A stretch of 64,000 nucleotides of DNA from a virus (taxonomy: Duplodnaviria > Heunggongvirae > Uroviricota > Caudoviricetes): IMG/VR virus record IMGVR_UViG_3300018065_000012, one strand, 5' to 3'. Shown here one piece after another: positions 1 to 64,000 of this stretch; within the stretch, counting starts at the first letter, position 1, and the number at the start of each line of letters is the position of its first letter. The position numbers and the translations under genes were made by a program. Under the pieces are notes generated by a model, which worked only from the letters and a program-made list of their open reading frames with translations, had not been told where the DNA came from and made no database searches.

Positions 1-1
1 C

Positions 2-628
2 ACTAATGCAAATCCACAAGTTACAGATTTGGAAGAAGAAAAGTTCGGGGAACCAAAAAAGGATGCTATTACTGAAGCAAAAAAGATAGCAACAGGAATT
101 AAAAGCGCAGCGGAAAACAAAGCAGCTATCAAAAAAGCAAAAACGAAAGAAGAGGAAGAGAAATCTAAATCATTGGTTGACTATCCCTCAATTTTTATCG
201 ATCCTGAAGAAAGAATCAAAGTGGGTGTTGATATTCTTTTTGACCCTGAAAACGGGCGACCACTTTTGATGATTTCCAACAAGCTTGAAGACAAAGAAGC
301 TGATTTGACTTTTCTTCGACGCGTTCATGAACAAGCTGAATTTTCTCATCCAACTTATAATGATGTTGTGACATATAGAGAAGCATCGATGTCGTGGGAC
401 AAAGAGTCAAGACAATTTCTTGCTGATCCTGTAAAGATGCGAATTCAGTTCATCCGTTATCATTTGAAAAGTTTAACATTGAAAGACAAAACAGGAAAGC
501 AACTCGAATTGAAGTTTGATGAAAACGACGCTCTGACTGCGGATTGTATGAAAACAATCGGAAAGATTACACCTTCATTGATGGATTTGATTCTTTCAGA
601 ATTTGAAAGAGAAACCTTGCTGGGGTAA
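2..628 (+). CDS. Putative tail assembly chaperone-like protein. The frame is open to the window edge, so the 5' end may lie upstream; the first in-window start is TTG at 29.
   Basis: A 199-aa ORF immediately upstream of the tape measure gene, which is the usual position of tail assembly chaperones. No recognisable motif and no obvious slippery site for a G/G-T frameshift. Confidence 0.3.
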   Translation, partial: TNANPQVTDLEEEKFGEPKKDAITEAKKIATGIKSAAENKAAIKKAKTKEEEEKSKSLVDYPSIFIDPEERIKVGVDILFDPENGRPLLMISNKLEDKEADLTFLRRVHEQAEFSHPTYNDVVTYREASMSWDKESRQFLADPVKMRIQFIRYHLKSLTLKDKTGKQLELKFDENDALTADCMKTIGKITPSLMDLILSEFERETLLG

Positions 629-634
629 TGAACA

Positions 635-3600
635 ATGCCTTTTAACATTAAGTCTCTTGAACAGCAGTGGGAAAATCTCGACAGCAAAACTGTTGACAAA
701 CTTATCTCACATATTGATAAGTTATCTGGCGAAGTTGCAAAGGCGAAGGCCAAATACAAAGACCTCAATAATGTAATTAAAAACGAAACAGACCCTACAA
801 AAGTGAAGCAACTTGCTATTGAATTATCAGAAGTTGCGGATGCAATCAATGAAGGCAATAATGCGATTAAACAACACAAGGCAAATGAGCTTCTGAAATC
901 ATTTGAATCTTTGACGGATTCGGCATCTGACGCGGCAGGGGCGATTGGGAAAATTAAGAAAGAACTTGGAACCAAAGAATGGAACGAATATAGCCGTGCT
1001 GTTGGAATGAGCGGCAACCAATTAGAGAAAGAAAAAAAGCGGTACGACGCTCTTCATGGCGATCTTGAGAAGCTTCGCAAAAAATTATTGGGCCTTGTAG
1101 ATGCTACAAAGACAAAAGGAAAAAGCGACAAGAAAACGCTTGACAATCTTAACAAGGAAATAAAAGAGACTAAAAGAAGCGTTGATCAAAAAAAGAAAGA
1201 AATCAGCGTTTATGAGGATATTGCAAAAGCTTCGAAAGGAGCGAACAAGGAAAGGCGTTCCGCTGTTGAATTTATGCGCAGCATGGGGGCTGGGCCGAAG
1301 ACTGAAGATTGGGCACGCCTTGCAAAGATTGTTGATCAAACAAAAGTCATGAAGATGAAAGAGGAGTTTGAAGCAACAAGAAAAGAGTTGGAAGCAGGGG
1401 GAAAACAATTAATTGCTCTTGAATTTGAAATTGAGGGTGCCACTGATCCAAAAGAAGTAAAACGCCTCAATGACGAATTTGACGAACTCTTGGACAAAGT
1501 ACAAGCACTTGAAGAGACTCAATTGGGCCGTGGAACATTGGTCGCGGCTGCAAGTGATTTTGAAAAGGGTGCTGAAAAAGTTACGGTGCTTGGAAAAGCT
1601 TCAGAAGATGCGAAACGCGAAGTTGATGGACTTGGCGGAGGGTTAGGAGAGAATGCGACAGGGGCGATTGCGTTTGGGCTTGCAATTGCTTATGCAGGAA
1701 AACAACTTTCTGATTTTGGAACGAGATTGCTTGACGCTCAAAAGAAGTGGGCCAAATACAACGTGCAAACCGCTATTGCTGCGCGGACAATTCCAGATTT
1801 CAAAGGTGGCTCACAAGGGTTGGATGATTTGCGTTCGCGCTTGCGTTTAACATCTGATGAAGCAATTCGATTTCAAGATGTTTTGAAAAGCGGGTCTGTT
1901 ACGGGTGTCGTAAGTATAGAACAACTTGTTAGCGCTGCTACAAAGTTAGAAGAAGCTTTTGGCGAAGACCCAACTGACCGTTTGAGAACGTATGTTGAAT
2001 TGCTTCAACAAATTCCAACGCTTGAAACAGATTTGAACATTACTGCAAGCCTTGACGATCAAGCTGCTGCTTGGTTTGCGCTTGCTGAGCAAGGAAAGGT
2101 TCAGCAAGTCATTGAGATGCAAGCTGCTGGTTTGGCAGGCGCGGAAGAAGCAGAGATGCCAGAAGGAAGCGCGGCAGAAGTTGAGGCGCTGAAAACTCAG
2201 CGAGATATGGCAACCGCTTTGGAAAGTATTGAGAAAAGTCTTTCTGAATACATTCCAAACAGTTTATCATATTTTACAACTGCTTCTGGTGCGTTGTTAC
2301 AAACTGGAGCAACCATTTGGTCTTTGTTTGTAATGTCCAAAACGATCAAATTGCTTTTAGACAAAATTGGGATGACGGAGAAAATATCAGGAAATAAGTT
2401 AAAAGATATTGAACGGGACACGACAAAAATAGATGTGAACACGGATCAGGTTGAATCTAAACTTGATCAAATTAAAAATGCAAAAGTCTCTCCAGTGGGA
2501 GGCGCTGCCGCTCCCGGTGGGTTTGGTAGACAGATGCTCACAATGCAAAGGGGTACCCTTGGGGGCGCGGCTGGTGGTGCAGTTGGTGGCGCTGTCCTTG
2601 CGGCAATTGAAACAGGGTTTAATGACCAACTTACTGTTCACCAAAAAGCTATGACCGCAGTTACTGGCGCAGTTGGTGGTGGAATTGGCGCTGCGCTTGG
2701 TGGCCCAATGGGGGCAGCAATTGGAGCGCAAATTGGGACATCGATAGCAGGAAGTATTGATTGGGATGCAATATTTGGAACAGCGGCATTTGAAAGGAGT
2801 AAACAAGCTTTTGAAGAAGAAATTATTGCAATTGAAAAGCATACAAGCGCGATAATAGAAGCAACCAAAATGCAACGGTCAGCCCTTGAACTTCAACGAG
2901 TTCTTGGATTTTTGAAATCAGCTGTTGAATCGCCTATTGTAAACTTGGCGCGGTTAAACAAAACAGTTGCTGATTTGACTTTTGAAAATCTTGAAATGGG
3001 CCTTGGAGCTTCCGCTGATTTTTCTGCCGCTATGGAACAAGGAGAAACGGCAATTACAAGAGAATTCAGCCAGATGAAAAGACAATTCAGCTTAGCCCGA
3101 GATATGATTATGAACAATTCCAATCTGGAAGGAAAGCAAAGACAAGCAGCATTGGCTTCATTGCACAAAGTTGAATTGGAAGCAGCAAAGAAATATGCTC
3201 AGGGGCTCTTAAACCTTGTGGGGCGTTTTGAGGATATCCCAGCTGTACTGCGCTCCGAATTACAACTTGGAATTAAGCAAGCTATGCTTGACCTTAAAAT
3301 TGATATTGGCACTGATGTAATGGGCGACGCTACTGATGACTTCTCAGCAATGTTAGCCGATGTAACAAATGCATTAGCCGAATCTGTTCCAGAAGTGACG
3401 AAAAGTTTACGGCGAGGGGCAGAAATTATTGAAGCAACGACTGAAAAATTTACTGTTGGCGATTTTAACAAGGATATGAACGCAGTGGTTCGGGGTTTGA
3501 AGGGCAATCATAAAGATTTGGTTAATCAATTTAAGAAAACATTGAGCAAAGAAACTGGGTTCTATCAAGTCAGAGAGGAAAATGCCGAAGCATTAAAAAA

Positions 3601-6600
3601 TGTGATCGAGACCACTCAGGCGCGAATAAAAGGCTTGAAAGATATGCCGGAGTTTGATTTTGACGTGTCAATGCTTGAAGCGTCTGAGAAAGCGTTCAAT
3701 GAGTTTGAAAAAGCAAAAGAAAAAATGGCTGATTTAGCCAAAGCTGAAAAAGAAGCTGCTGATTTCAATGCAGAAATTGGGAGAAGTGTATTGGAAGAAT
3801 TTGGTCATCGTAATACAATGACAGAAAAGGAAAAAGCCGGTTATAAAGAATTGATGAAAGCGCAGGCAGAAGTAAGAAAGTTTGCAGAAGGTGGTTTTAA
3901 GATAGCAAAAGAAAGCTACGAACAGCAACAAAAAGCGCTCGTGGTTCGCGCTAAACAATTGGGTGATGCAAACGATATATTAGAGTGGGAATCCTCTTTG
4001 AATGGGGTTGAAGCAGAAGCAGCAAAATGGATGAAAAAACGCCTTGAGGAAATGAAAAAACAACAAGACATCGTCAGCGAAGAAGCGCAGGGACTTCAAC
4101 AACTTGTGAACCGGATGCAAAAGATCAAAGCGCTTCAGGAAGAAAGAAATATTGGATTAAAAGCGCAAGAAAAAACTTTAGAAGGGGTTCAAAAACGCTT
4201 GCGAAGGTTTGTTGGCGTTCTCAAACTTGGCGCGACGTTGATTGATGAGAGTGGCGTGGTACAATCGATGGAGCGTTCTATTGCTACTTTATCAAAAGAA
4301 AGAGAACTTGCAGGGTTGATGGGGGTCAATGCAGAGCTTTCAGGAAAAGAAATTTTGAAAACAGGGGAAAAATATTCTAAACAACTCACAATCGCTAAGG
4401 GAAATTTAGAGTCTTTGAAAAAATTGGCAGAAGGCGGTGCCAAAGCTGCTAACGTGATGAAAAAAGTCGGAGAACAGTTTGCGCTCATTGATGAAACGAT
4501 TTCAAAAAGATTCAACATAGAAGCAATGGCCCCAAGGTTAAAAAAGGCATTTGGAAAGGATAAGGCAAAAGGTTTTGAAAAATTGTTGCTTGATCAAGCG
4601 GAAGCAGTTAAAAAAGCGTTTGAAAAATTTGAAGAGAAGAGGCTTGCAAAAGTTGGGAGAGAAAAACTAAAGAAGTTTGGACAAAACGTTGTTGACGCAA
4701 AAAAGGAATTGGACAAAAGTCTTGCAGAAGTTTCAGCAGCTGCTCCTGAAGTGCCTATTGACGATATTAAAGGCGCATTTGATATTATGATTTTGACTAC
4801 GCAAGCTTTTTCTGGAGGCATTCAAGAGACGGCTAAAAAAATTAAAAAACGAATTGCTGAGTTAAACTTGGACATGGCTGTCCTTCCGCGAATGCTTGAG
4901 GCGCAGCGGCGTGCAATTGCTGATAGTATTCCTCAACAAGCGGCAAGGAATGTTTTGGACACGGCTGCTGCAATGGGCGATCTTGCTTCTGAAATGATGG
5001 ATTCTCGGACGGCAGCAATAGCGTATGCAAGATCACAAGAAGCGATCTCAAGAGGTCATGAAGATTTAGTAGATCAACTCAAGGAACAAGAAAAAGTTGT
5101 TAAAGCTGTTTTTGAAGGAATGGTATTAGCGGCGAAAGGAGACCCAGCAAAACTTTCACGAATACGTTTACAATATGAGAGTGAAATGGCTTCGCTTGCA
5201 AAAGAGCGTTTAGAAGCTGAAAGACATGTCCTAAGCGCTTCGATGGACGCTTTAGATCGTCGGCTGAAAGCAGACATGGCTGGATTGGAAATCAGAAAAG
5301 AAGAACTTGATATTCAACAAGACCTTGCGAATACGCTTGGTTGGAGCGTTGGCCAAATCTTTACAATCCAAATGGAACAACTGGGAGCTGCTAAACAACA
5401 ACGTGACATACTTTTGGAAGCGTGGAAAGACGCGGAAGCAGCGACAGGAGTTACAGAAAGAACAGAACAATTACGTTTGAAATATGTTAGAGCGGCAGCT
5501 GACGTTCAAAAGAAGGCGTTGGGCGCACAACGTGACGCCTATGATAAGTTGCTTGATAAAGCGTTTGGCGCAATCCGTTCTGCGCGTGGGGCGCGTCGGC
5601 AGTTGATGACCAAAGCGCAAATCTTTGGAACGGGGTTTGTTCAAAACGTAGCTTCGGGTTTAGTCACTGGCGGTGGGGCAATGACGGTTGCAGAGCGTCA
5701 AGCACGTCTTGCTGGAGTGGGCGGTGGCCCAAGAGGGGGTCGTGGCGGTGGCGCGGCCCCAACAAAACCAGAAGACAAACAAATCAAAGCGGCTGATACA
5801 AACGTTGACGCTTCAAAACGAATGCATGATGCAGCGGAAATAATGTGGGAAGCAACAAGTGGAAATCGCAACACAATGCGCGATTTTTCAGGGGTGATGA
5901 GGAATCAAACTTTCCGCGCGGGAGCAGGTCCAACGCGGCACCCGGTGAATGCAATGGTCGCAGGAGGGGCAACGGGGCGCGCAGCGGTCCCTATGGCGGG
6001 AAAACCACAAATGGTAATGCCAGTTTTGACTTCGGAGGAAAAACAGCATTTTGAGTCTGCAAAACGATTTTATCGTGATGCGGTTAAAGAAGGCAGAACT
6101 CAAAAAGACATTTTGGATTCAACAAGAGCAATTCTGAGTGGTGGTTCTGATGAAGACAAAAAATCGGCAGATAAAATTATTACTGCTCTTCAGGTTGAAG
6201 CGGGGAAAGGGCGCTTACCAAAAGCGCCAAAACTTAATCCAAAAGAAAAACAAGATTTTGAAAGTGCAAAACGGTTTTATACAGATGCGAAAAAAGAGGG
6301 GCGGACACAAAAAGACATTTTTGGAGCAATTAGAACTATTTTGTCAACTGGTGAAAAAGGCAATAAAGAATCTGCTGACAGAATTGTTACTCTCCTCAAG
6401 GAAGAAACAGGAGAGAAAAAAGCAGTTACAAAAGCAGTTGAAACAACCGTCGATTCGTCGGCAAAAAGAGGGCTTGGAAAAAGAGGAATCAGAGCGCCAA
6501 TCGCAGGCGTGGGCGCTGGCAAAATTCCACCTGCGCTTCAAAACTTTCTTGCGCCAATTACTTCCATGGCAGATGGTGCCGGAATGCCCGGTTTTGCAGG

Positions 6601-7075
6601 ATTAGATTTAGCAGGTGGTCTTTCTGGTGCTGTTGGCGGGGTACAAGGAATGCTTGGAGGGGCAGTTGCTGCTACTCAAGGAAATCTTGGCGGTTTGTTT
6701 GGAGGTATGCAAGCTGCATTGACTGGTGCATTGACTCCAAAAGTCGGATTAGGGGGCAGGCGCAGAGGTGGAGGCGCACGTCGGCCAGCTGCTGCAAGAA
6801 GACCTGCGCCGTTCCAAAAGGTTGTACCAGAAGCAACAGGGGCAACTGCTGCCACTGCTGCGACAGGTGGCGCAGGTGGCGCAGGGGGAGGAACCGCGAC
6901 AGCCCCGATGCAGAAAGTTCCGATTCAACTCAGCATTAGTTCTGATGGAAAAATTGATATTAGACCGTCTGTTGAAAAAATTGTTTTCGATATGGTTCCG
7001 AAGTTAGTGGCTTCAACAGAGTTTTCTCGTGCTATGAATTCAAACGGTTATCCAAATAAGTATCAACCAACTTAA
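635..7075 (+). CDS. Tail tape measure protein (2146 aa)
   Basis: Very long ORF with extensive coiled-coil (E/K/A/L-rich) segments, Gly/Ala-rich hydrophobic blocks (aa ~620-700 and ~1960-2090) and an internal tandem duplication. It follows a chaperone-like ORF and precedes the tail tip genes. Confidence 0.9.
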   Translation: MPFNIKSLEQQWENLDSKTVDKLISHIDKLSGEVAKAKAKYKDLNNVIKNETDPTKVKQLAIELSEVADAINEGNNAIKQHKANELLKSFESLTDSASDAAGAIGKIKKELGTKEWNEYSRAVGMSGNQLEKEKKRYDALHGDLEKLRKKLLGLVDATKTKGKSDKKTLDNLNKEIKETKRSVDQKKKEISVYEDIAKASKGANKERRSAVEFMRSMGAGPKTEDWARLAKIVDQTKVMKMKEEFEATRKELEAGGKQLIALEFEIEGATDPKEVKRLNDEFDELLDKVQALEETQLGRGTLVAAASDFEKGAEKVTVLGKASEDAKREVDGLGGGLGENATGAIAFGLAIAYAGKQLSDFGTRLLDAQKKWAKYNVQTAIAARTIPDFKGGSQGLDDLRSRLRLTSDEAIRFQDVLKSGSVTGVVSIEQLVSAATKLEEAFGEDPTDRLRTYVELLQQIPTLETDLNITASLDDQAAAWFALAEQGKVQQVIEMQAAGLAGAEEAEMPEGSAAEVEALKTQRDMATALESIEKSLSEYIPNSLSYFTTASGALLQTGATIWSLFVMSKTIKLLLDKIGMTEKISGNKLKDIERDTTKIDVNTDQVESKLDQIKNAKVSPVGGAAAPGGFGRQMLTMQRGTLGGAAGGAVGGAVLAAIETGFNDQLTVHQKAMTAVTGAVGGGIGAALGGPMGAAIGAQIGTSIAGSIDWDAIFGTAAFERSKQAFEEEIIAIEKHTSAIIEATKMQRSALELQRVLGFLKSAVESPIVNLARLNKTVADLTFENLEMGLGASADFSAAMEQGETAITREFSQMKRQFSLARDMIMNNSNLEGKQRQAALASLHKVELEAAKKYAQGLLNLVGRFEDIPAVLRSELQLGIKQAMLDLKIDIGTDVMGDATDDFSAMLADVTNALAESVPEVTKSLRRGAEIIEATTEKFTVGDFNKDMNAVVRGLKGNHKDLVNQFKKTLSKETGFYQVREENAEALKNVIETTQARIKGLKDMPEFDFDVSMLEASEKAFNEFEKAKEKMADLAKAEKEAADFNAEIGRSVLEEFGHRNTMTEKEKAGYKELMKAQAEVRKFAEGGFKIAKESYEQQQKALVVRAKQLGDANDILEWESSLNGVEAEAAKWMKKRLEEMKKQQDIVSEEAQGLQQLVNRMQKIKALQEERNIGLKAQEKTLEGVQKRLRRFVGVLKLGATLIDESGVVQSMERSIATLSKERELAGLMGVNAELSGKEILKTGEKYSKQLTIAKGNLESLKKLAEGGAKAANVMKKVGEQFALIDETISKRFNIEAMAPRLKKAFGKDKAKGFEKLLLDQAEAVKKAFEKFEEKRLAKVGREKLKKFGQNVVDAKKELDKSLAEVSAAAPEVPIDDIKGAFDIMILTTQAFSGGIQETAKKIKKRIAELNLDMAVLPRMLEAQRRAIADSIPQQAARNVLDTAAAMGDLASEMMDSRTAAIAYARSQEAISRGHEDLVDQLKEQEKVVKAVFEGMVLAAKGDPAKLSRIRLQYESEMASLAKERLEAERHVLSASMDALDRRLKADMAGLEIRKEELDIQQDLANTLGWSVGQIFTIQMEQLGAAKQQRDILLEAWKDAEAATGVTERTEQLRLKYVRAAADVQKKALGAQRDAYDKLLDKAFGAIRSARGARRQLMTKAQIFGTGFVQNVASGLVTGGGAMTVAERQARLAGVGGGPRGGRGGGAAPTKPEDKQIKAADTNVDASKRMHDAAEIMWEATSGNRNTMRDFSGVMRNQTFRAGAGPTRHPVNAMVAGGATGRAAVPMAGKPQMVMPVLTSEEKQHFESAKRFYRDAVKEGRTQKDILDSTRAILSGGSDEDKKSADKIITALQVEAGKGRLPKAPKLNPKEKQDFESAKRFYTDAKKEGRTQKDIFGAIRTILSTGEKGNKESADRIVTLLKEETGEKKAVTKAVETTVDSSAKRGLGKRGIRAPIAGVGAGKIPPALQNFLAPITSMADGAGMPGFAGLDLAGGLSGAVGGVQGMLGGAVAATQGNLGGLFGGMQAALTGALTPKVGLGGRRRGGGARRPAAARRPAPFQKVVPEATGATAATAATGGAGGAGGGTATAPMQKVPIQLSISSDGKIDIRPSVEKIVFDMVPKLVASTEFSRAMNSNGYPNKYQPT
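6038..6424 (+). repeat. In-frame tandem duplication (~69 aa x2) inside the tape measure gene
   Basis: Two peptide units, EKQHFESAKRFYRDAVKEGRTQKDILDSTRAIL... and EKQDFESAKRFYTDAKKEGRTQKDIFGAIRTIL..., with roughly 70% nucleotide identity by eye. Confidence 0.7.
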
Positions 7076-7085
7076 TGGATGAACA

Positions 7086-9602
7086 ATGTCTGACAATCCA
7101 ATAGTAGAACTTACTTTTGTAATCCCTGCGCCGGGACAACCGGAAATCATACGGGACAGTTTCACCCGTGTTGATTTTGGAAATGAAATTACAAAAGTGT
7201 ATCCTGATGATATTGACCCTTCTGGAGATTTGACAACTTTCACGCCAGAATATCCAAAGGCTTTTTACTTTTGGAATATGGGAGGTGCTTATGAAAGAGC
7301 AGGAATTGGAACAACTCCTGATTTTATTACAGCAGACAATTGGACTGACGTTGTAAGTTTGGCCCCTTCTGGGTTCATTACTTCAGTCAATTCAGTTATG
7401 CCCAAGTTGATGATCCCCTCTAAGCTTCTTGTCAAAAACGGATTCGGCAATCTTGGCGATGACAAAAAAGCAAAAGAACTTACCAATGGAACTTATAATC
7501 TTTTTGATTGGACCGTTGTTAAGCTTGCTGGTTCATCTACATTGACTGATGAAGACAAACGTTGTCTTACGGTAGCGCATGACGCAATTTCAATCAATCA
7601 AAAAGACGACACAGGAGATGGCGAAGGAGGAACATCCGCAGAATTACAGCTCGATGAGCCAACTGGAGCGCCAACGGGAGAGTGGGAGCCAACTGAACTC
7701 GTAGGAGAAGGTGCTTTTTGCTTACTCGTTAATGTTGTTCCAACAACTGCTGCAAAGCAGGCTGCTGATGACGAAACAAAACGCTGGAGTGTTGCGTTGT
7801 CAGCAAACGAGCTTGAAATCTTTCTTGATTCCAATGGAATGCGTATCAAAATTGGACAAGAGGAAGAACGCGCGCAGTTGGTTCAGGCGGCAGCAAAAGA
7901 AGCACCACCACAAGAAGCAGAATTTACTGAAGCAACAATGCTGTATATATTGATCGTCTACCCCGTATGGAATGGCGTCATCGTTGCAAATGGAATCCAA
8001 GACATTAGAAATGTCGTGAATGTTGCCAGTCAGTTTTGTGTGAAAGACCGCGAGCTAAGCATCAACGATCCAACATTGCAACAGCGTGGCGCAGGCGGCG
8101 TAACTGGAACGTTTGATCCAGAAAATCCGGCTGACGTCTTTATCAAAATGCCCGCTGGCGACAAGGCAAAGGTTTTGTTTGGAAACGAGATTAATGCCAT
8201 AACAAAAAATTGCCGTTTTGATATGGCTTATTTGCCAATCTATTTTTCTAACGCTGCTGTGATTGATAGCTTTTTCATTGGATCAAAAGATCAAGCTGCT
8301 GATCCAACAGCGGGCATTTTAGCTGTTACGTATGAATATGATGTCTATCCGATTTGGACCAACAATGATACAGACTATAATATTGCAGCCAGCGATGTTG
8401 AAACAGGAAAGTCGATTGATGTTGAAACGGAATGGAAATATGCTCGAATTGCTTTTGACAATGACAAACCAGCGAGGCGTGCCGGGGAGATGTTTGGTTA
8501 TATCTTGCGCACAAGGGAACAGCGCGGTGTAAATATCTTAACAGGAAATGGCTCTTTCAATTTGAGCGTTGGCGGCTCAACGCTTACAGGTTGGCCAAAT
8601 TATATCAAATCAGTTAATGTAACTGTCGGGTTAGACGGTTCCAGCGGTCAAATTGTCGTTGATAAATACGGTTTGACAAGTCAGACCGCAACTCCAGATC
8701 AAAGCATTGGAGCAATAACAATTGACGTTTCTAATGCGCCTGCGGGTTCTGTTGCAGGAAGAATTTTTGCCGGTTTGGGGATGGGCGTAACGGATACTCA
8801 AAGTTCAGATGGAGCAGACTTCACTATTCCATTGGTTGGCCTTGAAAAGAAAATGGAAGACATTGTATTGATCAACGTCCCGTTTTTTGATGGAAAGTTG
8901 TTCAGCGAGGTTTCACAATTCTTGACTCAATATAGTGGACTTATCCGCAACATGGCTTATGCTGCTGGGAGCCGAAAGCTTCCTTCTTCTGATGATATTG
9001 CGGCACCATTAGTTGATTTCAAAACAGGGACAACTGCGCTTGATGCAATGAATCAAGTGATGGAATTGACCGCGCATAATTATGTGATTCATAAGGACGG
9101 GCAAATATATTTCTATGCGCTTGCAACAGATGGTTTGCCGATTATTCTTGGACCAGACAGGTCAGGTGATTATCCAAACACAGAAGTGATCACGATTGAC
9201 CGAAGTCCTGATTTTCAAGATTTGCGCAATGAACGTCTGATTCTGGGATTGCAAAAAATTGAACCATCCAGCCGTCAAGTTGTTGAAGGCGCTGAGTTGC
9301 CTATTTTTCCATTGATTCTTTGGTCGCGTGAATATGGAACGGACCCATATATTCCTTGGTCTAAGCCAATTGTGTATGGTGTTCCCGGCTACGTGACAGA
9401 TGAAAAGCTTGAAGACATTGATACGCAAATTCAATCATTGACGAAGATTTACGAACTGACGGGACGCACTTCAATTCCCGGCGATTCTCGGATTATGCCC
9501 TATGATCGTTGGGGAAGTTACGTGATCGTTTCTGTATCGCACAATGTTGATTTGCAAGGAAAAACTTGGACAACTGATTTAGAATTCGCTTCAGGGAGAT
9601 AA
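7086..9602 (+). CDS. Tail tip or baseplate structural protein (838 aa)
   Basis: First gene after the tape measure, where distal tail, hub or tail-associated proteins normally sit. No catalytic motif recognised. Confidence 0.45.
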   Translation: MSDNPIVELTFVIPAPGQPEIIRDSFTRVDFGNEITKVYPDDIDPSGDLTTFTPEYPKAFYFWNMGGAYERAGIGTTPDFITADNWTDVVSLAPSGFITSVNSVMPKLMIPSKLLVKNGFGNLGDDKKAKELTNGTYNLFDWTVVKLAGSSTLTDEDKRCLTVAHDAISINQKDDTGDGEGGTSAELQLDEPTGAPTGEWEPTELVGEGAFCLLVNVVPTTAAKQAADDETKRWSVALSANELEIFLDSNGMRIKIGQEEERAQLVQAAAKEAPPQEAEFTEATMLYILIVYPVWNGVIVANGIQDIRNVVNVASQFCVKDRELSINDPTLQQRGAGGVTGTFDPENPADVFIKMPAGDKAKVLFGNEINAITKNCRFDMAYLPIYFSNAAVIDSFFIGSKDQAADPTAGILAVTYEYDVYPIWTNNDTDYNIAASDVETGKSIDVETEWKYARIAFDNDKPARRAGEMFGYILRTREQRGVNILTGNGSFNLSVGGSTLTGWPNYIKSVNVTVGLDGSSGQIVVDKYGLTSQTATPDQSIGAITIDVSNAPAGSVAGRIFAGLGMGVTDTQSSDGADFTIPLVGLEKKMEDIVLINVPFFDGKLFSEVSQFLTQYSGLIRNMAYAAGSRKLPSSDDIAAPLVDFKTGTTALDAMNQVMELTAHNYVIHKDGQIYFYALATDGLPIILGPDRSGDYPNTEVITIDRSPDFQDLRNERLILGLQKIEPSSRQVVEGAELPIFPLILWSREYGTDPYIPWSKPIVYGVPGYVTDEKLEDIDTQIQSLTKIYELTGRTSIPGDSRIMPYDRWGSYVIVSVSHNVDLQGKTWTTDLEFASGR

Positions 9603-9605
9603 ATT

Positions 9606-9815
9606 ATGCTTCATAGAGGGCGAAGTAGCGCGAACAATTATTTCATAAAGCGTGGTGTTCAAAAAACGCAAGCTCAGTCTTCCGTTTCAAACCTGTTGAG
9701 TAAGCTTGGCCCAAATACGATAAATAAAATCAAAGACCAATTACAAAAACGTAAAGGAAACTATTTCATTGCTGGAAAATCCGTTGTTGGCGATGGTTCC
9801 GTTGCAGGCCCATGA
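9606..9815 (+). CDS. Small hypothetical protein (69 aa)
   Basis: Short ORF between two tail genes. Coding status uncertain. Confidence 0.25.
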   Translation: MLHRGRSSANNYFIKRGVQKTQAQSSVSNLLSKLGPNTINKIKDQLQKRKGNYFIAGKSVVGDGSVAGP

Positions 9816-9823
9816 GGTGAATT

Positions 9824-10696
9824 ATGCCCTACAAACAAAAGACAGAATTCTTTGGAATCCCTTTTATCAGCAACGATGAAACGGTTTCTGAGGCTGAGGA
9901 AAAGAAAGCTGCCAATATAATAGAGAATCAACTTTTGGCGGCAACAAAAGGGGTGCGTTGCGCTGTTTTTGAAGATGGCCATTATCGTCTGGTAGATAAC
10001 GTTGACGGCACTTATACGGTAATGCTTGTAGGTACAGGAGAACGTATCGCATTTGAAGGAATTGTCAACGGTGGTTATTGCTATTCCAAAAACCCCGTGT
10101 TGTGGGAAAAGCTTATCAAGGGAAAAACCTATCATCTGTACGTCAAATTCACTTCTGATTTGTATGCGGACGAACACGCTTTCAAACCGATAACAAAAGA
10201 AAACTTCCCCTATGGCGATAATGTATTCAACGTCTTGTATCTTGCAAAAATTGATTTGTCTGTTGATAAACCGGCTGTTGACGCTCATCCTAATGGGAAG
10301 GTTTACGGCACAGACATTGCTCATCATGCGAATGATAAAACAAACCCTCATGGGCGTGATTTGGTCCAAGACAACTTGGATGTTCAAAAAAGCTTCAAGT
10401 TTCAAGGCGCTGAGTTGTATAATGGTAAAGATGGTATTTTGGATAAGGTTGAAAAATTGTCGACCTTTTCGACGGAAGACGGTTTGCCTTTTATAACATC
10501 TGGCGGGACAACTGGCGTCAACGTAGGCGTAACTGGAAAAATTGTGTCTGTTGATGTAGTTGAAGCAATTTGGGAAGGGCAACCGCCTTCGTTTGAATTG
10601 GGTGAAATTGCAATCAAGATTGAAGGGCAGAACGCGACTATTTACAACAGTGGGAAAGCTGGAATTCCCTTGCACGTATCCGTTTGGTACAGGTAG
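9824..10696 (+). CDS. Hypothetical virion or tail protein (290 aa)
   Basis: Protein-like composition within the tail module. An overlapping 319-aa minus-strand ORF has Cys/Phe-rich junk composition and was rejected. Confidence 0.4.
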   Translation: MPYKQKTEFFGIPFISNDETVSEAEEKKAANIIENQLLAATKGVRCAVFEDGHYRLVDNVDGTYTVMLVGTGERIAFEGIVNGGYCYSKNPVLWEKLIKGKTYHLYVKFTSDLYADEHAFKPITKENFPYGDNVFNVLYLAKIDLSVDKPAVDAHPNGKVYGTDIAHHANDKTNPHGRDLVQDNLDVQKSFKFQGAELYNGKDGILDKVEKLSTFSTEDGLPFITSGGTTGVNVGVTGKIVSVDVVEAIWEGQPPSFELGEIAIKIEGQNATIYNSGKAGIPLHVSVWYR

Positions 10697-10702
10697 AGAA
10701 AA

Positions 10703-11455
10703 ATGGGCGACTTTCCTCACGTATCAAGACAACCTGAATCAGTCATTTACCGCGACAGAGATATTGTTGCTTATATTCCTGACGTTTTGAAAGAAGACAT
10801 TGCTACCGCAATGGAAGTTTTCGACAAACAAAGTGGTACGAGTTTATACAAAGTAGCGGGTGGTAATAATCCCGAAGCGGGTCAACGAATCCTAATGTCA
10901 GGAAGAACGCTTACTAATGGGGTTCTTACGAATGGTTTGAGATGCGCTATTTATAAAACAGGAACTACCGCTACTGACGCAAAAGTTTTGCGGGAGATTA
11001 TCAGCCCAAGAGTTACTTACAATCGGGATGCTAATATCGTTGTGATGTGGTTCTGGACGAATTTTGAATCTGAGGTTACGGAATATGACGATACAGAAGG
11101 GACTCTGTATTGGATTGATGAAGACGATTTTGATTCCAGTAAGACTGTTTACAGAGCACTGTGTTGTACGATTGGCCGTATTGAAAAGCGTTACATCACA
11201 GGAGGGGCGATAGATGGTTCGGGCGCGGCTGATGGTTCTGATTTGTTAACTGTCTTTGAAAAGCCAACGATTTTACAATTGCGCCCAACATCTACGGGCG
11301 GTGGTGTTCCTATTATTGACTTTACTGCTGGTGGTGATTCTGGATTGCTTTACCGAGCAGTAGCAGACCAATCAGGAAATACTATCCAAGTCAAAACGGT
11401 TGATGCTGTTGGCGCGGTTACTGGCGATACAATCGTTTTGCAAGTGGTAACTTAA
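10703..11455 (+). CDS. Hypothetical tail protein (250 aa)
   Basis: Co-oriented and tightly packed within the tail module. Confidence 0.4.
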   Translation: MGDFPHVSRQPESVIYRDRDIVAYIPDVLKEDIATAMEVFDKQSGTSLYKVAGGNNPEAGQRILMSGRTLTNGVLTNGLRCAIYKTGTTATDAKVLREIISPRVTYNRDANIVVMWFWTNFESEVTEYDDTEGTLYWIDEDDFDSSKTVYRALCCTIGRIEKRYITGGAIDGSGAADGSDLLTVFEKPTILQLRPTSTGGGVPIIDFTAGGDSGLLYRAVADQSGNTIQVKTVDAVGAVTGDTIVLQVVT

Positions 11456-13413
11456 TGGCGCTCCCTATTGAAACTGACGCTTATATTCATGGTCTCGGTT
11501 TTGCAGCACCGGGACGGCTTTGGGGAGATATTGTTAGTGGTTCCAATGTAATTAACAATATCTCCCCTTTGAGTTGGATTCACACGGGCATGAAAGTATA
11601 TGTTAACTCTGGAACTACGCGAAATTCAGCTTTCACAAAAGGTTCTCCTATTGTAACGGTGGACACCACTGCGTATTTTATTACTGGAATGCTGATCATT
11701 ATTTCTGCTGTTCGGTTTAGATATACTGGTACAACAGTTATAGGTTCAAAGGAAGTTAATTTGGTTTCAAGTTTCAGAGCTATGACGAATATGGGTGTTG
11801 AAGGAACAGGGATACCGGCTGGCGCAGTTATGGAAACCTATGATGTGCCCGGTAAGAAATTTACAATGGATGTTGAAGCAACCGCAAGTGCTACTGGAGA
11901 CATTTGGTTGTCTACGACTCTTAATCAAGGAATTCCGGCAGGGACGACTATTCTAAGTATCGACAGCCCGACTCAAATAACATTAAGCGAAAACGCCGTA
12001 GAATCAAGTCCTAATTTTTCAATTGGTTATTCTGCTCCTTCTACTTCTTATATTGGAATTCCTGAAGGCACACTAACTACATTGGTGACTCTCCCGAACA
12101 CTGTTGAAATGAGTAAAAACGCAACAGAAACAGGAAGAGCCAACATTTCATTTGAAGGCGTTCCAAACATAGGCGCAATTGAAATGGTTGAACGCGTTAG
12201 TGACCTTCCGAAAATACATAGTGGAGATTTGGTTTACGAGATTCCAACTTTTGATGATGGTGGTTTTGGCTTTCGTGTTTTGCCGATGACGCTGAACGAT
12301 CAATATGGATGGAAGGCGAAAGTAAAACCGCCATATTTTGAAGTTGTTAGCGGAAGCGGTGGAGGCCAGATTGAAAATTTTCTACCAACTTTTGGCGGAA
12401 CTTATTGGCCTTATAACGTGTATACAAACGTCGTTCAGAATGGTGGCGGTGCTCTTCATATTGATTTTTATTCTGATATTGCAAGGACAAATCAATTAGG
12501 TCATACTGAAAGCTATCCTGCGTCGGGGATTGGTTCGCAAAATATAATAGCTGATTCTCAGGATATGGGAGGAAGCATTTCAGTAGATGCATTTGGCCCT
12601 GTTACTACTGATCTTGTTTTAAGGCCGCACAAAAAAGAAGCCGCAATTCGTGCGCCTAAACGATTTTCTGGAACTGCTAATTCTTCTTCATGGCACGCCG
12701 TTGGAAACGAAGCAAATTGTCAATATCAGTTTAATAGTTTAACTTGTTTTACTAAAATGTCAAAAGCTGCTATGATTCCGTTTTGTAATTGGACTACTCA
12801 AATACTTCCACAACTGTCTGCTGCGCCGTCTTTACTGAGAACCGCTCCCGGCGGCACGTTAACGATTAACGATGAAAATTGGGATTTCAAGTTAGCATAT
12901 GTGAATGACTTTTGCTTTAATGGGACAGGGGGGCTTTTGTGCTATCGATGGGTTTCGGAACAAGGGTCGCTTATGCAGGTTGGCGTCATAATGGGTAGTA
13001 TGCCATCAACTCGTTACGATGTTAAGGCGCAAATTGACGTTCAACCCATTGCAAGTTTTGGTGGTGGCCAATATGCTGTTGCTGGTGATGTGACTGTAGC
13101 AGATTTTACCGTTAAAGTAATGGAAGGATACAGCACAACAGGATATTGGTCGGGACCAGTAGCGGGCACTTTTTCGGCAGTATCTGGATTTACTGGAGAG
13201 ATGAGCGTGGCAAGTACAACGGCGGGTCTTACTTTTGAACTTGATACGACTCCTTATGGTTCTGATCCTCGCTTTCTTGGGCTACCAGCAACGAATTGCT
13301 GGTATTCTGCGCCCGGCACTTGGTGTAATGATTTTTTGCAATGTTGGGGAGGTTATCGTTGGGAGTGGGGGCAAACTATTGACGTTGATTTTGCTTACAA
13401 GTATACTGAGTGA
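11455..13413 (+). CDS. Tail fibre or receptor-binding-like protein (652 aa)
   Basis: Gly/Thr/Ser-rich, beta-rich composition typical of fibre or tip proteins. ATGA overlap with the upstream gene. Confidence 0.45.
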   Translation: MALPIETDAYIHGLGFAAPGRLWGDIVSGSNVINNISPLSWIHTGMKVYVNSGTTRNSAFTKGSPIVTVDTTAYFITGMLIIISAVRFRYTGTTVIGSKEVNLVSSFRAMTNMGVEGTGIPAGAVMETYDVPGKKFTMDVEATASATGDIWLSTTLNQGIPAGTTILSIDSPTQITLSENAVESSPNFSIGYSAPSTSYIGIPEGTLTTLVTLPNTVEMSKNATETGRANISFEGVPNIGAIEMVERVSDLPKIHSGDLVYEIPTFDDGGFGFRVLPMTLNDQYGWKAKVKPPYFEVVSGSGGGQIENFLPTFGGTYWPYNVYTNVVQNGGGALHIDFYSDIARTNQLGHTESYPASGIGSQNIIADSQDMGGSISVDAFGPVTTDLVLRPHKKEAAIRAPKRFSGTANSSSWHAVGNEANCQYQFNSLTCFTKMSKAAMIPFCNWTTQILPQLSAAPSLLRTAPGGTLTINDENWDFKLAYVNDFCFNGTGGLLCYRWVSEQGSLMQVGVIMGSMPSTRYDVKAQIDVQPIASFGGGQYAVAGDVTVADFTVKVMEGYSTTGYWSGPVAGTFSAVSGFTGEMSVASTTAGLTFELDTTPYGSDPRFLGLPATNCWYSAPGTWCNDFLQCWGGYRWEWGQTIDVDFAYKYTE

Positions 13414-14318
13414 AAATGCAGCACATAACGTTTGAATGTACTAATTCTCGTCCTGAAGACGCTATCGCTTTGACTGCGGTTATGCGTGATGTTAATTATA
13501 GGTGCAAAGATTATTTTCGTTTCTCGGTTCTTTCGGAAGGCAAGAATTTGTTTCCAGAGATATTTGAAGGCAACCCAAATATTGCAGAGAAAGAATCAGA
13601 GACAACTATTATTCCTTTTGACGGTATTAAAGCAACCGATGACCGGCATCATTTTGACCAATTATCTAAACTTTTCTTTAAGTATACAATGGTGTCTTTC
13701 AGTATAGGCTTTTTTCATGGTGAGCTGTTTCTTACAGATGAAGAAAAAAGTAAGAGTCCGGTTGAAGGAAAATACTACGTCTTTGCTGTTGACAAAAATC
13801 ATCAATGGAATCGTTGGAAAGACCTTCAAAACAAGAATGAAACAAGTCGTGTTGTTTTTATAGGGTTTGACAAAGTGAATATGGAAAACGTTTTGAATAA
13901 ATCGGGCGAACTAACGCTTCGAGAAATTATTCAGCACGCCTATCATGCCGACGCGATAGTGACTACTTGTACATTTGTTCAAAGTGTTGCTGGTGCTTTT
14001 CAGAAACCTTGCGTCTATTTTGCGAAAGAGAATGAATCGCTTACATGGCGTCAATTCGCTTGCTGTCGAATGATTGATGGTTCGTCTGATATTGAACTGG
14101 TTGATAATTGTTTTCATTCTTTTGACAAACCGCCATCAGAAGGGCAACGAGAAACTCCAAAACCGTGCAAACACGCAAAAATGTTGGATGAACTTTGGCA
14201 CGAGACGCGACCTTGCAAGGGGTGCAAAGTGAAGTGCGAAAACCCGAAATGTCCAACTGACACGTGGTATGCTTCTGGATGTAATCCAAAAAAATGTCGA
14301 TTCTTTGAGGAAAACTAA
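13410..14318 (+). CDS. Hypothetical tail-module protein with Cys-rich C-terminus (302 aa)
   Basis: C-terminus reads CKHAKMLDELWHETRPCKGCKVKCENPKCPTDTWYASGCNPKKC. A central segment weakly resembles a GT-B Rossmann fold, unconfirmed. Confidence 0.4.
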   Translation: MKMQHITFECTNSRPEDAIALTAVMRDVNYRCKDYFRFSVLSEGKNLFPEIFEGNPNIAEKESETTIIPFDGIKATDDRHHFDQLSKLFFKYTMVSFSIGFFHGELFLTDEEKSKSPVEGKYYVFAVDKNHQWNRWKDLQNKNETSRVVFIGFDKVNMENVLNKSGELTLREIIQHAYHADAIVTTCTFVQSVAGAFQKPCVYFAKENESLTWRQFACCRMIDGSSDIELVDNCFHSFDKPPSEGQRETPKPCKHAKMLDELWHETRPCKGCKVKCENPKCPTDTWYASGCNPKKCRFFEEN

Positions 14319-14319
14319 A

Positions 14320-14832
14320 ATGTCTGATCAAATATATGGCGACGGGCGTTACAGTGGTTCTTATCAATTGCGCAACGCTGCGCCTGATACAGAGTACGGA
14401 GTCCCCGAACAATTACTTTGTGACATGTATTGGCAAGACGAGATTGAATGCCTCATTGATCGTGTATGGGAGAAAAGCGCGATGGCTTACAAAAATCTTG
14501 ATTTATACAAAGGCAACAACAAACAGTACGTTTGCTATGTGAAAGATCGCACCTTGACCGCAATTGACATTAGCAATGCGGTCTGTACTTTGACGGTGAA
14601 GCGTGAGAAATCCGATGTATCCCCGACGTTTCAGAAAAGCACTAACGTTCCGGGCGAAGGGGAAATTGGAGCAGCGAATAAGGGCGAGTTCTATTTTTAC
14701 ATTGTTCCCGCTGACACGACGTCGCTGGAAACACGGCAGTATGTGTTTGATATCAAAATTGCAATGCCAACTGCAACTCTTTACACCGTTGCCGAAGGTG
14801 TGATCTACATGAGAGAGCCTGTTAATCCGTGA
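14320..14832 (+). CDS. Hypothetical tail-module protein (170 aa)
   Basis: ATG at 14320 (MSDQIYGDGRY...) overlaps the stop of the upstream gene. Last gene before the intergenic promoter region. Confidence 0.4.
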   Translation: MSDQIYGDGRYSGSYQLRNAAPDTEYGVPEQLLCDMYWQDEIECLIDRVWEKSAMAYKNLDLYKGNNKQYVCYVKDRTLTAIDISNAVCTLTVKREKSDVSPTFQKSTNVPGEGEIGAANKGEFYFYIVPADTTSLETRQYVFDIKIAMPTATLYTVAEGVIYMREPVNP

Positions 14833-14865
14833 ATTTTGACAAAAAGAAAAATTTTTCTTCCAACA

Positions 14866-14875
14866 GTTGTATAAT
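14866..14875 (+). promoter_or_regulatory. Promoter-like motif GTTGTATAAT (-10 element with adjacent TG), copy 1
   Basis: Sequence caacaGTTGTATAATatg in the 76-nt gap between the tail module and the SNF2 helicase gene. A 16-nt perfect palindrome aagaaaaatttttctt lies at 14844-14859, and TTGACA at 14836-14841 is 28 nt upstream, which is non-canonical spacing. Confidence 0.4.
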
Positions 14876-14908
14876 ATGAAAATGAACCGCAGCGGATGAG
14901 GTCAGTTC

Positions 14909-16702
14909 ATGAGCATGCTTTTGGCGCGAGATGGGATGCTGTGCGTCCTTGATTGCTATCATGAAAAAGACAAAGTAAAGAAAATCGGAGCAATTTGGCA
15001 TCGGGACTCCAAGCTTTGGGTCATGCCTTTGACGCTTTCCAACGTCGAAGCAGCACTGGACGTGCTTGACGATCCAGCAATTGAATCAACTCTTGAAGAA
15101 GCTCTTACGGCGCAACAAAAAAAAGAAGACCGCCTTTATCAGATTGCAAGGCTTTCTAAAACCGACGAGCCTGTTCGGTTACGAATTCCCGGTTTGAAAA
15201 TCCCTTTGTATAATTATCAAAAACTTGGCGTCATGTTTGCCATGACTAATGGTGATGGCGTTTTGATTGCTGACGAAATGGGGCTTGGAAAAACTCCTAC
15301 TTCTATTGCTGCAACACTTTTCAGGAAAAATCGCAACAATTGTAAACGTTGTCTGATAGTAGTTCCTGCTGCTGTGAAATGGAACTGGCCCATTGAGATT
15401 GAGAAATTTTCTGAGGAACCTTACGTTGTAATTGACGGGTTGCCCGATAGTCGCGTGAAACAATGGCTCGGAAAATTGATTTGTTTGCGGCAAAGTAGCG
15501 GCAATTACAAGTATCGTTCTGGCGAGCCATTTTTCTATGTTGTTAATTACGAATTGCTGACGCAGGATTTATTTGGCGGAAAGAACATCGAAGTCAAAGC
15601 AGACGATAGCGTAGCAACGGCGCAACGGAAAATAAAGCAAATCAATAAAGCGAAAGAGAGAGAAGGGAAGCTTTCCTCTGCTCGCGAACGGGTTTGGGGT
15701 TGTATGATTGTTGATGAAATTCACTATGCGAAAAATCATAACAGCAAGAGAACAAGAAACCTCAAAAAAATGAAGTCCGTTTTTCGTTTGGGGTTGACTG
15801 GTACGCCTTTGGATGGGAAGCTTGAAGAACTACACAGCGTCATGCAATTCATAAAACCCGGTTTGTTCACGGGCAAAACGAGATTTCTTCAAAGGCACGC
15901 CGATTTTGATTTTTGGGGACGCGTGACGCGGTATAAAAGGATAGATGAGGTCCGGGAAAAAATAAAGCCGTTTTTTATTCGCCGTTTGAAAAAAGATGTA
16001 ATGAAAGACCTCCCCGACAAGACTTATCAAAACCGCTATATTGAGTTCAATCCTCAAGAAAGAAAAATCTATGAATCCATTGCTGATCGCAAACATCCCG
16101 TAACGGAAGATTCTGAAGCGATGGTAAAGGTTATCCGTTGTAAGCAGTTTTGCGATCATCCTTCCTTGGTTGGTGAAATCTGCAAATCTTCAAAGATGGA
16201 CATGTTTATTGAAATCGTCTCTGAATTGATTCGCTACAATGGCGAAAAGGTAATCATATTTTCGCAATACAAGAAGATGCTTGACATTATCGACGAAGAG
16301 TTGAAAAAACAAAAGTTCACGTTTCTCCGTATCGACGGGGATACGAAACCGAAAATTCGAGCAAGTTATCAAGCGGAATTCAACAACAATCCAAAGATCG
16401 ACGCAATTATCGGTACTGAGGCAATGAGTACGGGTTTGAATTTGCAGGGCGCAACGTATGTTATCAACTATGATGATAATTGGGCACCAGCGATTATGCG
16501 TCAACGTGAAGACCGCGCCCATCGGGATGGACAAAAGAATGCAGTGACTGTGATTAACTTTATCTGTCGCGATACAATTGAAGAACGCATTCGTGACGTT
16601 CTGTTTAGTAAAGAATCCGTGTCTTCCGAGACATTGGGCGATGAAACAGATGAGATGGTATTGAAACGACTCGGCCCGCAAGACATGGCCAAGCTGGTCT
16701 AA
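14909..16702 (+). CDS. SNF2/Rad54-family helicase
   Basis: The SF2 helicase motifs are present: ADEMGLGKT (I), DEIHYAKN (II, DExH), LTGTPLDGKLEE (III) and QREDRAHRDGQ (VI). Confidence 0.85.
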   Translation: MSMLLARDGMLCVLDCYHEKDKVKKIGAIWHRDSKLWVMPLTLSNVEAALDVLDDPAIESTLEEALTAQQKKEDRLYQIARLSKTDEPVRLRIPGLKIPLYNYQKLGVMFAMTNGDGVLIADEMGLGKTPTSIAATLFRKNRNNCKRCLIVVPAAVKWNWPIEIEKFSEEPYVVIDGLPDSRVKQWLGKLICLRQSSGNYKYRSGEPFFYVVNYELLTQDLFGGKNIEVKADDSVATAQRKIKQINKAKEREGKLSSARERVWGCMIVDEIHYAKNHNSKRTRNLKKMKSVFRLGLTGTPLDGKLEELHSVMQFIKPGLFTGKTRFLQRHADFDFWGRVTRYKRIDEVREKIKPFFIRRLKKDVMKDLPDKTYQNRYIEFNPQERKIYESIADRKHPVTEDSEAMVKVIRCKQFCDHPSLVGEICKSSKMDMFIEIVSELIRYNGEKVIIFSQYKKMLDIIDEELKKQKFTFLRIDGDTKPKIRASYQAEFNNNPKIDAIIGTEAMSTGLNLQGATYVINYDDNWAPAIMRQREDRAHRDGQKNAVTVINFICRDTIEERIRDVLFSKESVSSETLGDETDEMVLKRLGPQDMAKLV

Positions 16703-16738
16703 ATCCCATCCCTATTTAACTCCTTCCTTGAGGTAATC

Positions 16739-18460
16739 ATGTCTTTTGAAACCATGTCTATTGAGCGTCATCTTCTGAAATTGTTGCTTACGGATATTAT
16801 GGTCACGCGGCCTTTTATCCTGAATGTAAAAGAGATTTGGTTTTTCGGTTACAGGAAAATCATCTTCAAAATGGCCTTGGAAATGTTCCGAGGCTCTGGA
16901 ACAATTCTTACGCAAGACTTGTTCGAAGCTGAAATTGATAAACTTTATCCCGGTACGACCAAAAAAGAAATGCGGGAAAAGCTTGTTACTGAATGGACGC
17001 TGATCAAACAATGCGACGTACAAGAAGAAGTCAAAGCATTGATTGAAAAGCTTGAAGAAAAGGAATGCATCGGTAGCGTCAGTTTGATTTGCGAAGAAAC
17101 ACTTGGAAGGATTCAAAAAGGCGACATCAAAGGTGCCGTCCATCTTTTGAAAAAAGAGTCGATTCAACTAAATATTGAAAGTCAAACGGACCAACCTATG
17201 GTTCAAGTGACTGAAGTTAAGGATATTGATCAACGGATTCATGATCAAAAAGCAAACCCCGCTAAATATGGCGGAATCAAAACTGGTTTTCAAACGTTTG
17301 ATAAACTCACGGGTGGTTTATTTCCTGCGGAAATGACTTTGATCGCAGCGTTATCAGGCGTCGGTAAGTCAACGATTTTGAAACAGATTGGGTACAATAT
17401 TGTCATTGGAAATCAGACAGCGAAAAACCCGTATGATCGGTATCCCGGTAAAAACGTCTTACACATAACAAACGAAGAGCACCGTGATCAGGTCCGTTTG
17501 AAGTATCATGCATTGTTTTCCAATATTGACTATTTCCGTTTCAAAAATGCAACCATTGACCCCGCTGGATTGAAGCAATGGAAAGCGATCATGAAAGAAT
17601 TGGAACGTGATTGCTACGGACGGTTGTTTATTAAAGATATTGGACAACATTCAACCGTTGCGGAAATTCATAGGGCTTACGCAGAGTTGGAGCAGATTGG
17701 TTTCAAAATTCACGTGATTATTCTTGACTACATGGATCACATGTCGCCAATGCAAAAAGCGTTTAGTGAAAATGATGAACAAGCAAAAGTGGCAAAAGAT
17801 TGCAAGGGGATGTGCGTTGAATTCAATCTTCCTTTGGTTACAGCTACTCAAGCTGCAACAAGTGTTGCTAAAAAAGAAGAAAAAGGGCACCGATTCGGGC
17901 GGCAAGACGTGTATGGTTCAAAGCGTCGAGTTCACGCAAGTAACACGTTTATTGGAATCATGCAAAAGCGTTTTGATGACACGCAGATTGCGAACAAAGA
18001 TGGAAGCGGTGGCGATAGAGAGGATATTGACGCTTGTGATAGGCTTTTGCTTGCGGAAGTTTGTAAGAACCGAGACAACAGGAATTTTGTCTTCAAAATT
18101 CGGCATTGCGTAAAAACAGGTCGCGTAGTACAAGAGGATTGGAAAGGCGACGATGATACTGGGAAAACTGGGCCTATCAGTGCCGACAAAGTTAAGCAAG
18201 AACTTGAGAAAGCGTACGAAGAAGGCAGTTTGAAAATAACGGATGAAGAAAAATCCGTCAAAAAACCCGATGAAGAAAAGCAATCGGAAGAAGTTCAAAA
18301 ACGGCCCAAAACGGTTGATCAACCACCACCTGAAGAGAAACCTTCAGAAAAGCCTGAAGAGTTAAACAAAACACCCTCAAACGGGAGCGAGACGACATCA
18401 AAAGGTCTCTTTAACCTTGTTAAATCCATCCGTGACAAACGTAAGAAAAAAGAAGAATGA
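16739..18460 (+). CDS. DnaB-like replicative helicase (RecA-fold ATPase) with K/E-rich C-terminal tail
   Basis: Walker A AALSGVGKST and Walker B-like IILDYMDH. The N-terminal region resembles the DnaB N-domain. The gene sits between the SNF2 helicase and the initiator or primase genes. Confidence 0.7.
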   Translation: MSFETMSIERHLLKLLLTDIMVTRPFILNVKEIWFFGYRKIIFKMALEMFRGSGTILTQDLFEAEIDKLYPGTTKKEMREKLVTEWTLIKQCDVQEEVKALIEKLEEKECIGSVSLICEETLGRIQKGDIKGAVHLLKKESIQLNIESQTDQPMVQVTEVKDIDQRIHDQKANPAKYGGIKTGFQTFDKLTGGLFPAEMTLIAALSGVGKSTILKQIGYNIVIGNQTAKNPYDRYPGKNVLHITNEEHRDQVRLKYHALFSNIDYFRFKNATIDPAGLKQWKAIMKELERDCYGRLFIKDIGQHSTVAEIHRAYAELEQIGFKIHVIILDYMDHMSPMQKAFSENDEQAKVAKDCKGMCVEFNLPLVTATQAATSVAKKEEKGHRFGRQDVYGSKRRVHASNTFIGIMQKRFDDTQIANKDGSGGDREDIDACDRLLLAEVCKNRDNRNFVFKIRHCVKTGRVVQEDWKGDDDTGKTGPISADKVKQELEKAYEEGSLKITDEEKSVKKPDEEKQSEEVQKRPKTVDQPPPEEKPSEKPEELNKTPSNGSETTSKGLFNLVKSIRDKRKKKEE

Positions 18461-19263
18461 TTCCTGAATACATCAGCATTGCTTTTCCGCACTTCAAAGG
18501 AAAAGAATTGCAAATCATTTACGCCATAAGCAAGCTTATGGAAAATGGTTGTTGCAGTCTTCCTGTGCCGGATATTGCTTACAAAGCTGGAGTGAGGCGA
18601 AAAACAGCAACAACATTGATCAAAAATCTTGAAATTTTGAAAGTCCTCGTTGTCGACAGGATTCCCGGAAAAGCTCCTGTGATTTGTTTCGGGGATGCGC
18701 AAAGTATTAAACAGCAATGCGATGGACATATCAACGACTTACTTGAAAAACGCCGCAATCAAACAAAAATCGCACGAGAAGTCAAGGTAGGGTCGTTCAA
18801 CAACCTGAGTCGTTCAACAACCGGGGTCGTTCAACGACCTGACCCTCCCTTAATTATAGATAAAGAGAATAAAGAAGTAGATAAGAAAGAAAAGAAAGAA
18901 GAAAAGAGAAGAAGAGGAAGAGTAAAAGAAAAGAATGGAAAACCTTCAAAACAACAAAAATCCTCCTCTTTTTCTGCTGCTTCTCAAACACCGTCAGTTT
19001 CAGAACAATCCATGTGCGAAGCAGTTTTTGAGATTTATTCGCAACAAGATTGGTCTGTTCAAAAAACATGGCATCCAAGGTTTAGCAAAAAGGAAAAAAT
19101 CCGTCGTCATTGTCAAATCCTTTACGAGCAGGATTGCGCCGACGAATATTTCAGTTGGATTCACTTCAAACTCGTACAGATTGAAGAAGAGACAGGAAAA
19201 AAATACAGTCGTTATTTCGCCACGACGTTGGCTGAGGCTTGGTTTAATGATTTTTTTGATTAA
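18457..19263 (+). CDS. Putative replication initiator with winged-helix region (268 aa). The gene body contains iterons and a purine-rich tract.
   Basis: HTH-like segment PVPDIAYKAGVRRKTATTLIKNLEIL. A K/E-rich linker is encoded by the purine tract. The arrangement is analogous to ori-within-O in lambda, which is inference. Confidence 0.45.
   Translation: MIPEYISIAFPHFKGKELQIIYAISKLMENGCCSLPVPDIAYKAGVRRKTATTLIKNLEILKVLVVDRIPGKAPVICFGDAQSIKQQCDGHINDLLEKRRNQTKIAREVKVGSFNNLSRSTTGVVQRPDPPLIIDKENKEVDKKEKKEEKRRRGRVKEKNGKPSKQQKSSSFSAASQTPSVSEQSMCEAVFEIYSQQDWSVQKTWHPRFSKKEKIRRHCQILYEQDCADEYFSWIHFKLVQIEEETGKKYSRYFATTLAEAWFNDFFD
18791..18844 (+). repeat. Three tandem 15-17-bp iterons (GGTCGTTCAAC(A/G)ACC) at 17-bp spacing
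   Basis: Copies: ggtcgttcaacaacctg, gtcgttcaacaaccgg and ggtcgttcaacgacctgacc. Each is a near-palindrome, and copy 3 is a perfect GGTCGTT.c.AACGACC dyad. Confidence 0.6.
18857..18940 (+). other. Roughly 85-nt purine-rich, A-rich tract immediately 3' of the iterons; candidate DNA unwinding element
   Basis: The + strand is about 90% A+G (agataaagagaataaagaagtagataagaaagaaaagaaagaagaaaagagaagaagaggaagagtaaaagaaaagaatgg). Confidence 0.5.
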
Positions 19264-19287
19264 GTTTTTGTAAAACCTTTCAAGCGA

Positions 19288-19297
19288 GTTGTACAAT
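19288..19297 (+). promoter_or_regulatory. Promoter-like motif variant GTTGTACAAT, copy 2
   Basis: Sequence caagcgaGTTGTACAATtataaaagg, followed by the GU-rich leader tcttgtgttttgtgtg and the SD aaggagg before the ATG at 19350. Confidence 0.35.
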
Positions 19298-19349
19298 TAT
19301 AAAAGGTCTTGTGTTTTGTGTGCCGCAATTTTTGCAAGGAGGGTTTGGG

Positions 19350-20372
19350 ATGAATTCAGCGCTTAAAAAAGCAATGAGGCAAAATAGCAATTCTTCTAAC
19401 AAGTCAAACAGTCACGTCTTGATACGCCACGTTAGCGTCGGAGACAGCTTTTCAGGAGTTTATTTCGTTCAAGACGCGTTTGAACGTGTTGCCCGGAACG
19501 GCAACATCTACAGCGATTGGACGTTGCGTGACCGTTCTGGAGAGTCGTTTGTGCGGCATTGGGGTCCGACAAATGGGATGAAACGCAATAATTGGATTGA
19601 AATTATCGCAACAGTTGAAGAGTATAGGGGAAAGCTTCAAATCATTGCGCAAGAAATTAAAGAAGCAGACGTTCCTTCTGAAGCGCAGATGAATGAGAAT
19701 TATCTAATTCAAAGCGAATCCAAAGAGCAAGATTCAGAAGCGTTTGCTTTGTACCGTGATCGTGTTGATAAAATTTGCGACGAAATTGACGATCAAACTT
19801 GTAGGTTGATTTTGGACTCTGTTTTTTCGGACGCGGTTGAAGCTCACTTCAAAAAAGCACCAGCAAGCGATAAGCCGTTTTACGGAATGGATGGTGGCTT
19901 GTTGAAGCATACGATAAAAACGGCTTACGCGGTTGCGGGGTTTTCCAAACAGTACGGATTTTCTTCGAAAGAAAGTTGTCTTGCTGTAACTGCTGCATTG
20001 CTTCATCGCGTTGGTGCGTTGGACGCTTTCAGAATCGAAGGTTGTCAACCAGCAATGACCGTTTTTGGAAAGCTTTATGGTATTGTGGAATTAAGCTTAC
20101 GGCACGTGATAAAAGCGGCTGAGTTGGTACAAAGCAAGGAAGGCTTCAAAAGCGAAACCGCACAACGTGTGATTCATGCGATAAAAGCTCAAGAAGGGCA
20201 AGCGATTCTTCCAATGACGAAAGAGGCGATTCTTTTATCAGAAGCCGTGAACATGGATATCAAGCTTGTCAATGCGATCGAGTTTATTGACAACGACTTG
20301 AATTCGGACGATGAATTCACGGCATTTGATCCAATCAGCAAGCGCCAATTCTTCAAAGGCAGCGACGCGTGA
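19350..20372 (+). CDS. OB-fold plus HD-domain putative nuclease or phosphohydrolase (YhaM-like)
   Basis: ATG at 19350 has a perfect SD aaggagg 7 nt upstream. The N-terminal OB-like segment reads VGDSFSGVYFVQDAFERVARNGNIYSDWTLRDRSGESFVRHWGP, and the central region contains conserved His and Asp residues (HTIKTAYAV...LLHRVGALDAF). Confidence 0.45.
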   Translation: MNSALKKAMRQNSNSSNKSNSHVLIRHVSVGDSFSGVYFVQDAFERVARNGNIYSDWTLRDRSGESFVRHWGPTNGMKRNNWIEIIATVEEYRGKLQIIAQEIKEADVPSEAQMNENYLIQSESKEQDSEAFALYRDRVDKICDEIDDQTCRLILDSVFSDAVEAHFKKAPASDKPFYGMDGGLLKHTIKTAYAVAGFSKQYGFSSKESCLAVTAALLHRVGALDAFRIEGCQPAMTVFGKLYGIVELSLRHVIKAAELVQSKEGFKSETAQRVIHAIKAQEGQAILPMTKEAILLSEAVNMDIKLVNAIEFIDNDLNSDDEFTAFDPISKRQFFKGSDA

Positions 20373-20470
20373 ATGCGTTGCGTGAAACGTGCGTATTTTT
20401 CTCAGAAAGTTCCAACAAAGTTCACGGCAAACGCTGCCGGTGCGGTTAAGGTTAATAAAGGTTCGGTGAT

Positions 20471-21538
20471 TTGGAAAGCATTCGCGACAAGCTTTCGTTT
20501 GGTGATATTTCTTGGCTCATGCCCAAGATAGACGTTCAGCTTGTTTTGGAGCGGCTCAACGTTCGGTTGCTTCCTAATCGCATGGGAAATCAAATCTACG
20601 GGTGGTGTCCTGATCATTATATCCACGTTAAAAGGAATCCGAGCCATCCGAAATGGACGATTAACGTCGAAACGGGCCAGACGATGTGTTTTACGGAGGG
20701 AAGAGGAAGTAATCTGGTTTGGATCGTTTCAAGGTTGAGAAAGTGCTCTCCCAAAGAAGCCGTCGATTGGATGCTGGGAGATAGCAAAGGGATTTCTAAC
20801 ATGGAAATTGCCAGCTTGAAAAAGCAATTCAAAAAGTTGCGGAGAAAGAAGGCGGCAAGCAAAGGGAAAGCTACCAACCAAGCGGTGGAGAGCGTCAAAC
20901 GGTGGTTGAGAACGGAGACGATGGTGCAAAGTGGATATGAGTATTTTATGCGACCTCCGGGGAAAAAGCCCACGTTGATCGAGAAAGAAACTGTTGACCG
21001 CTATCGTTGCGTGCAATTACGTTCTGGGTATTACGCCAACCGGGTTGTTATTCCGTTCTTCTCGAAGAAGACGCTAATCGGTTTTGAGGCCGTTGATGTT
21101 CTCGGAAAGAAAGAATGGCTTCGACGCCATCCGACGCTTGAAGAGAACCAATATAAGAAGGTTCTCTACTCAAAAGGGTTCAAACGTAGCGAGTATCTTT
21201 TTGGATTGGATGAAATTCAGAGTCAAGAAATAGTCGCCCTGACCGAAGGCGCACGTGAAGTCATGAAATTACGGCAATTGGGATATCCGGCGGTTGCAAT
21301 TTTAGGCGCAAGCGTCAGCCAGAAGCAAATTATGCTTTTGGCAGAAGCCAACCCCAAAAGCTTAATTTTGCTATTCGACGGTGATGATGCGGGTTACGAA
21401 ATTCAGCGCAAGGTTTTCAAGCAAATGAGTGAGTTTTTTGAAACGCATAAAGGGACGGTTCGGCGTGGTTACGACCCCAAAACGCTACCGCCCGAAGAGG
21501 TCAAAAAATTATTTGGAAAGTTTGGATTTTTCTCTTGA
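20471..21538 (+). CDS. dnaG: DnaG-type DNA primase (zinc-binding domain plus TOPRIM)
   Basis: Zn-ribbon CPDHY...HPKW...CFTEGRGSNL. TOPRIM residues in ALTEGAREVMKL...LLFDGDDAG. TTG start at 20471, with an alternative ATG at 20519. Confidence 0.75.
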   Translation: MESIRDKLSFGDISWLMPKIDVQLVLERLNVRLLPNRMGNQIYGWCPDHYIHVKRNPSHPKWTINVETGQTMCFTEGRGSNLVWIVSRLRKCSPKEAVDWMLGDSKGISNMEIASLKKQFKKLRRKKAASKGKATNQAVESVKRWLRTETMVQSGYEYFMRPPGKKPTLIEKETVDRYRCVQLRSGYYANRVVIPFFSKKTLIGFEAVDVLGKKEWLRRHPTLEENQYKKVLYSKGFKRSEYLFGLDEIQSQEIVALTEGAREVMKLRQLGYPAVAILGASVSQKQIMLLAEANPKSLILLFDGDDAGYEIQRKVFKQMSEFFETHKGTVRRGYDPKTLPPEEVKKLFGKFGFFS

Positions 21539-21562
21539 CTTCGAGAGAAAACACGCTATAAT
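21535..21562 (+). promoter_or_regulatory. Near-consensus sigma-70-type promoter (TTGACT, 16 nt spacer, TATAAT) upstream of the phage sigma factor gene
   Basis: TTGACT at 21535-21540 and TATAAT at 21557-21562. Followed by an ~80-nt GU-rich leader (gtgtgttctatgttttgtgttttgcgttgtgtgg). Confidence 0.55.
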
Positions 21563-21646
21563 TAAAGAGCTTAAAATTGTGTGTTCTATGTTTTGTGTTT
21601 TGCGTTGTGTGGCCGGTAATCGGTTCTTTTTACAAAGGGCGCTCCC

Positions 21647-22327
21647 ATGTCTGAAGTAATCACTTCTGAACGTAACTTCAAACAGGTTTTGAAAGAGGAC
21701 GAGATTTGTGATAGCCCATATACTCGTGAAGGGCTTGCCGTGCTCATTGCGGAAGGCGAAGCAAACGAGTTTGAGAAACAGCTTTTCCACGACTCCATTG
21801 TCCGCGCCATTTACACCATCGTTTTTCGCTACGGCGAATGCGATACGCGCGTGCCGGTGGAAGAGCTTGCGAACGACGCAGAATTGGCGTTGTGGAAGAA
21901 CCTGCCTTTCTTCAAAAAGGAAAAAGGCGTCAAGTTTATCACGTGGATGTGGCGTGTGGTTCGGAATCATGTGTTCAATCACCGCAAGCGGGTGACCCGT
22001 TATAGAACGAATCAGAAAATTACGACCAACATGTCTTCAGAGGAAAGCGAGTTTATCACGACTCGCGCTTGCGACGAAAGTCTTTCAAACGCAGACAAGT
22101 CGTGGCAGATGAAAAACGCCATGCAGTTGCTTTTTGATGCTTACCCGGAAAAGCAGAAAATGCTGCTCGCTCTTTTTGGCGATCCGTTTTCTGAAAACTT
22201 TTCAGGAAAGAAGCCGAACTTTGTCCGCGTGGCGAAAAAGTTGAAAACGAAAATGAACGATGTTCGGCGCTTTTGCAATCACGTTGCGTATCCGTTCTTG
22301 AAAAAGCACTTGGACGATCTGTTATAG
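21647..22327 (+). CDS. Phage-encoded RNA polymerase sigma factor (sigma-70 family, regions 2 and 4)
   Basis: KGVKFITWMWRVVRNHVFNHRKR matches sigma-70 region 2.3/2.4 (cf. YKFSTYATWWIRQAITR). The C-terminal region is HTH-like (region 4). Confidence 0.75.
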   Translation: MSEVITSERNFKQVLKEDEICDSPYTREGLAVLIAEGEANEFEKQLFHDSIVRAIYTIVFRYGECDTRVPVEELANDAELALWKNLPFFKKEKGVKFITWMWRVVRNHVFNHRKRVTRYRTNQKITTNMSSEESEFITTRACDESLSNADKSWQMKNAMQLLFDAYPEKQKMLLALFGDPFSENFSGKKPNFVRVAKKLKTKMNDVRRFCNHVAYPFLKKHLDDLL

Positions 22328-22386
22328 AGGGGCAAGCCGTGGCGAGTAAAAAATTTGGCAAGGAGATGAAGCATCTTGAGGACAAT

Positions 22387-22788
22387 ATGAAAATGGGTGC
22401 ATGCTATCGCCATTTTAGAAGCGATTCGGCAAACTGCAAAAACTGTCTCGCAAAATTGCTTTGCAGAAGCGCGACAGCGACGGCGGTTGGCGTTATGGAA
22501 GAGCAGAGTTTTGAAGAGATTTTGATTGAAGAATTGAAAGAGAAATTTCAATTCGCAAGGTCAAAACAAGGAGAAAGCTGCAACTGTTACTGGTTTGAGT
22601 TTGGCCCAATCCCCATTCAAATTTGGATCGCGAAGTCAGGTAATATGAAAATAAGGATTGGTTACGAAAACAACAACAAGGTTTATGAAACGAAGAAAGA
22701 CAGCGTTGAAGAAATAGATAGTTTCGTCAAACAATTGATGGATGATTCCAAAGAGTTTGGGACGGCTCATGCAAACAAGGGAATATGA
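22387..22788 (+). CDS. Hypothetical protein (133 aa). The start is ambiguous (22366, 22387 or 22393).
   Basis: The ORF overlaps the 3' end of the sigma gene in another frame. A Cys cluster CYRHFRSDSANCKNC is present. Confidence 0.35.
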   Translation: MKMGACYRHFRSDSANCKNCLAKLLCRSATATAVGVMEEQSFEEILIEELKEKFQFARSKQGESCNCYWFEFGPIPIQIWIAKSGNMKIRIGYENNNKVYETKKDSVEEIDSFVKQLMDDSKEFGTAHANKGI

Positions 22789-23686
22789 GTATTTCGAGTT
22801 TCCTTTTAACAACTTCAACAAAGCGCAAGCCGCTGCCATTCCGCACATCCCAACCGAAACAAACCTCGTGATTTCATTCCCTACCGCTACTGGCAAAACT
22901 GCGCTGGCCGAAGCAGCTTTCGGTTTTCATTTCAAAACATCCCCAAATTCAAAATGTGTCTATGTGTCGCCGTATCGTTCCTTGAGCATGCAGCAATACA
23001 ATGCATGGAAAGAGAACGCGCAGTTTTCCAAACATGGAATCGTTTTAAGCATAGGTGATCGTTTTGCGTGTAAAGAGGATTTCGATTCAAACCGTTTGAT
23101 TATCTTGACTACAGAATCATTTGACTCGAAGACGAGGAATCAAAGCCAACATAAATGGTTAAAAGAAATTACTTGTATAGTTTTTGACGAAGCGCATTTA
23201 TTGGGGACAAAAGGGCGTGGCGACAACGTAGAAGTTTCATTGGTGCGTTTTACAAAGCTGAACCCAAAAGCAAGAATTATTTTGCTGTCCGCGACAATGG
23301 AAAATGCAGGAGAATTATCGTCGTGGTTGAAAAGTTTGAACAAAAAGACGACGTTGAAAATCGTAAGCACGTGGCGTCCATCAAAAATCGTAACACGCTT
23401 TTACACGTTCGATGATGAAAAGACTTGGGAAAAGAAAATTGAGTTAGCAAAGCAGCTTGCAACAACTCCACGTGGTGAAAAAATAGTCGTTTTTGTTCAT
23501 AGTAAAAAGCTTGGGAAAGAAATTACGAAGGCAGTTAGAAAAAAGGGTTTCATTTGCGAATTTCATAATGCAAATTTATCGCACTCAAGGCGAAAAGCAA
23601 TTGAAGAAGCATTCGACAATGTCCGTTCGGGGTTGGACATCCTTGTGAGTACATCAACATTGTCAAGTGGAGTGAATTTAGGATGA
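22769..23686 (+). CDS. Ski2/Hel308-like SF2 DNA helicase, N-terminal fragment (motifs Q to V); the split gene's first part
   Basis: Q-motif FNKAQAAAI, motif I PTATGKT, II VFDEAHLL (DEAH), III LLSATMEN, V STSTLSSGVNLG. It terminates at a TGA overlapping the ATG of the following gene. An alternative start is at 22742. Confidence 0.8.
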   Translation: MQTREYEYFEFPFNNFNKAQAAAIPHIPTETNLVISFPTATGKTALAEAAFGFHFKTSPNSKCVYVSPYRSLSMQQYNAWKENAQFSKHGIVLSIGDRFACKEDFDSNRLIILTTESFDSKTRNQSQHKWLKEITCIVFDEAHLLGTKGRGDNVEVSLVRFTKLNPKARIILLSATMENAGELSSWLKSLNKKTTLKIVSTWRPSKIVTRFYTFDDEKTWEKKIELAKQLATTPRGEKIVVFVHSKKLGKEITKAVRKKGFICEFHNANLSHSRRKAIEEAFDNVRSGLDILVSTSTLSSGVNLG

Positions 23687-24264
23687 ACAAGGCGGAACGT
23701 CTCACAGAATTGCAACAGAAGTGCTATGCTTGTAAGAAGTGTGCCATTGGCGGGCAAGACGTTGATGGTCATTTGAGCAACGTGTGGTCTAATATGAGCA
23801 TGAAAGCTCAAATCATGGTAATAGGGCAGAATCCCGGTTACGTTGAAGTAGAACGTGGAAAACCTTTTGTCGGGCCGTCGGGTGAATTTTTTGATAAGGC
23901 AATTGAAGAAGTTTTAGGAATTGATAGAACGCATTTTTACATTACGAATACGTGCCACTGCTATACGGCAAAAAACCGCAAGCCAAGCAATGTCGAAATT
24001 GAAAATTGTTGCGAATTTTTAGACGCTGAAATCGAAGCCGTAAACCCAAAAATCATCGTGACCTTGGGAGCGCCATCGTTGGAGCAGGTGACTGGGCGAA
24101 AAGGAATAATGAAACTTCATGGTCAAAAGATAATTTCATTACGATACAAAAAGAACGTTTTGCCCCTATTGCATCCAAGCCCAAGAAATATGAACAAGCC
24201 TGAATTGAAAGTGAAATTTTATCAAGACTTAGAAGTCCTCAAAGAATATCTCAATGGCAGATAG
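23683..24264 (+). CDS. Uracil-DNA glycosylase superfamily protein (family 4-like, Fe-S Cys motifs), inserted between the helicase halves
   Basis: N-terminal CYACKKC Cys pair, motif A-like IGQNPG...GKPFVGPSG (cf. GEGPG...G.PFVG.aG), motif B HPSPRN (cf. HPSPLN), and further Cys at TNTCHCY and ENCCEF. Confidence 0.7.
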   Translation: MNKAERLTELQQKCYACKKCAIGGQDVDGHLSNVWSNMSMKAQIMVIGQNPGYVEVERGKPFVGPSGEFFDKAIEEVLGIDRTHFYITNTCHCYTAKNRKPSNVEIENCCEFLDAEIEAVNPKIIVTLGAPSLEQVTGRKGIMKLHGQKIISLRYKKNVLPLLHPSPRNMNKPELKVKFYQDLEVLKEYLNGR

Positions 24265-25252
24265 AATTGTTATTGTAGACATCTGGCGTGGCCGAGAGCG
24301 CGTTTCAACGGCAGAAATTTTGCAGATGGCAGGCCGGTGTGCCCGGCAACCAAACCAAATAGGTCATGTTGATATCATTATTAACGAAGATGACGTACAA
24401 ACGTTGAAAGATGAAATGCAGGACGCAGATCATCTTCGAGTTGATTCTGTTCTGTACGATGCAGAAACGCTTGCTTTTCATCTCGTTTCTGAAATTAGCA
24501 GCGGGGAGATAAGGACGCTTTCAGAGGCAAAAAGATGGTACGGAAAAAGTTTCGCGGCGTTTACGGGGTTTTCTTGTGAAGTGGAGCAAGCAGTTGACTT
24601 GCTTTCTGAAGAATGGGAGACAATAACGCGCCGGGGCGATTTTCTTTTTCCTACAGATTTGGCGCATATCGCGAGTCGTTTTTATTTTCATCCAGCAGAC
24701 ATTTACTATTGGCGGGAAAATTTTTTTGAGCTTTTTGAAAGTGAACTTCAAAAAAATGATCCAGCAATTGCTTGGGCGCTATCTAATGTCGCGAGAGAGC
24801 GAAAAAGGGGCAATCTGTACGGTTGTTGGGAGTTGATAGAAGAATACAAAGACCAAGTGTCTTCACTTGGCTTAGACTGTTCAAAAACGATTGCTGGTGG
24901 CTTGGTTTGGTGGAGTCTTTTAGGAGGGCCGTCAACAAGCAAACTGTCCAGTCAAAAGAAAGAAGCAAAAGAGGATTTCGGGCGCATTTATGGTGCGCTC
25001 TTAAAGATCAACGAATGCTCGGGATGGGACAAACGGAAGTTTTTTGAGGATTTGAGAGTACGGATAGCATACAAAATCCCTGATGAACTTGTAAACTTGT
25101 GTAAACTTGAAGGAATTGGAAAAAGTGTTGCGTTTGAGTTGTATAATTTAGGAGTGGAAAACGCGGAAGGAATTCGTGAAAACTGGGACGCAATTGAAAC
25201 GTTTGGAACTGACGAACTGATAGAAAAATTGAGACACTTGTCTTATGGCTAA
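24254..25252 (+). CDS. Ski2/Hel308-like helicase, C-terminal fragment (motif VI, winged helix/ratchet, HhH domain 5)
   Basis: It begins MADRIVIVD...ILQMAGRCAR (motif VI QMAGRAGR) and has a C-terminal HhH GIGKSVAFEL. It is in the same reading frame as the N-terminal fragment, and the ATG lies 8 nt inside the 3' end of the UDG ORF. Confidence 0.8.
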   Translation: MADRIVIVDIWRGRERVSTAEILQMAGRCARQPNQIGHVDIIINEDDVQTLKDEMQDADHLRVDSVLYDAETLAFHLVSEISSGEIRTLSEAKRWYGKSFAAFTGFSCEVEQAVDLLSEEWETITRRGDFLFPTDLAHIASRFYFHPADIYYWRENFFELFESELQKNDPAIAWALSNVARERKRGNLYGCWELIEEYKDQVSSLGLDCSKTIAGGLVWWSLLGGPSTSKLSSQKKEAKEDFGRIYGALLKINECSGWDKRKFFEDLRVRIAYKIPDELVNLCKLEGIGKSVAFELYNLGVENAEGIRENWDAIETFGTDELIEKLRHLSYG

Positions 25253-25715
25253 AGATTTTTGGTTTACAGAGCGGGCAGTCAAAGCTTTCACACAAGCGGC
25301 TGATAATGGAGAGCTATCTCCTCGTCACGTTCGTGATGTAATCCGTTACAAGACTCTCAATATTGATGAGACATTGTTCGAGCCTTACTTGAAGTCAAGC
25401 AATGATTGGGTACGCAGGTGTACTGCGCAAGTGCTTGGAGAAATTGGCAGTAATCTAAAGCCATTAATTGAAGCCGCAAAGATAGAGCAGAACAAAAGCA
25501 CGCTGATAGAAATATTAAAACAATTGATGAAAAGCCGCGAAGGACTTGAAGAGTTAGTTTATTTGCTTGAGTCGAAAGATACGGCAATCAAAGAGCAGGC
25601 AATTGGTATGTTCAGACGTGCTGGTCGTTCAGATTGTTTAATGACGTTGCTTTTTGATGACGATGATTCGATGGTAAGCCGTATCAAGCGGTATATGGAC
25701 GAAGCAAATAAATGA
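25245..25715 (+). CDS. HEAT/PBS-lyase-like repeat protein (156 aa)
   Basis: Repeated pattern as in DWVRRCTAQVLGEIGS...ELVYLLESKDTAIKEQAIGMFRRAG. Confidence 0.5.
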   Translation: MAKDFWFTERAVKAFTQAADNGELSPRHVRDVIRYKTLNIDETLFEPYLKSSNDWVRRCTAQVLGEIGSNLKPLIEAAKIEQNKSTLIEILKQLMKSREGLEELVYLLESKDTAIKEQAIGMFRRAGRSDCLMTLLFDDDDSMVSRIKRYMDEANK

Positions 25716-26392
25716 TTTCACGGCACGGTATTTCTTCGACACGAGAAGCAAGGTACAAGCGATTTCACTTGTGGCTCGTAGAAATGTCAACGCTGTATGG
25801 GGTTGTTGATGATCCAGAGTTGAGAGATGTTATACATATTTTGCTTGAAAAACTTGAGAACAGAATAAGCGCAAATAAAGAACAAGAAGAAGGAAAGCGC
25901 AAGAAAAAAGTACGCAGTTTCTTTGCAATCTTCAAACAAAAATATCTTCAATTAACAGATTTGGAATATTTTGGAGGATTCAAAGCAACAGAAGCAAAAA
26001 TCATTGAAGGTTTGATAGGAAAACTGGAGCAAAATGGCGCAACGATGGAAGAGTATCTCAAGTGGTTGTTTGACGAGTTTTATATCAACAAAGAACAACT
26101 GTCTCCAAACATTCCTTTGTCCGTAAGTAATAGTGTCTTGCAAGAGTTCATGTATAAAAACGCGGCAAAGCTCAAAAATAGGAAACAGGCAAAAGAAGCC
26201 ATAGAAGAGGAAGAATTGCTTTTGAGAAGGGCAGGCGTTCTCATACGGTCAAGCAAGGACGAAGGCTTTAAGCAAGAAGTGGTTACGCTATTGAAGCATT
26301 ATCAAAAATCCGAATGCAATTTGCCAGAGTTTCGGTTAGAGCTTAAAAAATTATCAGAAAAGTTTGAAAAACTTAAAAGCCAAAGTGTATAA
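25712..26392 (+). CDS. Hypothetical protein (226 aa)
   Basis: ATGA overlap with the upstream gene. Charged, helical composition. Confidence 0.4.
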   Translation: MISRHGISSTREARYKRFHLWLVEMSTLYGVVDDPELRDVIHILLEKLENRISANKEQEEGKRKKKVRSFFAIFKQKYLQLTDLEYFGGFKATEAKIIEGLIGKLEQNGATMEEYLKWLFDEFYINKEQLSPNIPLSVSNSVLQEFMYKNAAKLKNRKQAKEAIEEEELLLRRAGVLIRSSKDEGFKQEVVTLLKHYQKSECNLPEFRLELKKLSEKFEKLKSQSV

Positions 26393-26448
26393 TTGAAAAG
26401 CATGAGTTTTGTTGTTGGTCGTTTGTACTTTGTAATAAGGGTTGAGCG

Positions 26449-27060
26449 ATGAAAACAAATTTGAGCGAGACTGTAGAAAAGGTAGGAAATGCATGCGAGG
26501 AAGCAGGGAAAAGCACCATTCTTGGCATTTCTCTTGAAAACCCATCTCCACGCCTGTTAGACGTCCGCGACGGAAGTTTTGACGAGCACGTTGCAATGCA
26601 ACCAGCGGCAATTGCGTATTTCGGCGTGCTCAAAAAGGAAGCATTGAGGCAACATGACTCAATGAAACACGCTTACGAGCGTTGGCAGAAAAAGAAATTT
26701 CAAGAAGCAAGAAAAGCTTTGGAAGGCGCAAGTCAACCGGGTCAAAAAAAGGCCACTATATCTGATATTGAAGCATTCGTAATCATTAACAATGAGAGAA
26801 AAATTGAAGAGTGGGAAACCAATTTGTCCTATTTGCAGGAACAGGTGGATACGTTGGATTCATGGTACGAAGCGTGGCGGCAAAAATCATTTAGTCTTCG
26901 CGAACATGGCCAAACAGTTTCGGATGAACGCAAGACACAACCATATTTGTTCGGCAAGAAAGAAGAAACAGATGGAACTCCAGCTAAAAGAAAACATCAA
27001 TCTACTATTGATAGGGTTAGACAGATGAAGAAAAATAAAAATGGAAAGGGGGATAAGTAG
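26449..27060 (+). CDS. Hypothetical protein (203 aa). A recombination-mediator role is possible from position only.
   Basis: Sits upstream of the SSB-like and RecA genes. No motif recognised. Confidence 0.4.
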   Translation: MKTNLSETVEKVGNACEEAGKSTILGISLENPSPRLLDVRDGSFDEHVAMQPAAIAYFGVLKKEALRQHDSMKHAYERWQKKKFQEARKALEGASQPGQKKATISDIEAFVIINNERKIEEWETNLSYLQEQVDTLDSWYEAWRQKSFSLREHGQTVSDERKTQPYLFGKKEETDGTPAKRKHQSTIDRVRQMKKNKNGKGDK

Positions 27061-27104
27061 TTTGTCGTGTGTAGTTTGTTTATTCATTTTGAAAGGAGAT
27101 TGTC

Positions 27105-28211
27105 ATGGGCGATAGCGTTTTAGACAAGGTAAAGAAGTTTCGAGAAAGTCGGCCAAAGGGTCAGAATTTCAAAAAGCAAAGGGACATTTTCTTCAAGTTT
27201 GAAGATGGCGACAACATCATTCGTCTGGTGGGAGAATTCTTGGAAGTAAAGACGCATTTTATTTCTCCAAACCATCAACGGGGTGATCGTGGCCTTTGCA
27301 TTTCGGAAGCGTTCAAAGGAGAAGGCAGATTGCCAAAAATGATCAATTGCCCGAATTGGGACATTGAAAATGAAAAGGCAAAAGAGGAGAAAACGTGCCC
27401 TATTTGCAAGCTTTGGCGCGTTGCGAAAAACGCGCTCAAAGAAGCAGGACAAGAAATTGAACCGCAGGACAAGCAGTTTCTTGAAAACCTTGTAAGCGAC
27501 GCAAGCGTTACCACGGCGTTGAAGTGGAACGTTATTGATCGTCGAAGCCCCAACGTTACAGAAGTTGATGATGCTGGCGTTGAAAAACAGGTTTTGGGGT
27601 ACAAGGTTGCGAACATAGGAATGGAAGCGTGGAACGATGTTGACGGGATTTTCAAGCAGCTAAAAGTTGATATTAGTGACGCTAAAGAAGGCGTTGATAT
27701 CAATATTATCAAAGGACACAACGGCGCTCGTGTTTGCTATTCTGCTGTTGCCGTTACACAGGGAATGAGCGTGAAACAAACGCCATTGACTGATGAAGAA
27801 AAGAAAATGACGCTTCATGACTTGCGTCGCATCGCGGGTCGCATGGTTGAACCTCAAAAAATCGTTGACGGTTTACATGATGACTTGCGGGAAATTCTTG
27901 AAAGCGCAGAGGGAGAGACAACGCCTTCAAGCGAAGAAGCTCCCGCAAGTGAAAGCGCGGTTACGAGCGAACCAGAATCTCAGGAAGAAAGTACGCCGGA
28001 AGAAGAGAAAGAAAAGCCGGAGAAAAAGAGAATGCCGCCGCTGAGTGAAGGTTTTGGCGATGACTTTTCCGACGATAAAGAAAAGGACAAAGAAAAGCCG
28101 ACTTGGGATTGTTTTGGAACGGTTGATGATCCAAGCCACGACGAGTGCGCAAAGTGTGACAGCCTTGCGGATTGCATCATTGAAGCAAAGAAACGCGCAA
28201 GCAAGGAATAA
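27105..28211 (+). CDS. Putative ssDNA-binding protein (Zn-binding Cys motif, acidic C-terminal tail)
   Basis: Position directly upstream of recA. Cys/His cluster (LCIS...INCPNW...CPICKLW) and acidic C-terminus (EGFGDDFSDDKEKD) reminiscent of gp32/SSB tails. The OB fold could not be verified by eye. Confidence 0.4.
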   Translation: MGDSVLDKVKKFRESRPKGQNFKKQRDIFFKFEDGDNIIRLVGEFLEVKTHFISPNHQRGDRGLCISEAFKGEGRLPKMINCPNWDIENEKAKEEKTCPICKLWRVAKNALKEAGQEIEPQDKQFLENLVSDASVTTALKWNVIDRRSPNVTEVDDAGVEKQVLGYKVANIGMEAWNDVDGIFKQLKVDISDAKEGVDINIIKGHNGARVCYSAVAVTQGMSVKQTPLTDEEKKMTLHDLRRIAGRMVEPQKIVDGLHDDLREILESAEGETTPSSEEAPASESAVTSEPESQEESTPEEEKEKPEKKRMPPLSEGFGDDFSDDKEKDKEKPTWDCFGTVDDPSHDECAKCDSLADCIIEAKKRASKE

Positions 28212-28219
28212 GGAAAACT

Positions 28220-28254
28220 GGGAAGGCTCAGTTTCTGAGCCTTCCCTTTTATTT
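28220..28254 (+). terminator. Rho-independent terminator
   Basis: Perfect 12-bp stem gggaaggctcag/ctgagccttccc with a ttt loop, followed by ttttattt. Confidence 0.7.
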
Positions 28255-28267
28255 ATGGGAGGAAGGG

Positions 28268-29431
28268 ATGGCTAAGGACAAGGATAAAAAGCGTGATAAA
28301 AAGCGCAGAGAACGCATCAAAAAACTTAAAGGCATCTGTGATAGTATCAACGGTGGTGATTTTGGGGGTGATAACAAAGACGCTGTTTTGTTCTTTGGCG
28401 ACGAAGATATTGAATCTGGAATTGAGTGGCTCCCCACGGGCGCAAAGACGTTGGATTGGGCTTTGGGCGGTGGTTGGCCTATGGGCCGCGTTTGTGCAGT
28501 ATACGGACCCGAGAGCGGTGGGAAATCGACCCTGTGTCTTCATGCAATTGCGGAGTTTCAAAAGAAATATACAGAGGATGAAGTCGCGATTGTTGATACT
28601 GAGTTCAGCTTTGACGTGGACTATGCAAAGAACCTTGGCGTAGATGTCGAGTTGCTTATGATTCACCAACCAGAGTCGGGCAATCAGGCGATGAACGTAA
28701 TTGATGAATTGATCGATAAAGGCACACGTCTGATTATTGTCGATAGTGTTGCAGCAATGACAACCGAAGCCGAATTGGAAGGTGATTATGGGGCTGCTCA
28801 TGTCGCAACACAAGCACGGTTGATGTCGCAAAGTTTGAAACGATTGGTTGGAAAAGTAAACAGGTCAAAAAGTTTGATTTTATTTACAAATCAGGTGCGA
28901 GAAAAGATTGGAGTCAAATGGGGGAAGAAAACGACAGAACCGGGCGGTCGTGCTTTGAAGTTTTACTCTTCTTGCCGCGTTGAGATTGTCGCAATTGGGA
29001 AAGACAAAGAAGGCGAAGAAGTAGTTTCAAACCGCATCAAGGCGACAGTAACAAAAAACAAAGTTGCGCCACCATTCCGCGTTGCCCAATTTGTAATAAC
29101 GTTTGGACACGGGATTGATCAAATCGCTGCAATTCTTGACGATGCTATTAACAAGAAGATTGTTGTTAAAAAGGGAGCGTGGTTCAGCCTTGGAAAAGGC
29201 GGGAAACCGCTTGGTCAAGGGCGAGGCAAGGTGCTTGACTTGATGCGTGCAGATGAAAACATTTTGAAAGAAATAGTAGAAAAGGCCGCAGCTACAGAAG
29301 CCCCAAAAGAAAAGACAGAAGAAACTGATTCAGAGCAGCCAGAGAAAAAAGCCCGGAAGCTTCCTACAGTCCCTTTTGATGATGAAAGTAATGATGATGA
29401 AGGAGAAGTCACCGTGGAGCCAGTTGAATGA
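28268..29431 (+). CDS. recA: RecA recombinase (bacterial RecA-like)
   Basis: GPESGGKSTL (cf. GPESSGKTTL), IIVDSVAAM (cf. IVVDSVAAL), GGRALKFYSS (cf. GGNALKFYAS), and a Lys-rich N-terminal extension. Confidence 0.9.
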   Translation: MAKDKDKKRDKKRRERIKKLKGICDSINGGDFGGDNKDAVLFFGDEDIESGIEWLPTGAKTLDWALGGGWPMGRVCAVYGPESGGKSTLCLHAIAEFQKKYTEDEVAIVDTEFSFDVDYAKNLGVDVELLMIHQPESGNQAMNVIDELIDKGTRLIIVDSVAAMTTEAELEGDYGAAHVATQARLMSQSLKRLVGKVNRSKSLILFTNQVREKIGVKWGKKTTEPGGRALKFYSSCRVEIVAIGKDKEGEEVVSNRIKATVTKNKVAPPFRVAQFVITFGHGIDQIAAILDDAINKKIVVKKGAWFSLGKGGKPLGQGRGKVLDLMRADENILKEIVEKAAATEAPKEKTEETDSEQPEKKARKLPTVPFDDESNDDEGEVTVEPVE

Positions 29432-30318
29432 ATCTACTTTTGATTGATGGAAATAATCTTGCCTTTCGAGTTCATTGGACGCACAAAAAACTAACATCAA
29501 AAGGCGTCCCAGTTTCTTTGCTCTATGGATTTTTCAGAAGCTTGGTTGCTTTGCGGAAAAAGTTTCCAAACTATTTTCCTGTTGTAGCTTGGGATGGCGG
29601 ATATGATCGGCGGTTAGCTGAATCAAAAATAGCAGTTGAAGAAGGTTTGATCCCTTCCGAATACAAGGCCAATCGAAAACGGGAACCAGACGAAGCACTG
29701 CCGCCGGATATTCAATGTATGTTTGAACAGCTGCCCGTGCTGAAGGAAGGTTTGAAATTTGCACGAGTAATGCAGGTTACGAGGAAAGGCGTTGAAGCCG
29801 ATGATATTATTTATACGTACGCAAAATACAATGATGAAAACGGCGGACTGAATGTTATTGTGACTTCTGATCAAGATTACTATCAAGTGCTTTCTGAAAA
29901 CACTCACGTCTATGACGCAATGAAAACTAATTATTGGACGCGCAAGGTTTTCATTGAAAACTTTGGATTTGAACCAGCGCTTTGGGTTGACGTAGGGGCG
30001 CTTGCTGGCGACAGTTCTGATAACATTCACGGAGTGCCCGGCGTTGGGGAAAAGTGGGCTGTAAAGTTTGTGAAGGAATATGGAGATGTTGATTGCGTCT
30101 TAAGTGGTTTGAGTTGCAAAGAGAAGCGCAAGAAAAAAGAACAGGCCGTTTTGGACAACGAAAAACGGTTGCGCGTTGCTCGGTCGTTGAAGAAAATGGA
30201 TAAGATTGACGCGTTACCGGGTTTGAAATGTGCGCCACGGAAAGCTGAGCCGTTGCTTCAATGGTTTGATCAATTCAGGTTTGAAACGTTGAAGCCTGAT
30301 GCGTGGAGATTACTATGA
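29428..30318 (+). CDS. 5'-3' exonuclease / flap endonuclease (Pol I 5' nuclease family)
   Basis: LLIDGNNLAFRVHW, VAWDGG, EYKANR, EADDIIY, VTSDQDYYQV, and H3TH GVPGVGEKWAVKFVKEYG. Confidence 0.85.
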   Translation: MNLLLIDGNNLAFRVHWTHKKLTSKGVPVSLLYGFFRSLVALRKKFPNYFPVVAWDGGYDRRLAESKIAVEEGLIPSEYKANRKREPDEALPPDIQCMFEQLPVLKEGLKFARVMQVTRKGVEADDIIYTYAKYNDENGGLNVIVTSDQDYYQVLSENTHVYDAMKTNYWTRKVFIENFGFEPALWVDVGALAGDSSDNIHGVPGVGEKWAVKFVKEYGDVDCVLSGLSCKEKRKKKEQAVLDNEKRLRVARSLKKMDKIDALPGLKCAPRKAEPLLQWFDQFRFETLKPDAWRLL

Positions 30319-30866
30319 CGGATGTTCGTTTAGGTATCATCGGGTCAGCAGGAACGGGTAAGTCAGGGCTTGGTTTGAGCGTTGCAAAAAAGTTGGATAT
30401 TCAATTTCTTGCAGCAAAAGACATTACACGCCCTATTCTTGAGAAAAAAGGTTATGATTGGTCCAGTGAAATTTTTGTCGAAAAATTCTTAGCTTTGGAA
30501 GTATGTCAAAAGGAAATCCTTGCAAAGACAGTAGAGACACAAAGCGAGTATTCGTCGTTTGTTACAGATAGAACAAGTATCGACCTTGCAGCATACGCAA
30601 TTCTTGAATTGCAAAAAGAAGTCGAGATAGTAGACGAGATAATTAACGCATGTCGTTCTCACGCAAATACTTACACACATTTGATTTTTTGTCCGTGGGG
30701 GATTGTACCAATTGAAGACAATAAAGTAAGGACTATAAATCCGTGGTATCAGTTTGCAGTACATAGCGTTATGATGGGAATCTTGATGGAATGGGACGTC
30801 CCTTTCAAGATTGTAAGCGGGACAGGGACCAGCCGCATCGATGATGTTTTGAGTTACGTCTCTTAA
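30315..30866 (+). CDS. P-loop NTPase, (d)NMP kinase-like
   Basis: Walker A GIIGSAGTGKSG. SD ggag 7 nt upstream of the ATG at 30315. Confidence 0.5.
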   Translation: MTDVRLGIIGSAGTGKSGLGLSVAKKLDIQFLAAKDITRPILEKKGYDWSSEIFVEKFLALEVCQKEILAKTVETQSEYSSFVTDRTSIDLAAYAILELQKEVEIVDEIINACRSHANTYTHLIFCPWGIVPIEDNKVRTINPWYQFAVHSVMMGILMEWDVPFKIVSGTGTSRIDDVLSYVS

Positions 30867-30962
30867 CTTAATACAATAATTTTTTTATATTTGCCTTTTT
30901 ATAGAGACATTCTGTAAAAGGGTTTTTTTATGTATTCGACGAACGCTAAAGGAGATTGAGAA

Positions 30963-31418
30963 ATGGATCGTATAAAGCTGGCTCGCGAGCTTGTCAAAAT
31001 TGCAAAGCGACTTGTGTCTATTCCGATGGCCGTCGTTGATGCGAATCCATCTCAACTCAGAAGCATTCGTGACAAGATTCAAAGCGCGTTTCATTTGGGA
31101 TCAGCAAAAATAGTTGATGAGTGGTATGGAACCGTCGTGAGTGAAAGAAACGTTAAAGAGCAGCGTGGTGTTTTGAAAAAAGGACCAGACCATAACAAGT
31201 ACTATTACGTAGTTGTTTTTGACGATATGGAAAGAAGCGAGCACTACGTCACAGCCGCAAGTTGGGGGCGTATTGGAAAGAAATACATCTCCGGACAACA
31301 TCGTCAATCAATTCTGTATAAAGGCCCAGACAAACGTGACGCAATTGCTGCGGCAAATAAAAAGATTAACGCCAAGAGAAAATACAAAAAGACCAAGTTT
31401 ATGCCTTGGGGTTTTTAA
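30963..31418 (+). CDS. WGR-domain protein
   Basis: NKYYYVVVFDDMERSEHYVTAASWGRIGKKYISGQHRQSILYKGPDKRDAIAAANKKINAKRKYKKT matches the WGR domain consensus (W-G-R-I-G ... Q ... A ... K ... GY/YK). Confidence 0.7.
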   Translation: MDRIKLARELVKIAKRLVSIPMAVVDANPSQLRSIRDKIQSAFHLGSAKIVDEWYGTVVSERNVKEQRGVLKKGPDHNKYYYVVVFDDMERSEHYVTAASWGRIGKKYISGQHRQSILYKGPDKRDAIAAANKKINAKRKYKKTKFMPWGF

Positions 31419-31786
31419 TGCGGCGAAGATTATTACAACCATTGCGAATGCAACGCGATTATGGTCTGCCGGAAGACGCAGATGAAGATGATGTTTTGTG
31501 CAACACTTTGGATGCAGAAATTCATCAGAAAATTGCAGACCCAAAGCATGAAACGAGAATTGCGAAATCTGTTTTTGAATCCTTTTTCTCAGAACGGATT
31601 GTAAAGACAAAACGCGAGGTTAGGATTATAGCTGGAAAAGGAAAGAACATCAAGGAAGCTTTTTACAACGCTCTCGCAAACGACGAGGACGAATACGGAA
31701 TCGATGGCGGCTGGAACGCTATCCAAAGAGTCTTCCAAACTAAAAAGCGGATTGGCAAATGGATGTTCAAAGTAGAATTTGAATGA
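31418..31786 (+). CDS. Hypothetical protein (122 aa)
   Basis: ATG overlapping the TAA of the WGR gene (taATG). Confidence 0.4.
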   Translation: MRRRLLQPLRMQRDYGLPEDADEDDVLCNTLDAEIHQKIADPKHETRIAKSVFESFFSERIVKTKREVRIIAGKGKNIKEAFYNALANDEDEYGIDGGWNAIQRVFQTKKRIGKWMFKVEFE

Positions 31787-31795
31787 GGTATTACG

Positions 31796-32218
31796 ATGTC
31801 AAGAAGGATGAGAGCGCAGTGGGAAAAGAAGCCAGAGGGTTGGAATAAAGAAAGCATGAAAAAGTATTGGGAAACCCTTACGGGCGATGTAAAGCACAAA
31901 GTTACAAAGTGTATCAAGAAAATAGAAGAATCGGATTCAGGAATTACTGATGCCGGTGCATTTTGTGCTTCTCTTGCGGATAAGATTGAGGGAACGGCTT
32001 GGCGTCATGAACCCCGCAAAAAAAGGACGAAAAAAGCCATGGAAAAAACAGCCATGAAAATCGCATTCGAGAGGATTGTCGATGAGTGTCCTGATTGCAT
32101 GATGACAGCAAATGCAATGGAAGAAGTTTGCAAATCTTGTGCAGAGAAAATGCGCAAGAACAACATAAAAGCGATTAAAGCTTCTGCCGTTCTTGATGCA
32201 CTCAGAATTGCTGAATAA
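31796..32218 (+). CDS. Hypothetical protein with C-terminal Cys pairs (140 aa)
   Basis: CPDCMM...CKSCAEK. Immediately upstream of the tubulin-like gene. A TubR-like role is possible but unproven. Confidence 0.4.
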   Translation: MSRRMRAQWEKKPEGWNKESMKKYWETLTGDVKHKVTKCIKKIEESDSGITDAGAFCASLADKIEGTAWRHEPRKKRTKKAMEKTAMKIAFERIVDECPDCMMTANAMEEVCKSCAEKMRKNNIKAIKASAVLDALRIAE

Positions 32219-32247
32219 TCCACCGTCTTTTTTGGCGGAGAATATAA

Positions 32248-33663
32248 ATGGAAAAGAATCTTTGGGAACGTAAAGGTATCATCGGCGGTCATGAAATCAA
32301 GCCTGATGACAATATTGATTCTGCCAATAAGGAGAATATGAAAATGGCAAAGGACAAGAAAGACTTAAAGCTTGATCCGAATTTTGGAGACGAATCGCAG
32401 GAGCAAAATATGCCAAAGAGCGAAGAAAAACCAACGGAGGAAATTGTAGAAGCGCCAGCAGCAGGACTGTTTGTTCCAAATATTCCAATGCCTGTAACGG
32501 CAGAGGAAAGCAAGGAAATAATTAAGGACCAGTGCGAAGTAGCGTTCAAGATTGCTTTTGTTGGTGCAGGTCAAGCTGGCGCGAGGATGGTTGAAGCGTT
32601 CTACAAACTTGGTTATCGCCGCGTTTGTGCTGTAAACACAACCAGTCAAGACCTTGTTGCAATTGATATCCCAGATGAAAACAAGTTTGTTATGGACATT
32701 GGGGAAGGCGGCGCAGGCAAGGAACCAGAGAAGGGCGAACAGGCAGTCAAAAAGCATTATGAGAACGTTTATGATCTGATGCGTCGGAGTTTTGGAAAAG
32801 ACTTCGAACGGATTATTGTTTGTATCGGCGCTGGGGGAGGAACGGGTAGTGGATCAATTGAAACATTGATCGATATTGCTCACGACATTGCAGAGTCTTT
32901 CAAACTGGAAGGCGGACCGGAACAGGTACCGGCTGTTGGCGCGTTGGTTTCAATGCCGATGTCCAATGAGAGTCAGAAAGTAAACGCTAACGCTTCAAAA
33001 GTTCTTGAGGTTCTTTTTGGACGTGTTGGAAAAGACAAAGGTGGAAGATTGTCTCAAAGGACGATGTCGCCATTGATAGTTGTCGACAATGACAGAATCA
33101 GCAAACTATATCCGGGGTTGCCAGTTACGCAGTTTTGGAGCGTCGCAAATCAAAGCATCAGTGGGCTATTCCACTTGTTTAACAACATTGCGGCTGCGAA
33201 AGGCGAAAATACAATTGCGACGTTTGACCGTGCAGATTTCGCAGATGTCCTCAAGAGTGGCGTAATTACATTTGGAGCAACACCATTGATCAAATGGCAG
33301 AACGAAACGGATATCAGTTTTGCAATCAGAGAGAATTTGAAGCATAACATTCTTGTTGCTGATATTGATTTAGGCTCTGCGGCTGTTGCAGCAGGCGTTG
33401 TAATTGGCAAGGACAAAATTTTGAATTCTGTCCCGCAAGATTATTTGAACCATGGATTTGAAATGCTTGGACGGATCATGAAAACAAATAGCGTTGTCCA
33501 TCGTGGAATCTATAAGTTGGGAGAAGCGATGGATAACGTAAAAGAACAGCCGGATTTAGTCGTTTACACAGCATTTGGAGAACTCGGAAAGCCAGACGCA
33601 AGAATGGAAGAAATTCAACGTCTTGGCGCAGTCGATCAACAAAACAGAATGCGTTTGAGATGA
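32248..33663 (+). CDS. Tubulin/FtsZ-family GTPase (PhuZ/TubZ-like)
   Basis: Glycine-rich loop FVGAGQAGARM and the tubulin signature IGAGGGTGSGS (GGGTGSG). An alternative start with a strong SD is at 32344 (aaggagaatATGaaaATG). Confidence 0.75.
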   Translation: MEKNLWERKGIIGGHEIKPDDNIDSANKENMKMAKDKKDLKLDPNFGDESQEQNMPKSEEKPTEEIVEAPAAGLFVPNIPMPVTAEESKEIIKDQCEVAFKIAFVGAGQAGARMVEAFYKLGYRRVCAVNTTSQDLVAIDIPDENKFVMDIGEGGAGKEPEKGEQAVKKHYENVYDLMRRSFGKDFERIIVCIGAGGGTGSGSIETLIDIAHDIAESFKLEGGPEQVPAVGALVSMPMSNESQKVNANASKVLEVLFGRVGKDKGGRLSQRTMSPLIVVDNDRISKLYPGLPVTQFWSVANQSISGLFHLFNNIAAAKGENTIATFDRADFADVLKSGVITFGATPLIKWQNETDISFAIRENLKHNILVADIDLGSAAVAAGVVIGKDKILNSVPQDYLNHGFEMLGRIMKTNSVVHRGIYKLGEAMDNVKEQPDLVVYTAFGELGKPDARMEEIQRLGAVDQQNRMRLR

Positions 33664-34613
33664 GCAAACTTACAAAAGAACTTGTCCGCATTGCAAATGA
33701 AATACTTGGGCCAGAAATGCCCAAGCGCCCATTTGGGAAAACTGGATTTGATGTTGGGATTTTCTCATTGGGCGGTCAAGGTTCTTTGGAAACTCAAGGT
33801 GGCGAGAAAAATTGCCGCGATATTATTAGACGCGCGTTTGATTTGGGGATCAATTATTTCGACACAGCACCGGCTTACGGGCCGTCGCAAAAGTTTTATG
33901 GTGAGGTGATTCCTGATTTCAGAGACGAGATTTTTCTCGCGACAAAAACAAACGAGCGCACAAGAGATAAGTCGCTTGAGCAACTTGAAGATTCATTGAA
34001 GACGCTCAAAACAGATTACATTGATCTTTGGCAGATTCATAACATTGGAAACATCGACGAAGTAAATCAAGTCACTGCAAAAGACGGTTCATTAAAAGCT
34101 TTGATTGAGATGCGCGAACAAGGCGTTGTGAAGCATCTTGGAATTACTGGGCATTCGCATCCAGAGCCATTGCTTGAATTGATGAGTCGATTTGATTTTG
34201 ATTCGGTACTTTGCCCTTGTAATCCTGCGGATGCGGCAATGGGCGATTCTTTTGAAGAAATGCTTATTCCAAAAGCAGACAGTCGCGGGATGGGCATTGT
34301 TGGAATGAAAGTATTTGCCCAAGGACGTATTTTTCATCCTGAAAGCGTTACAACTCCGTGGGAGACCGTTTCGTTCGCTTTGTCTCAACCAGTCAGTACG
34401 ATCATCGTAGGGCACGACACGCCGGAACAACTTGAAGAAAATGTAGCTATTGCAAAAGCGTTTCACAAATTAAGCGATAAACAACAAAAGGAAATTATAG
34501 GCAGGGCGTCAGATCATAAAGAACGGGGAGCTTTTTTCCGTAAAGAGTTTGGTGGTTATGATTCAGGGAAGAAATTCAAACGGCTCATGGTTCAAAGGCG
34601 AGGGAGGCTATAA
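33660..34613 (+). CDS. Aldo/keto reductase family oxidoreductase
   Basis: INYFDTAPAYGPSQKFYGE, FLATKT, DYIDLWQIHN, HLGITGHS. These are canonical AKR motifs. Confidence 0.8.
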   Translation: MSKLTKELVRIANEILGPEMPKRPFGKTGFDVGIFSLGGQGSLETQGGEKNCRDIIRRAFDLGINYFDTAPAYGPSQKFYGEVIPDFRDEIFLATKTNERTRDKSLEQLEDSLKTLKTDYIDLWQIHNIGNIDEVNQVTAKDGSLKALIEMREQGVVKHLGITGHSHPEPLLELMSRFDFDSVLCPCNPADAAMGDSFEEMLIPKADSRGMGIVGMKVFAQGRIFHPESVTTPWETVSFALSQPVSTIIVGHDTPEQLEENVAIAKAFHKLSDKQQKEIIGRASDHKERGAFFRKEFGGYDSGKKFKRLMVQRRGRL

Positions 34614-35032
34614 TGGCTGCTAATACCAGACTTGAATTTGAATTTGATGACAAAGAATATTACTTGCAAGACGCACCAGCGCAAGCAAGTCGTGATTGGT
34701 ACACTCCCGGAAAAGCTGCGCCAGCGACAATCAATGAGTCACAGAAGTTGGAACAAAATTGGCCGCGTGAATTTCCCGTGAAGACAGGCGTTCCGGCAGT
34801 TGACAATGCAGGCTTGGGACATGGCTTGGAACACATCCGTGTTGAAAAGACAGATCGTCAGATCGTTTGTGATCAAACAATTCCATCGATGGTTCCATTT
34901 ACGCATGGAACGCAAGTGCGCAGTGAAACGGGTCCGGGTTATTCTGGAACATACGTCTACACAAAAACAGATACGCAAAACAACGACGGCGAACAAGAGC
35001 GCAAAACAGGCGCGGAGCGCATTTACATTTAA
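34613..35032 (+). CDS. Hypothetical protein (139 aa)
   Basis: ATGA-type overlap with the upstream gene. Confidence 0.4.
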   Translation: MAANTRLEFEFDDKEYYLQDAPAQASRDWYTPGKAAPATINESQKLEQNWPREFPVKTGVPAVDNAGLGHGLEHIRVEKTDRQIVCDQTIPSMVPFTHGTQVRSETGPGYSGTYVYTKTDTQNNDGEQERKTGAERIYI

Positions 35033-35041
35033 GGGTGATCT

Positions 35042-35281
35042 ATGGCTGAACAAATTCCAGAGCAAAAAGATCGACACGGTGTAATGCCAATAGGAGGTTT
35101 ATTCATTTTACTTGGTATTGTATTGGCTGTTTTTCTTCCCATCCTTGTTTTTGTCGCCTTTCTGATTTTGAAATTGACAAGCATAGTTTCTTGGAGTTGG
35201 CTTTGGACTTGTAGTCCGTTGTGGTTAGGTATTCCAGTTGAAGCCTTGATCCTTCTTGTCAAGGAAAAGTTGTTTGATTGA
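35042..35281 (+). CDS. Small membrane protein (2 predicted TM helices)
   Basis: MPIGGLFILLGIVLAVFLPILVFVAFLILKL and LWTCSPLWLGIPVEALILLV. Confidence 0.45.
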   Translation: MAEQIPEQKDRHGVMPIGGLFILLGIVLAVFLPILVFVAFLILKLTSIVSWSWLWTCSPLWLGIPVEALILLVKEKLFD

Positions 35282-35676
35282 TGAAAGAACAACAGATAGC
35301 AAATAGGATCGCGCGTTCATACTTTTCAAAGCAACGCCCGCCTGATATGTTCAAAGGCGTTTTCTTTGACATAAAAGAACGTGCGAAAGAATATATCAAA
35401 GAGCAATCAACTAAAGCCATTGCTCATTTGTCTAATACATTGAAAGCAGATTTAGCGAAACGAGGTTTGAAGGGAACGGCTGATATTAAGTTGGGCCGGT
35501 TCAAAGGACATCCGTTTGTCACTTCTTCAAAGATCATCACTCAACCCACGCCGCCTTTTTCGGGGCCAGACGACCCACGCGTGCAAGAATTGCTTGCTTA
35601 TTTGCAGCAGAAATATAGCCCCAAATTCAAATTGAAGAAAATAATTGAGGGCGCAGCCGTTTTTAACGTAAGATAA
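35278..35676 (+). CDS. Hypothetical protein (132 aa)
   Basis: Overlapping start and stop with neighbouring genes. Confidence 0.4.
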   Translation: MMKEQQIANRIARSYFSKQRPPDMFKGVFFDIKERAKEYIKEQSTKAIAHLSNTLKADLAKRGLKGTADIKLGRFKGHPFVTSSKIITQPTPPFSGPDDPRVQELLAYLQQKYSPKFKLKKIIEGAAVFNVR

Positions 35677-35694
35677 ACTTTTCTGCTGTGAACT

Positions 35695-36060
35695 ATGAAA
35701 GAATTTTCCGTAGAACAAATCATAGAGATTATGCGTCGTTCGCTTGCGTCTGACGAATTTGCGTATCATATTGCGCCCTCATGGTTTGTTAGTGATACAT
35801 TCTATTTGACAAAAATCGACCCGCGTTTTCCCGGTATCCACATCGCTTCAAAATCAGGATTTTCACGTACCCCAAATGCTCCAATTATTGTCGAGAGGCG
35901 ATTCAGCCGTTTCACTTCGAAGTACATCGTGTTAGACGGTCAAAATAGGGTGGAATACGCCAGAAAGCACGCCGTTTCGAGCATCCCAGCCTACGTTGGG
36001 AACAAAGCCCTTGATGTCATTGAAGAAGCGACTGAATGGGCTAAAAATCAGAAAAAGTGA
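35695..36060 (+). CDS. Small ParB/Srx-fold-like protein (121 aa)
   Basis: YIVLDGQNRVEYARKHAVSSIPAYVG resembles the ParB N-domain DGxxRxxA...IP motif. Confidence 0.35.
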   Translation: MKEFSVEQIIEIMRRSLASDEFAYHIAPSWFVSDTFYLTKIDPRFPGIHIASKSGFSRTPNAPIIVERRFSRFTSKYIVLDGQNRVEYARKHAVSSIPAYVGNKALDVIEEATEWAKNQKK

Positions 36061-36077
36061 AAATTTTCTCGCCGTCG

Positions 36078-36087
36078 GTTGTATAAT
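36078..36087 (+). promoter_or_regulatory. Promoter-like motif GTTGTATAAT, copy 3. The -10 ends 6 nt before the ATG of the Mre11-like gene, implying a leaderless or very short leader transcript.
   Basis: Sequence cgtcgGTTGTATAATatagcATG. Confidence 0.4.
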
Positions 36088-36092
36088 ATAGC

Positions 36093-37013
36093 ATGACCAA
36101 AATTATTGTCTACGCGGATTTCCACGTCACTGGAAAACGCCCCATCCACCGCATTGATAAATTTTCTAACAACCTGATAGCAAAGTTACTTGAGGTTTAT
36201 CAGATTGCGGATGACGCCGCAGTCGACTGCGCGCTTTTTCTGGGCGATTTTTTCAATAATCATCGCATTTTTAGTTACGAAATCCTCAATGACGTGATGG
36301 ATATTATTTGTGATGCGAGGGTGACGACTTACGCAATCATTGGGCAACACGATTTAGTTGGATACAACGAGGGCAGTTATGCTTCGTCAACGTTGAATTT
36401 TATGGAGAGACATTGCTGTCAACTTAAAACGATCCGCACTCCGACAGATGTTGGCGATGCGATTTTGTACCCTTGCCATTGCTATGATAATTTTTTGCAA
36501 GCATTCGAACGGCCTGTATCGAGAAAAAAGAAGGCAATTCTTGCCGCGCATCATCTTATCACGGATTCGAGCAAGCCTTTCAAAACGTACTTAATTCAGG
36601 ATTTTCTGCCCTGCAACTACAGCGCTGTTGTGTTTGGTGATTATCATTTAGGAATGAAACCCAGCGGTGACGACAAGACGTTAGTTTGGTCTCCCGGCGC
36701 ATTGGCGCGACTTGCGATCAACGAAAAAGGCCGTAAGGTTAAGGTAGGAATATTGACAGCAGTTCCGGGCAAGCCGGTTGAAGTTGAAGAAATCGAGTTG
36801 AAGTCTGCGCTGTCGGGAGAGGAAGTTTTCGGAACATCAATCTTAGAAGGCGTGCGAGAACAACCGGAGATGGTAGACGCATCAGGATTCGTCCAACGGA
36901 TTCGCGAACTCGAAGCCGAATCTACTGACGTCTTTGATATGATTGAAAAGGCAGCAAAGCAAAAGGGCATCCGGAAGGAAGTTATTGACTATATTTTGAA
37001 AAAAAGAGCATAA
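36093..37013 (+). CDS. Mre11/SbcD-like calcineurin-fold nuclease
   Basis: Phosphoesterase motifs YADFH (I), LGDFFNNH (II), IGQHD (III), AAHH (IV), VFGDYH (V). Confidence 0.75.
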   Translation: MTKIIVYADFHVTGKRPIHRIDKFSNNLIAKLLEVYQIADDAAVDCALFLGDFFNNHRIFSYEILNDVMDIICDARVTTYAIIGQHDLVGYNEGSYASSTLNFMERHCCQLKTIRTPTDVGDAILYPCHCYDNFLQAFERPVSRKKKAILAAHHLITDSSKPFKTYLIQDFLPCNYSAVVFGDYHLGMKPSGDDKTLVWSPGALARLAINEKGRKVKVGILTAVPGKPVEVEEIELKSALSGEEVFGTSILEGVREQPEMVDASGFVQRIRELEAESTDVFDMIEKAAKQKGIRKEVIDYILKKRA

Positions 37014-37026
37014 ATGCTTTCAGCGG

Positions 37027-37036
37027 GTTGTATAGT
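37027..37036 (+). promoter_or_regulatory. Promoter-like motif variant GTTGTATAGT, copy 4
   Basis: Sequence tttCAGCGgGTTGTATAGTtaaaag. It shares the CAGCG prefix with copy 8. Confidence 0.35.
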
Positions 37037-37074
37037 TAAAAGTTATCAAACGTCTTTCGTTCAGGAGGTACAAA

Positions 37075-38253
37075 ATGCCAGAAGATGAATTTGCTGAGAT
37101 TGCCGAAGAAGTAGTGCAGACAACGACAGCTCCGAGGAAAGCAAAGAAAGCAGAAAAAAAGGAGGAAAAATCCCGTAAGAAACCAAAAGGTTCAAAACCC
37201 CCGAAAGAACGCAAACCGAAGGCAACTAAGCGGGAAAAGCTTATCAAAAACGTCCTGAAGAACGCCAAGGTTCAAAGCATTCCGACTGTCGACGAGTTGT
37301 TCAGCAAGCGTTCGGGTGATAAAATGAAGATCAAGAAAATTGCCGTTTTCTTGAGCAACAAACCGGGCGATGAAATTCTCGACGAGTTGGCGGAACAGCT
37401 TTCCATTCCAAACACGGTCAATCTTTCAACAGAAGTTGATCTCAAGCAAGTAAAGAAAGTAGGCATCCAGATTCTTGAAGCGGGAAAAGTTTGGATGTCC
37501 ATTGAAGTTGCAAAGCTGAAGGACGGTTCGAAGAATCACGAATGCTGGTCTGGCCGTCATCGTCTTGCTTTTCTTGCTCTCCTTTATGGACCCGATGCGG
37601 AAATCCCGGTCGAAATTTGCTCTATGACAACTCAAGAAGCCAGAGACGCTGTCGTTTACGCAAACAGCAGTCGCAAGGTGCTTGGACTTGAACAGGCAGA
37701 ACATTGCGCAATGAAAGCAACAGAAGGTGCGCCAATGGAAGACATTGAGCGTGATGAGTTGTACGCGAAGATGGCAAGGGCGAAAAAGGGAGCCGTCGAT
37801 TTCGGATTGATCACATTGATGGATTTGAAAGTCAAGGGATTGAAACTGAAATTTGATATTTCAAAATCTGCAAGCCGTGCCGAAGGTAATTGTTTGACCA
37901 CGGTGAAAAACATTCGGGGATTTATCAACACTGCAATGGAAGAGTGGACGAAGACGACAACGCGGAAAGAGTATGATGAAACGCTTTCGGAAGCTGTGGC
38001 GTATCTTAATGCAATTGTTGAAGCGCTTAAGACGCTTGAAGGGTTTGATCCTACTCAGCAATTGGCGGCAAAGCCGCTTTCCGCGCTTGGAAAACTGTTC
38101 AACAAATTTGGCGCTTCCAGCGCAAAGCCGCACGAATATGGCGAGATGATTGCGGAAATCTTGATTGGTCTTGGCCAAATCGGGAGACACAAAGCAGGCG
38201 AAACGTTGAAGCAGTTGGTCCAAAAGCTCAAAGAGGCCACCACTAAAGAATAG
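37075..38253 (+). CDS. ParB-like nuclease-domain protein with Lys-rich N-terminus (paralog A)
   Basis: ECWSGRHRLAFLALLYGPDAEIPVE contains the ParB GxRRxxA-like motif. It is clearly paralogous to the 53122..54618 protein. Confidence 0.45.
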   Translation: MPEDEFAEIAEEVVQTTTAPRKAKKAEKKEEKSRKKPKGSKPPKERKPKATKREKLIKNVLKNAKVQSIPTVDELFSKRSGDKMKIKKIAVFLSNKPGDEILDELAEQLSIPNTVNLSTEVDLKQVKKVGIQILEAGKVWMSIEVAKLKDGSKNHECWSGRHRLAFLALLYGPDAEIPVEICSMTTQEARDAVVYANSSRKVLGLEQAEHCAMKATEGAPMEDIERDELYAKMARAKKGAVDFGLITLMDLKVKGLKLKFDISKSASRAEGNCLTTVKNIRGFINTAMEEWTKTTTRKEYDETLSEAVAYLNAIVEALKTLEGFDPTQQLAAKPLSALGKLFNKFGASSAKPHEYGEMIAEILIGLGQIGRHKAGETLKQLVQKLKEATTKE

Positions 38254-38267
38254 TAACTGAAGGGGAT

Positions 38268-38295
38268 GGCGGGGGAGCGTCAAAACTCCCCCGCC
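38268..38295 (+). other. GC-rich hairpin (10-bp perfect stem) without a U-tract; candidate RNA structure or factor-dependent terminator
   Basis: Arms ggcgggggag and ctcccccgcc around the loop cgtcaaaa, 15 nt before the start of the next gene. Confidence 0.4.
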
Positions 38296-38310
38296 ATTAG
38301 GTAGGTTAAG

Positions 38311-39276
38311 ATGATCCGTGGTTACGATGAGCGCACCGGACACACTTTTACATTCCGTGATAAAAAACCTGTTTATGAAGGGCGGCAAAAAAACCTTGAA
38401 GACAAACAGCCATGTCCTTGGTTTGAAGCAGAAATGCTTGCAACGCGGATGACGTGTACTTTTCCTTGTGAACCACTGTACGTTTTCCTTTCGGATGAGT
38501 GTTACAAAGTTTTTCATTGGTCTGGAAAATACGTTTACGAAAAGGCCACCCCACCAAAAAACTTGGAGTATGTTGCTTTTGTTAAAAAGCCAAAGCCTGA
38601 CGTTTTGGATCGCTATCCAAACGCAAAAGCTTATGCGTTGAACATCGGCGACGCTCATGATGCTCTTGGTTTTTTGTTCTACAAGGTTTTGCGCAAGCAT
38701 CCCACAACTGTTCCAAAACATTATTGGTTTCTCAAACCATTTGAACATCGAAATCCGTATGGTTTCGGATATGAACGTTTGTTGCAAGGAGATGCAGCCG
38801 GGAAAATTGCTCACTGTTGCGCTACCGGAACGCCAGCATTGAACCGGAGATATTCTGTTGTCAGGGACAATGGATTTGATGGGAATTTTTTACTTCCTGA
38901 ATATGCAGGGAAAGACACGATTTGTTTGGTTGAAGCGCAGAACGTTGAAACACTTTTACCACGGCTGTCTATTTCTTGGCGATATGCGGCTATGTGTAGC
39001 CCAATGAGAATTGATAATGAAGAACCTTTTGAGAAGGCAACAGGAATTGATTCAAAACGCATAACGCTTCGGGTCGTCAGCGCCAACGATAGCGAAGATA
39101 TAACGGCATTTATGCAGTTTTGGAACATAATCACAGGTGGGAAATTGGTTGCTTTTTCTCATAAACAATACCTTCCTAAATTGTATAATAGGATGGCGCT
39201 GTTTCACTATTTTGATTATTGCGTAATTGAGGGAAAAAATGCAATTGGCAATGTTATACGAGAAGCATGGTGTTGA
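38311..39276 (+). CDS. Hypothetical protein (321 aa)
   Basis: Protein-like composition. Its 3' end contains promoter copy 5 for dnaE. Confidence 0.45.
   Translation: MIRGYDERTGHTFTFRDKKPVYEGRQKNLEDKQPCPWFEAEMLATRMTCTFPCEPLYVFLSDECYKVFHWSGKYVYEKATPPKNLEYVAFVKKPKPDVLDRYPNAKAYALNIGDAHDALGFLFYKVLRKHPTTVPKHYWFLKPFEHRNPYGFGYERLLQGDAAGKIAHCCATGTPALNRRYSVVRDNGFDGNFLLPEYAGKDTICLVEAQNVETLLPRLSISWRYAAMCSPMRIDNEEPFEKATGIDSKRITLRVVSANDSEDITAFMQFWNIITGGKLVAFSHKQYLPKLYNRMALFHYFDYCVIEGKNAIGNVIREAWC
39180..39189 (+). promoter_or_regulatory. Promoter-like motif ATTGTATAAT, copy 5 (inside the 3' end of the upstream CDS, upstream of dnaE)
   Basis: Sequence cctaaATTGTATAATagg, 50 nt upstream of the dnaE ATG. 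SD gaggga at 39229-39234. Confidence 0.35.
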
Positions 39277-42200
39277 GGACAAGTTAAAAGGCGGGAAGAA
39301 AATCCTTTTAGTTTGTCCAGAAAAAGGCTATGATATTTCCAGCGCCATTGACGAATTTTTGTTCGATGAAACGCAATATGAAATTACTTGGCCCAAGTCA
39401 AAAGATTCAACGGTTGCCTATGATATTTTGATGGAAGAGTGTAAATTCAGCGGGGCTGAATTGATCCTTCAGTTGAATTGCAAGTTTACCAAGAAGCTTT
39501 CTTGGTGCAAAGCAGATGGAAGTTGTAGTCCGGGTTTGACGGAAAAGATCAATAGAGTCCGTGGGCAGCTGTTTGTGAACCTTCACCATCATGATGAATT
39601 TTCGATTCGAGACGGTCTTGGGAAAATTGAAGATTTGGTAAAGCTTCTTCAAAGCCGCGATCAGACTATTTGTGCTGTAACTAATCATGGCGCAATTGGT
39701 GGGTGGATTAAACAATATAATCAATGTCGAAAAGCAGGCATTAAACCGCTGTTCGGAATTGAGGCGTATATAAACAATTATCGCGGTGATGATCCAGAGG
39801 AAAGAAAACTCCACCGGAGCAACTTTCATTTGGTGATGTTGGCGCGGAATCTTGAAGGCTTTTACAACATCATCAAGATTCATAACGAAGCACAACTGAA
39901 TGGCTTTTATTATAGGCCACGGTGTAATCATAAAACAATAACTGAAAACGGCAAGGGGATTATAGGGACTTCTGCTTGCTTTTCTGGGGAGATTCCTCAA
40001 GCACTTTTGAAAGATGATTTCGCAAAGGCAAAAGAAATTTATGAGCTTTACAAGGAAGCATTTGATGAATTTTATATTGAATTGACGATGATTGAATGGG
40101 ATGATCAGGTTGAAATGAACCGTAAACTCATTCAATTTGCAAAGCAAGTCGGAGCGCCATTGATTGTAACCTTGGATAGTCATTACCTGTATCCAGAGTT
40201 TGCAGACACGCACGATATTCTTTTGTTAATCAGGGATGGCAAAACGGTTTTGGACAAGGTTGAAAAGCCAGAGGAGGTTTGGCAGTTTGACGTTCGCAAT
40301 TTGTATTACCGAGAAGAAAAAGACGTGTGGCAACTTTGGGAAGAGAAATACAAGGATGCGGTTTTTACGAAAGATATTTTGACTGATGCGATTGAAAACA
40401 CCCGTCGGATTGCAGTAAAGATTGATAACATCAAACTGGACTCGGCGTTCAAGTTGCCAAAGCTGTATAAAAACGCAGACGAGGAGTTAAAAGCGCATGC
40501 TCGTGAGGGCTTGAAACGCCTTGCGTTGAATTCTATTCCCAAATACAATGAGCGTTTGGAATATGAGTTGGAAGTTATTACCAAACTTGGTTTTGCTGGC
40601 TATTTTCTCGTCGTTGAAAAAATTGTCAAAGACACCAAAGAAAAGTTTGGAGAATGGTCTGTAGGTTACGGGCGTGGCTCTGCGGGAGGTAGCTTAGTTT
40701 CTTATGCTCTGAACGTTACAGACCTTGATCCAATCAAATATGGATTGTTGTTTGAACGCTTCCTTGATCCGGGAAGAAAAGATGATTGCCCGGATATTGA
40801 TTTGGATTTTCAGCGACACGCTCGTGAGTGGGTTAAGCAACACGTGATTGAGGAATTTGGCGAAGAGCATGTTTGCGCCATTGGAACATATCAAACATAC
40901 AAAACTGCATCTGTTATCATTGATTGCGCTCGTGCCTTGGGTTTGAACGTTTGGGAAGCGATGGAAGTTACAAAAAAGTTTCACGGTTTGACGACGTTTG
41001 AGCTTGATCAGAGTGGTGATGCTGAGGCTATGTCCGTTGACCAAATGGAATTTGAAGATTTGTTCCGGCACTATCCCGAACTGGAGCAATACTTTGAGCA
41101 ATACCCGGACGTTTATCAACACGCAATGGTTTTGCGGAATCAAGTCAAGAATATGGGAAAACACGCTGGTGGCGTTATTATCAGCGACTTGTCATTGCAA
41201 AATTACGTTCCAGTTTATCGAGACAAAGGTGGAGAAAGAGTTTCAACATGGACTGAGGGTTTGGCAACGCACGAATTATCAGCTGTAGGATTAATCAAGT
41301 TTGATTTGTTAGGGTTGAAGAATCTTGACATTATTCAAGACACAGTAAACTACATCGAAAAGACTCGTGGAAAACGGTTACGCAAACAGGATATTGATAT
41401 AAACGATAAGAAAGCTATCCGAACGAGTTCAAAGCAGGATTTGGTTGGGATTTTCCAATTTGAGAATCCGGCAACCAAGCCAATTTCGGACGCTGTTCGT
41501 ATGGAAAGCATTTTTGATATTGGTGCTGTAACGTCTTTGATTCGTCCCGGCCCACGCGACATGGGGATGGATAAACAATATTCAGAGCGCAAACATGGAA
41601 TCAAGAATTACAAATTGCTTGATTGTTTGAAATCTGTGTTGTCTGAAACTTACGGAATCATTGTTTATCAAGAACAAGTCATGAAAGTTTCGGAGCAGCT
41701 TTCTTATTTCGAGCCAGAAGAGGCAAATCGTTTCAGGAAAGTTTTGGTGAAGGAAAAGAACCCAGAAATTCTTGAAAAAATGCGCATAAAGTTTGTTCAG
41801 GGCGCACAAAAAAGAGTTCGCAACGGAGAAGTCAGCCAGCAAGAAATTGAAGATTGGTGGGAGTTGTGCAAGGCGTTTGCTGGATATGGGTTTTGCAAAG
41901 CCCACGCATTTGAATATGCTGCTGTAAGTGGTGCCGAGTTTTGGCTCAAATATTACTTCCCAACAGAGTTTTTGACGGCGCTGATGAATAACGCTTCAAC
42001 TACGGGAGGAAAAAACGCATTACCCGGTCATGTGAAGTATATCAACTATGCGCGGAAAATCGGCCTTAACGTTGAGGGGCCATCTGTAAACAAAAGCGGA
42101 AGTCAATTCCGTATCAATAGTGGAAACATCGTGTTTGCTTTAAGCCATATCAAACAAGTTGGAAAGTCTGCCGCATTGATTGAAGAAATGCAGCCGTTTT

Positions 42201-42751
42201 CAGGAGTAGATGATTTTTTCAGCCGCATTCCAAAGCGACAAGTAAACAAGCGCGTGTTTATGAGTTTGGTTGGCGCAGGAGCGTTTGATGAGTTCGGAAG
42301 CAGAAACGAAGTTCAAGAAAACTATTTCAGATTGAGGAAAGAAAAGACATATCCTGACCCGTTGACAGATGAACAGTGGCAGGAAAAAGAATCTGAAGTG
42401 CTCGGAATTTGCTTGACAAGAAAGCCAATTCTCTTACAATACAAGAGCAAGATAAAACAAAACCGTTGGAGTACTATTGGGGAAGCAAGTAATCGCGGAA
42501 CGTCTACGATGATTTTTGGGCGAATTACAAATATCATTCGGAAGACTTCCAAGAACGGAAATGAGATGCTCGTTGTTACGCTGAGCGACGATATTGATTC
42601 GATGAAGTTTTACGTCTGGAGCAGTGCTTTTATGATGTTTACGAGGCTTGTTAAAAAAGGATACATCATTGGAGCACCTTTGAAGAAATTTGAAGATGGC
42701 GATGCGCGTTATCTGGATATAGGGAAGGATATAATTGTTGTAAGCAAGTGA
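39239..42751 (+). CDS. dnaE: DNA polymerase III alpha subunit (DnaE family, N-terminal PHP domain)
   Basis: PHP motif LFVNLHHHDEFSIRDG. Polymerase core motifs GYGRGSAGGSLVSYALNVTDLDPIKYGLLFERFLDPGR and PDIDLDF. Confidence 0.9.
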   Translation: MQLAMLYEKHGVEDKLKGGKKILLVCPEKGYDISSAIDEFLFDETQYEITWPKSKDSTVAYDILMEECKFSGAELILQLNCKFTKKLSWCKADGSCSPGLTEKINRVRGQLFVNLHHHDEFSIRDGLGKIEDLVKLLQSRDQTICAVTNHGAIGGWIKQYNQCRKAGIKPLFGIEAYINNYRGDDPEERKLHRSNFHLVMLARNLEGFYNIIKIHNEAQLNGFYYRPRCNHKTITENGKGIIGTSACFSGEIPQALLKDDFAKAKEIYELYKEAFDEFYIELTMIEWDDQVEMNRKLIQFAKQVGAPLIVTLDSHYLYPEFADTHDILLLIRDGKTVLDKVEKPEEVWQFDVRNLYYREEKDVWQLWEEKYKDAVFTKDILTDAIENTRRIAVKIDNIKLDSAFKLPKLYKNADEELKAHAREGLKRLALNSIPKYNERLEYELEVITKLGFAGYFLVVEKIVKDTKEKFGEWSVGYGRGSAGGSLVSYALNVTDLDPIKYGLLFERFLDPGRKDDCPDIDLDFQRHAREWVKQHVIEEFGEEHVCAIGTYQTYKTASVIIDCARALGLNVWEAMEVTKKFHGLTTFELDQSGDAEAMSVDQMEFEDLFRHYPELEQYFEQYPDVYQHAMVLRNQVKNMGKHAGGVIISDLSLQNYVPVYRDKGGERVSTWTEGLATHELSAVGLIKFDLLGLKNLDIIQDTVNYIEKTRGKRLRKQDIDINDKKAIRTSSKQDLVGIFQFENPATKPISDAVRMESIFDIGAVTSLIRPGPRDMGMDKQYSERKHGIKNYKLLDCLKSVLSETYGIIVYQEQVMKVSEQLSYFEPEEANRFRKVLVKEKNPEILEKMRIKFVQGAQKRVRNGEVSQQEIEDWWELCKAFAGYGFCKAHAFEYAAVSGAEFWLKYYFPTEFLTALMNNASTTGGKNALPGHVKYINYARKIGLNVEGPSVNKSGSQFRINSGNIVFALSHIKQVGKSAALIEEMQPFSGVDDFFSRIPKRQVNKRVFMSLVGAGAFDEFGSRNEVQENYFRLRKEKTYPDPLTDEQWQEKESEVLGICLTRKPILLQYKSKIKQNRWSTIGEASNRGTSTMIFGRITNIIRKTSKNGNEMLVVTLSDDIDSMKFYVWSSAFMMFTRLVKKGYIIGAPLKKFEDGDARYLDIGKDIIVVSK

Positions 42752-42754
42752 TTT

Positions 42755-42916
42755 ATGGCAAAGAAAAAGAAATATTGGATTCGCTTCACTCATTACTACT
42801 GCCCTATCTGTTGCAGTATGAAAACGTATCGGGAAAGACGCTACACGCGCAAACCGAAAGGTTACTATAACAGACACGAAACGATTGAGAACTACGATTA
42901 TTGCGACGCTTGGTGA
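42755..42916 (+). CDS. Small zinc-ribbon protein (53 aa), not in the supplied ORF track
   Basis: MAKKKKYWIRFTHYYCPICCSMKTYRERRYTRKPKGYYNRHETIENYDYCDAW. Cys pair CPIC. Confidence 0.25.
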   Translation: MAKKKKYWIRFTHYYCPICCSMKTYRERRYTRKPKGYYNRHETIENYDYCDAW

Positions 42917-42950
42917 ATTATACATTCTTGAAAATCAAAGGAGCAAATAA

Positions 42951-43832
42951 ATGATTTGTTTCTATCACGGTGACTTAGATGGAAAGTGTTCTGCTGCTAT
43001 CGTTAGAAAATACAACTCAAAGACAAGATGTTTTGAGGTATCTTACGAAAAACCAATTCCATTTGATCAAATAAGGTCAGATGATGAAGTCGTTCTTGTC
43101 GACTTCACGCCTTCCGAATTAAAAGATTTCAAAAAGCTTGTCGATTCCAAACACTTGATTTGGATTGATCATCACAAAGTCAATATTGACAAGTTTCTCC
43201 CAGAGTTTGATTATGTTTCAGGAAGGCGAGGCGATACAAATCCATCAGCGGCAATGTTAACGTGGGAATATTTCTTTTCTGGTAAAGATGTCCCAATGGC
43301 AGTTCAGTACACTTCTGATTTTGACACATGGACGCATAAGTTTCCTGAAAGTAGAGTGTTTGAGGCAGGAATGTCTTCGGTAAATTCGCTTCCAAATTCA
43401 GATGTTTGGAAAAAGCTTTTGGACACAGAACGGCCTGACGCGATTGGTCAAGCGGTTGCTGGAGAAACAGAAACAGAGTTGGACGTAATTCTCAAACGGG
43501 GAAAAGTCGTTCAGGATTTCAAGAAGAACGTCAACGCAGAGTATCTTGAATCATATGGGTTTGAAGTAGAGTTTGAGGGTCATAAGGCAATTGCTTGTAA
43601 TGTTGCTCATTGCGGAAGTGATTTCTTCGAGAGCAAAGATGGCCCAAGCTATGACTTGATGATTCCATTCGTCTTCAACGGCAATGAATACATAATAAGT
43701 TTGTATTCAGAGAAGGATGACGTTGATTGCGCAGCCATTGCTAAAAAGAATGGCGGTGGCGGTCATAAGGGCGCATCAGGGTTTCAAATCAAGGAACTTC
43801 CATTCAAGAAAAAGGGAGGTATTGAAAAATGA
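42951..43832 (+). CDS. DHH-family phosphoesterase (NrnA/RecJ-like)
   Basis: DHH motifs FYHGDLDGKCSA (I), VLVDF (II), WIDHHK (III), GGGGHKGASGF (DHHA1 GGGH). Confidence 0.75.
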   Translation: MICFYHGDLDGKCSAAIVRKYNSKTRCFEVSYEKPIPFDQIRSDDEVVLVDFTPSELKDFKKLVDSKHLIWIDHHKVNIDKFLPEFDYVSGRRGDTNPSAAMLTWEYFFSGKDVPMAVQYTSDFDTWTHKFPESRVFEAGMSSVNSLPNSDVWKKLLDTERPDAIGQAVAGETETELDVILKRGKVVQDFKKNVNAEYLESYGFEVEFEGHKAIACNVAHCGSDFFESKDGPSYDLMIPFVFNGNEYIISLYSEKDDVDCAAIAKKNGGGGHKGASGFQIKELPFKKKGGIEK

Positions 43833-44179
43833 TTGAAGGATTAAACATCGGTACGTATATCAGAGTGAAGACAAAAACGTTGGAAGACAAATTTGGAACA
43901 TGTGTTTACAAAATTGAAGGCCCAGAAGAAGAAGCAGAATTAGGCGGGCAAAAAATAATCAAAGTGAAATGTGTCATGCTTGGCGGGAGCGGACCGGCTG
44001 CGCGTTCTGGTATTCCAGTTTGGGATACTTGGGAAATACTTGAACAGAATATCAAAAATGGTATTACGGAAATCATTTCAGAAGAGGAAGCAAAAAAAGC
44101 TGAAGCACATTATGCTTCTCAGAAAGACGCTTTTGATAAACAACACTCTGGAACAGGAGCGTTTGAAATCGATGTCTGA
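43829..44179 (+). CDS. Hypothetical protein (116 aa)
   Basis: ATGA overlap with the DHH gene. Confidence 0.4.
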   Translation: MIEGLNIGTYIRVKTKTLEDKFGTCVYKIEGPEEEAELGGQKIIKVKCVMLGGSGPAARSGIPVWDTWEILEQNIKNGITEIISEEEAKKAEAHYASQKDAFDKQHSGTGAFEIDV

Positions 44180-44678
44180 TGTTATCGTTGATTGCGAGAA
44201 GTGTGATAAACGTTTTCTTTGTTGTCGGCATACGTTACGGGTTCAATTGGAACCGGACGAAGTAGAGAAGTACAAATGCGAGCCAGCAATCAAAGAACGT
44301 AAAGACATTCACATTGTCGCGCATGAAAATGGATTGTGTTATTATTTCAACCCATTTACACGAAAGTGTAAGATTTGGGATCAGCGGCCAAAGACGTGTC
44401 GGGAGTATGATTGCAAAACCGATCCACGCGTCGAAGAGATTCTTGCAAAAAGTGATCTGCAACCACTTCCAACAACAGACCAAAAATATAGGGTTTGTAT
44501 TTCTGTAGCGATTCTTTTTGAAAAGGATGAACGTAAAGTTTCGCCCATGATGACTTATTCCAATCATGGTCCGACAGCAGCAGACGTAATTGAAATACGC
44601 GGCAACGGTGAACAACTTATCAAGAGTGCGAAGATGATGTTGGAACACAACCTTCGTGAACAGTTGATTATGGAGTGA
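44172..44678 (+). CDS. CxxCxxCC-type putative zinc/iron-chelating domain protein (YkgJ-like)
   Basis: DCEKCDKRFLCCRH and CYYFNPFTRKCKIWDQRPKTCREYDC match the CxxCxxCC...C-x-C family pattern. Confidence 0.55.
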   Translation: MSDVIVDCEKCDKRFLCCRHTLRVQLEPDEVEKYKCEPAIKERKDIHIVAHENGLCYYFNPFTRKCKIWDQRPKTCREYDCKTDPRVEEILAKSDLQPLPTTDQKYRVCISVAILFEKDERKVSPMMTYSNHGPTAADVIEIRGNGEQLIKSAKMMLEHNLREQLIME

Positions 44679-44681
44679 AGA

Positions 44682-45101
44682 ATGGTCGAAAAACTACCAA
44701 TGAGAACGATCAAATATGAGCGTACTTCTGAATTTGCTCAAGTTGTAGTACACAACCCGTTTACCGTTCGGGCCATTGCTGACATAATTTTGAAGCAGGG
44801 CCACGTTGAGGTAATTCCGACAGGCTTGAAGTTTTCATTGTCCGACGATTTGAGACTTCATGTCGAGAAATCGCTTGGCGATTTGACTGTTACTCTTCAT
44901 GCACTTCTTGAAAATGATGAATTGCTTCTTTTGGTTGTTGCTAAGCGTGATTGCATGATTTTGAAACAGAATAACCTCGCCATCTTGAAAATCACTCAAA
45001 CCAACCATCCCCGTTTGCGTTTCATTGAATTCAAAGAAGGGAAAAGGCAAATTTATGGTGGTTCTGAGTCGGTTTCGGATGCCTCGCCACCAAAGTCATA
45101 A
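44682..45101 (+). CDS. Hypothetical protein (139 aa)
   Basis: Co-oriented ORF upstream of the gyrB promoter region. Confidence 0.4.
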   Translation: MVEKLPMRTIKYERTSEFAQVVVHNPFTVRAIADIILKQGHVEVIPTGLKFSLSDDLRLHVEKSLGDLTVTLHALLENDELLLLVVAKRDCMILKQNNLAILKITQTNHPRLRFIEFKEGKRQIYGGSESVSDASPPKS

Positions 45102-45166
45102 CACCCTACTCAAACCGCAATAAAACTACCCTTTTTTCACTTTTCCAAGCAAAAAAACCTTCCCCG

Positions 45167-45176
45167 GTTGTATAAT
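45167..45176 (+). promoter_or_regulatory. Promoter-like motif GTTGTATAAT, copy 6 (upstream of gyrB)
   Basis: Sequence ccccgGTTGTATAATatattg. The gyrB ATG at 45213 has the SD ggagag. Confidence 0.4.
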
Positions 45177-45212
45177 ATATTGTGAAACAAGGCTGATTTG
45201 ACGGAGAGAAAA

Positions 45213-47111
45213 ATGGCTGATTATGATGCTTCAAGTATTCGAGTTTTGAAAGGGTTGGCGGGCGTTCGCAAGCGTCCTGCTATGTATATTGGCGATACAG
45301 GCAAGTCCGGTTATCATCATTTGGTCTGGGAAATCCTTGATAATTCCATCGATGAAGCGGTAGCGGGATTTTGCAAGAACATTGCGATCAAATTCGCAGA
45401 TGATGGTCGTGTTCAGATTAACGATGATGGACGCGGAATTCCTGTTGAAAAACACCCCACTGAAAAAATTCCCACCGTCGATGTTGTGCTTACAATGCTT
45501 CATGCTGGTGGAAAATTTGGCGGGACCGACACAAAATACCGAACGTCGGGTGGCCTTCATGGTGTAGGTGCCGCAGTAGTCAATGCGCTTTCAGAACGCA
45601 TGACCGTCACAATTAAGCGTGATGGGAAAATTTACCTGCGAGAATATGAGCAAGCGAAGCCCACGAAGAAAGAAGTTGATGTAGTTGGTAAGTGCGGAAA
45701 ACGCGAAACAGGGACAGAAATCATTTTCAAGCCAGATAAGTCGATTTTCAAGCGGTGCGAATTTGATAAAGAAATCATTCAGCGAAGGCTGAGAGAATTG
45801 GCTTTTTTGAATGCCGGTTTGAGGATCAAGCTGTTCTGGGCGCTTGATGGAACAGAGGAAGAATTTTGCTCCAGCGACGGTCTCGTGGGCTACGTGAATT
45901 ATCTTACAAAAAGTAAAGAGTTGATTCATGGCCCAGTGAGAATGCATTCTGGCGATATTGAAGGAAGCGAACTCGATATTGCTTTCGTCTATGACAAAAA
46001 ATATGACTCGCAGATTCACTCCTTTGCGAACAACATAGCGACACACGAAGGTGGAGTTCATTACAATGCTTCGTTAGATGCGCTTTGCAAAGCGGTTGAA
46101 GATTACGCTGCCCCGCAAATCAAGAAGTTGCGGCTTCGTATTAACAAAAGCGACGTGATGGAAGGTTTGACGATGATCGTCAGCGTGCGTATTGAAGACC
46201 CGCAATTTGGCGGTCAGACAAAGACGAAGCTTGGGAATGATGATTTGCGCCGTCCGTTGGGAGAATGGATTCAGGGTAAAGTTCTCAAATTGCTCAAAAA
46301 GCACCGTCAGCACGGCGATGCGATTGTTTCAAAAATCATCGATGCGGTCAAGGTCAGGGACGCTGCCAGAAAAGCAAAAGAAGTTCAGAGAAAAAAGAGC
46401 GTCATGGAGATGTCCGCATTGACTGGAAAGCTCAAGGATTGCACGAGCAAAGACCCTGAGCTGTGTGAACTGTTTTTGGTTGAAGGAGATAGCGCCGAAG
46501 GCCCAACGGTTCAAGCGCGAGACCGGCAATTTCAAGCTGTCCTGCCGCTACGCGGAAAGCCGTTGAATATTCACGGCAAACCATTGGGTCGATGCTTAGG
46601 AAACAAGGAAATTGCTTCGATTGTTTCTGCGTTGGGCGTTACAATTACAAAACGGGAAGTTTTGATTGATGACTTGCGTTATCATAAAATCATTCTTCTT
46701 GCGGACGCCGATCCTGATGGTGGTCACATCACTTGTCTTTTGATGACGATGTTTCACGAATTCATGCGCAAGCTTATCGAAGCAGGACACCTGTATGTTT
46801 GTGAAATGCCCTTGTACCGAGTACGATATAAGGGCAAAGGTAGTTACATCAAAGATGCCGCTGCGTTGGATGAGTTCAAATCAGAACATCCCGGTGAAAA
46901 AATTGAAGTCAGCCGTTTCAAAGGTTTAGGAGAAATGAGAGTTGAAGACCTTGAAGAAACGGCAACAAACCCAAACACGCGTGTTTTGCGCCAAGTGAAA
47001 ATCGAAGATCAAGTTCAGGCGCATGAAATTGTAGATTGTTTGATGGGTAGCGACGTTCAGGCAAGGAAATTATTTCTTAAGAAGTCGCTTCGCTTTGAGG
47101 ATGATGAATAA
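45213..47111 (+). CDS. gyrB: Type IIA topoisomerase subunit B (GyrB/ParE-like)
   Basis: GHKL ATPase [30 protein letters not shown] and PLRGKPLN. An alternative TTG start is at 45198. Confidence 0.9.
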
Positions 47112-49543
47112 TGACGCAAACGCAACAGCAACCGCAAATGCCCAACGTTAAGATCACAGACCTTGTGGATGAAATGAAGAATAACTATTTGACGTATGCA
47201 GAATACGTCATTCGGGAACGGGCTATCCCTGACGTGCGTGATGGTTTGAAGCCTGTTCACCGCCGAATTCTCTGGGCTATGTGGGAAGGCGGTTACAAAA
47301 GCACTTCGCCTTACCGAAAAAGCGCGAGAGTTGTTGGCGATTGCATGGGTAAGTATCATCCGCACGGAGATAGTTCAATTTACAGCGCAATGGCGCGGTT
47401 GGCGCAGCCGTTTTCGTTAAACCAAATTCTTGTTGACGGGCAGGGCAATTTTGGCAGCGTAGATAATCCGACTCCTGCTGCTTACAGGTATACCGAAGCC
47501 CGTCTTTCAAAGTTTTCTGAAGCCGTCTATTTCGCGGACATTGAAGAAAGTACCATAGATTTTATTGACAACTATGACGGTCTTGAAAAAGAACCGTCAG
47601 TTCTCCCAACGCGAATTCCGATGATCCTTTTGACTGCGCCAAGCGGAATTGCAGTTGGAATGGCTACAGATATTCCACCGCACAATTTGAATGAAGTTTG
47701 CGATGCGACGCTGGCATATTTGTCCGATCCAAACATTGATGTCAAAAGTCTCCTCGCTTTCATTCAAAGCCCTGACGTTCCGCTGGGCGGTTTGATCAGG
47801 ATTGACGGTTGCAAAGACGCTTATGAAACGGGCCACGGTTCGTTTCCTTACCGCGTAGTTGCAGAGTTTGAATCTGAGGGTAATCAAAAGAGTATCGTCA
47901 TAAAATCCATTCCTTATTCGTCTTGCAAAGACGACATCGTGCGTGAAATTGCGATGGCCGTGAATGAGGACAAGATTTCTGGGATCAAAGAAGTTCGCGA
48001 TGAATCGACAAAACATGGGATCAGGATTTGTGTTGAAGTTGCGGCACGGTCTGATTCCAATGCGGTTTTGAATAGCATTTTCAAGCACACAAGATTGCAG
48101 TCAAATATCAAAGCCAATATGGTCGCTATTTGTGGGAAACAGCCAAGGGTTGTTGGGTTGAAAAACATCTTGGACGCTTTTGTGACTTTCCGGCGAGATG
48201 TAGTCCGGAGGCGTACGATTTTCCGCAAGCAGAAGGCAGAGCAGCGCAAGGAAATCATTGATGGAATCTTGATTTTCCTTTCCAAAGCAGATCAACTGAT
48301 CAAGATTGTTCGTGCTGGTACAGATACGGAAAAAACGCTTGTAGAATTGATGAAACACAGTCTCAGTAGGCGACAAGCGGAGCATGTTTACAATATGCCG
48401 TTACGCCGGTTGTCTGCGCAGGACGAAAAGAAGCTGAAAGATGAGTTGGCGGAAATTACGCCTTATATTCAAGAGCAGCAAGACATCTTGAAAGACAAGT
48501 CAAAACTTGATGGCGTAATCCGCAAAGAGATCAAAGAAATTCAGGACAAGTTCGGGGTGACGAGAAGGACGCAAGTCACTTCTGACTTTTCCTCTATTGA
48601 AGCAAAGGATACGATCAAGGAACAACGGGTTTCCTTGATTTTCCTGTCGGATGGAACGGTGAAATCGACGCCCATTGACGATTATCGCCTTCAAAAGCGT
48701 CGGGGTCAGGGAGTCAGTGGCGTGAAGGTTCCTGACGGCGTAGTGCCAGATTATGTCGGTCAGGCAAGTACCCACGATAATGTGATGGTCTTCACAGATC
48801 AGGGTCACCGCTATCGCTTGGGCGTTCATTTAATTCCGGCGCTGGGTCGTGGGAAAAAGCCGCAACCGCTTCAGAATTACATTCCTTTGTTTCAACCGGG
48901 GGAACGTGTGGTTTCCGTTACAAAGGAAAAGCTGAACGACGATGAGTGCTTGGTAATGCTTGGCTCTCAAGGCAAGCTTCGCAAACTGAAAGCAAAAGTA
49001 GTTAATAAAACGCAAGACAAAACAACGGAATTCTATCCAGTGAGCGCTGGTGGGCGCGTAGTGTCTGCCATTGTAGCGAAAAGCGATGACGAGATTATCA
49101 TGCTTTCAAAGATTGGAATGGTTCTTAGAACGTCATTGACTAACATTCGAGAAGTTGCTTCGAGAAAATCAGTCGGTTCAAGAGGAATCAAACTTAAAAG
49201 CGGTGATGAGGCTTTGTCAGTTTCAGTAGTGCCAAAGGAAGGGCATCTTCTCACTGTCAGCAAAAGCGGTTTTGGAAAACGTACCGACTTGAAACATTAT
49301 ATCGCGAAAGGTAGGGGAAGAAAAGGTTCAAAAGGAATCAAATTGACAGATGGCGATGAGTTGTTGTTCGGACAGGCAATAATGGCAACGGAAACCGAAG
49401 CAAGCTTGTTCATCATTACAAACAAGAATGTTGCTATTCGTTTGAGATTCAATAGCGTTCCAAGTCAAGGTCGGACGGCAAGAGGAACTGCCGTAAAAAA
49501 GCTTGAGGATGATGAAGTTATTGCTTCTGTAGCAGTGGAATGA
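47111..49543 (+). CDS. gyrA: Type IIA topoisomerase subunit A (GyrA/ParC-like)
   Basis: [20 protein letters not shown] and [15 protein letters not shown] (active-site region). ATGA overlap with gyrB. Confidence 0.9.
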
Positions 49544-49551
49544 GGTGAAGA

Positions 49552-50079
49552 ATGAAAAAAGGAAGATGTAGTGCTAAGGTGCGGTGTAAGGGAATGAAAT
49601 TTCATCGTACGCGTTCTTGCAAAAACAAAGGCTCAGTTCAGGTTGCATCAATGTGGTTTTGCAGACACCACATTCCCAAAGTCCTTTTGTCCAAAGAAGC
49701 GGAGAAGTTGAAGAAATGCATTCAGGAGCATGAAGACGCAGCAAAGCATTACCGTGATAAATTGGGCCTCATCAATGGATTGAGAGACATAAAACAAAGA
49801 CGACGGGAACCTTGTGTCATTTCGTCAGACTTCTGTGACGCGCCAGCCAACTTGGAGTTTGCGTCTGCAAGATACGATTGTTACACGTGCGGATTGCCGG
49901 TTTGTGCAAAATGTTCTTTCGTCCTTCCAGACGAATACGCAAAGCGAAAAACACGTGTGTGTTTGGATTGCGCTGAAGAAGACCCAGCAAGATGGGGTTT
50001 TGAAGATGCCGATGGCGTAGTTGATTGGTGGAACACAAAGAACGGCGCATTTGATCACAGGCTCAAGGAGAAAGCATAA
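49552..50079 (+). CDS. Cys-rich zinc-finger protein (175 aa)
   Basis: CYTCGLPVCAKCS and CLDCAEE. FYVE/B-box-like spacing. Function unknown. Confidence 0.45.
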   Translation: MKKGRCSAKVRCKGMKFHRTRSCKNKGSVQVASMWFCRHHIPKVLLSKEAEKLKKCIQEHEDAAKHYRDKLGLINGLRDIKQRRREPCVISSDFCDAPANLEFASARYDCYTCGLPVCAKCSFVLPDEYAKRKTRVCLDCAEEDPARWGFEDADGVVDWWNTKNGAFDHRLKEKA

Positions 50080-52058
50080 TGAGTAGTTCAGAACGGCTGA
50101 AAGAGTTGGTTGAGCAAATCGTTCATCATAACGATTTGTACTTCAACAAGAACAAACCGGAAATCAGCGATACAGAATACGACGAGCTTATTCAAGAAGC
50201 ACAAAACTTGGCGTTGGGAATTGATCCTGATGATCCAGTTATAGCGGCAGCATTTGAAGTGTTTGATAGCGTTGGAGCAATCGCAGCTTACGGAAGCAAA
50301 GTGGAACATCCTTCCTTGATGGGCAGTCTTGCGAAGGAAAACACTATTGAAGCAATGCTCAATTGGAGAACGAAGTTGAGCAAGTCATCAATGGTAGTTG
50401 CGATGCCCAAGATGGACGGTTGTGCTATCCGATTGATGTATGATAAAGGTCGACTTTGGCAAGCCGCAACACGCGGAAACGGAACAGTAGGCCAAGACGT
50501 GACGGCCAACGTGCGGGCATTGAAGTCAATTCCAAATATCATTCCCTACAAAAAGTCGGTTGAATTGCGCGGCGAGATTTACATGAAAAAGTCCGTATTT
50601 GAACAATTGACTGAGAGCGGTACGTTTGATTTTGCTAATCCAAGAAACGCATCAGCGGGATCATTGATGCAAAAGGATGCGAAGAAAACAGCCAAGCGGA
50701 AACTTTCATTCCGTTGTTACAACGCCATTCGAGAGGAAAAAGACTTTGACAGAATTTCTGAGATGTCCACATTTGTAGAAGCAGAATGCAAGGGCATTGA
50801 GTTTGTTGAACCGTTGATTCTTCGCGCTTTCAATACCTATGAAGAATTTTCCGAAGCAATCGAGCAATGGGAAAGCGACCGTGCGGGGCTCGATTATGAA
50901 ATTGACGGGATTGTTTTTGCATCAAACAGTGTAGATGAAATTGCTTCGCTGGGAATTGTCGGTAAGCGTCCGGTTGCGATGATGGCATTCAAGTTCAAGG
51001 CCGAACAAAAGAATTCCGTTGTCAAAGGCATTCATTGGCAAGCTGGGCGTTCGGGTAGAATCACGCCTGTTGCTGATATCATTCCGACACGTCTTGCGGG
51101 AAGCACTATTCGCAATATCACTTTGCACAACTATGGAAATATCCAATCGCTCAAACTTCAGATTGGCGATGAGATTCTGTTTGAAAAAGCTGGTGACGTT
51201 ATCCCTCAAGTAGTTCGGGTAACTGATCGGCACGGACGGCGAGAAAATAAGCACATTGAAGATGATGACATCAATTTCCCAAAACATTGCCCTTCATGTG
51301 GAAAAGAAACGACGCTTGATGCTCGTTCGATTTTCCTTCTTTGTATGAATATAACGTGCCCAGCGAAAATTGAACGTGAAATCATTCATTACATCAATAC
51401 TCTTGAAATTAAGGGTATTGGGCCGGAGATCGTGCGTACGCTTTTGAAGGCAGGACTAATCAAAGACATTCCCGGCTTGTATTATCTGCGCTATGAGGAT
51501 TTGGTTCAGCTTCCAAATTGGGGCGATAAATCAGCTCAGCAGACTATTCAATGTATTTTGGAGAAGGGTGAAGTACCGCTTTGGCAGTTCGTTGCAAGTC
51601 TTGGAATTCAGAATATCGGAAAAACAATGGGGAAAGCTTTGGCAAAAGAATTCAAAACACTCGATGCAATTCGTAAGGCAAATACTTCTCAAGTGAGCAA
51701 AATTGAAGGGTTGGGTTCTAAAACAGCGAAAGATTTTGTAATTGGCATTGATAACTGTGCAAAGATGATTGATGAACTTTTGAATTGTGTTGATGTGAAG
51801 GAGGTAGAAATGTCTACAGGTCCATTGGTTGGAAAAAGCTTTTGCATGACGGGTGCGCTTCCCAGCGGGAAGAAACGCAACGAAATGGCCGCTGAAATTG
51901 AAGCGGCAGGTGGCGAGGTCAAGAGCGGCGTTGGAAAGGGTCTGGATTTCTTGGTCATGGCCGATCCAACAAGCACTTCGGGCAAAGCAAAGAAAGCACG
52001 CAAGCTTGGAACGGAGTGTATCAGCGAAGAGCAGCTTGACGAAATGATGAAAGGATAG
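50079..52058 (+). CDS. ligA: NAD+-dependent DNA ligase
   Basis: Adenylation KMDG (AMPKMDGCAIRL), RGNGTVGQDVT, OB-domain GRSGRITPVA, Zn-finger CPSCG...C, HhH repeats and C-terminal BRCT. Confidence 0.9.
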   Translation: MSSSERLKELVEQIVHHNDLYFNKNKPEISDTEYDELIQEAQNLALGIDPDDPVIAAAFEVFDSVGAIAAYGSKVEHPSLMGSLAKENTIEAMLNWRTKLSKSSMVVAMPKMDGCAIRLMYDKGRLWQAATRGNGTVGQDVTANVRALKSIPNIIPYKKSVELRGEIYMKKSVFEQLTESGTFDFANPRNASAGSLMQKDAKKTAKRKLSFRCYNAIREEKDFDRISEMSTFVEAECKGIEFVEPLILRAFNTYEEFSEAIEQWESDRAGLDYEIDGIVFASNSVDEIASLGIVGKRPVAMMAFKFKAEQKNSVVKGIHWQAGRSGRITPVADIIPTRLAGSTIRNITLHNYGNIQSLKLQIGDEILFEKAGDVIPQVVRVTDRHGRRENKHIEDDDINFPKHCPSCGKETTLDARSIFLLCMNITCPAKIEREIIHYINTLEIKGIGPEIVRTLLKAGLIKDIPGLYYLRYEDLVQLPNWGDKSAQQTIQCILEKGEVPLWQFVASLGIQNIGKTMGKALAKEFKTLDAIRKANTSQVSKIEGLGSKTAKDFVIGIDNCAKMIDELLNCVDVKEVEMSTGPLVGKSFCMTGALPSGKKRNEMAAEIEAAGGEVKSGVGKGLDFLVMADPTSTSGKAKKARKLGTECISEEQLDEMMKG

Positions 52059-52061
52059 TTC

Positions 52062-52514
52062 ATGTCTGACGCTGACTCTTTTGAATTCGATGTTCCCGAA
52101 GAACTCAAGGCATGGATTGAATTTCAAGAAAGTCATGTCAACGGGTTCAATACACCGGAAATCTTCCACTACATCCTTGAAAAAGGGAAGATCAAAAGGG
52201 CTGGCCTTATTGAAATGGCGAAGTGGTTTGAGCAAAACCCCGCAGCCAGAAGCGTCGACAAGACGACGATAAATGACGAAGTGTGGGTCAGTACCACCTT
52301 CCTTTGCATTGATCACAACTTCTTGTGTTTTGCAGAGCCGTGGGAAGGCGTAAAAGCAGAAGACAAGCGCCCGATACTTTTTGAGACGATGATCTTTGGC
52401 GGTGAATACGATAAATATCAAGTCAGGTATCACACGCTTGTTGAAGCCAAAAAAGGGCATTGGGAAGCAGTCGACATTGCAAAAGGACATAAGGCTGCCC
52501 CGGAGGGATGGTAA
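52062..52514 (+). CDS. Hypothetical protein (150 aa)
   Basis: Co-oriented ORF immediately after ligA. Confidence 0.4.
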   Translation: MSDADSFEFDVPEELKAWIEFQESHVNGFNTPEIFHYILEKGKIKRAGLIEMAKWFEQNPAARSVDKTTINDEVWVSTTFLCIDHNFLCFAEPWEGVKAEDKRPILFETMIFGGEYDKYQVRYHTLVEAKKGHWEAVDIAKGHKAAPEGW

Positions 52515-52759
52515 TGGATTTGCGCAGGTTTGGTCCAAAGCGAGAAGAGGATTGTGACATCGAGAACGTGTGCCCGGCTTGTGCCAAGCCATTCAAACCG
52601 GGAGACTACACGACATTGATTGCGCTTGGGCCGGGAGACGATCCCGAGGCCCAAAAAAGGTGTCGCGAGGGTAGGCCATATAACGCCATTGCGAAGGAAG
52701 TTCACTGGGCTTGTGCTACGGGGAAAACCGATGGAGAAAGAACAGAAAAAGACGGATAG
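52508..52759 (+). CDS. Small hypothetical Cys-containing protein (83 aa)
   Basis: CPACAKPF...HWACATG. Its 3' end overlaps the ClpS start. Confidence 0.3.
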   Translation: MVMDLRRFGPKREEDCDIENVCPACAKPFKPGDYTTLIALGPGDDPEAQKRCREGRPYNAIAKEVHWACATGKTDGERTEKDG

Positions 52760-53015
52760 TGAAAGCAAAACACGCCTTGCGCCAATGTGGAAGGTATTGC
52801 TTCACAACGACGACAACAACTCAATGGAACATGTTGTTCGTGCGTTGCAAGAGACATTCAAATTTGACGCTATGAAGGCAGTGAGGATTATGTATGAAGC
52901 GCACAACAGCGGGGTTGCGCTTTGCAAGGTTGAGTATCTTGAACATGCTGAATGGCATCGAGATGCGCTCAGGTCGTTCAGTTTGGGAGCCACGATTGAG
53001 CCAGAAAATGATTAA
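52728..53015 (+). CDS. clpS: ClpS-like ATP-dependent Clp protease adaptor
   Basis: MWKVLLHNDDNNSMEHVVRALQETFKFDAMKAVRIMYEAHNSGVALCKVEYLEHAE aligns with E. coli ClpS [56 protein letters not shown]. The ORF is open from 52620. Confidence 0.75.
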   Translation, partial: PMEKEQKKTDSESKTRLAPMWKVLLHNDDNNSMEHVVRALQETFKFDAMKAVRIMYEAHNSGVALCKVEYLEHAEWHRDALRSFSLGATIEPEND

Positions 53016-53048
53016 AAATGAAGATTTTTACCAAATGAATTTTTGTGC

Positions 53049-53058
53049 TTTGTATAAT
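53049..53058 (+). promoter_or_regulatory. Promoter-like motif TTTGTATAAT, copy 7
   Basis: Sequence gcTTTGTATAATtagaagtgtgtgATGggttg. Followed by a GU-rich leader and a GTG/ATG at 53068-53073. The stronger SD (ggggg) is before the ATG at 53122. Confidence 0.4.
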
Positions 53059-53121
53059 TAGAAGTGTGTGATGGGTTGTAAACGCTTTTGTCTTCAGCTG
53101 TTAGGTTTTGTGGGGGTTTTT

Positions 53122-54618
53122 ATGAAAACTGAAACGAGAGAAAAAACAAAAAGTTTTCGGGAAAAACTTGAGAAATATTCTGCCTTAGCAAAACTACATG
53201 ATTCAGCTTATGAGTCATGCGGCTTAACCCCAAAGCAACTTGAAAAATTGCTTTTGGGCCATCATTTCTCAAACGGCGCAACTAAAGTAAAGCTATCCAA
53301 ACTCGGCGTCTTCAATTCAACTTTTTTCGATGATATTGATTTTGACGAAAATACAAAACAACTGTTGGCTGCTGTAGGGGAAATAGGCGGCAAGATGGCA
53401 AGAGGAAAGGCGCATCCCAATGCGCCTTTGAAATTTTCAGGGGTAAGGGATCTTTTGAATACTATTTTGAGGGACAAAAAATTACTAATGAAGATAGGGG
53501 TTGCAAGAGTTGGGAAAAGCAAATCCGATGAAGTTTGGACAGGACGGAATCGTTGTATGGCGTTATTTATCTTATTTGGTCCAGACGTTATCGTTCCGAG
53601 TGACGTTAGCAAGGAAGCCGTTTCGCAATCTGAATTTGATAATATGGTTTTGAAGGCAAACAAAGGAAGAAGGGTTTCAAAAGCGGAAAGTTCAACCGTT
53701 TTTGTGAACGAACTCGATGAAAGAATGAAAGGCTCTTCAGACATAGAACGGAATTTTGAATTGCTTTCATCTTCAAGAGGCAAAAAATGTTTTTTCCGTG
53801 CGCGTGGTGGCGTGGATGGAGAAGAGATCGGCTTCGAACGAAACGCTTGGAAACACTTACAAATCTGGGATGATTTTACTGGGGAACGCCCAAGACAAAT
53901 TGATAAGAGAAAGACAAACATTAGCATCAGTTTTTTTGAGGATTTTTTCCATTGTTTATCTGGCTCTTGTCATGATCGGTCTTGGACAAAAAACATAAAA
54001 AGCAACGAGAGGAAGAAGGAAAAGATTGATCTTTTTAAGGAACGTGCTTATCGTTGTGAAGCATTTGCGGAAAATTTTGCGGAAATTCTGAATTCTTTGT
54101 TTGAGAATTTTAAGACAAAACTTCAAGGTGAGCTTAAAGGGAAGTATACAGAAGAGGAATTCAGAAACGTGATGGCTGGAATGACTATCGGAAAAATGGG
54201 GAGAAATTGGGGGAAGTTTTTGGGCAGTTCAGGAAGAGCAATAGCATTTTTTCTTTTGGGGCTTCGCCTTACGTCAAATTGTAGCGAGGCGCTTGAAGAA
54301 AAATTCGGTTGGGAACTTTTTTCGGAACATCATAACGTCCTTGTTGAAGCTGCGGAAACATTAGCGCGTTCCTATTTTGATATGTGTTTTGAAGACCAAT
54401 TGGTGAAGGACAAGAAAAACAGATCAAAGCTTATGAGCCGGTTGTTTTATGAGGTGCTGTCAATTAAAGGTTCTGGAGCAAAAGATAAGAAGAAAAGATT
54501 AAGGCATTTGTATGAAGATGTTTTGGTGGACGATCCAGAGTTAAACGGGTGGCTTGGCGAAGCTATTAAAGAAGAAAACAGGGGAATAGCGTTGAGAAAA
54601 TTCGTGACAGAATTATAG
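53122..54618 (+). CDS. ParB-like nuclease-domain protein (paralog B). An alternative GTG start is at 53068.
   Basis: EVWTGRNRCMALFILFGPDVIVPSD parallels ECWSGRHRLAFLALLYGPDAEIPVE in the 37075 gene. Confidence 0.4.
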   Translation: MKTETREKTKSFREKLEKYSALAKLHDSAYESCGLTPKQLEKLLLGHHFSNGATKVKLSKLGVFNSTFFDDIDFDENTKQLLAAVGEIGGKMARGKAHPNAPLKFSGVRDLLNTILRDKKLLMKIGVARVGKSKSDEVWTGRNRCMALFILFGPDVIVPSDVSKEAVSQSEFDNMVLKANKGRRVSKAESSTVFVNELDERMKGSSDIERNFELLSSSRGKKCFFRARGGVDGEEIGFERNAWKHLQIWDDFTGERPRQIDKRKTNISISFFEDFFHCLSGSCHDRSWTKNIKSNERKKEKIDLFKERAYRCEAFAENFAEILNSLFENFKTKLQGELKGKYTEEEFRNVMAGMTIGKMGRNWGKFLGSSGRAIAFFLLGLRLTSNCSEALEEKFGWELFSEHHNVLVEAAETLARSYFDMCFEDQLVKDKKNRSKLMSRLFYEVLSIKGSGAKDKKKRLRHLYEDVLVDDPELNGWLGEAIKEENRGIALRKFVTEL

Positions 54619-54627
54619 GAGAGAAAA

Positions 54628-55452
54628 ATGGCAACGACGACGAAAACAATTAACCCGCTTCAGAAAAAGCTGACGGCCCTCCGGAAAAGGCTTAAAAACT
54701 CGAAGAAGAGTAGTGCTTCAGACTTTCATCGTGTCGTAGAATTTTATCGGGAGGTTATCGAAAGCGATCGTTGTTCTGACAAAACAAGAGCATTGGTGAG
54801 GTTCAAAACTACAGCAATAGATTTTCCAGAATATTATGATGCAGCAATGATGGTTGTAGATGGCGAGTATTCAGAATCAGATATTTTCAGATGTATTTCG
54901 ATTGTTCCTGCGCTCAACAGGCTTTATCGTTTAGCAAAGCAGCCTTTCCCAAAAGAAATTGACGCTGTAATTAGGGCCAGCATAGGAAGGCGCAATCAAG
55001 GAAAACTTTATAACGGCATGAAGGATGATCTTTTTGCTTGTTGTATAAGCAGCCTGCGAATTCCGATTAGGAAAAAGTCCATTCCAAGAGGCGCAACCAT
55101 TTCTACTATTTCCAGAAGCTGCGATTTTTTGACTTTTGACAGTTACCGTAAAATTACGCAAAGGCAACGCAATGAATTTTTGACCACAATAGAACGGGGT
55201 GTCTTTCCCCGGTCAAATTTATCCAATTCAAGAGGGTGCTTTTATATGTATCCAAAGAAAAAAGCATTAGCACTAATATCTTCGCCCACTCCTTTGAAAA
55301 TTAAAGTTGATGTATTTTATGCGGTGATGTTCAAGAGTTGGGGGTTGGATGGGTCTACGACAAACGGGGCAAAAGTACATGCATATTCGCACAACCATCA
55401 AGTGATATTGAGGATTCCCGGAGTTGGCGACAGAGTGTATTCGCCTATATAA
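54628..55452 (+). CDS. Hypothetical protein (274 aa)
   Basis: SD-like gagaga upstream. Confidence 0.4.
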   Translation: MATTTKTINPLQKKLTALRKRLKNSKKSSASDFHRVVEFYREVIESDRCSDKTRALVRFKTTAIDFPEYYDAAMMVVDGEYSESDIFRCISIVPALNRLYRLAKQPFPKEIDAVIRASIGRRNQGKLYNGMKDDLFACCISSLRIPIRKKSIPRGATISTISRSCDFLTFDSYRKITQRQRNEFLTTIERGVFPRSNLSNSRGCFYMYPKKKALALISSPTPLKIKVDVFYAVMFKSWGLDGSTTNGAKVHAYSHNHQVILRIPGVGDRVYSPI

Positions 55453-55468
55453 ATCGGAGGAATTAGAA

Positions 55469-55903
55469 ATGGGCACAAGAAGCTTCATTGGAATCGTGGA
55501 AGGCAAAAAGGTACGCGCAATTTACACGCATTGGGACGGTTATCCAACTCACAACGGGAAGATTCTGCTCGAAGCTTTCAACACGCCAGAAAAGATTCAT
55601 GAACTGCTTGATCTTGGTGATCTGTCTTGTTTGGGAAGTGAACTCGGAGAGAAGCACGGCTTCAACGATCACAATGATAACAAGAAAGCAAAGAATTGGT
55701 GTTTAGCTTACGGACGTGATCGTGGCGAGGAAGAAACTGATTCCAAGTTGTTCAGCTCAGAAGACGAATTTTTGAGCAAGTGTGATGAAGATTACACGTA
55801 CTTGTTCAAGGATGGAAAATGGTTTTTCAGGAATTGGCAAAAATCATTGAAGCCGTTGACCAAAGCAGCAATCAAAAAAGACAACGAGGATGATGAAGAA
55901 TGA
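55469..55903 (+). CDS. Hypothetical acidic protein (144 aa)
   Basis: ATG at 55469 with the SD ggagg 8 nt upstream. Confidence 0.4.
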   Translation: MGTRSFIGIVEGKKVRAIYTHWDGYPTHNGKILLEAFNTPEKIHELLDLGDLSCLGSELGEKHGFNDHNDNKKAKNWCLAYGRDRGEEETDSKLFSSEDEFLSKCDEDYTYLFKDGKWFFRNWQKSLKPLTKAAIKKDNEDDEE

Positions 55904-56232
55904 GCTTGATTCTTTCCAAGACACAGCCAGAAGGGACAGAAGCAAAATCGCTTGGAAAAATGTTTCCTGATTTTCCTGATTTGAAAATCAGCGTTCCTAT
56001 CCGAAAGAAAGACGTTGAATCTGCTACGCATCAAAATGGGAAAAAGAACGAATGGATTTCAGTTGAAATGCCCTTTGAAGACTTTTGCGAACTGACCAAA
56101 TACATTATGACGAATACGGAATTGACAAAAGATGACCCGCGCATGCGGTTGGTTTCTTGGTTTCACCAGCTTCAAACTGTCGAAGGTTTCAACGGGAAAG
56201 GGACTTGGCGGTTGGAGACGAAGGATGCCTGA
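55900..56232 (+). CDS. Hypothetical protein (110 aa)
   Basis: ATGA overlap. Confidence 0.35.
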   Translation: MSLILSKTQPEGTEAKSLGKMFPDFPDLKISVPIRKKDVESATHQNGKKNEWISVEMPFEDFCELTKYIMTNTELTKDDPRMRLVSWFHQLQTVEGFNGKGTWRLETKDA

Positions 56233-56494
56233 ATATATTTGTCCAATTTGCAAGCGCGATCTTGCTCCTGCTTGGAGTTTGATAGGGTTGTCCCCAAAAG
56301 AAGGCGCGGCGATGCACATGGACGCGCATATCAAGGAGAGTAGTGGCGAGTTGATCGAGGCTTTGCGGGAACATAAAGACAAACTGCCGGGAGAAGTAAA
56401 AAAGAGATTTGACAACTACACGTCTATACTTGAAAGCGCTGGAACGTTTGAAATGTCAGCGGGTGTTGAGCATGGGAATTACGATCCACTTTGA
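56225..56494 (+). CDS. Small zinc-ribbon protein (89 aa)
   Basis: MPEYICPICKRDL. Confidence 0.3.
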   Translation: MPEYICPICKRDLAPAWSLIGLSPKEGAAMHMDAHIKESSGELIEALREHKDKLPGEVKKRFDNYTSILESAGTFEMSAGVEHGNYDPL

Positions 56495-57176
56495 TCTTGA
56501 ATACAGAAGCACAAAACAAAAAGCCATTGAGTGCTTGAAGTACATTGGCAAGATTGCAGAAGGGATGGGTTTTCAAGTTGCCAAAAAGCCGTGGTACGTG
56601 AGCTATGCAACTGATCTGAAAACTATTGATGATTCAGACATTCCAGAAGATATGCGTGAAGCATATGCTTGGGCTAAGATTCAATATCAACAAAGAGCAC
56701 CTGTGATGTTTTCTTCCAGCGATACGCCAAGCCAAAGAGTCAGGAAAGAACACAAAATTGAAAAATGGGAAGCTGGGGCGAAGAATTTCGAAGGTTACGT
56801 TCTTCACACGTGGTGGGGCGAAGGTTGTGAGCCGACGAATATTGGCCTCGTCCATCGTGGAAGAAATGGAAAAGTTTGGCGCGGAAGTTCATTTACAAAA
56901 ACGCAGTGGGCTGTAGATTTTGTCAAGGCGCACGTTGCCGTTTGCGCTCTTTTGAAATTTATTCAACAGACAGGTTTACTCAAAAGCGTTTATGATGAGG
57001 GTCATTATTGGGAAGACGAAGATTTCACAAAACTGTTGGACAATTTTGAACTCAACAACAAAGGGATTGCAGCAATTTGTACGATGCTACAAAAAGCCGC
57101 AAAGGACACAGATGCTACCATTGAAGGACATGGTTTGAAATCTGTAAAGACATTGAAAGAGTTCCCGCGTATATAG
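56472..57176 (+). CDS. Hypothetical protein (234 aa)
   Basis: ATG at 56472 (MGITIHFDLEYRS...). Confidence 0.35.
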   Translation: MGITIHFDLEYRSTKQKAIECLKYIGKIAEGMGFQVAKKPWYVSYATDLKTIDDSDIPEDMREAYAWAKIQYQQRAPVMFSSSDTPSQRVRKEHKIEKWEAGAKNFEGYVLHTWWGEGCEPTNIGLVHRGRNGKVWRGSSFTKTQWAVDFVKAHVAVCALLKFIQQTGLLKSVYDEGHYWEDEDFTKLLDNFELNNKGIAAICTMLQKAAKDTDATIEGHGLKSVKTLKEFPRI

Positions 57177-57253
57177 CATATCTCAAATCATCTCAATAAG
57201 TTAGATCAATCGCGCAAGCACACCAGCGGCAAGAAAATTCATAAAGTTCAACA

Positions 57254-57274
57254 GAAATCTGAAAAACAGATTTC
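57254..57274 (+). promoter_or_regulatory. Perfect 8-bp inverted repeat gaaatctg-aaaaa-cagatttc directly upstream of promoter copy 8; candidate operator
   Basis: Seen directly in the 130-nt intergenic region. No U-tract follows, so an operator reading is more likely than a terminator. Confidence 0.4.
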
Positions 57275-57277
57275 AGC

Positions 57278-57287
57278 GTTGTATAAT
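57278..57287 (+). promoter_or_regulatory. Promoter-like motif GTTGTATAAT, copy 8 (upstream of the Rad50-like gene)
   Basis: Sequence tttCAGCGTTGTATAATtatagAAGGAGGatagttgATG. Strong SD, with the ATG at 57307. Confidence 0.45.
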
Positions 57288-57306
57288 TATAGAAGGAGGA
57301 TAGTTG

Positions 57307-58611
57307 ATGTTATTGGGCTTGGAGATGATCAATTTTGAAAATCACAAACATACGCGTCTTGAATTTGGAGAAGGCTTCAATGTTCTGTTCGGCCCGAGTA
57401 ATACAGGAAAAACGTCAGCCGTCCGCGCTTTGCGATTGGTAGCTTATAACGAATGGGACCCTGAGTGTTTGCGGTTAGGAACTAAAAAGAGCACGGTGAT
57501 TGCAAGAACAGACAAGGGAACCGTCAAGGTAGAGCGTGGAAAGAATATCAACAATTGGGAAATCACGCCGTTGAACGGGAAGACAATCTGTTTCTCTCGT
57601 CCCGGAAAAAACGTCATTCCAGAAGCTGCTGAAGTGATGGGTCTCAACGCCATTGAGTTGGGATCGTATTCGATTCAGCCAAATATCATGGATCAGCTGG
57701 AAGGGCATTTCTTTTTGGCTGAAGTTGATGGGGAGAAAGTTTCAGGTTCGAGTCGTGCTCAGATAATTGATGAAATTAGTGGCTTAGCTGGAATGGAAGA
57801 GCTTGTCCGGCAAGTTGGTCTTGACAACATCAGGAATTCGCGTTCGGTAAAACAGCTTGAGACGTCAGTTAAAGACCTCGAAAAACAGAAGAATGATGAA
57901 GCGCAGTTAGAAAAAGAGAAAACGCTTTTGAATTCGATAGAGCAAAAGTTGATAACGGCAAAAAAGAAAACGGAGTCAGCGTCTAAAGCATATGAGATGA
58001 GTTCTGAAGCAGTAAAAGTAAGTGAAAATTTGAGCAAGTGTTTGAAGCAGATCGAGCATTATGAAGGGCTGGACGTTGCAGCGGATAAACTGGAGCAGGC
58101 TGAAGAGAAGCGTGAAAAAACGGCTAAGCAAAATGGGTTCATACGGGATTGGAAAACTGCGGATACAGAATTGAGTCAAAGCATTCTCAGACTTCAAAAA
58201 CTACCCAATTTGAGCGTTGCAGACGAAAAGCTTATCAAAGCCTCAGAAAAGCGCGAGAAGCGTATAGAAGCGCTCAAAATCGTTGAATTACACACGGAAA
58301 AGAGTCGAGGTTTGGAGGAAATGCAGACTCGTCAATCCGCCATTGGGGAAGTCTCTGAATCTGAGGAATCCATTTCATTAGCTCGCAAAGCTTTACAAGC
58401 TGTTATAGAGACAAGTAGCTTTATTCAACGGCGTGAAACCTTGTTGGTTTCTTTGAACGGAAATATAGAAGCTCAAGAGGCAATTCAAGAAAAACTTTCA
58501 GGAGCAGAAAGACAAAAGAATGAAGCAATGAAGGAAATTGATTTGTGTCCCATTTGTTTGAAACCAGTACACGAAGGGTGCGACGCATACTGCTCTGGAG
58601 AACAAGAATGA
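57307..58611 (+). CDS. Rad50/SbcC-like protein, N-terminal half only (Walker A head, coiled coil, CxxC zinc hook); no C-terminal ABC half present
   Basis: N-terminus LEMINFENHKHTRLEFGEGFNVLFGPSNTGKTSAVRALRLV (Rad50 N-terminal Walker A). About 330 aa of coiled coil (E/K/L/Q-rich). C-terminus DLCPICLKPVHEGCDAYCSGEQE ends at the hook. No signature LSGG or Walker B anywhere in the window. Confidence 0.65.
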   Translation: MLLGLEMINFENHKHTRLEFGEGFNVLFGPSNTGKTSAVRALRLVAYNEWDPECLRLGTKKSTVIARTDKGTVKVERGKNINNWEITPLNGKTICFSRPGKNVIPEAAEVMGLNAIELGSYSIQPNIMDQLEGHFFLAEVDGEKVSGSSRAQIIDEISGLAGMEELVRQVGLDNIRNSRSVKQLETSVKDLEKQKNDEAQLEKEKTLLNSIEQKLITAKKKTESASKAYEMSSEAVKVSENLSKCLKQIEHYEGLDVAADKLEQAEEKREKTAKQNGFIRDWKTADTELSQSILRLQKLPNLSVADEKLIKASEKREKRIEALKIVELHTEKSRGLEEMQTRQSAIGEVSESEESISLARKALQAVIETSSFIQRRETLLVSLNGNIEAQEAIQEKLSGAERQKNEAMKEIDLCPICLKPVHEGCDAYCSGEQE

Positions 58612-59018
58612 AGGATCATATCGGGAAAAACGTTTTAATCCGCGTTCAAGGAGACTCAGTTCAAGGGAAGTTGATTGCAGATCAACGCGATAGAATAATT
58701 GTTCAAGAAGATGAAAACATAATCACGATAGCTAAAAAGCACATTGGATTTTTCATGGTACGCGGACGTTCTTGCGTCGTGTCCAAATCAGGGTTGGACG
58801 TTTTGTCAGTCGTTGATGGATTTGGAAAAGAAATGGAAGTATATTATGTGACAGATGGAACGTCGTTGAAAAAGAATATTGAGCTTTTCCGCAAAGCCGT
58901 AGGGCTTGGGCCAGCAAACAAGATTGAAAACTTGGGTGATCTATTTTCTGTCGAACAGTCAAAGTTGAAGAAAATTCTTGGCGGAATGATCTTTGGAGAA
59001 CTTGAAAATGGCGAGTGA
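58608..59018 (+). CDS. Hypothetical protein (136 aa)
   Basis: ATGA overlap with the Rad50-like gene. MKDHIGKNVLIRVQGDSVQGKLIADQ... has a small beta-barrel (Sm-like?) flavour, unverified. Confidence 0.4.
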   Translation: MKDHIGKNVLIRVQGDSVQGKLIADQRDRIIVQEDENIITIAKKHIGFFMVRGRSCVVSKSGLDVLSVVDGFGKEMEVYYVTDGTSLKKNIELFRKAVGLGPANKIENLGDLFSVEQSKLKKILGGMIFGELENGE

Positions 59019-59253
59019 AGACAAACTTGAACGCATTAATGAGTTGCGAGAAAAAGTATCTGAATTGACTGCGGAAAAAGACCGCTTAGAAGGTAGTATT
59101 GAAATTCAAGAAAAAGCGTTGGCCGAGATGGAAAAGGAATGTCGTGAAAAGTTTGATTGTGAAATTTCTGAATTGCCAGCGTTGACTGCAAAACTTGAAG
59201 CAGAAGCAGATGCTTTGATTTCTGAAGTTGAGGAATCATTGAAAGGGGAGTAA
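59008..59253 (+). CDS. Small coiled-coil protein (81 aa). An alternative start is at 58993.
   Basis: Heptad-like E/L/K composition. Immediately upstream of ruvC. Confidence 0.3.
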   Translation: MASEDKLERINELREKVSELTAEKDRLEGSIEIQEKALAEMEKECREKFDCEISELPALTAKLEAEADALISEVEESLKGE

Positions 59254-59855
59254 TGGGAGCTGAAATTCAAAGAGAACCGATACGTTTTCATACCATTGGA
59301 TTGGATATGTCTTTGAGCGGGACTGGATTTTGCAAGTTGACTGGTCCATTGATCACTTTGGAAACGATAAAAACAAAGCCAAGGGAATATGCTTCAGACC
59401 TTGATCGGCTGATGTATATTACAGATAAAGTGTTGACGATGATTCCTCCAGAAACGAAATTGATTTGCATTGAGGATTTTTATGTCCCGGCGTCAAGGCA
59501 ACAGTTTGGAGCGGCAATCAATTTGGTCGGGTTGGGAACGTTGATGCGAATCAAACTTTATGAGTCTGGTTTGCCGTTCGCGGTAGTAGCGCCAAGCCAA
59601 TTGAAGAAGTTTGTTGTTGGGAAAGGAAACGCAAACAAAAATTTGGTTCTCAGAGAAGTTTTCAAACGGTGGAGCGTTGACGCAAAGGATGATAATCAAG
59701 CTGACGCTTGTACGTTAGCGAAACTGTCCTTAGCTATTATTGAAAAATTGACCAGCGATAAAGCCTTCCCAAAGTTTCAAGAAGAAGTTATTTCAAAAGT
59801 CATAAACGACCGCCCAAAATACAATTGTGACAGCCTCCTTCAATCAGGTGCATAA
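59253..59855 (+). CDS. ruvC: RuvC-like Holliday junction resolvase
   Basis: TIGLDMSLSGTGF (cf. ILGIDPGSRVTGY), ICIEDFYV (cf. FAIEQVFM), KKFVVGKGNANKNLV (cf. KQTVVGIGSAEKSQV), DNQADACTLAKLS (cf. NPQADAADALAIA). Confidence 0.8.
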   Translation: MGAEIQREPIRFHTIGLDMSLSGTGFCKLTGPLITLETIKTKPREYASDLDRLMYITDKVLTMIPPETKLICIEDFYVPASRQQFGAAINLVGLGTLMRIKLYESGLPFAVVAPSQLKKFVVGKGNANKNLVLREVFKRWSVDAKDDNQADACTLAKLSLAIIEKLTSDKAFPKFQEEVISKVINDRPKYNCDSLLQSGA

Positions 59856-59904
59856 TTCTTTTATATTCACTATTAAGTAACAGACTTTTGCAGGAGGAGC
59901 TGCA

Positions 59905-60111
59905 ATGAGACGTGGACAAAGAATCGCAGAAGAGCTATATGTTCCGGGAGACCCGGACGAAGACGAAGTTGTTTTAGGCGAAGAAGAGTGCGTAGCTTTG
60001 GGACCAATGACGACCCCTGATCCAGTACATCTTTACAATCCAAGCGAAGAGATGGAATTGAATCAGATGGTAGCGAAAGAATTGTTGAGTATCGTGCAGA
60101 TGTTAAAATGA
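59905..60111 (+). CDS. Small acidic hypothetical protein (68 aa)
   Basis: SD ggagg upstream. Confidence 0.3.
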   Translation: MRRGQRIAEELYVPGDPDEDEVVLGEEECVALGPMTTPDPVHLYNPSEEMELNQMVAKELLSIVQMLK

Positions 60112-60494
60112 ATTTGGCCAAGCGAGCATATCTAAACGTTTTCAAACTTGTCCCTGAGACATGTAAGATTGCTTATGTAAAAAGAAAAGGCTCCGAGAAG
60201 AACGAAGCAAAGGACAAAGTTTACAAGTTTGACGCGATCATCGAAGCGCCTACTGATTTGCCGGATACAGGATTGGACAAAGTTACTTGCAAGGAATTGC
60301 GCAAAGAAGTTTTGAAGAACGATCTGGGTGGACCAGATATAGGGAAAGAAGTTAAGCTTAAAAACAAAGGGAAGAAAAGCAGGAAAAGAAAGTTTGTATT
60401 TACGGCGCATTTATCGCCGGAGAACGTTGATAGTTTTCAAATCATAAATGGTTTGTATCGTATTAAAATGACTTGTTATGGAGTATTCTATTGA
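60108..60494 (+). CDS. Hypothetical protein (128 aa)
   Basis: ATGA overlap. Confidence 0.35.
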   Translation: MNLAKRAYLNVFKLVPETCKIAYVKRKGSEKNEAKDKVYKFDAIIEAPTDLPDTGLDKVTCKELRKEVLKNDLGGPDIGKEVKLKNKGKKSRKRKFVFTAHLSPENVDSFQIINGLYRIKMTCYGVFY

Positions 60495-60829
60495 GAACGA
60501 ATGAGCTGATTAGAAGGATTGCTTTTTCTGAAGTGGAGCGGAAGGCCATTGCGCTTGAGCTTTTGAGAATTGCAAAGCTGCTTTCTGGAATTTTGTGTTC
60601 TGGTTCAAACGTTTCAGACTCGGAAATCAGTCGCGTAGTTAAACAGTTGAAAAGGAATCCACTCCCCGTGCCGCAACGTGCGGTCCTTTATAACCAAATT
60701 GGAGAAATTGCTTATCGTGGGAAAGATTCAGTCGGCCTTTCTCAAGCGGGGCAATTCAGAGGATGGGGACGTGGCGACTTTATCAAGCTGGACAAAAGAT
60801 TGCGCAGGCGAAAAGCAATAACTTCGTAG
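60473..60829 (+). CDS. Hypothetical protein (118 aa)
   Basis: Overlaps the upstream gene by 22 nt. Confidence 0.3.
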   Translation: MLWSILLRTNELIRRIAFSEVERKAIALELLRIAKLLSGILCSGSNVSDSEISRVVKQLKRNPLPVPQRAVLYNQIGEIAYRGKDSVGLSQAGQFRGWGRGDFIKLDKRLRRRKAITS

Positions 60830-60859
60830 CAGCTTATTCAATTTTGGAAAGCTGAAATT

Positions 60860-62017
60860 ATGATTGAACGATTTGGCGATGTTACATATCTTTCAGGCGA
60901 ACTCATAAAAGGCAAAATCGTCCAGCAACCATTTTTGGCAAAGGGCGATTTTTTGCATGCCGTTTCTGTTGAGTTTGCAACGTTTCAACGCCGCAATGCT
61001 TGTTTGATGAAAATTGAGATTTGGAGAGACGATAAAAACATTAAAACCCACTCTGTGAAAGCAGATTATTTTGAAGACAATGTTTACAAAAAATTCGTCG
61101 TTGACTTAGAACTGGAAAAAGGGCAGCTCTATGAGATTAAAATTTATTCGCCAGATGGAGCAAATGGAAATGCGCTTACTGTAAAACATGGCGCACCGCT
61201 TCACAGAGACCTTCAATTAAAATTCAATGGCGCTCTTCAATCTGGCGAGTTGGCTTGTTTGTTGCATTACGGGAAAGACAAAGACAATGAAATTGAAATT
61301 TTACCTGCCGTTAAAACAACTCCAGAATTTGCTTCAAAGGAAAAGCCGGAACTCAGTATTATTATTCCAACGGCAAAACGTCTTGATCATCTCAAGAATT
61401 GTCTTGACAGCTTGCGGGCGCACACAAAAAATTATGAATTGATAGTGATAGTCAACACGCCTGAAACAGCTTTTACAATCAGCGTTGTAAAGTTACTCAA
61501 TCTTTATCCTAATCACACCATGATCGAAATTCCAAATTATGCAGGGTATGTTGTTCCTTGTAATATGGGTGCTGCTATTTCAAAAGGAAAGTATCTTTGT
61601 ATCTTGAACGACGACGTTATCGTTCAAAAGGATTGGTTGATACATATGATGGCAGCGTTGAAGGCCGATCCAAAATTGGCACAAGTCGGTCCTTCAATGG
61701 GTCATCTGAAATCAGATTTCAGTTTTGTAAACCGTAAAACAAGTCGCCCTTATATTGAGGGTTGGTGTTTCGTTGTCCCAAGGTGTATTTATGAAAAGTT
61801 GGGGTTGTTTGATCCAGAAATTGATTTTGCCTATTGCGAAGATTCAGATTTTTCAACAAACTTGATTCATCATGGTTACAAGATTCGTGAAGTGAAAGCA
61901 AACATCGTCCATATTCGGCATCAAACAAGCAAATCATCAGGAAATGAAATGAAGGAATTCACCGATAGGTGCGAAATTCGCAACAAGAATTTTCTCAGAA
62001 AGAAATGGGCCAAATGA
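60860..62017 (+). CDS. Family 2 glycosyltransferase (GT-A) with N-terminal extra domain
   Basis: LSIIIPTAKRLDHLKNCLDSLRAHT...YELIVIVN, the DXD-type ILNDDVIV, and GWCFVVPRCIYEKLGLFDPEIDFAYCEDSDF. Confidence 0.8.
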   Translation: MIERFGDVTYLSGELIKGKIVQQPFLAKGDFLHAVSVEFATFQRRNACLMKIEIWRDDKNIKTHSVKADYFEDNVYKKFVVDLELEKGQLYEIKIYSPDGANGNALTVKHGAPLHRDLQLKFNGALQSGELACLLHYGKDKDNEIEILPAVKTTPEFASKEKPELSIIIPTAKRLDHLKNCLDSLRAHTKNYELIVIVNTPETAFTISVVKLLNLYPNHTMIEIPNYAGYVVPCNMGAAISKGKYLCILNDDVIVQKDWLIHMMAALKADPKLAQVGPSMGHLKSDFSFVNRKTSRPYIEGWCFVVPRCIYEKLGLFDPEIDFAYCEDSDFSTNLIHHGYKIREVKANIVHIRHQTSKSSGNEMKEFTDRCEIRNKNFLRKKWAK

Positions 62018-62505
62018 ACGAGACAACAAAGATACGACCATTGGCAATAAAGTATTGTGAGGGTTGCGGAATCGATCTTGGTTGCGGCGACGAAAAGATT
62101 CGCCCAGAGGCGATTGGAATTGACGCTGGGATGGATGTGATTCATAGCGGGATAAAAGAATGGCGTGATTTGTCTGTTGTAAATATCAAACACAAAATTG
62201 TTAACCTAAACCTGTTTGAATCAAACAGTTTTAGCTATGTTTACAGTAGTCACTTTTTAGAACATCTTGCTGATCCAGAATTGATGTTAAAAGAAATGAC
62301 GCGTGTGACCTGTCCCGGTGGTCATGTAGTTGTTTATTTGCCCGATCGTTTATTGTACACACAACCAAATTCAGAGCACAAACACATGTGGACATTAGAT
62401 GAGTTTTTGAATTTGCTTCCCGATTGCTTGGAAGTGGTCGAGAACATAGCAAAACATGAAGATTACAGTTTTTTCATTGCGGCTAAAAAGAGAACAAGCG
62501 AATGA
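62014..62505 (+). CDS. Class I SAM-dependent methyltransferase
   Basis: Motif I IDLGCGDEKI, post-I FSYVYSSHFLEHL, and LKEMTRVTCPGGHVVVY. ATGA overlap with the GT2 gene; alternative starts at 61969 and 62005. Confidence 0.65.
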   Translation: MNETTKIRPLAIKYCEGCGIDLGCGDEKIRPEAIGIDAGMDVIHSGIKEWRDLSVVNIKHKIVNLNLFESNSFSYVYSSHFLEHLADPELMLKEMTRVTCPGGHVVVYLPDRLLYTQPNSEHKHMWTLDEFLNLLPDCLEVVENIAKHEDYSFFIAAKKRTSE

Positions 62506-63290
62506 TTTATGATTGCTTCCCGTTTTTCAACGAGCTTGAAATCCTTGATATTCGTTTGAACACGTTGAACAACGTTGTCGATAAGTTCGTAATCAGCGAG
62601 AGTACGCGAACGCACAGCAATGAGTCAAAACCCTTATACTTTCATGAAAATAGAAATCGTTGGGAGAAGTTTGAGCACAAAATTATTCACGTTGTAATTG
62701 ATGATATGCCACAAGGCGAAGACCATTGGGAAAGAGAACGTTATCAACGCAACGAAATGATCCGTGGGCTTGACAATATCAAGGACGGCGACTCTGTTCA
62801 TGTTTCTGATGCGGATGAAATTTCTTCTCCGGTGGCCATTTTAAGAGCGTTGAAGAAAAGGTCTCGCGTGCGAATAAGTCATGTTTGCTATTACTATTAT
62901 TTCAACCTTGTTGCAAATTGGGATTGGACGCATGCGTACGTAATGCCGTGGAGAGAATTCAAAGCGCATCACAATCCTACGCTTACTCATTTCCGACATC
63001 TTGGTTGCAATCGCAAAGTGAAAGGAGGCTGGCACTTTTCTTATTTGGGGGGTACCGAGCAGGTATGTAAGAAGATTAAAGCTTTTGCTCATCAGGAATT
63101 TAACACTCCCGAAACGCTTGCTACTATCAAAACTGCAATTGCTAAGAAACGTTCCTTTTGTGATTTGAATACGGAGTTTACAAGTGTAGTGAATATAGAT
63201 GGTAGCTATCCTGCATACGTACGAGATAATATTGAAAAGTACCGTAAAATGGGTTATGTTTGGGAAGGGGAGAAAGTTGTGCCGCTATGA
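62502..63290 (+). CDS. Glycosyltransferase family 17-like (beta-1,4-GlcNAc-transferase-like)
   Basis: MIYDCFPFFNELEILDIRLNTLNNVVDKFVISESTRTHSNESKPLYF matches the conserved GT17 N-terminal block. DXD-like HVSDADEI. Confidence 0.7.
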   Translation: MIYDCFPFFNELEILDIRLNTLNNVVDKFVISESTRTHSNESKPLYFHENRNRWEKFEHKIIHVVIDDMPQGEDHWERERYQRNEMIRGLDNIKDGDSVHVSDADEISSPVAILRALKKRSRVRISHVCYYYYFNLVANWDWTHAYVMPWREFKAHHNPTLTHFRHLGCNRKVKGGWHFSYLGGTEQVCKKIKAFAHQEFNTPETLATIKTAIAKKRSFCDLNTEFTSVVNIDGSYPAYVRDNIEKYRKMGYVWEGEKVVPL

Positions 63291-64000
63291 ACTATGTGCT
63301 TGTACTTTCAGACGAATTGACGCTTGTTGTTGATAAGATGATTCATTCGGTTTTGCAACATTGTGATTGTAAGATTTTGTTTCATGCAATTTCTTTTTCT
63401 GATAAAGACAAGGCAACTGTTGAAAAATGGAATAACAGGATTGAATTTTATGACGTGATTCAAAGCAAGTGGGATGATAGAAGGATGCTTTGTAGAATAG
63501 AATGTTTAGCTGGAACAAAGTTTTCGGCTGGCGATAAAGTATTTGTATTGGATACTGATATGCTTGTTCAAGCAGATATTTTTGAAGACCTTCCAAAAGG
63601 AGATGTGTACATAACAAGCAGACATTATCCTTATTGGTACCCGATCAACGGAGGAACGGTTGGATTCAATTACAATAAGCGATCAAAACAATTCATTGAT
63701 TTCCGATTTGAACAAGGCTTGAATCCAACATGGACTCCTTATGTTAAATTTCGCAAAAAATTTGATCGTGGGAGAGGTTTCGATTGGTGGTGTGATCAGG
63801 ATATGCTTTGCACTGTTCATGAAAATTTGCTCCCGTTTGAATGTCACGTAACTGATCTTGGCCCAAAATATAATTTTTGTCCAAGCGTAGAGTTTAATAT
63901 CCCTGACTCATTTGATAAAGCACGTAAAGAAATTCTTGAAGCTATTGGAAGGCCCGAATACAAAATACTTCATTTCAAAGGGAAGTTAAAAGAAGTGTTG
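63287..64000 (+). CDS. Putative nucleotide-sugar glycosyltransferase (GT-A, DXD), 3'-partial at the window end
   Basis: VFVLDTDMLV (DXD) and WWCDQDML. The ORF runs off the end of the window and is not in the ORF track. Confidence 0.45.
   Translation, partial: MNYVLVLSDELTLVVDKMIHSVLQHCDCKILFHAISFSDKDKATVEKWNNRIEFYDVIQSKWDDRRMLCRIECLAGTKFSAGDKVFVLDTDMLVQADIFEDLPKGDVYITSRHYPYWYPINGGTVGFNYNKRSKQFIDFRFEQGLNPTWTPYVKFRKKFDRGRGFDWWCDQDMLCTVHENLLPFECHVTDLGPKYNFCPSVEFNIPDSFDKARKEILEAIGRPEYKILHFKGKLKEVL

Follow-up and report, generated by a model that had tools for sequence, protein, structure and literature searches.

A −35-less TATAAT motif as the predicted core of promoters heading replication, recombination and partition-like operons in an uncultured giant phage

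The stretch of phage DNA analysed here (64,000 nucleotides, called the window below) carries near-identical 10-mers with a TATAAT-like hexamer in front of replication, recombination and partition-like genes, and the question is raised of whether these are promoters and, if so, which sigma factor would read them. A sequence-only reading had listed eight such 10-mers. All eight are found at the places given, on the + strand, and its gene assignments hold (SNF2, HD, SbcD/Mre11-like, GyrB, AAA_23/Rad50-like and Sigma70_r2), but the list is incomplete, the members at 25138-25147 and 26384-26393 having been missed. We propose that (G)TTGTATAAT forms the core of sigma-70-family promoters, at least ten in number, that work without a −35 and head replication, recombination and partition-like operons. 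The sites are taken as promoters because of their position, their strand, their conservation in relatives and the covariation between leaderless starts and SD sequences.

Number, strand and placement of the motif

The search for the motif that had been suggested was run over the window, and it finds exact copies on the + strand only, clustered before genes. Exact TTGTATAAT gives nine matches, all nine on the + strand, whereas shuffled controls average 0.41 and never exceed 3, while GTTGTATAAT with at most one mismatch gives 15 matches, 13 of them on the + strand, versus 3.3 expected. With the zone of up to 120 nt upstream of + strand gene starts, which makes up 12.4% of the window, as the binomial background, seven of the nine exact copies end inside that zone (p ~1e-5), as do 9 of the 13 one-mismatch + strand matches to GTTGTATAAT (p ~3e-6). 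Of the motifs first listed, that at 39180 is inside coding sequence and not intergenic, and the same is true of the added member at 25138. Two further exact copies, both deep within genes (Table 1, last lines), are probably cryptic or due to chance, and not members: the copy at 10414 lacks the −32 to −29 A-tract, and at 15205 the upstream A-tract is absent and there are no matching upstream features.

Table 1. Predicted promoters of the class, the sigma factor gene with its promoter, and two non-member copies in the window
Feature	Positions	Strand	Elements	Leader and gene start
SNF2 helicase promoter	14846..14881	+	GTTG 14866-14869, TATAAT 14870-14875, A-tract ~14849-14853	predicted start A 14881; 28-nt leader, then ATG 14909
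OB/HD promoter	19268..19303	+	GTTG and TACAAT 19292-19297; TTGTAA at 18-nt spacing	real start ATG 19350, preceded by AAGGAGGG; GU-rich leader
orf25245 (HEAT-like) promoter, added	25118..25153	+	GTTGTATAAT 25138-25147 inside orf24254, encoding L-Y-N; TTGGAAAAA upstream	97 nt before orf25245
orf26449 promoter, added	26364..26399	+	AGTGTATAAT 26384-26393; TTGAAA 26364-26369, 18-nt spacer, GTG and TATAAT 26388-26393; overlaps orf25712 stop codon	
Mre11/SbcD-like promoter	36058..36093	+	GTTG and TATAAT 36082-36087	5 nt, then ATG 36093; no SD between hexamer and ATG
ParB-like paralogue A promoter	37007..37042	+	GTTG and TATAGT 37031-37036	33-nt leader containing AGGAGG
dnaE promoter	39160..39195	+	ATTG and TATAAT 39184-39189, within orf38311 3' end, encoding L-Y-N	ATG 39239, not TTG 39227
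gyrB promoter	45147..45182	+	AAAAAAACCTTCCCCGGTTG and TATAAT 45171-45176	ATG 45213, preceded by GGAGAG
ParB-like paralogue B promoter	53029..53064	+	TTTG and TATAAT 53053-53058	likely ATG 53123, 59-nt GU-rich leader
Rad50/SbcC-like promoter	57258..57293	+	CTGAAA, 17-nt spacer, GTTG and TATAAT 57282-57287	14-nt leader with AAGGAGG
Sigma gene promoter (contrast case)	21535..21562	+	TTGACT-16-TATAAT; CGC in place of TTG	
Phage sigma factor gene	21647..22327	+	ECF-like: sigma2 domain, linker, sigma4-like domain	
Non-member candidate	10414..10423	+	exact GTTGTATAAT deep in orf9824; TTGTATAAT from 10415	next gene start ~280 nt away
Non-member candidate	15205..15214	+	TTTGTATAAT within SNF2 gene; TTGTATAAT from 15206	

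Anatomy of the sites and their conservation in relatives

The hexamer, which lies 0-97 nt from a start codon, reads TATAAT at eight of the ten sites, TACAAT at one and TATAGT at one. All ten have the A at −11 and the T at −7 of a sigma-70-family −10 element, on the coding strand and upstream of a gene, and where the hexamer of the class deviates at all, relatives included, it does so at −10, −9 or −8 (TACAAT, TATAGT, TATACT) and not at −11 or −7. TTG fills positions −15 to −13, directly against the hexamer and mostly after a G, which places TG at −14/−13 and the G at −16, and the sixth nucleotide past the hexamer is a purine at 10/10 sites. Farther upstream, position −31 is A at 9/9 sites, −32 at 8/9, and −30 and −29 at 6/9; this A-tract at −32 to −29 often has (T)TG directly before it, and its edges move by 2-3 nt from site to site. 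A G/C-rich stretch recurs at −20 to −16. Four sites carry A/T palindromes centred near −30 (AAGAAAAATTTTTCTT, GAAAATTTTC, GAAATCTG-N5-CAGATTTC and AGCAT-AA-ATGCT), and GAAAAAC-like words, missing at four sites, have their starts scattered between −36 and −31. The upstream CAGCG that several sites had been said to share is exact at 37021 and 57274 only, where its distance to TTG differs (two extra G versus none); the supposed copy at 19283 reads AGCGA within CAAGCGAG and that at about 14862 reads CAACAG. The 'cAGCGnG' part of the motif as first named is not a fixed-register element.

It had also been claimed that there is no consistent −35, and this is borne out: the best match to a TTGACA-type −35 at 16-18 nt spacing averages 2.78/6 over 45 family sites versus 2.50/6 at random positions, that is, no better than random. 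The class thus lacks the TTGACA-like element 16-18 nt upstream of the −10 that marks canonical −35/−10 promoters, and the sole window member with a 5/6 match is that at 26388 (TTGAAA-18). By contrast, the extended −10 type in its strict sense is not supported. The strict TGnTATAAT, with TG at −15/−14, is absent, as the TG adjoins the hexamer without an intervening base (the consensus scan at 39189 gives 'TG before second hexamer: no'), and with their TG one base nearer to the hexamer the sites are not classical extended −10 promoters. Positions −15 to −13 differ between genomes, with TTG in the window, GG in two relatives (L007 and L009) and A at −13 in a third (L005).

The sigma factor gene has a canonical −35/−10 promoter, in agreement with the sequence-only reading, and no other gene of the window has a strong one. 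In the structure model the C-terminal part of the phage sigma (residues 148-222) forms a four-helix sigma4-like domain, and the matches found by structure search are sigma factors. The gene occupies the same slot across the phage family, with orthologues 14-39% identical, and is preceded by good TTGACN/TTGAAA −35 boxes in L021, L023, L025 and L026; the contrast between the −35-less class and a sigma-gene promoter with a −35 is kept in relatives. A second conserved promoter-like motif, AATTYTTTnATATT, differs from the TTGTATAAT class.

The relatives compared have 31-54% identity in the ParB-like protein and locus GC of 40-63%, and TATAAT stands at equivalent places before their OB/HD, orf26449, Mre11-like and dnaE genes. 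The OB/HD site reads gTATAAT or TATAGT in L021, L022, L023, L025 and L026; the 25138 site retains the identical TTGTATAAT in L022, L023 and L012; the orf26449 orthologue has TATAAT 56-95 nt upstream in L005, L007, L009, L015, L016, L017, L018 and L020; and cGGTATAAT lies upstream of gyrB in L007. In L025 and the loci above 50% GC (L007, L009, L015, L017 and L020), TATAAT favours the coding strand by 30:4. The hexamers are kept in relatives even where they are written into the codons of the upstream gene. That of dnaE consists of the Tyr and Asn codons of a conserved Y-N motif (R-Y-N-[R/K] in 8/10 genomes), spelled TAT AAT in all ten genomes with a joint probability of ~10^-5.6, and in one of these genomes TAT and AAT each make up just 22-24% of their codon family. 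Beside this codon pair, 8/9 relatives have Arg and the window phage has instead a Leu (TTG), which creates its TTG extension. Before the Mre11-like gene, five genomes (the window, L005, L009, L015 and L023) have the hexamer 5-8 nt from the ATG and no SD, and four (L012, L017, L020 and L007) have it 15-34 nt from the ATG with an SD.

Which sigma factor would read the promoters

That the motif is no promoter but a strand-biased coding word, a Chi-like recombination signal or a chance recurrence could be argued from the copies overlapping codons (L-Y-N at 25139 and 39181), from the two exact copies deep in genes, from the single-strand placement, as for Chi sites, and from the phage encoding RecA and SbcCD-like proteins. 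We regard this as highly improbable, since the copies cluster before gene starts as given above, the motif matches the sigma-70 −10 consensus, the codons chosen at the embedded copies depart strongly from genome usage, the presence of an SD tracks the hexamer-ATG distance and a purine stands at a set distance downstream. Another explanation, which is improbable though less so, is a true middle class where the host primary sigma works with a phage accessory protein that binds the −30 A-tract or dyad, or blocks sigma region 4; the models are sigma appropriation of the T4 MotA type and blocking as by T4 AsiA or by gp39/gp76 of Thermus phage P23-45. The A-tract, conserved at a fixed distance with its A at −31 in every site, the palindromes near −30 and the conserved contrast with the sigma-gene promoter are consistent with it. 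The likeness to T4 middle promoters (MotA box at −30, sigma-70 −10, AsiA) lies in the host-type −10, the replacement of the −35 near −30 and the replication genes downstream; however, in place of the MotA box (a/t)(a/t)(a/t)TGCTTtA at −30 there is an A-tract with no TGCTT. Moreover, the palindromes are unlike in sequence and can be yielded by an A-tract followed by a T-tract alone, the A-tract boundaries vary by 2-3 nt among sites, and no MotA-, AsiA-, gp39- or gp79-like gene was identified, no dedicated search having been made.

A doubtful but more serious alternative is that the phage ECF-like sigma reads single-element promoters, or −10 plus A-tract, as a middle class for replication genes: host holoenzyme would transcribe the sigma gene from TTGACT-16-TATAAT, and the sigma would then direct host core. 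The SPO1 gp28 sigma can be likened to such a factor. For this alternative speak the sigma gene's strong canonical promoter, alone in the window and without TTG, the −35 boxes before its orthologues in the four relatives named above, its fixed slot across the family, the absence of a −35 from the class together with an abutting TTG that is no known primary-sigma element, and the −15 to −13 bases that vary by genome, as the sigmas do. There is also a precedent in phiEco32 gp36, whose promoters start 6-8 bp past tAATGTAtA, their one AT-rich element (PMC8948821, PMC12276001). Like the gp36 middle and late promoters, the present class comes from a phage that encodes a divergent sigma, has no −35 and consists of a single AT-rich element containing TGTATA, but TGTATA alone is in common with tAATGTAtA, the window motif includes the complete consensus hexamer of the host, and gp36 lacks region 4 whereas the window sigma has a predicted sigma4-like domain. 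Such a domain sits poorly with the lack of a −35 in fixed register, given the scatter of the GAAAAAC-like words. In addition, TATAAT is invariant although the sigmas are so divergent, reading the host consensus −10 would give a phage sigma little specificity, and AATTYTTTnATATT could be its target instead. We know of no ECF-type sigma that reads TATAAT; where ECF-sigma promoters have an AAC-core −35 at fixed spacing and a CGT(C/A)-type −10, the −10 here is TATAAT, and where T4 late (gp55) promoters have TATAAATA at −10, here TATAAT is followed by A or T. The wider form of this alternative, in which the two-domain ECF-like sigma reads a TATAAT-type −10 plus the abutting TG in a middle-gene cascade across a deep, uncultured, tubulin-encoding giant-phage family, with promoters in conserved codons of upstream genes, we consider more doubtful again.

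We favour the host primary sigma over the phage ECF-like sigma, and give about an even chance to its reading these promoters of the ~338-kb uncultured giant phage through the −10, independently of a −35. The comparative evidence leans this way because orthologues of the phage sigma share no more than 14-39% identity across a family in which the hexamer does not vary; among phiEco32-like phages, sigmas with ~15% identity read consensus sequences unrelated to each other (PMC8948821). In relatives the bases that directly follow the hexamer are often G-rich. Such bases fit a contact with sigma region 1.2, which ECF-like sigmas lack. The best −35 promoter, that of the sigma gene, has no TTG and the next best (TTGAAA-18) has GTG, and such a trade-off between −35 quality and TTG is of the kind expected of one holoenzyme using modular elements. 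The class shares with phage early promoters read by primary sigma (sigma-70/sigma-A) the perfect TATAAT, the A/T-rich upstream DNA, the AT-rich discriminator, the gene orientation and the operon-head placement, but differs in having no TTGACA-type −35 and in the TTG abutting the hexamer. TATAAT is the universal primary-sigma consensus, which speaks for the host sigma, as does the restriction of its rare deviations to −10, −9 or −8. With extended −10 promoters (TGnTATAAT; −16 TRTG in Gram-positives) the class shares a dispensable −35, a TG just upstream of a consensus −10 and a strength apparently traded against −35 quality, whereas its TG is one base closer (−14/−13, no 'n') and is replaced by GG or A in relatives. 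The middle and late promoters of Thermus phage P23-45, which are −35-less, carry a canonical TG extended −10 and use host RNA polymerase, are likewise a class built on the −10-proximal element alone, with host holoenzyme; they differ by their canonical TG, and no gp39/gp76 counterpart was identified in the window phage. Against the host primary sigma it must be said that, in well-studied bacteria, −35-less primary-sigma promoters normally need TGn one base upstream, which is absent here, that a phage sigma with a distinct canonical promoter in mid-module has the look of a sigma cascade, and that the genome-specific −15 to −13 bases may have co-evolved with a phage factor.

With the host primary sigma as reader, host RNA polymerase would engage the −10 element, with the TTG extension and the A-tract standing in for the absent −35; both the role of the TTG and the sigma used we infer from the sequence. 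Transcription would most likely begin at the purine 6 nt past the hexamer. For the Mre11-like gene this purine would be the A of the ATG, and a leaderless mRNA is therefore predicted. The phage sigma, its own gene lying under a proper −35/−10 promoter, would serve other genes, probably late ones.

Meaning for the phage and its relatives

The promoters of the window are fairly ordinary except for the missing −35 half and the conservation within coding sequence. They provide a predicted transcription map for the replication/recombination module of a ~338-kb uncultured phage and its relatives, comprising operon heads, one predicted leaderless gene and corrected start codons. The sigma factor of the family is conserved yet fast-evolving, and if it is the phage sigma that reads (G)TTGTATAAT, the known range of specificity of ECF-like sigmas would be widened. 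Finally, we note that promoter hexamers can stay fixed within protein-coding sequence across very deep divergence.

Motif sites as promoters

The eight near-identical 10-mers listed in the sequence-only reading are all present on the + strand where it had placed them. There are nine exact copies of the 9-mer TTGTATAAT in the window, all on the + strand, compared with a mean of 0.41 and a maximum of three in dinucleotide-preserving shuffles. For GTTGTATAAT with one mismatch allowed, 15 matches were found where 3.3 are expected, and 13 of the matches are on the + strand. Note that the long genes of the window are all on the + strand and that intergenic gaps are few. The zones of 120 nt upstream of + strand start codons make up 12.4% of the window. 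Of the nine exact copies, seven have their end in such a zone (binomial p ~1e-5), and of the 13 copies on the + strand with up to one mismatch, nine do (p ~3e-6). Because of the excess of copies, their strand and their placement before gene starts, the motif is considered to be real and non-random. Two extra members are located at 25138-25147, within orf24254 and 97 nt upstream of orf25245 (genes being named by start coordinate), and at 26384-26393, which reads AGTGTATAAT and lies upstream of orf26449. The exact copies at 10415 and 15206 are probably chance matches, since they lie deep in genes and do not have the upstream features of the other sites. A Chi-like signal was dropped for its misfit with the placement at gene starts, and searching the literature for TTGTATAAT gave unrelated matches only.

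The motif sites are a genuine, well-supported promoter set, with the earlier promoter call borne out by the orthologous positions, the codon choice and the covariation between leaderless and Shine-Dalgarno (SD)-led starts in the syntenic loci of relatives (L005 to L027). In the relatives, TATAAT (rarely TATAGT or TATACT) is present upstream of the orthologues of the OB/HD gene, orf26449, the Mre11-like gene and dnaE, and in the loci of >50% GC plus L025 the ratio of TATAAT on the coding strand to that on the other strand is 30:4. The dnaE promoter is located within the 3' end of the preceding gene, where TAT-AAT codes for a conserved Y-N pair, in the context R-Y-N-[R/K] in eight of ten genomes. 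The exact TAT AAT is present in all ten, including one genome where these codons account for only 22% and 24% of their families, and with per-genome codon usage the joint probability of this is ~10^-5.6. As the proteins are only about 25-38% identical, shared ancestry cannot explain the identical synonymous choices. At the same site Arg is present in eight of nine relatives and Leu (TTG) in the window phage, and therefore the TTG extension has been created there. The copy at 25139 codes for L-Y-N and is retained as TTGTATAAT in three relatives.

At the Mre11-like gene, the hexamer is 5-8 nt from the ATG with no SD sequence in five genomes (the window, L005, L009, L015 and L023), and 15-34 nt from the ATG with a GGAGG-like sequence in four (L012, L017, L020 and L007). 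This covariation is what is expected if transcription starts ~6 nt after the hexamer, and from the layout the mRNA of the Mre11/SbcD-like gene of the window is predicted to be leaderless. For dnaE, gyrB, OB/HD and ParB-like B, the start given by mechanical ORF calling probably lies too far 5', and better SD-led starts are located 12-55 nt downstream of it.

Coordinates of the promoter sites, gene starts and other elements in the window and in L005, the closest relative
Feature	Position	Strand	Remark
Motif sites (start of 10-mer)	14866, 19288, 25138, 26384, 36078, 37027, 39180, 45167, 53049, 57278	+	
Transcription starts (predicted)	14881, 19303, 25153, 26399, 36093, 37042, 39195, 45182, 53064, 57293	+	
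Mre11 leaderless layout (predicted)	36082-36093	+	TATAAT, 5 nt, ATG; same in four relatives
dnaE start	39227 -> 39239	+	mechanical ORF start vs probable, better SD-led start
gyrB start	45198 -> 45213	+	mechanical ORF start vs probable, better SD-led start
OB/HD start	19311 -> 19350	+	mechanical ORF start vs probable, better SD-led start
ParB-like B start	53068 -> 53123	+	mechanical ORF start vs probable, better SD-led start
AATTYTTTnATATT	window 30878-30891, 59854-59867; L005 5189-5202, 15367-15380		
GU-rich leaders	window 19303-19349, 21563-21646, 26399-26448, 27061-27104, 53064-53122		

Anatomy of the promoters

In an alignment of nine sites anchored on the hexamer, T-15, T-14 and G-13 are invariant or nearly so, G-16 is present in six of the nine, and the hexamer is TATAAT with single exceptions of C at -10 and G at -8. 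The first base 3' of the hexamer is A or T in every aligned site, and the sixth is a purine in 10 of 10 sites. Farther upstream, A is present at -31 in all nine sites, at -32 in eight, and at -30 and -29 in six. This A-tract is often preceded by (T)TG, as in TTGAAAAAC, TTGTAAAAC, TTGGAAAAA, GTGAAAAT and CTGAAAAAC, with the start of the word varying from -36 to -31, so that the register is not strict; an ECF-like -35 of the form TGAAAAAC was dropped for this varying register.

The earlier statement that no -35 is present holds: among 45 sites of the class, from the window and relatives together, the best TTGACA-type match at 16-18 nt averages 2.78/6 against 2.50/6 at random positions. A generic sigma-70 scan gave no enrichment, with 33 sites against 30 in shuffles. 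By contrast, the extended -10 label does not apply, because the TG abuts the hexamer, unlike in the classical TGnTATAAT, and the proposed CAGCG element is exact in two sites only, at different offsets from TTG. Three other arrangements were dropped. A shifted register of TGT plus ATAATN would lose A-11 and T-7. Palindromes that could form a dyad operator at -30 are present in only 4 of 10 sites, with different sequences, and are explained by an A-tract followed by a T-tract. A hairpin having TATAAT in the loop and an anti-SD 5' arm occurs in some relatives (e.g. L012 8816 and L017 8769), is weak at the dnaE site of the window and is not general.

The phage family and other elements

The window codes for SNF2 and DnaB helicases, primase, a sigma factor, a DEAD helicase, RecA, a tubulin-like protein, SbcD/Mre11-like and SbcC/Rad50-like proteins, DnaE, GyrB/GyrA and NAD-dependent ligase, with no RNA polymerase gene within it. 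No deposited phage matched the region at near identity, and DnaE reached only about 31% identity by tblastn. Neither single-protein scans of viral and genome collections nor a scan with a two-sequence sigma alignment gave matches, and none came from scanning the window for Rfam families and tRNAs. The sole genome-collection match is a contig of 2.2 kb from a Gemmatimonadota MAG bin, which is not trusted as evidence for the host. The family of syntenic contigs was reached via homologues of the ParB-like protein (31-54% identity in this protein); the fetched loci have a GC of 40-63%, and metagenome contigs that code for the sigma protein of the window are up to 338 kb long.

Several other observations are noted. 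ORFs of 2146 aa (635-7075) and 838 aa (7086-9602), with no Pfam match, head a tightly packed block (29-14832) that has no promoters of the class studied here. The tubulin/TubZ-like gene (32248-33663) is 50-70% identical in six related loci (L005, L007, L009, L014, L020 and the L006/L008/L011 duplicates) and was not detected in several others. In L005 (12416-17305), dnaE is in two pieces, of 981 aa and of 321 aa (HHH_6), and the ORF between them has a faint NUMOD3 match and may code for a homing endonuclease.

A second conserved promoter-like motif, AATTYTTTnATATT, lies directly after a stop codon, has orthologous sites in L007, L009, L012, L015, L017, L018, L020, L022 and L023, and is retained 3' of the AAA_28 gene in most relatives; it is a candidate target of the phage sigma. 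A hairpin of differing sequence lies 3' of it in the window (30894-30921, plus a T-run), L005 and L007. Directly 5' of the ribosome-binding site of recA (start 28268) is a strong hairpin resembling a terminator, GGGAAGGCTCAG-TTT-CTGAGCCTTCCC with a T-run after it (28220-28254), and no TATAAT lies between the two; most relatives have a hairpin of different sequence at this position. The window and L005 also have 5' leaders rich in GU repeats (GTGTGT, TTTTGT), and in more distant relatives (L009, L014-L020) the same leaders, of the orf26449 and orf27105 orthologues, carry repeated AGGCAA words. These repeats may serve a translational regulator as clade-specific binding sites.

The phage sigma (gene 21647-22327) is ECF-like and divergent (TIGR02937, E = 1.5e-8). 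In its predicted structure a sigma2 domain is joined by a disordered linker to a sigma4-like domain of four helices, and the structural neighbours of the whole model are all sigma factors, with weak scores. Throughout the family its gene is flanked by the primase gene and by a small Cys-rich ORF, and its orthologues are only 14-39% identical, against about 31-77% for the neighbouring genes. The Cys-rich protein (22339-22788; ORF listed as 22273-22788) has a CxxC-type motif near the N-terminus and may be an anti-sigma factor or co-factor; its gene is also directly 3' of the sigma gene in L021, L022, L023, L025, L026 and L027.

The polymerase and the promoter class

As to which polymerase reads the promoters, we regard the host primary sigma as an evenly balanced call. 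TATAAT is the universal primary-sigma consensus, and an ECF-type sigma with a sigma4 domain is expected to use a -35 in fixed register, so that the lack of such a -35 at the motif sites argues against the ECF-like phage sigma and for the host sigma. Also counted for the host sigma are the rare deviations in the hexamer, which are never at -11 or -7, and the invariance of the hexamer while the phage sigma diverges, given that in phiEco32-like phages sigmas that are 15% identical recognise unrelated consensus sequences (PMC8948821). Moreover, the best -35 boxes go with the weakest TTG (CGC at the sigma promoter, GTG at 26388), a trade-off that suggests modular compensation within one holoenzyme.

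That the phage ECF-like sigma itself reads the promoters is rather doubtful, while several observations speak for it. In the window, the sigma gene alone has a strong canonical -35/-10 promoter, and similar TTGACN/TTGAAA boxes precede this gene in four relatives. The bases at -15 to -13 are genome-specific: the window has TTG, L007 and L009 have GG, and L005 has A at -13. TTG abutting the hexamer is not a known primary-sigma element. There is also a precedent in phiEco32 gp36, a phage sigma that reads a single AT-rich element, tAATGTAtA (PMC8948821, PMC12276001), which also contains TGTATA. It is improbable that the host sigma acts with a phage accessory factor binding at ~-30 or blocking sigma region 4. 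On balance, the phage sigma is less likely than the host primary sigma to be the reader.

The motif sites satisfy the general definition of sigma-70-family promoters and, by the defining test of each, fall outside the canonical -35/-10 class, the TGn extended -10 class, the ECF promoters, the T4 middle and T4 late promoters and the phiEco32 single-element class. In mode of action, the -35-independent phage promoters would be the nearest, and the abutting TTG is an unusual feature and a putative functional element. The promoter set is useful for annotating this uncultured phage family.

What the first reader, a model, noticed from the sequence alone, without database searches (positions are those of the whole stretch)
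18791..18940. Candidate replication origin embedded in the initiator-like gene: three palindromic iterons plus a purine-rich tract
Inside ORF 18457..19263 there are three tandem copies of GGTCGTTCAAC(A/G)ACC at a strict 17-bp register. Each has internal dyad symmetry, and copy 3 is the perfect palindrome GGTCGTT-c-AACGACC. These are followed immediately by an ~85-nt tract that is about 90% purine on the + strand and A-rich, which simultaneously encodes a K/E-rich linker. This matches the architecture of lambda ori within the O gene (iterons followed by an easily melted region, located in the initiator's interdomain linker). The gene lies between the DnaB-like helicase and the primase. Nothing in the feature table otherwise explains this repeat structure.
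Basis: partly seen in the sequence, partly recalled or inferred. Interest (0 to 1): 0.75.

Follow-up and report, generated by a model that had tools for sequence, protein, structure and literature searches.

The report
Lambda-style replication origin inside initiator gene
Inside a replication-initiator-like gene of an uncultivated ~340-kb phage sit three 17-bp palindromic repeats followed by the most easily melted DNA of the whole 64-kb window, a layout conserved in every relative found, so it is very probably a lambda-type replication origin: a well-known kind of element in a new phage lineage.

Summary
Three 17-bp units lie at 18791, 18808 and 18825. They form the best tandem repeat of the window, and the motif occurs nowhere else in it. 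They are followed by a tract that is 92% purine, holds a 40-nt homopurine run, and is the least stable 80-mer of the 64 kb.

The 17-bp period means the repeat is translated in three frames (FNN, STT, VVQ), so it is a DNA feature, not a peptide repeat.

All six relatives (24-45% identity) carry 3-6 tandem repeats of 17, 18, 19 or 33/45 bp at the same mid-gene position. Each array abuts the least stable, or in one locus second least stable, DNA of its locus. The repeat sequence changes completely in the distant relatives.

In the four closest genes, third-codon-position identity is 0.67 in the iteron codons against 0.37 elsewhere (p = 5e-5).

The protein has an N-terminal winged helix, a disordered linker that holds the element, and a C-terminal helical domain. 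Five of seven family members match PHROG "replication initiation O-like" profiles. The start codon overlaps the stop codon of a DnaB-like helicase gene.

The element is a new member of a known kind. DNA binding and origin firing remain untested.

The parts
18457..19263 (+). Gene for a 268-aa initiator-like protein. It has an N-terminal winged helix (aa 1-78) plus a long helix (81-112), a disordered linker (110-176) and a C-terminal helical domain (181-267).
   Evidence: ORF. AF2 model (pLDDT above 90 in both domains, below 50 in the linker). Winged-helix fold matches. Relatives match HTH_36 and DnaD_N and PHROG 'replication initiation O-like' families. Six homologues found, E 1e-16 to 1e-54.
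18791..18805 (.). Iteron 1, GGTCGTTCAACAACC (imperfect dyad).
18808..18822 (.). Iteron 2, AGTCGTTCAACAACC (imperfect dyad).
18825..18839 (.). Iteron 3, GGTCGTTCAACGACC (perfect 7-1-7 palindrome).
18843..18945 (.). Candidate DNA-unwinding element. It is an A/purine-rich, low-stability tract that includes the 40-nt homopurine run 18883-18922. It also encodes the K/E-rich linker.
   Evidence: Most purine-rich 85-mer of the window. Least stable 80-mer of the 64 kb. Longest homopurine run in the window.
16739..18460 (+). DnaB-like replicative helicase gene. Its stop codon overlaps the initiator gene's start codon (ATGA at 18457-18460).
   Evidence: DnaB_C 3.9e-21 and phrog_19 1.8e-43. The overlap is seen, and is conserved in L005, L008, L011 and L012.
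19311..20372 (+). Conserved downstream gene with an HD-domain match and, in the L008 orthologue, an OB-fold trace. Its role is unknown and it is probably part of the module.
   Evidence: HD 5e-4. Faint OB-fold hit in the L008 orthologue. Conserved directly downstream in L005, L008, L010 and L012.
20471..21538 (+). Toprim/DnaG-type primase gene.
   Evidence: Toprim_2 1.2e-7 and phrog_47 1.1e-24.

Best explanation
The element is a lambda-type, iteron-plus-unwinding-element replication origin embedded in the linker-coding part of the phage's own initiator gene.

Proposed mechanism (inferred):
1. Dimers of the N-terminal winged-helix domain bind the three dyad-symmetric 15-bp sites, which are spaced 17 bp apart, and form a small nucleoprotein complex.
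2. On negatively supercoiled DNA (the phage encodes its own gyrase), this complex melts the adjacent A/purine-rich tract, the least stable DNA of the region.
3. The C-terminal domain recruits the phage DnaB-like helicase, whose gene is translationally coupled to the initiator gene.
4. The phage primase and DnaE-type polymerase then follow.

Shown here: the repeats, their exceptional statistics, selection at the DNA level, conservation of the layout across the family, the protein's domain layout and the family's link to replication initiators.

Inferred: that this protein binds these repeats, that the tract melts, and that replication starts here.
For: 1. The repeat and the tract are each the extreme of the 64-kb window, and they are adjacent.
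2. The 17-bp period is not a multiple of 3. The same DNA is read as FNN, STT and VVQ, so the repeat is not a peptide repeat.
3. All six relatives have tandem repeats at the same gene position. L005, L008 and L009 have 3 x 17 bp with a shared TGTTSAACA core. L010 has 5-6 x 19 bp, L012 has 3 x 18 bp with GGTTCCC-N4-GGGAACC, and L011 has three copies 33 and 45 bp apart. The repeat sequence is unrelated in the distant members, as expected for a site that co-evolves with its binding protein.
4. In the four closest genes, third-codon-position identity in the iteron codons is 0.667 against 0.374 elsewhere. This is the maximum of the gene, with permutation p = 5e-5. Where the amino acid differs, the codons there still share 50% of their bases, against 32% elsewhere.
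5. Between L005 and L008 the best blastn match is the iteron stretch, and between L008 and the window it is the iteron plus purine stretch.
6. The least stable 80-mer of the locus abuts the repeats in the window, L005, L008, L009, L010 and L011, and the second least stable does in L012. The amino acids encoded there differ (K/E, N/I/D or N/I/S), so the shared property is low duplex stability.
7. The motif occurs only in this one array in the window, L005 and L008.
8. The protein has a winged helix, a disordered linker holding the element, and a C-terminal domain. Five of seven members match phrog_678 'replication initiation O-like' (2.5e-6), and all the named PHROG hits are replication initiators or DnaD-like loaders. 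HTH_36 matches 5 of 7 members and DnaD_N 3 of 7.
9. The gene order SNF2, DnaB, this gene, OB/HD gene, primase is conserved, and the gene overlaps the end of the helicase gene.
10. The same window encodes Pol III alpha, GyrB, GyrA, ligase and RecA.
11. Two experimentally proven precedents have the same layout: lambda ori in the middle of O (PMC7466680) and SPP1 oriL embedded in gene 38 (PMC5737612).
Against: 1. There is no experimental or read-depth evidence that replication starts here.
2. GC skew is positive and monotonic over the whole window, with no switch at 18.8 kb. All genes are on one strand, so this is uninformative rather than contrary.
3. The window protein itself does not reach significance against any Pfam or PHROG model. 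It does not align significantly with lambda O or SPP1 G38P. The initiator assignment therefore rests on its homologues and on context.
4. Low-complexity linkers rich in K, E and N are AT-rich for coding reasons, so part of the low stability could be a by-product.
5. Only three sites are present, and in two relatives one of the three is degenerate.
6. The comparative sample is small, at seven clusters.
7. A 340-kb phage may have several origins or may rely mostly on recombination-dependent replication; it encodes RecA.
Confidence: 0.66

Rival explanations
1. The array is an operator for the winged-helix protein, or for another regulator. Binding inside the gene would autoregulate or block read-through transcription of the replication operon. 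The array would have no origin function, and the AT-rich tract would be only a by-product of a K/E/N-rich linker.
For: Dyad-symmetric sites are typical operators, and MarR-like winged-helix repressors are the best fold matches. All genes are co-transcribed through the site. Low-complexity linkers are AT-rich by codon usage.
Against: The named PHROG matches of the family are all replication initiators or DnaD-like loaders, not repressors. Operators inside the regulator's own coding sequence are unusual. The adjoining tract is the least stable DNA of up to 64 kb in 6 of 7 loci, even where the encoded amino acids differ. The gene is coupled to the helicase gene.
Confidence: 0.13
2. The array is a centromere-like site, comparable to tubC or parS. 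The winged-helix protein would bind it as an adaptor for the phage's tubulin-like protein and so position or segregate phage DNA.
For: A tubulin/FtsZ-family gene lies at 32248-33663. Known TubR adaptors are small winged-helix proteins that bind tandem repeats (from general knowledge, not tested here). A centromere-binding winged-helix protein (AspA) appears among the fold matches.
Against: The tubulin gene is 13 kb away and is not adjacent to this gene. The family's profile matches are to replication initiators. A centromere model does not explain the conserved unwinding-prone tract. The gene sits between the helicase and primase genes and overlaps the helicase gene.
Confidence: 0.05
3. The palindromes act as hairpins in single-stranded nucleic acid. 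They could be an mRNA structure that pauses translation between the two domains, or a single-stranded DNA signal for primase or primosome assembly.
For: As RNA, the array folds better than shuffles (z = -2.4, 3 of 200 shuffles as good). Dyad symmetry is kept through sequence turnover in 5 of 7 loci.
Against: The units of L010 and L011 have little or no dyad symmetry but keep the tandem register. The palindromes have a 1-nt centre, which suits a protein dimer on duplex DNA better than a hairpin loop. The strict 17-19-bp register and the adjacent low-stability tract are not explained. The z-score is modest and follows from any palindrome array.
Confidence: 0.05
4. The array is a chance or slippage-generated repeat, or a peptide repeat, with no function at the DNA level.
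For: Short tandem duplications arise readily in disordered linkers.
Against: The period is not a multiple of 3 in 5 of 7 loci, so the units are read in three frames. Repeats are present at the same position in 7 of 7 clusters down to 24% protein identity. Third-position conservation gives p = 5e-5. None of 100 shuffles reaches the observed motif count.
Confidence: 0.02

Closest known systems
Bacteriophage lambda ori, located within gene O (lambdoid O-type initiators)
   Same: Tandem inverted-repeat iterons sit in the middle of the initiator's own gene. They are followed on the 3' side, on the coding strand, by an A/purine-rich, AT-rich tract that also encodes a K/E-rich linker: TKEKRK in lambda, and KKEKKEEKRRR here. 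The relative position is nearly the same, at residues ~117-145 of 299 in lambda O and 112-128 of 268 here (PMC7466680). The N-terminal domain is a DNA-binding winged helix and the C-terminal domain would be the recruiting domain. Relatives match PHROG 'replication initiation O-like' families.
   Different: There are three iterons of 15 bp at a strict 17-bp spacing, against four of 18-19 bp at 20-24 bp. No significant sequence similarity to lambda O was found (hhalign probability 0.14; no Phage_rep_O Pfam hit). The helicase is phage-encoded and its gene lies immediately upstream, whereas lambda hijacks host DnaB through P; no P-like loader was identified. The genome is ~338 kb and carries its own Pol III alpha and gyrase.
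Bacillus phage SPP1 oriL, embedded in gene 38 (replisome organizer G38P)
   Same: The origin is embedded in the initiator gene and is composed of repeats bound by the gene's own product plus an adjacent AT-rich unwinding element. The initiator lacks an AAA+ domain. The phage encodes its own DnaB-type helicase (PMC5737612).
   Different: There is no significant similarity to G38P (hhalign probability 0.19). SPP1 has a separate loader (G39P) and a second binding site (oriR). Here no second copy of the motif occurs in 64 kb.
DnaD-like / HTH_36 winged-helix replication proteins (Pfam PF21984, PF13730; PDB 2vn2)
   Same: The N-terminal winged helix followed by a long helix resembles DnaD_N. Three of seven members match DnaD_N and five of seven match HTH_36. 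The family profile gives a weak hit to the DnaD N-terminal domain 2vn2 (E = 0.2).

Membership tests
Iteron-type (lambda/SPP1-like) phage replication origin | Several direct repeats of about 15-22 bp in a regular array, in excess of chance | tested here: met
   There are three units at 17-bp spacing. TRF score is 81, the best of the window, and 0 of 100 shuffles reach the motif count.
Iteron-type (lambda/SPP1-like) phage replication origin | An adjacent AT-rich DNA-unwinding element | tested here: met
   The 80-mer at 18851 is the least stable of the 64 kb. The same adjacency is seen in 7 of 7 loci.
Iteron-type (lambda/SPP1-like) phage replication origin | The element is conserved in position across relatives while its sequence co-varies with the initiator | tested here: met
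   Repeats lie at the same linker position in all six relatives. The core is shared by the four closest and replaced in the three distant ones. Third-position identity is 0.67 against 0.37.
Iteron-type (lambda/SPP1-like) phage replication origin | Specific binding of the cognate initiator to the repeats | not testable with these tools
   This needs EMSA or footprinting. Only a winged-helix fold and dyad-symmetric sites are shown.
Iteron-type (lambda/SPP1-like) phage replication origin | Replication actually initiates at the site | not testable with these tools
   No read-depth data or complete contig was available. GC skew within the window shows no switch and is uninformative.
Lambda O protein family (Pfam Phage_rep_O; PHROG 'replication initiation O-like') | Significant sequence match of the window protein to the family profile, or to lambda O itself | tested here: not met
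   The window protein has no Pfam or PHROG hit. hhalign of the family against lambda O gives probability 0.14.
Lambda O protein family (Pfam Phage_rep_O; PHROG 'replication initiation O-like') | Homologues of the window protein match the family profiles (transitive homology) | tested here: met
   Five of seven members match phrog_678 (2.5e-6), four match phrog_391 and three match phrog_345, all named 'replication initiation O-like'. The members are tied to the window protein at E 1e-16 to 1e-54.
Lambda O protein family (Pfam Phage_rep_O; PHROG 'replication initiation O-like') | Two-domain layout: N-terminal DNA-binding domain, flexible linker holding the origin, C-terminal domain | tested here: met
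   The AF2 model gives a winged helix at 1-78, disorder at 110-176 and a helical domain at 181-267. The iterons encode aa 112-128.
SPP1 G38P replisome-organizer family | Sequence similarity to G38P | tested here: not met
   hhalign probability is 0.19.
DnaD_N / HTH_36 winged-helix domain | Match to the Pfam model | tested here: inconclusive
   Five of seven members match HTH_36 (best 1.7e-6) and three of seven match DnaD_N (2.2e-4), but the window protein itself does not. The PDB profile hit to 2vn2 has E = 0.2.

The most novel reading that the evidence does not exclude
This could be the first defined origin and initiator pair for a lineage of ~340-kb uncultivated phages that carry a bacterial-type replisome (DnaE-type Pol III alpha, gyrase, DnaB, DnaG-like primase). 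It would work as a loader-less variant of lambda-type initiation. In that variant, a previously unclassified C-terminal helical domain of the initiator hands the phage's own helicase, whose gene is translationally coupled, directly onto a homopurine unwinding element. No P-, DnaC- or G39P-like loader would be involved. The absence of a loader was not tested systematically.
Probability: 0.25. Interest if true: 0.6.

Novelty: new member of a known kind. Interest (0 to 1): 0.5.

Why it matters
Replication origins of huge phages are almost entirely unmapped, and this lineage has no cultured or GenBank relative. Its best DnaB match is 26% identical, to phage PA5oct.

The candidate is concrete and sequence-defined: 51 bp of iterons plus about 100 bp of unwinding element. 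Together with its putative initiator, it gives a directly testable handle on how such a phage starts replication, by EMSA, in-vitro unwinding, or read-depth analysis of the metagenomes that contain it.

It also annotates a protein family that currently has no name. It is a clean example of a DNA element overriding codon drift inside a gene: the same DNA is read in three frames, and third codon positions are more conserved than the protein. The principle itself, an origin inside the initiator gene, is textbook.

Tried and rejected
Searches that found nothing new:
- DNA and protein searches of GenBank phages with the gene and its neighbourhood found nothing.
- IMG/VR scans with the protein and with the helicase found nothing.
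- The word-indexed protein search found only the protein itself, and with the family profile only P0007 in addition.
- The exhaustive HMMER search was what produced the six relatives.
- The metagenome scan returned only contigs identical to L005 and L008.
- The four other contigs that encode the identical protein (L001-L004) add no comparative information.

Homology and fold tests that failed:
- Profile comparison with lambda O and with SPP1 G38P was not significant.
- Fold search of the full model gave only generic winged-helix matches.
- NCBIfam gave nothing useful.

Other tests:
- GC skew shows no switch in the window and is uninformative, because all genes are on one strand.
- The promoter and terminator scan shows nothing notable at the element.
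- The only other stretch as unstable as the tract (30855) is a plain AT-rich intergenic spacer without repeats.

Ideas considered and rejected: a peptide repeat (ruled out by the reading frames) and chance (ruled out by the shuffles and by conservation). An RNA hairpin, an operator and a centromere are kept as low-probability rivals.

Full report
**What is in the sequence**

Inside ORF 18457-19263 (268 aa, + strand) there are three tandem units: GGTCGTTCAACAACC (18791), aGTCGTTCAACAACC (18808) and GGTCGTTCAACGACC (18825). The spacing is exactly 17 bp. The third unit is a perfect 7-1-7 palindrome and the other two are imperfect dyads. This is the best-scoring tandem repeat of the 64-kb window (TRF score 81). 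With up to two mismatches the 14-mer occurs nowhere else in the window, and 0 of 100 dinucleotide-preserving shuffles reach the observed count.

Starting 17 bp after the last unit comes an A-rich purine tract. Positions 18856-18940 are 91.8% purine and 72.9% A+T, and this is the only 85-mer of the window above 82% purine. The tract contains a 40-nt uninterrupted homopurine run; the next longest in the window is 19 nt and the shuffle maximum is 25. By nearest-neighbour duplex energies, the 80-mer at 18851 is the least stable of all 64 kb (-88.2 kcal/mol against a mean of -107.9, sd 5.4). It ties with an ordinary AT-rich intergenic spacer at 30855 that has no repeats.

Two corrections are small: copy 2 begins with A, and a further gene lies between this gene and the primase gene.

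**It is a DNA-level element, not a peptide repeat**

Seventeen is not a multiple of three. The three copies are translated in three frames, as G-S-F-N-N, S-R-S-T-T and G-V-V-Q-R. The stretch lies in a segment that AlphaFold2 predicts to be disordered: pLDDT is below 50 for residues 110-176, between two confidently folded domains.

**Comparative evidence**

The word-indexed protein search found only the protein itself, on contigs of up to 338 kb. An exhaustive HMMER search of 1.8 billion cluster representatives found six relatives at 24-45% identity. I fetched the DNA of all six.

Wherever enough contig is available, the gene order is the same: SNF2 helicase, DnaB-like helicase, this gene, an OB/HD-domain gene, primase, then a sigma-like factor (recognisable in the window and L012), a DEAD helicase and UDG.

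Every relative carries tandem repeats at the same mid-gene position:

| Locus | Repeats | Unit |
|---|---|---|
| L005 | 3 x 17 bp | TGTTCAAyAACC, third copy degenerate |
| L008 | 3 x 17 bp | GTTGTTSAACAACC |
| L009 | 3 x 17 bp | GTGTTGAACAMC, middle copy degenerate |
| L010 | 5-6 x 19 bp | CACCCCTGCTCAAAATGAG |
| L012 | 3 x 18 bp | GGTTCCC-N4-GGGAAC |
| L011 | 3 copies, 33 and 45 bp apart | CTCGGGACAAAACCACTCT, with AAACCACTCT sub-repeats |

The four closest genomes share a TGTTSAACA core. The three distant ones have unrelated repeat sequences in the same place. That is the pattern expected of a binding site that co-evolves with its protein.

A codon-aware alignment of the four closest genes quantifies the constraint. 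The 15 aligned iteron codons have a third-position identity of 0.667, against 0.374 for the other 214 codons. This is the maximum of any window in the gene, with permutation p = 5e-5. Amino-acid identity in those codons is ordinary (0.47). Codons there whose amino acids differ still share 50% of their bases, against 32% elsewhere.

blastn points the same way. The best match between L005 and L008 is the iteron stretch, and the best match between L008 and the window is the iteron plus purine stretch.

The residues that look invariant in the protein alignment (N115, N116, T121, V125) are the translation of the iteron core. They are lost in the relatives that have other repeats.

**The unwinding tract is conserved too**

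In L005 (16.7 kb), L008 (16.8 kb), L009 and L010, the least stable 80-mer of the locus directly follows the repeats. In L012 the tract that follows the repeats is the second least stable. In L011 the least stable 80-mer directly precedes the repeats.

The encoded residues differ: K/E in the window, N/I/D in L009, and N/I/S/T in L010. The shared property is therefore low duplex stability rather than one peptide composition. Part of it may still be a by-product of low-complexity linkers.

**The protein**

The model shows an N-terminal winged helix (1-78) followed by a long helix (81-112), then the disordered linker, then a compact helical C-terminal domain (181-267). Fold searches confirm a generic winged helix of the MarR, Fur, TFE or ORC type.

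The window protein itself matches no Pfam, PHROG or NCBIfam model, but its relatives do:
- Five of seven match Pfam HTH_36 and three match DnaD_N.
- Five of seven match phrog_678 'replication initiation O-like' (best 2.5e-6).
- All the other named PHROG hits are replication-initiation proteins or DnaD-like helicase loaders.
- The family profile weakly hits the DnaD N-terminal domain structure 2vn2 (E = 0.2).

The gene's ATG overlaps the helicase gene's stop codon (ATGA). This overlap is conserved in L008, L011 and L012, and is 11 nt long in L005. It suggests coupled synthesis of helicase and initiator.

**Context**

The window is a one-strand block of replication genes from a very large uncultivated phage. 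It encodes DnaE-type Pol III alpha, GyrB, GyrA, NAD-dependent ligase, RecA, a 5'-3' exonuclease, UDG, a sigma-like factor and a tubulin-like protein. No GenBank phage is close; the best DnaB match is 26% identical.

GC skew is positive throughout and shows no switch. With all genes on one strand this says nothing either way.

**Comparison with the known**

I read lambda ori directly from J02459. Four 18-bp inverted-repeat iterons lie at gene positions 349-433 of the 900-nt O gene. They are followed by CACAAAAGACACTATTACAAAAGAAAAAAGAAAAGATTATT, which encodes TKEKRK. The order, strand asymmetry and relative position match the element studied here.

The literature confirms that the lambdoid origin consists of iterons plus an AT-rich tract in the middle of O. 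Each iteron is an imperfect inverted repeat, two iterons plus the AT-rich tract suffice for unwinding, and negative supercoiling is required (PMC7466680). SPP1 oriL is likewise embedded in gene 38, with repeats bound by G38P and an adjacent AT-rich unwinding element (PMC5737612).

The element therefore works like a lambda- or SPP1-type origin. The protein belongs, through its relatives, to the broad O-like/DnaD-like winged-helix initiators. It is not a demonstrable member of lambda O's or G38P's own families.

**Rivals**

- An operator without origin function is possible (0.13). It fits poorly with the initiator-family matches and with the conserved unwinding tract.
- A centromere for the phage tubulin (0.05) is not supported by gene adjacency.
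- A hairpin in RNA or single-stranded DNA (0.05) is compatible with the dyads and with a fold z-score of -2.4. It does not explain the non-palindromic arrays of L010 and L011, or the fixed register.
- Chance or a peptide repeat (0.02) is excluded.

**Verdict**

I am about 90% confident that this is a selected, protein-bound cis element. I am about 66% confident that it is an origin of replication, or the origin. It is a new member of a known kind, in a lineage and a protein family with no prior annotation. Interest is moderate (0.5): not surprising in principle, but it makes replication initiation in a huge uncultivated phage directly testable.

Noticed in passing
window 32248-33663 (+): A tubulin/FtsZ-family gene (Pfam Tubulin 3.3e-11, Tubulin_2 1.8e-5) in this huge phage, reminiscent of PhuZ or TubZ. 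No TubR-like gene was recognised next to it.
   Followed up: partly
window 39227-42751, 45198-49543, 50079-52058, 28268-29431, 29428-30318: The phage encodes a bacterial-type replication set: DnaE-type Pol III alpha with a PHP domain, GyrB and GyrA, an NAD-dependent ligase with BRCT, RecA and a 5'-3' exonuclease.
   Followed up: partly
window 19311-20372 (+); L005 8784-9827; L008 8838-9860; L010 1256-2212; L012 1119-2114: A ~340-aa protein with an HD-domain match, plus a faint OB-fold hit in one orthologue, is conserved directly downstream of the initiator-like gene in all loci long enough to show it (42-49% identity in L010 and L012). Its role is unknown. The OB+HD layout recalls YhaM-type nucleases (from memory, not tested).
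   Followed up: partly
window 18457-18460: The helicase gene's stop codon and the initiator gene's start codon overlap (ATGA). The same 4-nt overlap occurs in L008, L011 and L012, and an 11-nt overlap in L005. This suggests translational coupling.
   Followed up: yes
window 18907-18921 and 18961-18975: Part of the homopurine tract (AGAAGAAGAGGAAGA) is 87% complementary to a pyrimidine run 39 nt downstream (TCCTCCTCTTTTTCT, encoding SSSFS). Together with the 40-nt homopurine run, this could allow a non-B DNA structure.
   Followed up: no
L011 911-1105: In the most divergent arrangement the order is reversed. The low-stability purine-rich tract (911-990) precedes the repeats (994-1105). The repeats are spaced 33 and 45 bp apart, both multiples of 3, with 11-bp sub-repeats of AAACCACTCT.
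   Followed up: partly
window 30855-30935: An AT-rich intergenic spacer is as unstable as the candidate unwinding element (-88.3 kcal/mol per 80 bp). It has no repeats and is probably a promoter region.
   Followed up: partly
window 21647-22327 (+): A sigma-70 region-2-containing protein is encoded just after the primase gene. The best sigma-70-like promoter match of the region (11 of 12) lies at 21535-21562, upstream of it.
   Followed up: no
window 635-7075 (+): A 2146-aa ORF, not examined. The L008 relative has a large Big_2/Ig-like protein upstream of the replication block.
   Followed up: no
L005 13515-14369 and 9925-10143: Relative L005 has extra genes absent from the window: a DUF559 (endonuclease-like) gene between the DEAD helicase and UDG genes, and a 72-aa ORF before the primase gene. 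These are probably mobile insertions.
   Followed up: no

What the first reader, a model, noticed from the sequence alone, without database searches (positions are those of the whole stretch)
21535..22327. Phage sigma factor gene driven by a near-consensus host-type promoter
The 21647..22327 product has clear sigma-70 region 2.3/2.4 (FITWMWRVVRNHVFNHRKR) and a region-4-like C-terminus, and it is the only sigma-family gene in the window. Its own promoter, TTGACT at 21535 with a 16-nt spacer and TATAAT at 21557, is canonical for a host sigma-70/sigma-A holoenzyme. This suggests a cascade: host RNAP drives the phage sigma factor, which then drives late gene expression. The downstream overlapping small Cys-containing ORF (22387..22788) could be a partner or anti-sigma.
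Basis: partly seen in the sequence, partly recalled or inferred. Interest (0 to 1): 0.5.

Follow-up and report, generated by a model that had tools for sequence, protein, structure and literature searches.

The report
Phage sigma factor with host-type promoter
A probable giant phage carries its own RNA-polymerase sigma factor gene behind a host-style promoter, always paired with a small four-cysteine protein; this is a familiar takeover strategy in an undescribed sigma family.

Summary
ORF 21647..22327 encodes a two-domain, ECF-like sigma-70-family protein. Pfam Sigma70_r2 scores 37.8 bits. The C-terminal half aligns with sigma-E region 4 only by profile-profile comparison and by fold. TTGACT-16-TATAAT sits at 21535..21562, with its -35 hexamer overlapping the primase stop codon. 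Six of ten diverged relatives (sigma 25-37% identical) also have a better-than-chance sigma-70-type promoter at this junction, so it is not a chance match.

Three things are new. A conserved 5-bp hairpin (21612..21624) lies in the sigma leader of 10 lineages. The downstream ORF, which really starts at 22339, follows sigma in 10 of 10 lineages and carries a C-x10-C-x2-C-x5-C module. It shows no anti-sigma or WhiB signature. A second promoter-like motif, GTTGTATAAT, stands 6-39 nt upstream of eight predicted gene starts, most of the identifiable ones being replication genes.

The host-to-phage sigma cascade is plausible. It parallels SPO1 gp28 and phiEco32 gp36. The targets of this sigma are not established. 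GTTGTATAAT is the only candidate in the window, but it could equally be read by the host sigma. Structural-gene promoters lie outside the window.

This is a new variant of a known kind, of moderate interest.

The parts
20471..21538 (+). Toprim/DnaG-like primase gene; its TGA stop (21536-21538) lies inside the -35 hexamer of the sigma promoter
   Evidence: Pfam Toprim_2 and Toprim; phrog_47 DNA primase at E 1e-24. Primase directly precedes sigma in all ten relatives whose contig covers the region upstream of sigma.
21535..21540 (+). -35 hexamer TTGACT
   Evidence: A TTGA overlapping the primase stop codon is also seen in L005 and L082.
21557..21562 (+). -10 hexamer TATAAT (16-nt spacer; no TG extension)
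   Evidence: shuffle P 0.003.
21568..21646 (+). Inferred 5' UTR of about 78 nt. The transcription start at about 21568/21569 is inferred from the position of the -10 hexamer and is not mapped.
   Evidence: Inference. In relatives the -10 hexamer lies about 60-85 nt from the start codon.
21579..21613 (+). G/T-rich tract in the leader (TGTGTGTTCTATGTTTTGTGTTTTGCGTTGTGTGG)
   Evidence: One of only three intergenic stretches of 24 nt or more with at least 92% G+T in the window. Two of them merge into this tract; the third follows the other sigma-70-like promoter at 26364. GT-rich leaders are also present in L004 and L005.
21612..21624 (+). Conserved leader hairpin GCCGG-UAA-UCGGU (5-bp stem, triloop), 22 nt upstream of the AUG
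   Evidence: Present in 10 lineages. 98% of cells are paired, there are two independent compensatory pairs, and all five wobble cells are G.U on the sense strand; 3 of 500 shuffles reach the observed value. The pattern has one exact match in the window. No Rfam hit.
21634..21639 (+). Shine-Dalgarno-like AAAGGG, 7 nt before the ATG
   Evidence: Sequence.
21647..22327 (+). Sigma factor gene (226 aa), two-domain ECF-like sigma-70-family protein of an uncharacterised phage family
21800..22000 (+). Region 2 (residues 52-118), including FITWMWRVVRN (2.3/2.4-like)
   Evidence: Pfam PF04542 at 37.8 bits. The family profile hits RpoE, SigW and SigA region 2 in the PDB. Foldseek gives rmsd 2.1-2.4 A over 93-100 alignment columns to isolated sigma-E region 2.
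22088..22312 (+). Region-4-like C-terminal domain (residues 148-222: four helices with a 14-residue insertion loop at 178-191)
   Evidence: AF2 pLDDT is above 90 for most of this domain. hhalign is colinear with E. coli sigma-E regions 4.1 and 4.2, probability 94.9% for the whole alignment. Not detected by Pfam r4 models in 27 family members.
22339..22788 (+). Conserved partner gene (149 aa, GTG start): N-terminal four-Cys module plus a C-terminal alpha-beta5-alpha domain
   Evidence: It lies immediately downstream of sigma, or overlaps it, in 10 of 10 lineages.
22402..22464 (+). C-x10-C-x2-C-x5-C module (Cys22, Cys33, Cys36, Cys42); presumed metal or Fe-S site
   Evidence: The four Cys are invariant in the 3-way alignment and conserved in all 10 lineages. 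Metal binding is inferred and was not tested.
14866..14875 (+). GTTGTATAAT motif, 34 nt upstream of the SNF2 helicase gene (candidate second-class promoter)
19288..19297 (+). GTTGTACAAT motif upstream of the HD-domain gene (true start probably 19350). Read-through from here could reach primase and sigma.
36078..36087 (+). GTTGTATAAT, 5 nt before ATG 36093 (leaderless-type arrangement)
37027..37036 (+). GTTGTATAGT upstream of ORF 37075
39180..39189 (+). ATTGTATAAT upstream of the DnaE-type Pol III alpha gene (39227)
45167..45176 (+). GTTGTATAAT upstream of gyrB (45198)
53049..53058 (+). TTTGTATAAT upstream of ORF 53068
57278..57287 (+). GTTGTATAAT upstream of the SbcC-like ATPase gene (57304)

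Best explanation
The window comes from a probable jumbo phage; the same protein occurs on a 338-kb contig. In the phage's replication module, between primase and a helicase, sits a gene for a two-domain (sigma2 + divergent sigma4) ECF-like sigma factor. It belongs to an uncharacterised family known only from metagenomes.

Shown:
- The protein has a bona fide sigma region 2 and a region-4-like helical domain.
- A near-consensus sigma-70/sigma-A-type promoter (TTGACT-16-TATAAT) overlaps the primase stop codon. Such a promoter recurs at this junction in most diverged relatives.
- The roughly 78-nt leader carries a conserved hairpin just upstream of the ribosome-binding site.
- The gene is always followed, often with overlapping stop and start codons, by a small protein with a C-x10-C-x2-C-x5-C module.

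Inferred:
- Early in infection the unmodified host holoenzyme transcribes sigma and its Cys4 partner from this promoter.
- The phage sigma then replaces the host sigma on the core enzyme and redirects it to phage promoters.
- The best candidates for those promoters in this window are the single-element GTTGTATAAT sites in front of replication-type genes. I put that assignment at about 0.4.
- One such site (19288) lies upstream of the HD-primase-sigma stretch, so read-through would give positive feedback.
- The Cys4 protein is a dedicated partner of the sigma, either an inhibitor or a co-factor, and possibly depends on a metal or Fe-S cluster.
- The hairpin acts on the mRNA, controlling translation or stability.

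The confidence of 0.7 applies to the core claim: a functional phage sigma made from a host-type promoter that starts a host-to-phage sigma cascade. The sub-claims on its targets and on the partner's role are rated separately and lower.
For: Sigma identity:
- Pfam r2 at E 1.7e-9; sigma70-ECF superfamily and many ECF equivalogs hit weakly.
- The family profile hits RpoE, SigW and SigA in the PDB.
- The AF2 model has pLDDT 85 and two helical domains. All listed fold matches are sigma factors, with about 200 aligned columns to ECF sigmas.
- hhalign against sigma-E gives 94.9% probability and is colinear through regions 4.1 and 4.2.

Promoter:
- 11 of 12 consensus positions.
- Best hits in relatives: L007 12/12, L085 10/12, L005 10/12, L004 10/12 plus a TGn extension, L084 9/12. 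Shuffle P is 0.05 or less in 6 of 10 lineages. My own Fisher combination of the ten P values gives about 2e-5; the lineages are related, so this is approximate.

Hairpin.

Partner gene: strict synteny in 10 of 10 lineages. A Cys4 module is inserted in the sigma2-sigma4 linker of the L085 sigma (weak at 4.9 bits).

GTTGTATAAT:
- 15 hits with at most one mismatch against 3.3 expected; 13 are on the coding strand and 6 are exact.
- 8 hits lie 6-39 nt upstream of the gene starts used.
- It is the only enriched intergenic word apart from the SD sequence.
- The TG sits one base closer to TATAAT than in the canonical extended -10 (sequence).

Precedents: the phiEco32 gp36 sigma uses a single-element promoter tAATGTAtA, and a small partner, gp79, modulates it (PMC8948821, PMC12276001). 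In SPO1 the host sigma-A drives early genes before a switch to phage sigmas (PMC13401047).

Phage context: relatives are IMG/VR viral contigs. The window also has a tape-measure-like gene, DnaE, gyrase, ligase and a tubulin-like gene.
Against: - No experimental data exist. No transcription start is mapped and the host is unknown. The nearest GyrA sequences retrieved are from Bacillota, but that sample is biased by the search patterns.
- Region 4 is invisible to Pfam, and the protein scores below the TIGR02937 cut-off (34.5 against 42.9).
- Four of ten relatives lack a convincing promoter at this junction (L082, L083, L086 and L088, shuffle P above 0.3). In L084 the gap is only 18 nt and its 9/12 site lies inside the 3' end of primase, so sigma can also be co-transcribed with primase.
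- GTTGTATAAT contains a perfect host -10 hexamer. Relatives show canonical extended -10 motifs (TTGGTATAAT in L085, GATGGTATAAT in L088) at comparable places. That fits host sigma-A at least as well as the phage sigma.
- ECF-type sigmas with an intact sigma4 normally need a -35 element, and none is conserved upstream of GTTGTATAAT; there is only an A-rich patch.
- The Cys4 protein matches no anti-sigma, ZAS or WhiB profile, and its fold search is uninformative.
Confidence: 0.7

Rival explanations
1. Both promoter classes in the window are read by the host primary sigma. These are the -35/-10 sites at 21535 and 26364 and the -10-only GTTGTATAAT sites. On this reading the phage sigma acts on late or structural promoters that lie outside this window, which is exactly the first reader's cascade.
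For: - GTTGTATAAT carries a perfect TATAAT hexamer and an upstream TG.
- Relatives have canonical TGnTATAAT motifs in equivalent intergenic places.
- The genes behind the motif are replication or middle-type genes.
- The tail-like operon at 29..14832 has no internal promoter gap.
- No third motif is enriched in the window.
Against: - The TG is out of register by one base relative to TGnTATAAT.
- Six of the ten-base sites are identical, which is tighter than typical host promoters.
- The syntenic sites in L005 carry a different 14-mer, TCATATAACACATC, which lacks the critical final T of a -10 hexamer.
- The two classes are sharply distinct, which suggests different readers or a switch.
Confidence: 0.35
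2. The small Cys4 protein is a cognate anti-sigma factor. It holds the phage sigma inactive until a redox or metal signal, or titration, releases it, in the way that ECF sigma and ZAS anti-sigma pairs work.
For: - Gene order and translational coupling are typical of sigma/anti-sigma pairs: a gap of 11 nt here and overlapping stop and start codons in L007, L086 and L088.
- Four invariant Cys are consistent with a metal or redox sensor.
- The N-terminal 50 residues are predicted as four short helices (low confidence).
Against: - There is no H-x3-C-x2-C motif.
- No zf-HC2, RsrA-like or other anti-sigma Pfam or NCBIfam hit appears even at E of 1 or less.
- The same Cys module also occurs at the C-terminus of an unrelated 368-aa protein (27105..28211) and inside a sigma linker. 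That looks more like a general metal-binding module than an anti-sigma domain.
- An inhibitor made in equal amounts with a takeover sigma is not obviously useful to a lytic phage.
Confidence: 0.2
3. The Cys4 protein is a positive co-factor or a remodeller of the host sigma. In this role it would resemble phiEco32 gp79, T4 gp33/AsiA or the actinobacterial WhiB proteins, which bind sigma region 4 or the beta flap. It would switch RNAP from -35-dependent promoters to -10-only promoters.
For: - Precedents for small phage proteins encoded with or acting on sigma (PMC12276001, PMC8948821).
- The Cys spacing CXnCX2CX5C equals the Wbl and Fe-S pattern; this rests on my own knowledge.
- The two promoter classes differ exactly in their dependence on a -35 element.
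- The Cys module is inserted next to sigma4 in the L085 sigma.
Against: - There is no sequence or fold similarity to gp79, AsiA, gp33 or WhiB.
- The evidence is analogy plus synteny only.
Confidence: 0.25
4. The palindromic element at 21612..21624 is a DNA operator for a dimeric repressor rather than an RNA hairpin.
For: The element is a near-perfect 13-bp palindrome. Its sequence is more conserved than a short hairpin would need to be (GCCG...CGGC in 8 of 10 lineages). Compensatory changes keep it palindromic as well.
Against: - All five imperfect cells are G.T on the sense strand, which is G.U in RNA. None is the A.C type that a DNA palindrome would tolerate equally.
- The element lies about 45 nt downstream of the inferred start and directly before the SD sequence. 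That is typical of translational operators, not of repressor sites.
Confidence: 0.2
5. The promoter match is fortuitous and sigma is simply co-transcribed with primase.
For: The region is AT-rich. L084 has only an 18-nt gap, and four relatives have weak matches. There is no convincing terminator after primase.
Against: The window's shuffle P is 0.003. The site sits in one of about 20 short gaps. Matches of 10/12 or better recur in L007, L085, L005 and L004, and my Fisher combination over all ten lineages gives about 2e-5.
Confidence: 0.08

Closest known systems
Bacillus phage SPO1 gp28 (middle sigma) cascade
   Same: A phage-encoded sigma is made from a host sigma-A-type promoter and then redirects host core RNAP to a later gene class that includes replication genes (PMC13401047, and my own knowledge of SPO1).
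   Different: No detectable sequence relationship was tested or found. Here the sigma keeps an ECF-like sigma2 + sigma4 build, has an obligatory Cys4 neighbour and a conserved leader hairpin, and sits between primase and helicase.
phiEco32 gp36 sigma with gp79, and the phage 7-11 gp47 sigma
   Same: - A divergent phage sigma is encoded among the DNA polymerase and nucleotide-metabolism genes.
- gp36 promoters are a single -10-like element, tAATGTAtA, with starts 6-8 nt downstream. This shares the TGTATA core with GTTGTATAAT.
- Promoter motifs differ between related phages while keeping their genome positions.
- A small partner protein modulates the switch (PMC8948821, PMC12276001).
   Different: - gp36 is said to lack region 4 homology, whereas this protein has a region-4-like domain.
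- The motif here contains a full host TATAAT hexamer.
- gp79 has no described Cys cluster, and no similarity to the Cys4 protein was found.
- The best PHROG sigma hit is only E 8e-5.
T4 gp55 / gp33 late transcription
   Same: A minimal phage sigma reads a -10-only promoter (TATAAATA, from my own knowledge) with a small co-factor. Jumbo 'group 2' phages commonly encode sigmas and gp33 (PMC7824862).
   Different: gp55 has no sigma4. The T4 system depends on the sliding clamp. No gp33 or gp55 profile hit was found here.
Bacterial ECF (group 4) sigma / anti-sigma pairs, including the ZAS class
   Same: Two-domain sigma without regions 1.1 and 3. An FxTWxxR-type region 2.3/2.4. A co-transcribed and often translationally coupled downstream gene with conserved Cys.
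   Different: - The score is below the TIGR02937 cut-off and there is no Pfam r4 hit.
- No AAC/CGT-type autoregulated promoter is present.
- The partner lacks HxxxCxxC and any anti-sigma profile.
- There is a family-specific N-terminal PVTxExLA motif.
WhiB-like (Wbl) Fe-S proteins that bind sigma-A region 4
   Same: A small protein with C-Xn-C-X2-C-X5-C spacing that is functionally tied to a sigma factor. This comparison rests on my own knowledge of Wbl proteins.
   Different: There is no Pfam Whib match at E of 1 or less, no GVWGG turn and no actinobacterial context. There is an additional beta-rich C-terminal domain.

Membership tests
sigma-70 family | Region 2 (core binding, -10 recognition and melting) | tested here: met
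   PF04542 at 37.8 bits against a gathering score of 24. 26 of 27 family members match. The family profile hits PDB sigma region 2. Foldseek gives rmsd 2.1-2.4 A to sigma-E region 2.
sigma-70 family | Region 4 (helix-turn-helix, -35 recognition and flap binding) | tested here: inconclusive
   No Pfam r4 hit in 27 members. However, hhalign is colinear with sigma-E regions 4.1 and 4.2 (94.9% for the whole alignment), the AF2 model gives a confident 4-helix C-terminal domain, and ECF sigma structures align over about 200 columns.
sigma-70 family | Binds core RNAP and confers promoter-specific initiation | not testable with these tools
   Needs biochemistry.
ECF (group 4) sigma | Only sigma2 and sigma4, joined by a short linker, with no region 1.1 or 3 | tested here: met
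   226 aa. AF2 helices run from 27 to 129 and from 148 to 222, with a disordered linker at about 130-147.
ECF (group 4) sigma | Scores above the sigma70-ECF model cut-off (TIGR02937) | tested here: not met
   34.5 bits against a cut-off of 42.9.
ECF (group 4) sigma | Autoregulated promoter with an AAC-type -35 and a CGT-type -10 | tested here: not met
   The gene's own promoter is TTGACT-16-TATAAT. No ECF-type motif is enriched in the intergenic regions.
sigma-70/sigma-A-type promoter | TTGACA-like and TATAAT-like hexamers 16-18 nt apart, upstream of a gene | tested here: met
   11 of 12 positions, 16-nt spacer, 85 nt before the ATG.
sigma-70/sigma-A-type promoter | Conserved in position among diverged relatives | tested here: met
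   6 of 10 lineages have shuffle P of 0.05 or less. My Fisher combination gives about 2e-5.
sigma-70/sigma-A-type promoter | Mapped transcription start and dependence on the host holoenzyme | not testable with these tools
   No transcript data are available.
ZAS / class I anti-sigma factor (for ORF 22339..22788) | H-x3-C-x2-C zinc motif, or a zf-HC2 or anti-sigma domain profile | tested here: not met
   The motif is absent from the sequence (C-x10-C-x2-C-x5-C instead). No such Pfam or NCBIfam hit appears at E of 1 or less.
WhiB-like proteins (for ORF 22339..22788) | C-Xn-C-X2-C-X5-C cysteine spacing | tested here: met
   Cys22, Cys33, Cys36 and Cys42 are conserved in 10 lineages. The spacing rule itself comes from my own knowledge.
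WhiB-like proteins (for ORF 22339..22788) | Match to the Whib profile (PF02467) and a G[VI]WGG turn | tested here: not met
   No Pfam hit at E of 1 or less in three members. The turn motif is absent from the alignment.
Sigma partner by genomic association (for ORF 22339..22788) | Invariant adjacency to the sigma gene across lineages | tested here: met
   10 of 10 lineages with sequence downstream of sigma.

The most novel reading that the evidence does not exclude
The sigma and the Cys4 protein form a previously undescribed phage transcription switch. A metal- or Fe-S-cluster-bearing partner controls a divergent ECF-like phage sigma. That sigma reads single-element GTTGTATAAT promoters of the replication genes. 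Its own synthesis is gated by a conserved leader hairpin acting as a translational operator. Phage middle transcription would then be coupled to the host's redox or iron state.
Probability: 0.2. Interest if true: 0.65.

Novelty: new variant of a known kind. Interest (0 to 1): 0.4.

Why it matters
Phage-encoded sigma factors that hijack host RNA polymerase are textbook biology, so the core finding is not surprising. What is new is the family. It comprises about 90 clusters at 50% identity, all from metagenomes and none characterised. In the 12 relatives whose contigs were examined, the gene sits in a fixed module of primase, sigma, Cys4 protein and split helicase. Most carry a conserved leader hairpin and most a host-type promoter.

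If the Cys4 protein proves to be a metal- or Fe-S-dependent regulator of the sigma, it would add a new type of sigma partner. It would also offer an orthogonal pair of sigma, promoter and regulator for synthetic biology. The window gives a clear, testable two-class promoter map for an uncultivated jumbo phage.

Tried and rejected
- Megablast of 20000-26000 against GenBank phages found nothing. tblastn of the sigma gave one weak hit.
- The word-indexed protein search found only the protein itself and one 37% relative. The exhaustive search was needed to define the family.
- The 27-sequence alignment was too diverse for locus retrieval. A 4-sequence alignment found one viral locus and two metagenome loci, one of which duplicates the viral one. 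The primase alignment worked better.
- A scan of viral contigs with DnaE as a single protein found nothing.
- Rfam found nothing in the sigma leader, in the helicase/UDG junction, or at gathering score anywhere in the window.
- The whole-leader RNA fold is no more stable than shuffled sequences (z = +1.4). Only the small hairpin is supported.
- A terminator or attenuator reading of the hairpin was rejected, because the U-run is present only in this window and not in relatives.
- The Cys4 protein has no homologues beyond three proteins and no Pfam, NCBIfam or PHROG family. Its N-terminus is modelled at pLDDT below 50. PDB and viral fold searches were uninformative, and the afdb50 library was unavailable.
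- The idea that GTTGTATAAT is a canonical extended -10 was rejected on register: the TG is at -14/-13.
- The idea that GTTGTATAAT is clearly specific to the phage sigma was weakened by canonical TGnTATAAT motifs in relatives.
- A literature search for TTGTATAAT was useless.
- The host could not be identified. There are no tRNAs, and the nearest GyrA sequences retrieved are from Bacillota, in a pattern-biased sample.


Full report
**1. The observation.**
ORF 21647..22327 (ATG, 226 aa) contains KFITWMWRVVRNHVFNHRKR. TTGACT occupies 21535-21540, and after a 16-nt spacer TATAAT occupies 21557-21562. The consensus scan scores this 11 of 12.

In my scan of the whole window, three + strand sites and no - strand sites reach 11 of 12, against 0.68 +/- 0.79 expected per strand. 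Two of the three (21535 and 26364) abut short intergenic gaps. Shuffling the 139-nt primase-sigma interval reaches 11 of 12 with P = 0.003. The -35 hexamer overlaps the TGA stop codon of the upstream gene.

**2. Context.**
Nearly all plausible genes in the window lie on the + strand. The finding sits in a replication module:
- SNF2 helicase (14909)
- DnaB-like helicase (16739)
- an HD-domain protein
- a Toprim primase (20471..21538)
- the sigma gene
- a small Cys protein
- a DEAD/Hjm-like helicase that is split by a UDG gene

Further on come a RecA-like gene (by synteny with L008), a DnaE-type Pol III alpha, GyrB and GyrA, an NAD-dependent ligase, a tubulin-like protein and an SbcC-like ATPase. 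A 2146-aa tape-measure-like ORF lies at the left end.

The exact sigma protein occurs on 11 contigs, the longest being 338 kb. Relatives are catalogued as IMG/VR viral contigs. No GenBank phage is similar at the DNA level. The element is therefore a probable uncultivated jumbo phage.

The host is unknown. There are no tRNAs. The nearest GyrA sequences retrieved are all from Bacillota and their allies, at 37-47% identity, but the retrieval is biased by the search patterns.

**3. The protein.**
- Pfam Sigma70_r2 matches residues 52-118 (E 1.7e-9, 37.8 bits, gathering score 24).
- NCBIfam places it nearest the sigma70-ECF superfamily model, but below its cut-off (34.5 against 42.9), with weak hits to many ECF equivalogs.
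- An exhaustive search of 1.8 billion cluster representatives finds only 92 relatives at E of 1e-3 or less, and 14 at E of 1e-10 or less.
- The family aligns over its full length. It shares an N-terminal PVTxExLA motif, the KFTTWxW region 2.3/2.4 signature, and a C-terminal ILxxxFGDP...ARxxG...VxxFYxxxVxPFL block.
- The family profile hits RpoE, SigW and SigA region 2 in the PDB.
- No member matches a Pfam region 4 model.
- hhalign against E. coli sigma-E is colinear from region 2 through regions 4.1 and 4.2, at 94.9% probability.
- The AlphaFold model (pLDDT 85) has two helical domains joined by a disordered linker at about residues 130-147.
- All listed fold matches are sigma factors, and ECF sigmas align over about 200 columns.

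I conclude that this is a two-domain, ECF-like sigma with a divergent sigma4. It belongs to an uncharacterised phage family. A family HMM finds no second sigma-like ORF among the 523 six-frame ORFs of the window.

**4. The promoter is conserved in relatives.**
I collected 12 further lineages, with sigma 25-37% identical: L004, L005/L008, L007/L011, L080-L086 and L088. The contigs of L080 and L081 do not cover the gene upstream of sigma. In the other ten, sigma directly follows the primase gene.

| Lineage | Best sigma-70-type match at the junction |
|---|---|
| L007 | TTGACA-16-TATAAT (12/12) |
| Window | TTGACT-16-TATAAT (11/12) |
| L085 | TTGCAA-17-TATAAT (10/12) |
| L005 | TTGATT-17-TATAAT (10/12) |
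| L004 | TTGGAA-17-TGgTATAAT (10/12 plus extension) |
| L084 | TTGATT-16-TCTAAT (9/12) |
| L082 | TTGATT-16-TACAAT (9/12) |
| L086 | TTGACT-17-TATTAA (9/12) |
| L083, L088 | poor (8/12 each) |

L081 and L080, outside the ten scored, show extended -10 elements.

Per-lineage shuffle P values are 0.05 or less in 6 of 10 lineages. My own Fisher combination of the ten values gives about 2e-5. The lineages are related, so this figure is approximate, although the DNA here is otherwise unalignable. The promoter is therefore real and ancestral to much of the group, but it is not universal. In L084 the gap is only 18 nt, so co-transcription with primase also occurs.

**5. A conserved leader hairpin.**
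Between the promoter and the SD sequence the window has GCCGGTAATCGGT (21612-21624). The scan had flagged it as a weak terminator. The same element, GCCGR-WWW-YCGGC, lies 14-33 nt before the sigma start codon in 10 lineages.
- On a 10-lineage alignment, 98% of cells pair.
- Two different positions show compensatory C-G or G-C to U-A changes, in L007 and L088.
- All five imperfect but allowed cells are G.U on the sense strand.
- Only 3 of 500 shuffles reach the observed values.
- The pattern has a single exact match in the window, and no Rfam family matches.
- The U-run that follows it here is absent in relatives, so it is not a conserved terminator.

I read it as an RNA hairpin acting on translation or stability. 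A DNA operator cannot be excluded, because the element is palindromic.

The leader is also unusually G/U-rich (21579-21613). The only other intergenic tract of this kind follows the second sigma-70-like promoter at 26364.

**6. The downstream ORF.**
Gene callers on other assemblies start it at GTG 22339. The ORF is therefore 22339..22788 (149 aa), 11 nt after the sigma stop.

A homologous ORF follows sigma in all 10 lineages where sequence continues, and it overlaps the sigma stop in three of them. All share G-x-C-x10-C-x2-C-x5-C-(R/K)-x-x-T.

No Pfam, NCBIfam or PHROG family matches. In particular there is no zf-HC2 or anti-sigma hit and no Whib hit. In the AlphaFold model the Cys region is unreliable (pLDDT below 50). 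The model also shows a confident alpha-beta5-alpha C-terminal domain with no informative fold neighbours.

The same Cys module recurs in three other places:
- at the C-terminus of window ORF 27105..28211 (CFGTVDDPSHDECAKCDSLADC);
- in an L086 ORF;
- inserted in the sigma2-sigma4 linker of the L085 sigma (CFGNCDDPAHPECVKCRLSEAC). The HMM score there is only 4.9 bits, so this is suggestive and no more.

From my own knowledge, the spacing is that of Fe-S sites: EndoIII/MutY C-x6-C-x2-C-x5-C, and Wbl, AddB and Cas4 C-xn-C-x2-C-x5-C. The protein is thus a conserved, probably metal-binding, partner of the sigma. Whether it inhibits or assists the sigma is open.

**7. A second promoter class.**
GTTGTATAAT with at most one mismatch occurs 15 times against 3.3 expected. 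Thirteen hits are on the + strand and six are exact. Eight hits lie 6-39 nt upstream of the gene starts used. For the HD gene the true start is probably 19350, which puts that site about 52 nt upstream. The genes are the SNF2 helicase, the HD protein, 36093, 37075, DnaE, GyrB, 53068 and the SbcC-like ATPase.

It is the only enriched intergenic word besides the SD sequence. No -35 element is conserved upstream; there is only an A-rich patch about 13-16 nt before the motif. The TG sits at -14/-13, one base closer to TATAAT than in the canonical extended -10.

L005 lacks the motif. At the syntenic SNF2 and DnaB sites it has two copies of TCATATAACACATC instead. That resembles the phiEco32 and 7-11 situation, where diverged phage sigmas read different motifs at conserved genome positions, and where gp36 reads a single element, tAATGTAtA (PMC8948821).

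Against this, L085 and L088 carry canonical TGgTATAAT motifs in comparable gaps, and TATAAT is the host hexamer. I therefore rate 'the phage sigma reads GTTGTATAAT' at about 0.4 and 'the host sigma reads it' at about 0.35-0.45.

**8. Mechanism.**
Shown: a sigma gene, a conserved host-type promoter, a conserved leader hairpin, an obligatory Cys4 neighbour, and a sharply distinct second promoter class.

Inferred: the host holoenzyme transcribes sigma and the Cys4 gene early in infection. The phage sigma then redirects core RNAP to phage promoters. Read-through from the 19288 site could feed back on sigma, although only a weak terminator-like hairpin at 20379 intervenes. The Cys4 protein and the hairpin tune the activity and the synthesis of the sigma.

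The tail-like operon (29..14832) is gap-free and its promoter lies outside the window.

**9. Comparison and novelty.**
The logic is that of SPO1 gp28, phiEco32 gp36/gp79 and T4 gp55/gp33. Sigma factors are common in jumbo phages that lack their own RNAP (PMC7824862). Membership of the sigma-70 family is met for region 2 and is probable for region 4. Formal ECF membership is not met, because the score is below the cut-off and no ECF-type promoter is present. The partner fails both the ZAS and the WhiB profile tests.

This is a new variant of a known kind. The notable features are the fixed primase-sigma-Cys4 module, the leader hairpin and the possibly Fe-S-bearing partner. Interest is moderate (0.4).

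Noticed in passing
window 22742..25252: An SF2 (Hjm/Ski2-like) helicase is split inside its core. ORF 22742..23686 ends at motif V (...STSTLSSGVNLG). A family-4-type UDG ORF (23683..24264) follows in another frame. ORF 24254..25252 then resumes with ADRIVIVD...QMAGRCAR (motif VI). The two helicase parts are in the same frame, 567 nt apart. The layout is conserved in L005, L007, L082, L085 and L086. L008 has an extra DUF559 (Vsr-like endonuclease) ORF between helicase-N and UDG. No Rfam intron matches.
   Followed up: partly
window 26364..26448: A second near-consensus sigma-70-type promoter (TTGAAA-18-TATAAT, 11/12) overlaps the end of ORF 25712..26392. It is followed by a G/T-rich leader (26403-26426) before ORF 26449. 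The syntenic gap in L005 (15784-15837) also has TATAAT plus a GT-rich leader.
   Followed up: partly
window 27105..28211 (C-terminus, residues ~340-361): The Cys module of the sigma partner recurs here as CFGTVDDPSHDECAKCDSLADC, at the C-terminus of a 368-aa protein with no Pfam family. Similar modules occur in L086 (17556-17775) and inside the L085 sigma.
   Followed up: partly
window 36078..36095 and 53049..53073: GTTGTATAAT-type motifs end only 5-9 nt before the predicted start codons. If they are promoters, these mRNAs would be leaderless or nearly so.
   Followed up: no
L005 3187..3200 and 5022..5035: Two exact copies of TCATATAACACATC lie upstream of the SNF2 and DnaB genes of the closest long relative. 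In this window the SNF2 site carries GTTGTATAAT and the DnaB gap has no motif. This may be a lineage-specific promoter element.
   Followed up: partly
window 32248..33663: Tubulin/FtsZ-family GTPase ORF (Pfam Tubulin E 3e-11) in a phage that, in this window, shows no phage-encoded RNAP subunits.
   Followed up: no
window 28220..28246 and 38265..38300: Two strong GC-rich hairpins. One is a 12-bp bidirectional terminator-like stem after ORF 27105..28211. The other is GGGGATGGCGGGGGAG...CTCCCCCGCCATT after ORF 37075..38253. They probably mark operon ends.
   Followed up: no
window 9816..10702: The greedy ORF map prefers a - strand ORF (9761..10720) here. A + strand ORF (about 9825..10700) fits the all-plus gene order better. 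It contains an exact GTTGTATAAT at 10414 inside coding sequence, and another internal copy lies at 25138.
   Followed up: no
window 42752..42950: An unannotated small ORF appears to encode a basic zinc-ribbon-like peptide (…YYCPICCSMKTY…YDYCDAW), read from the sequence in the 199-nt gap after the DnaE gene.
   Followed up: no
L085 11143..12252: The sigma of this relative is about 369 aa, because of large insertions between regions 2 and 4. These include the Cys4-like segment and a duplicated 'GDPD..ER' region-4.1-like stretch.
   Followed up: partly
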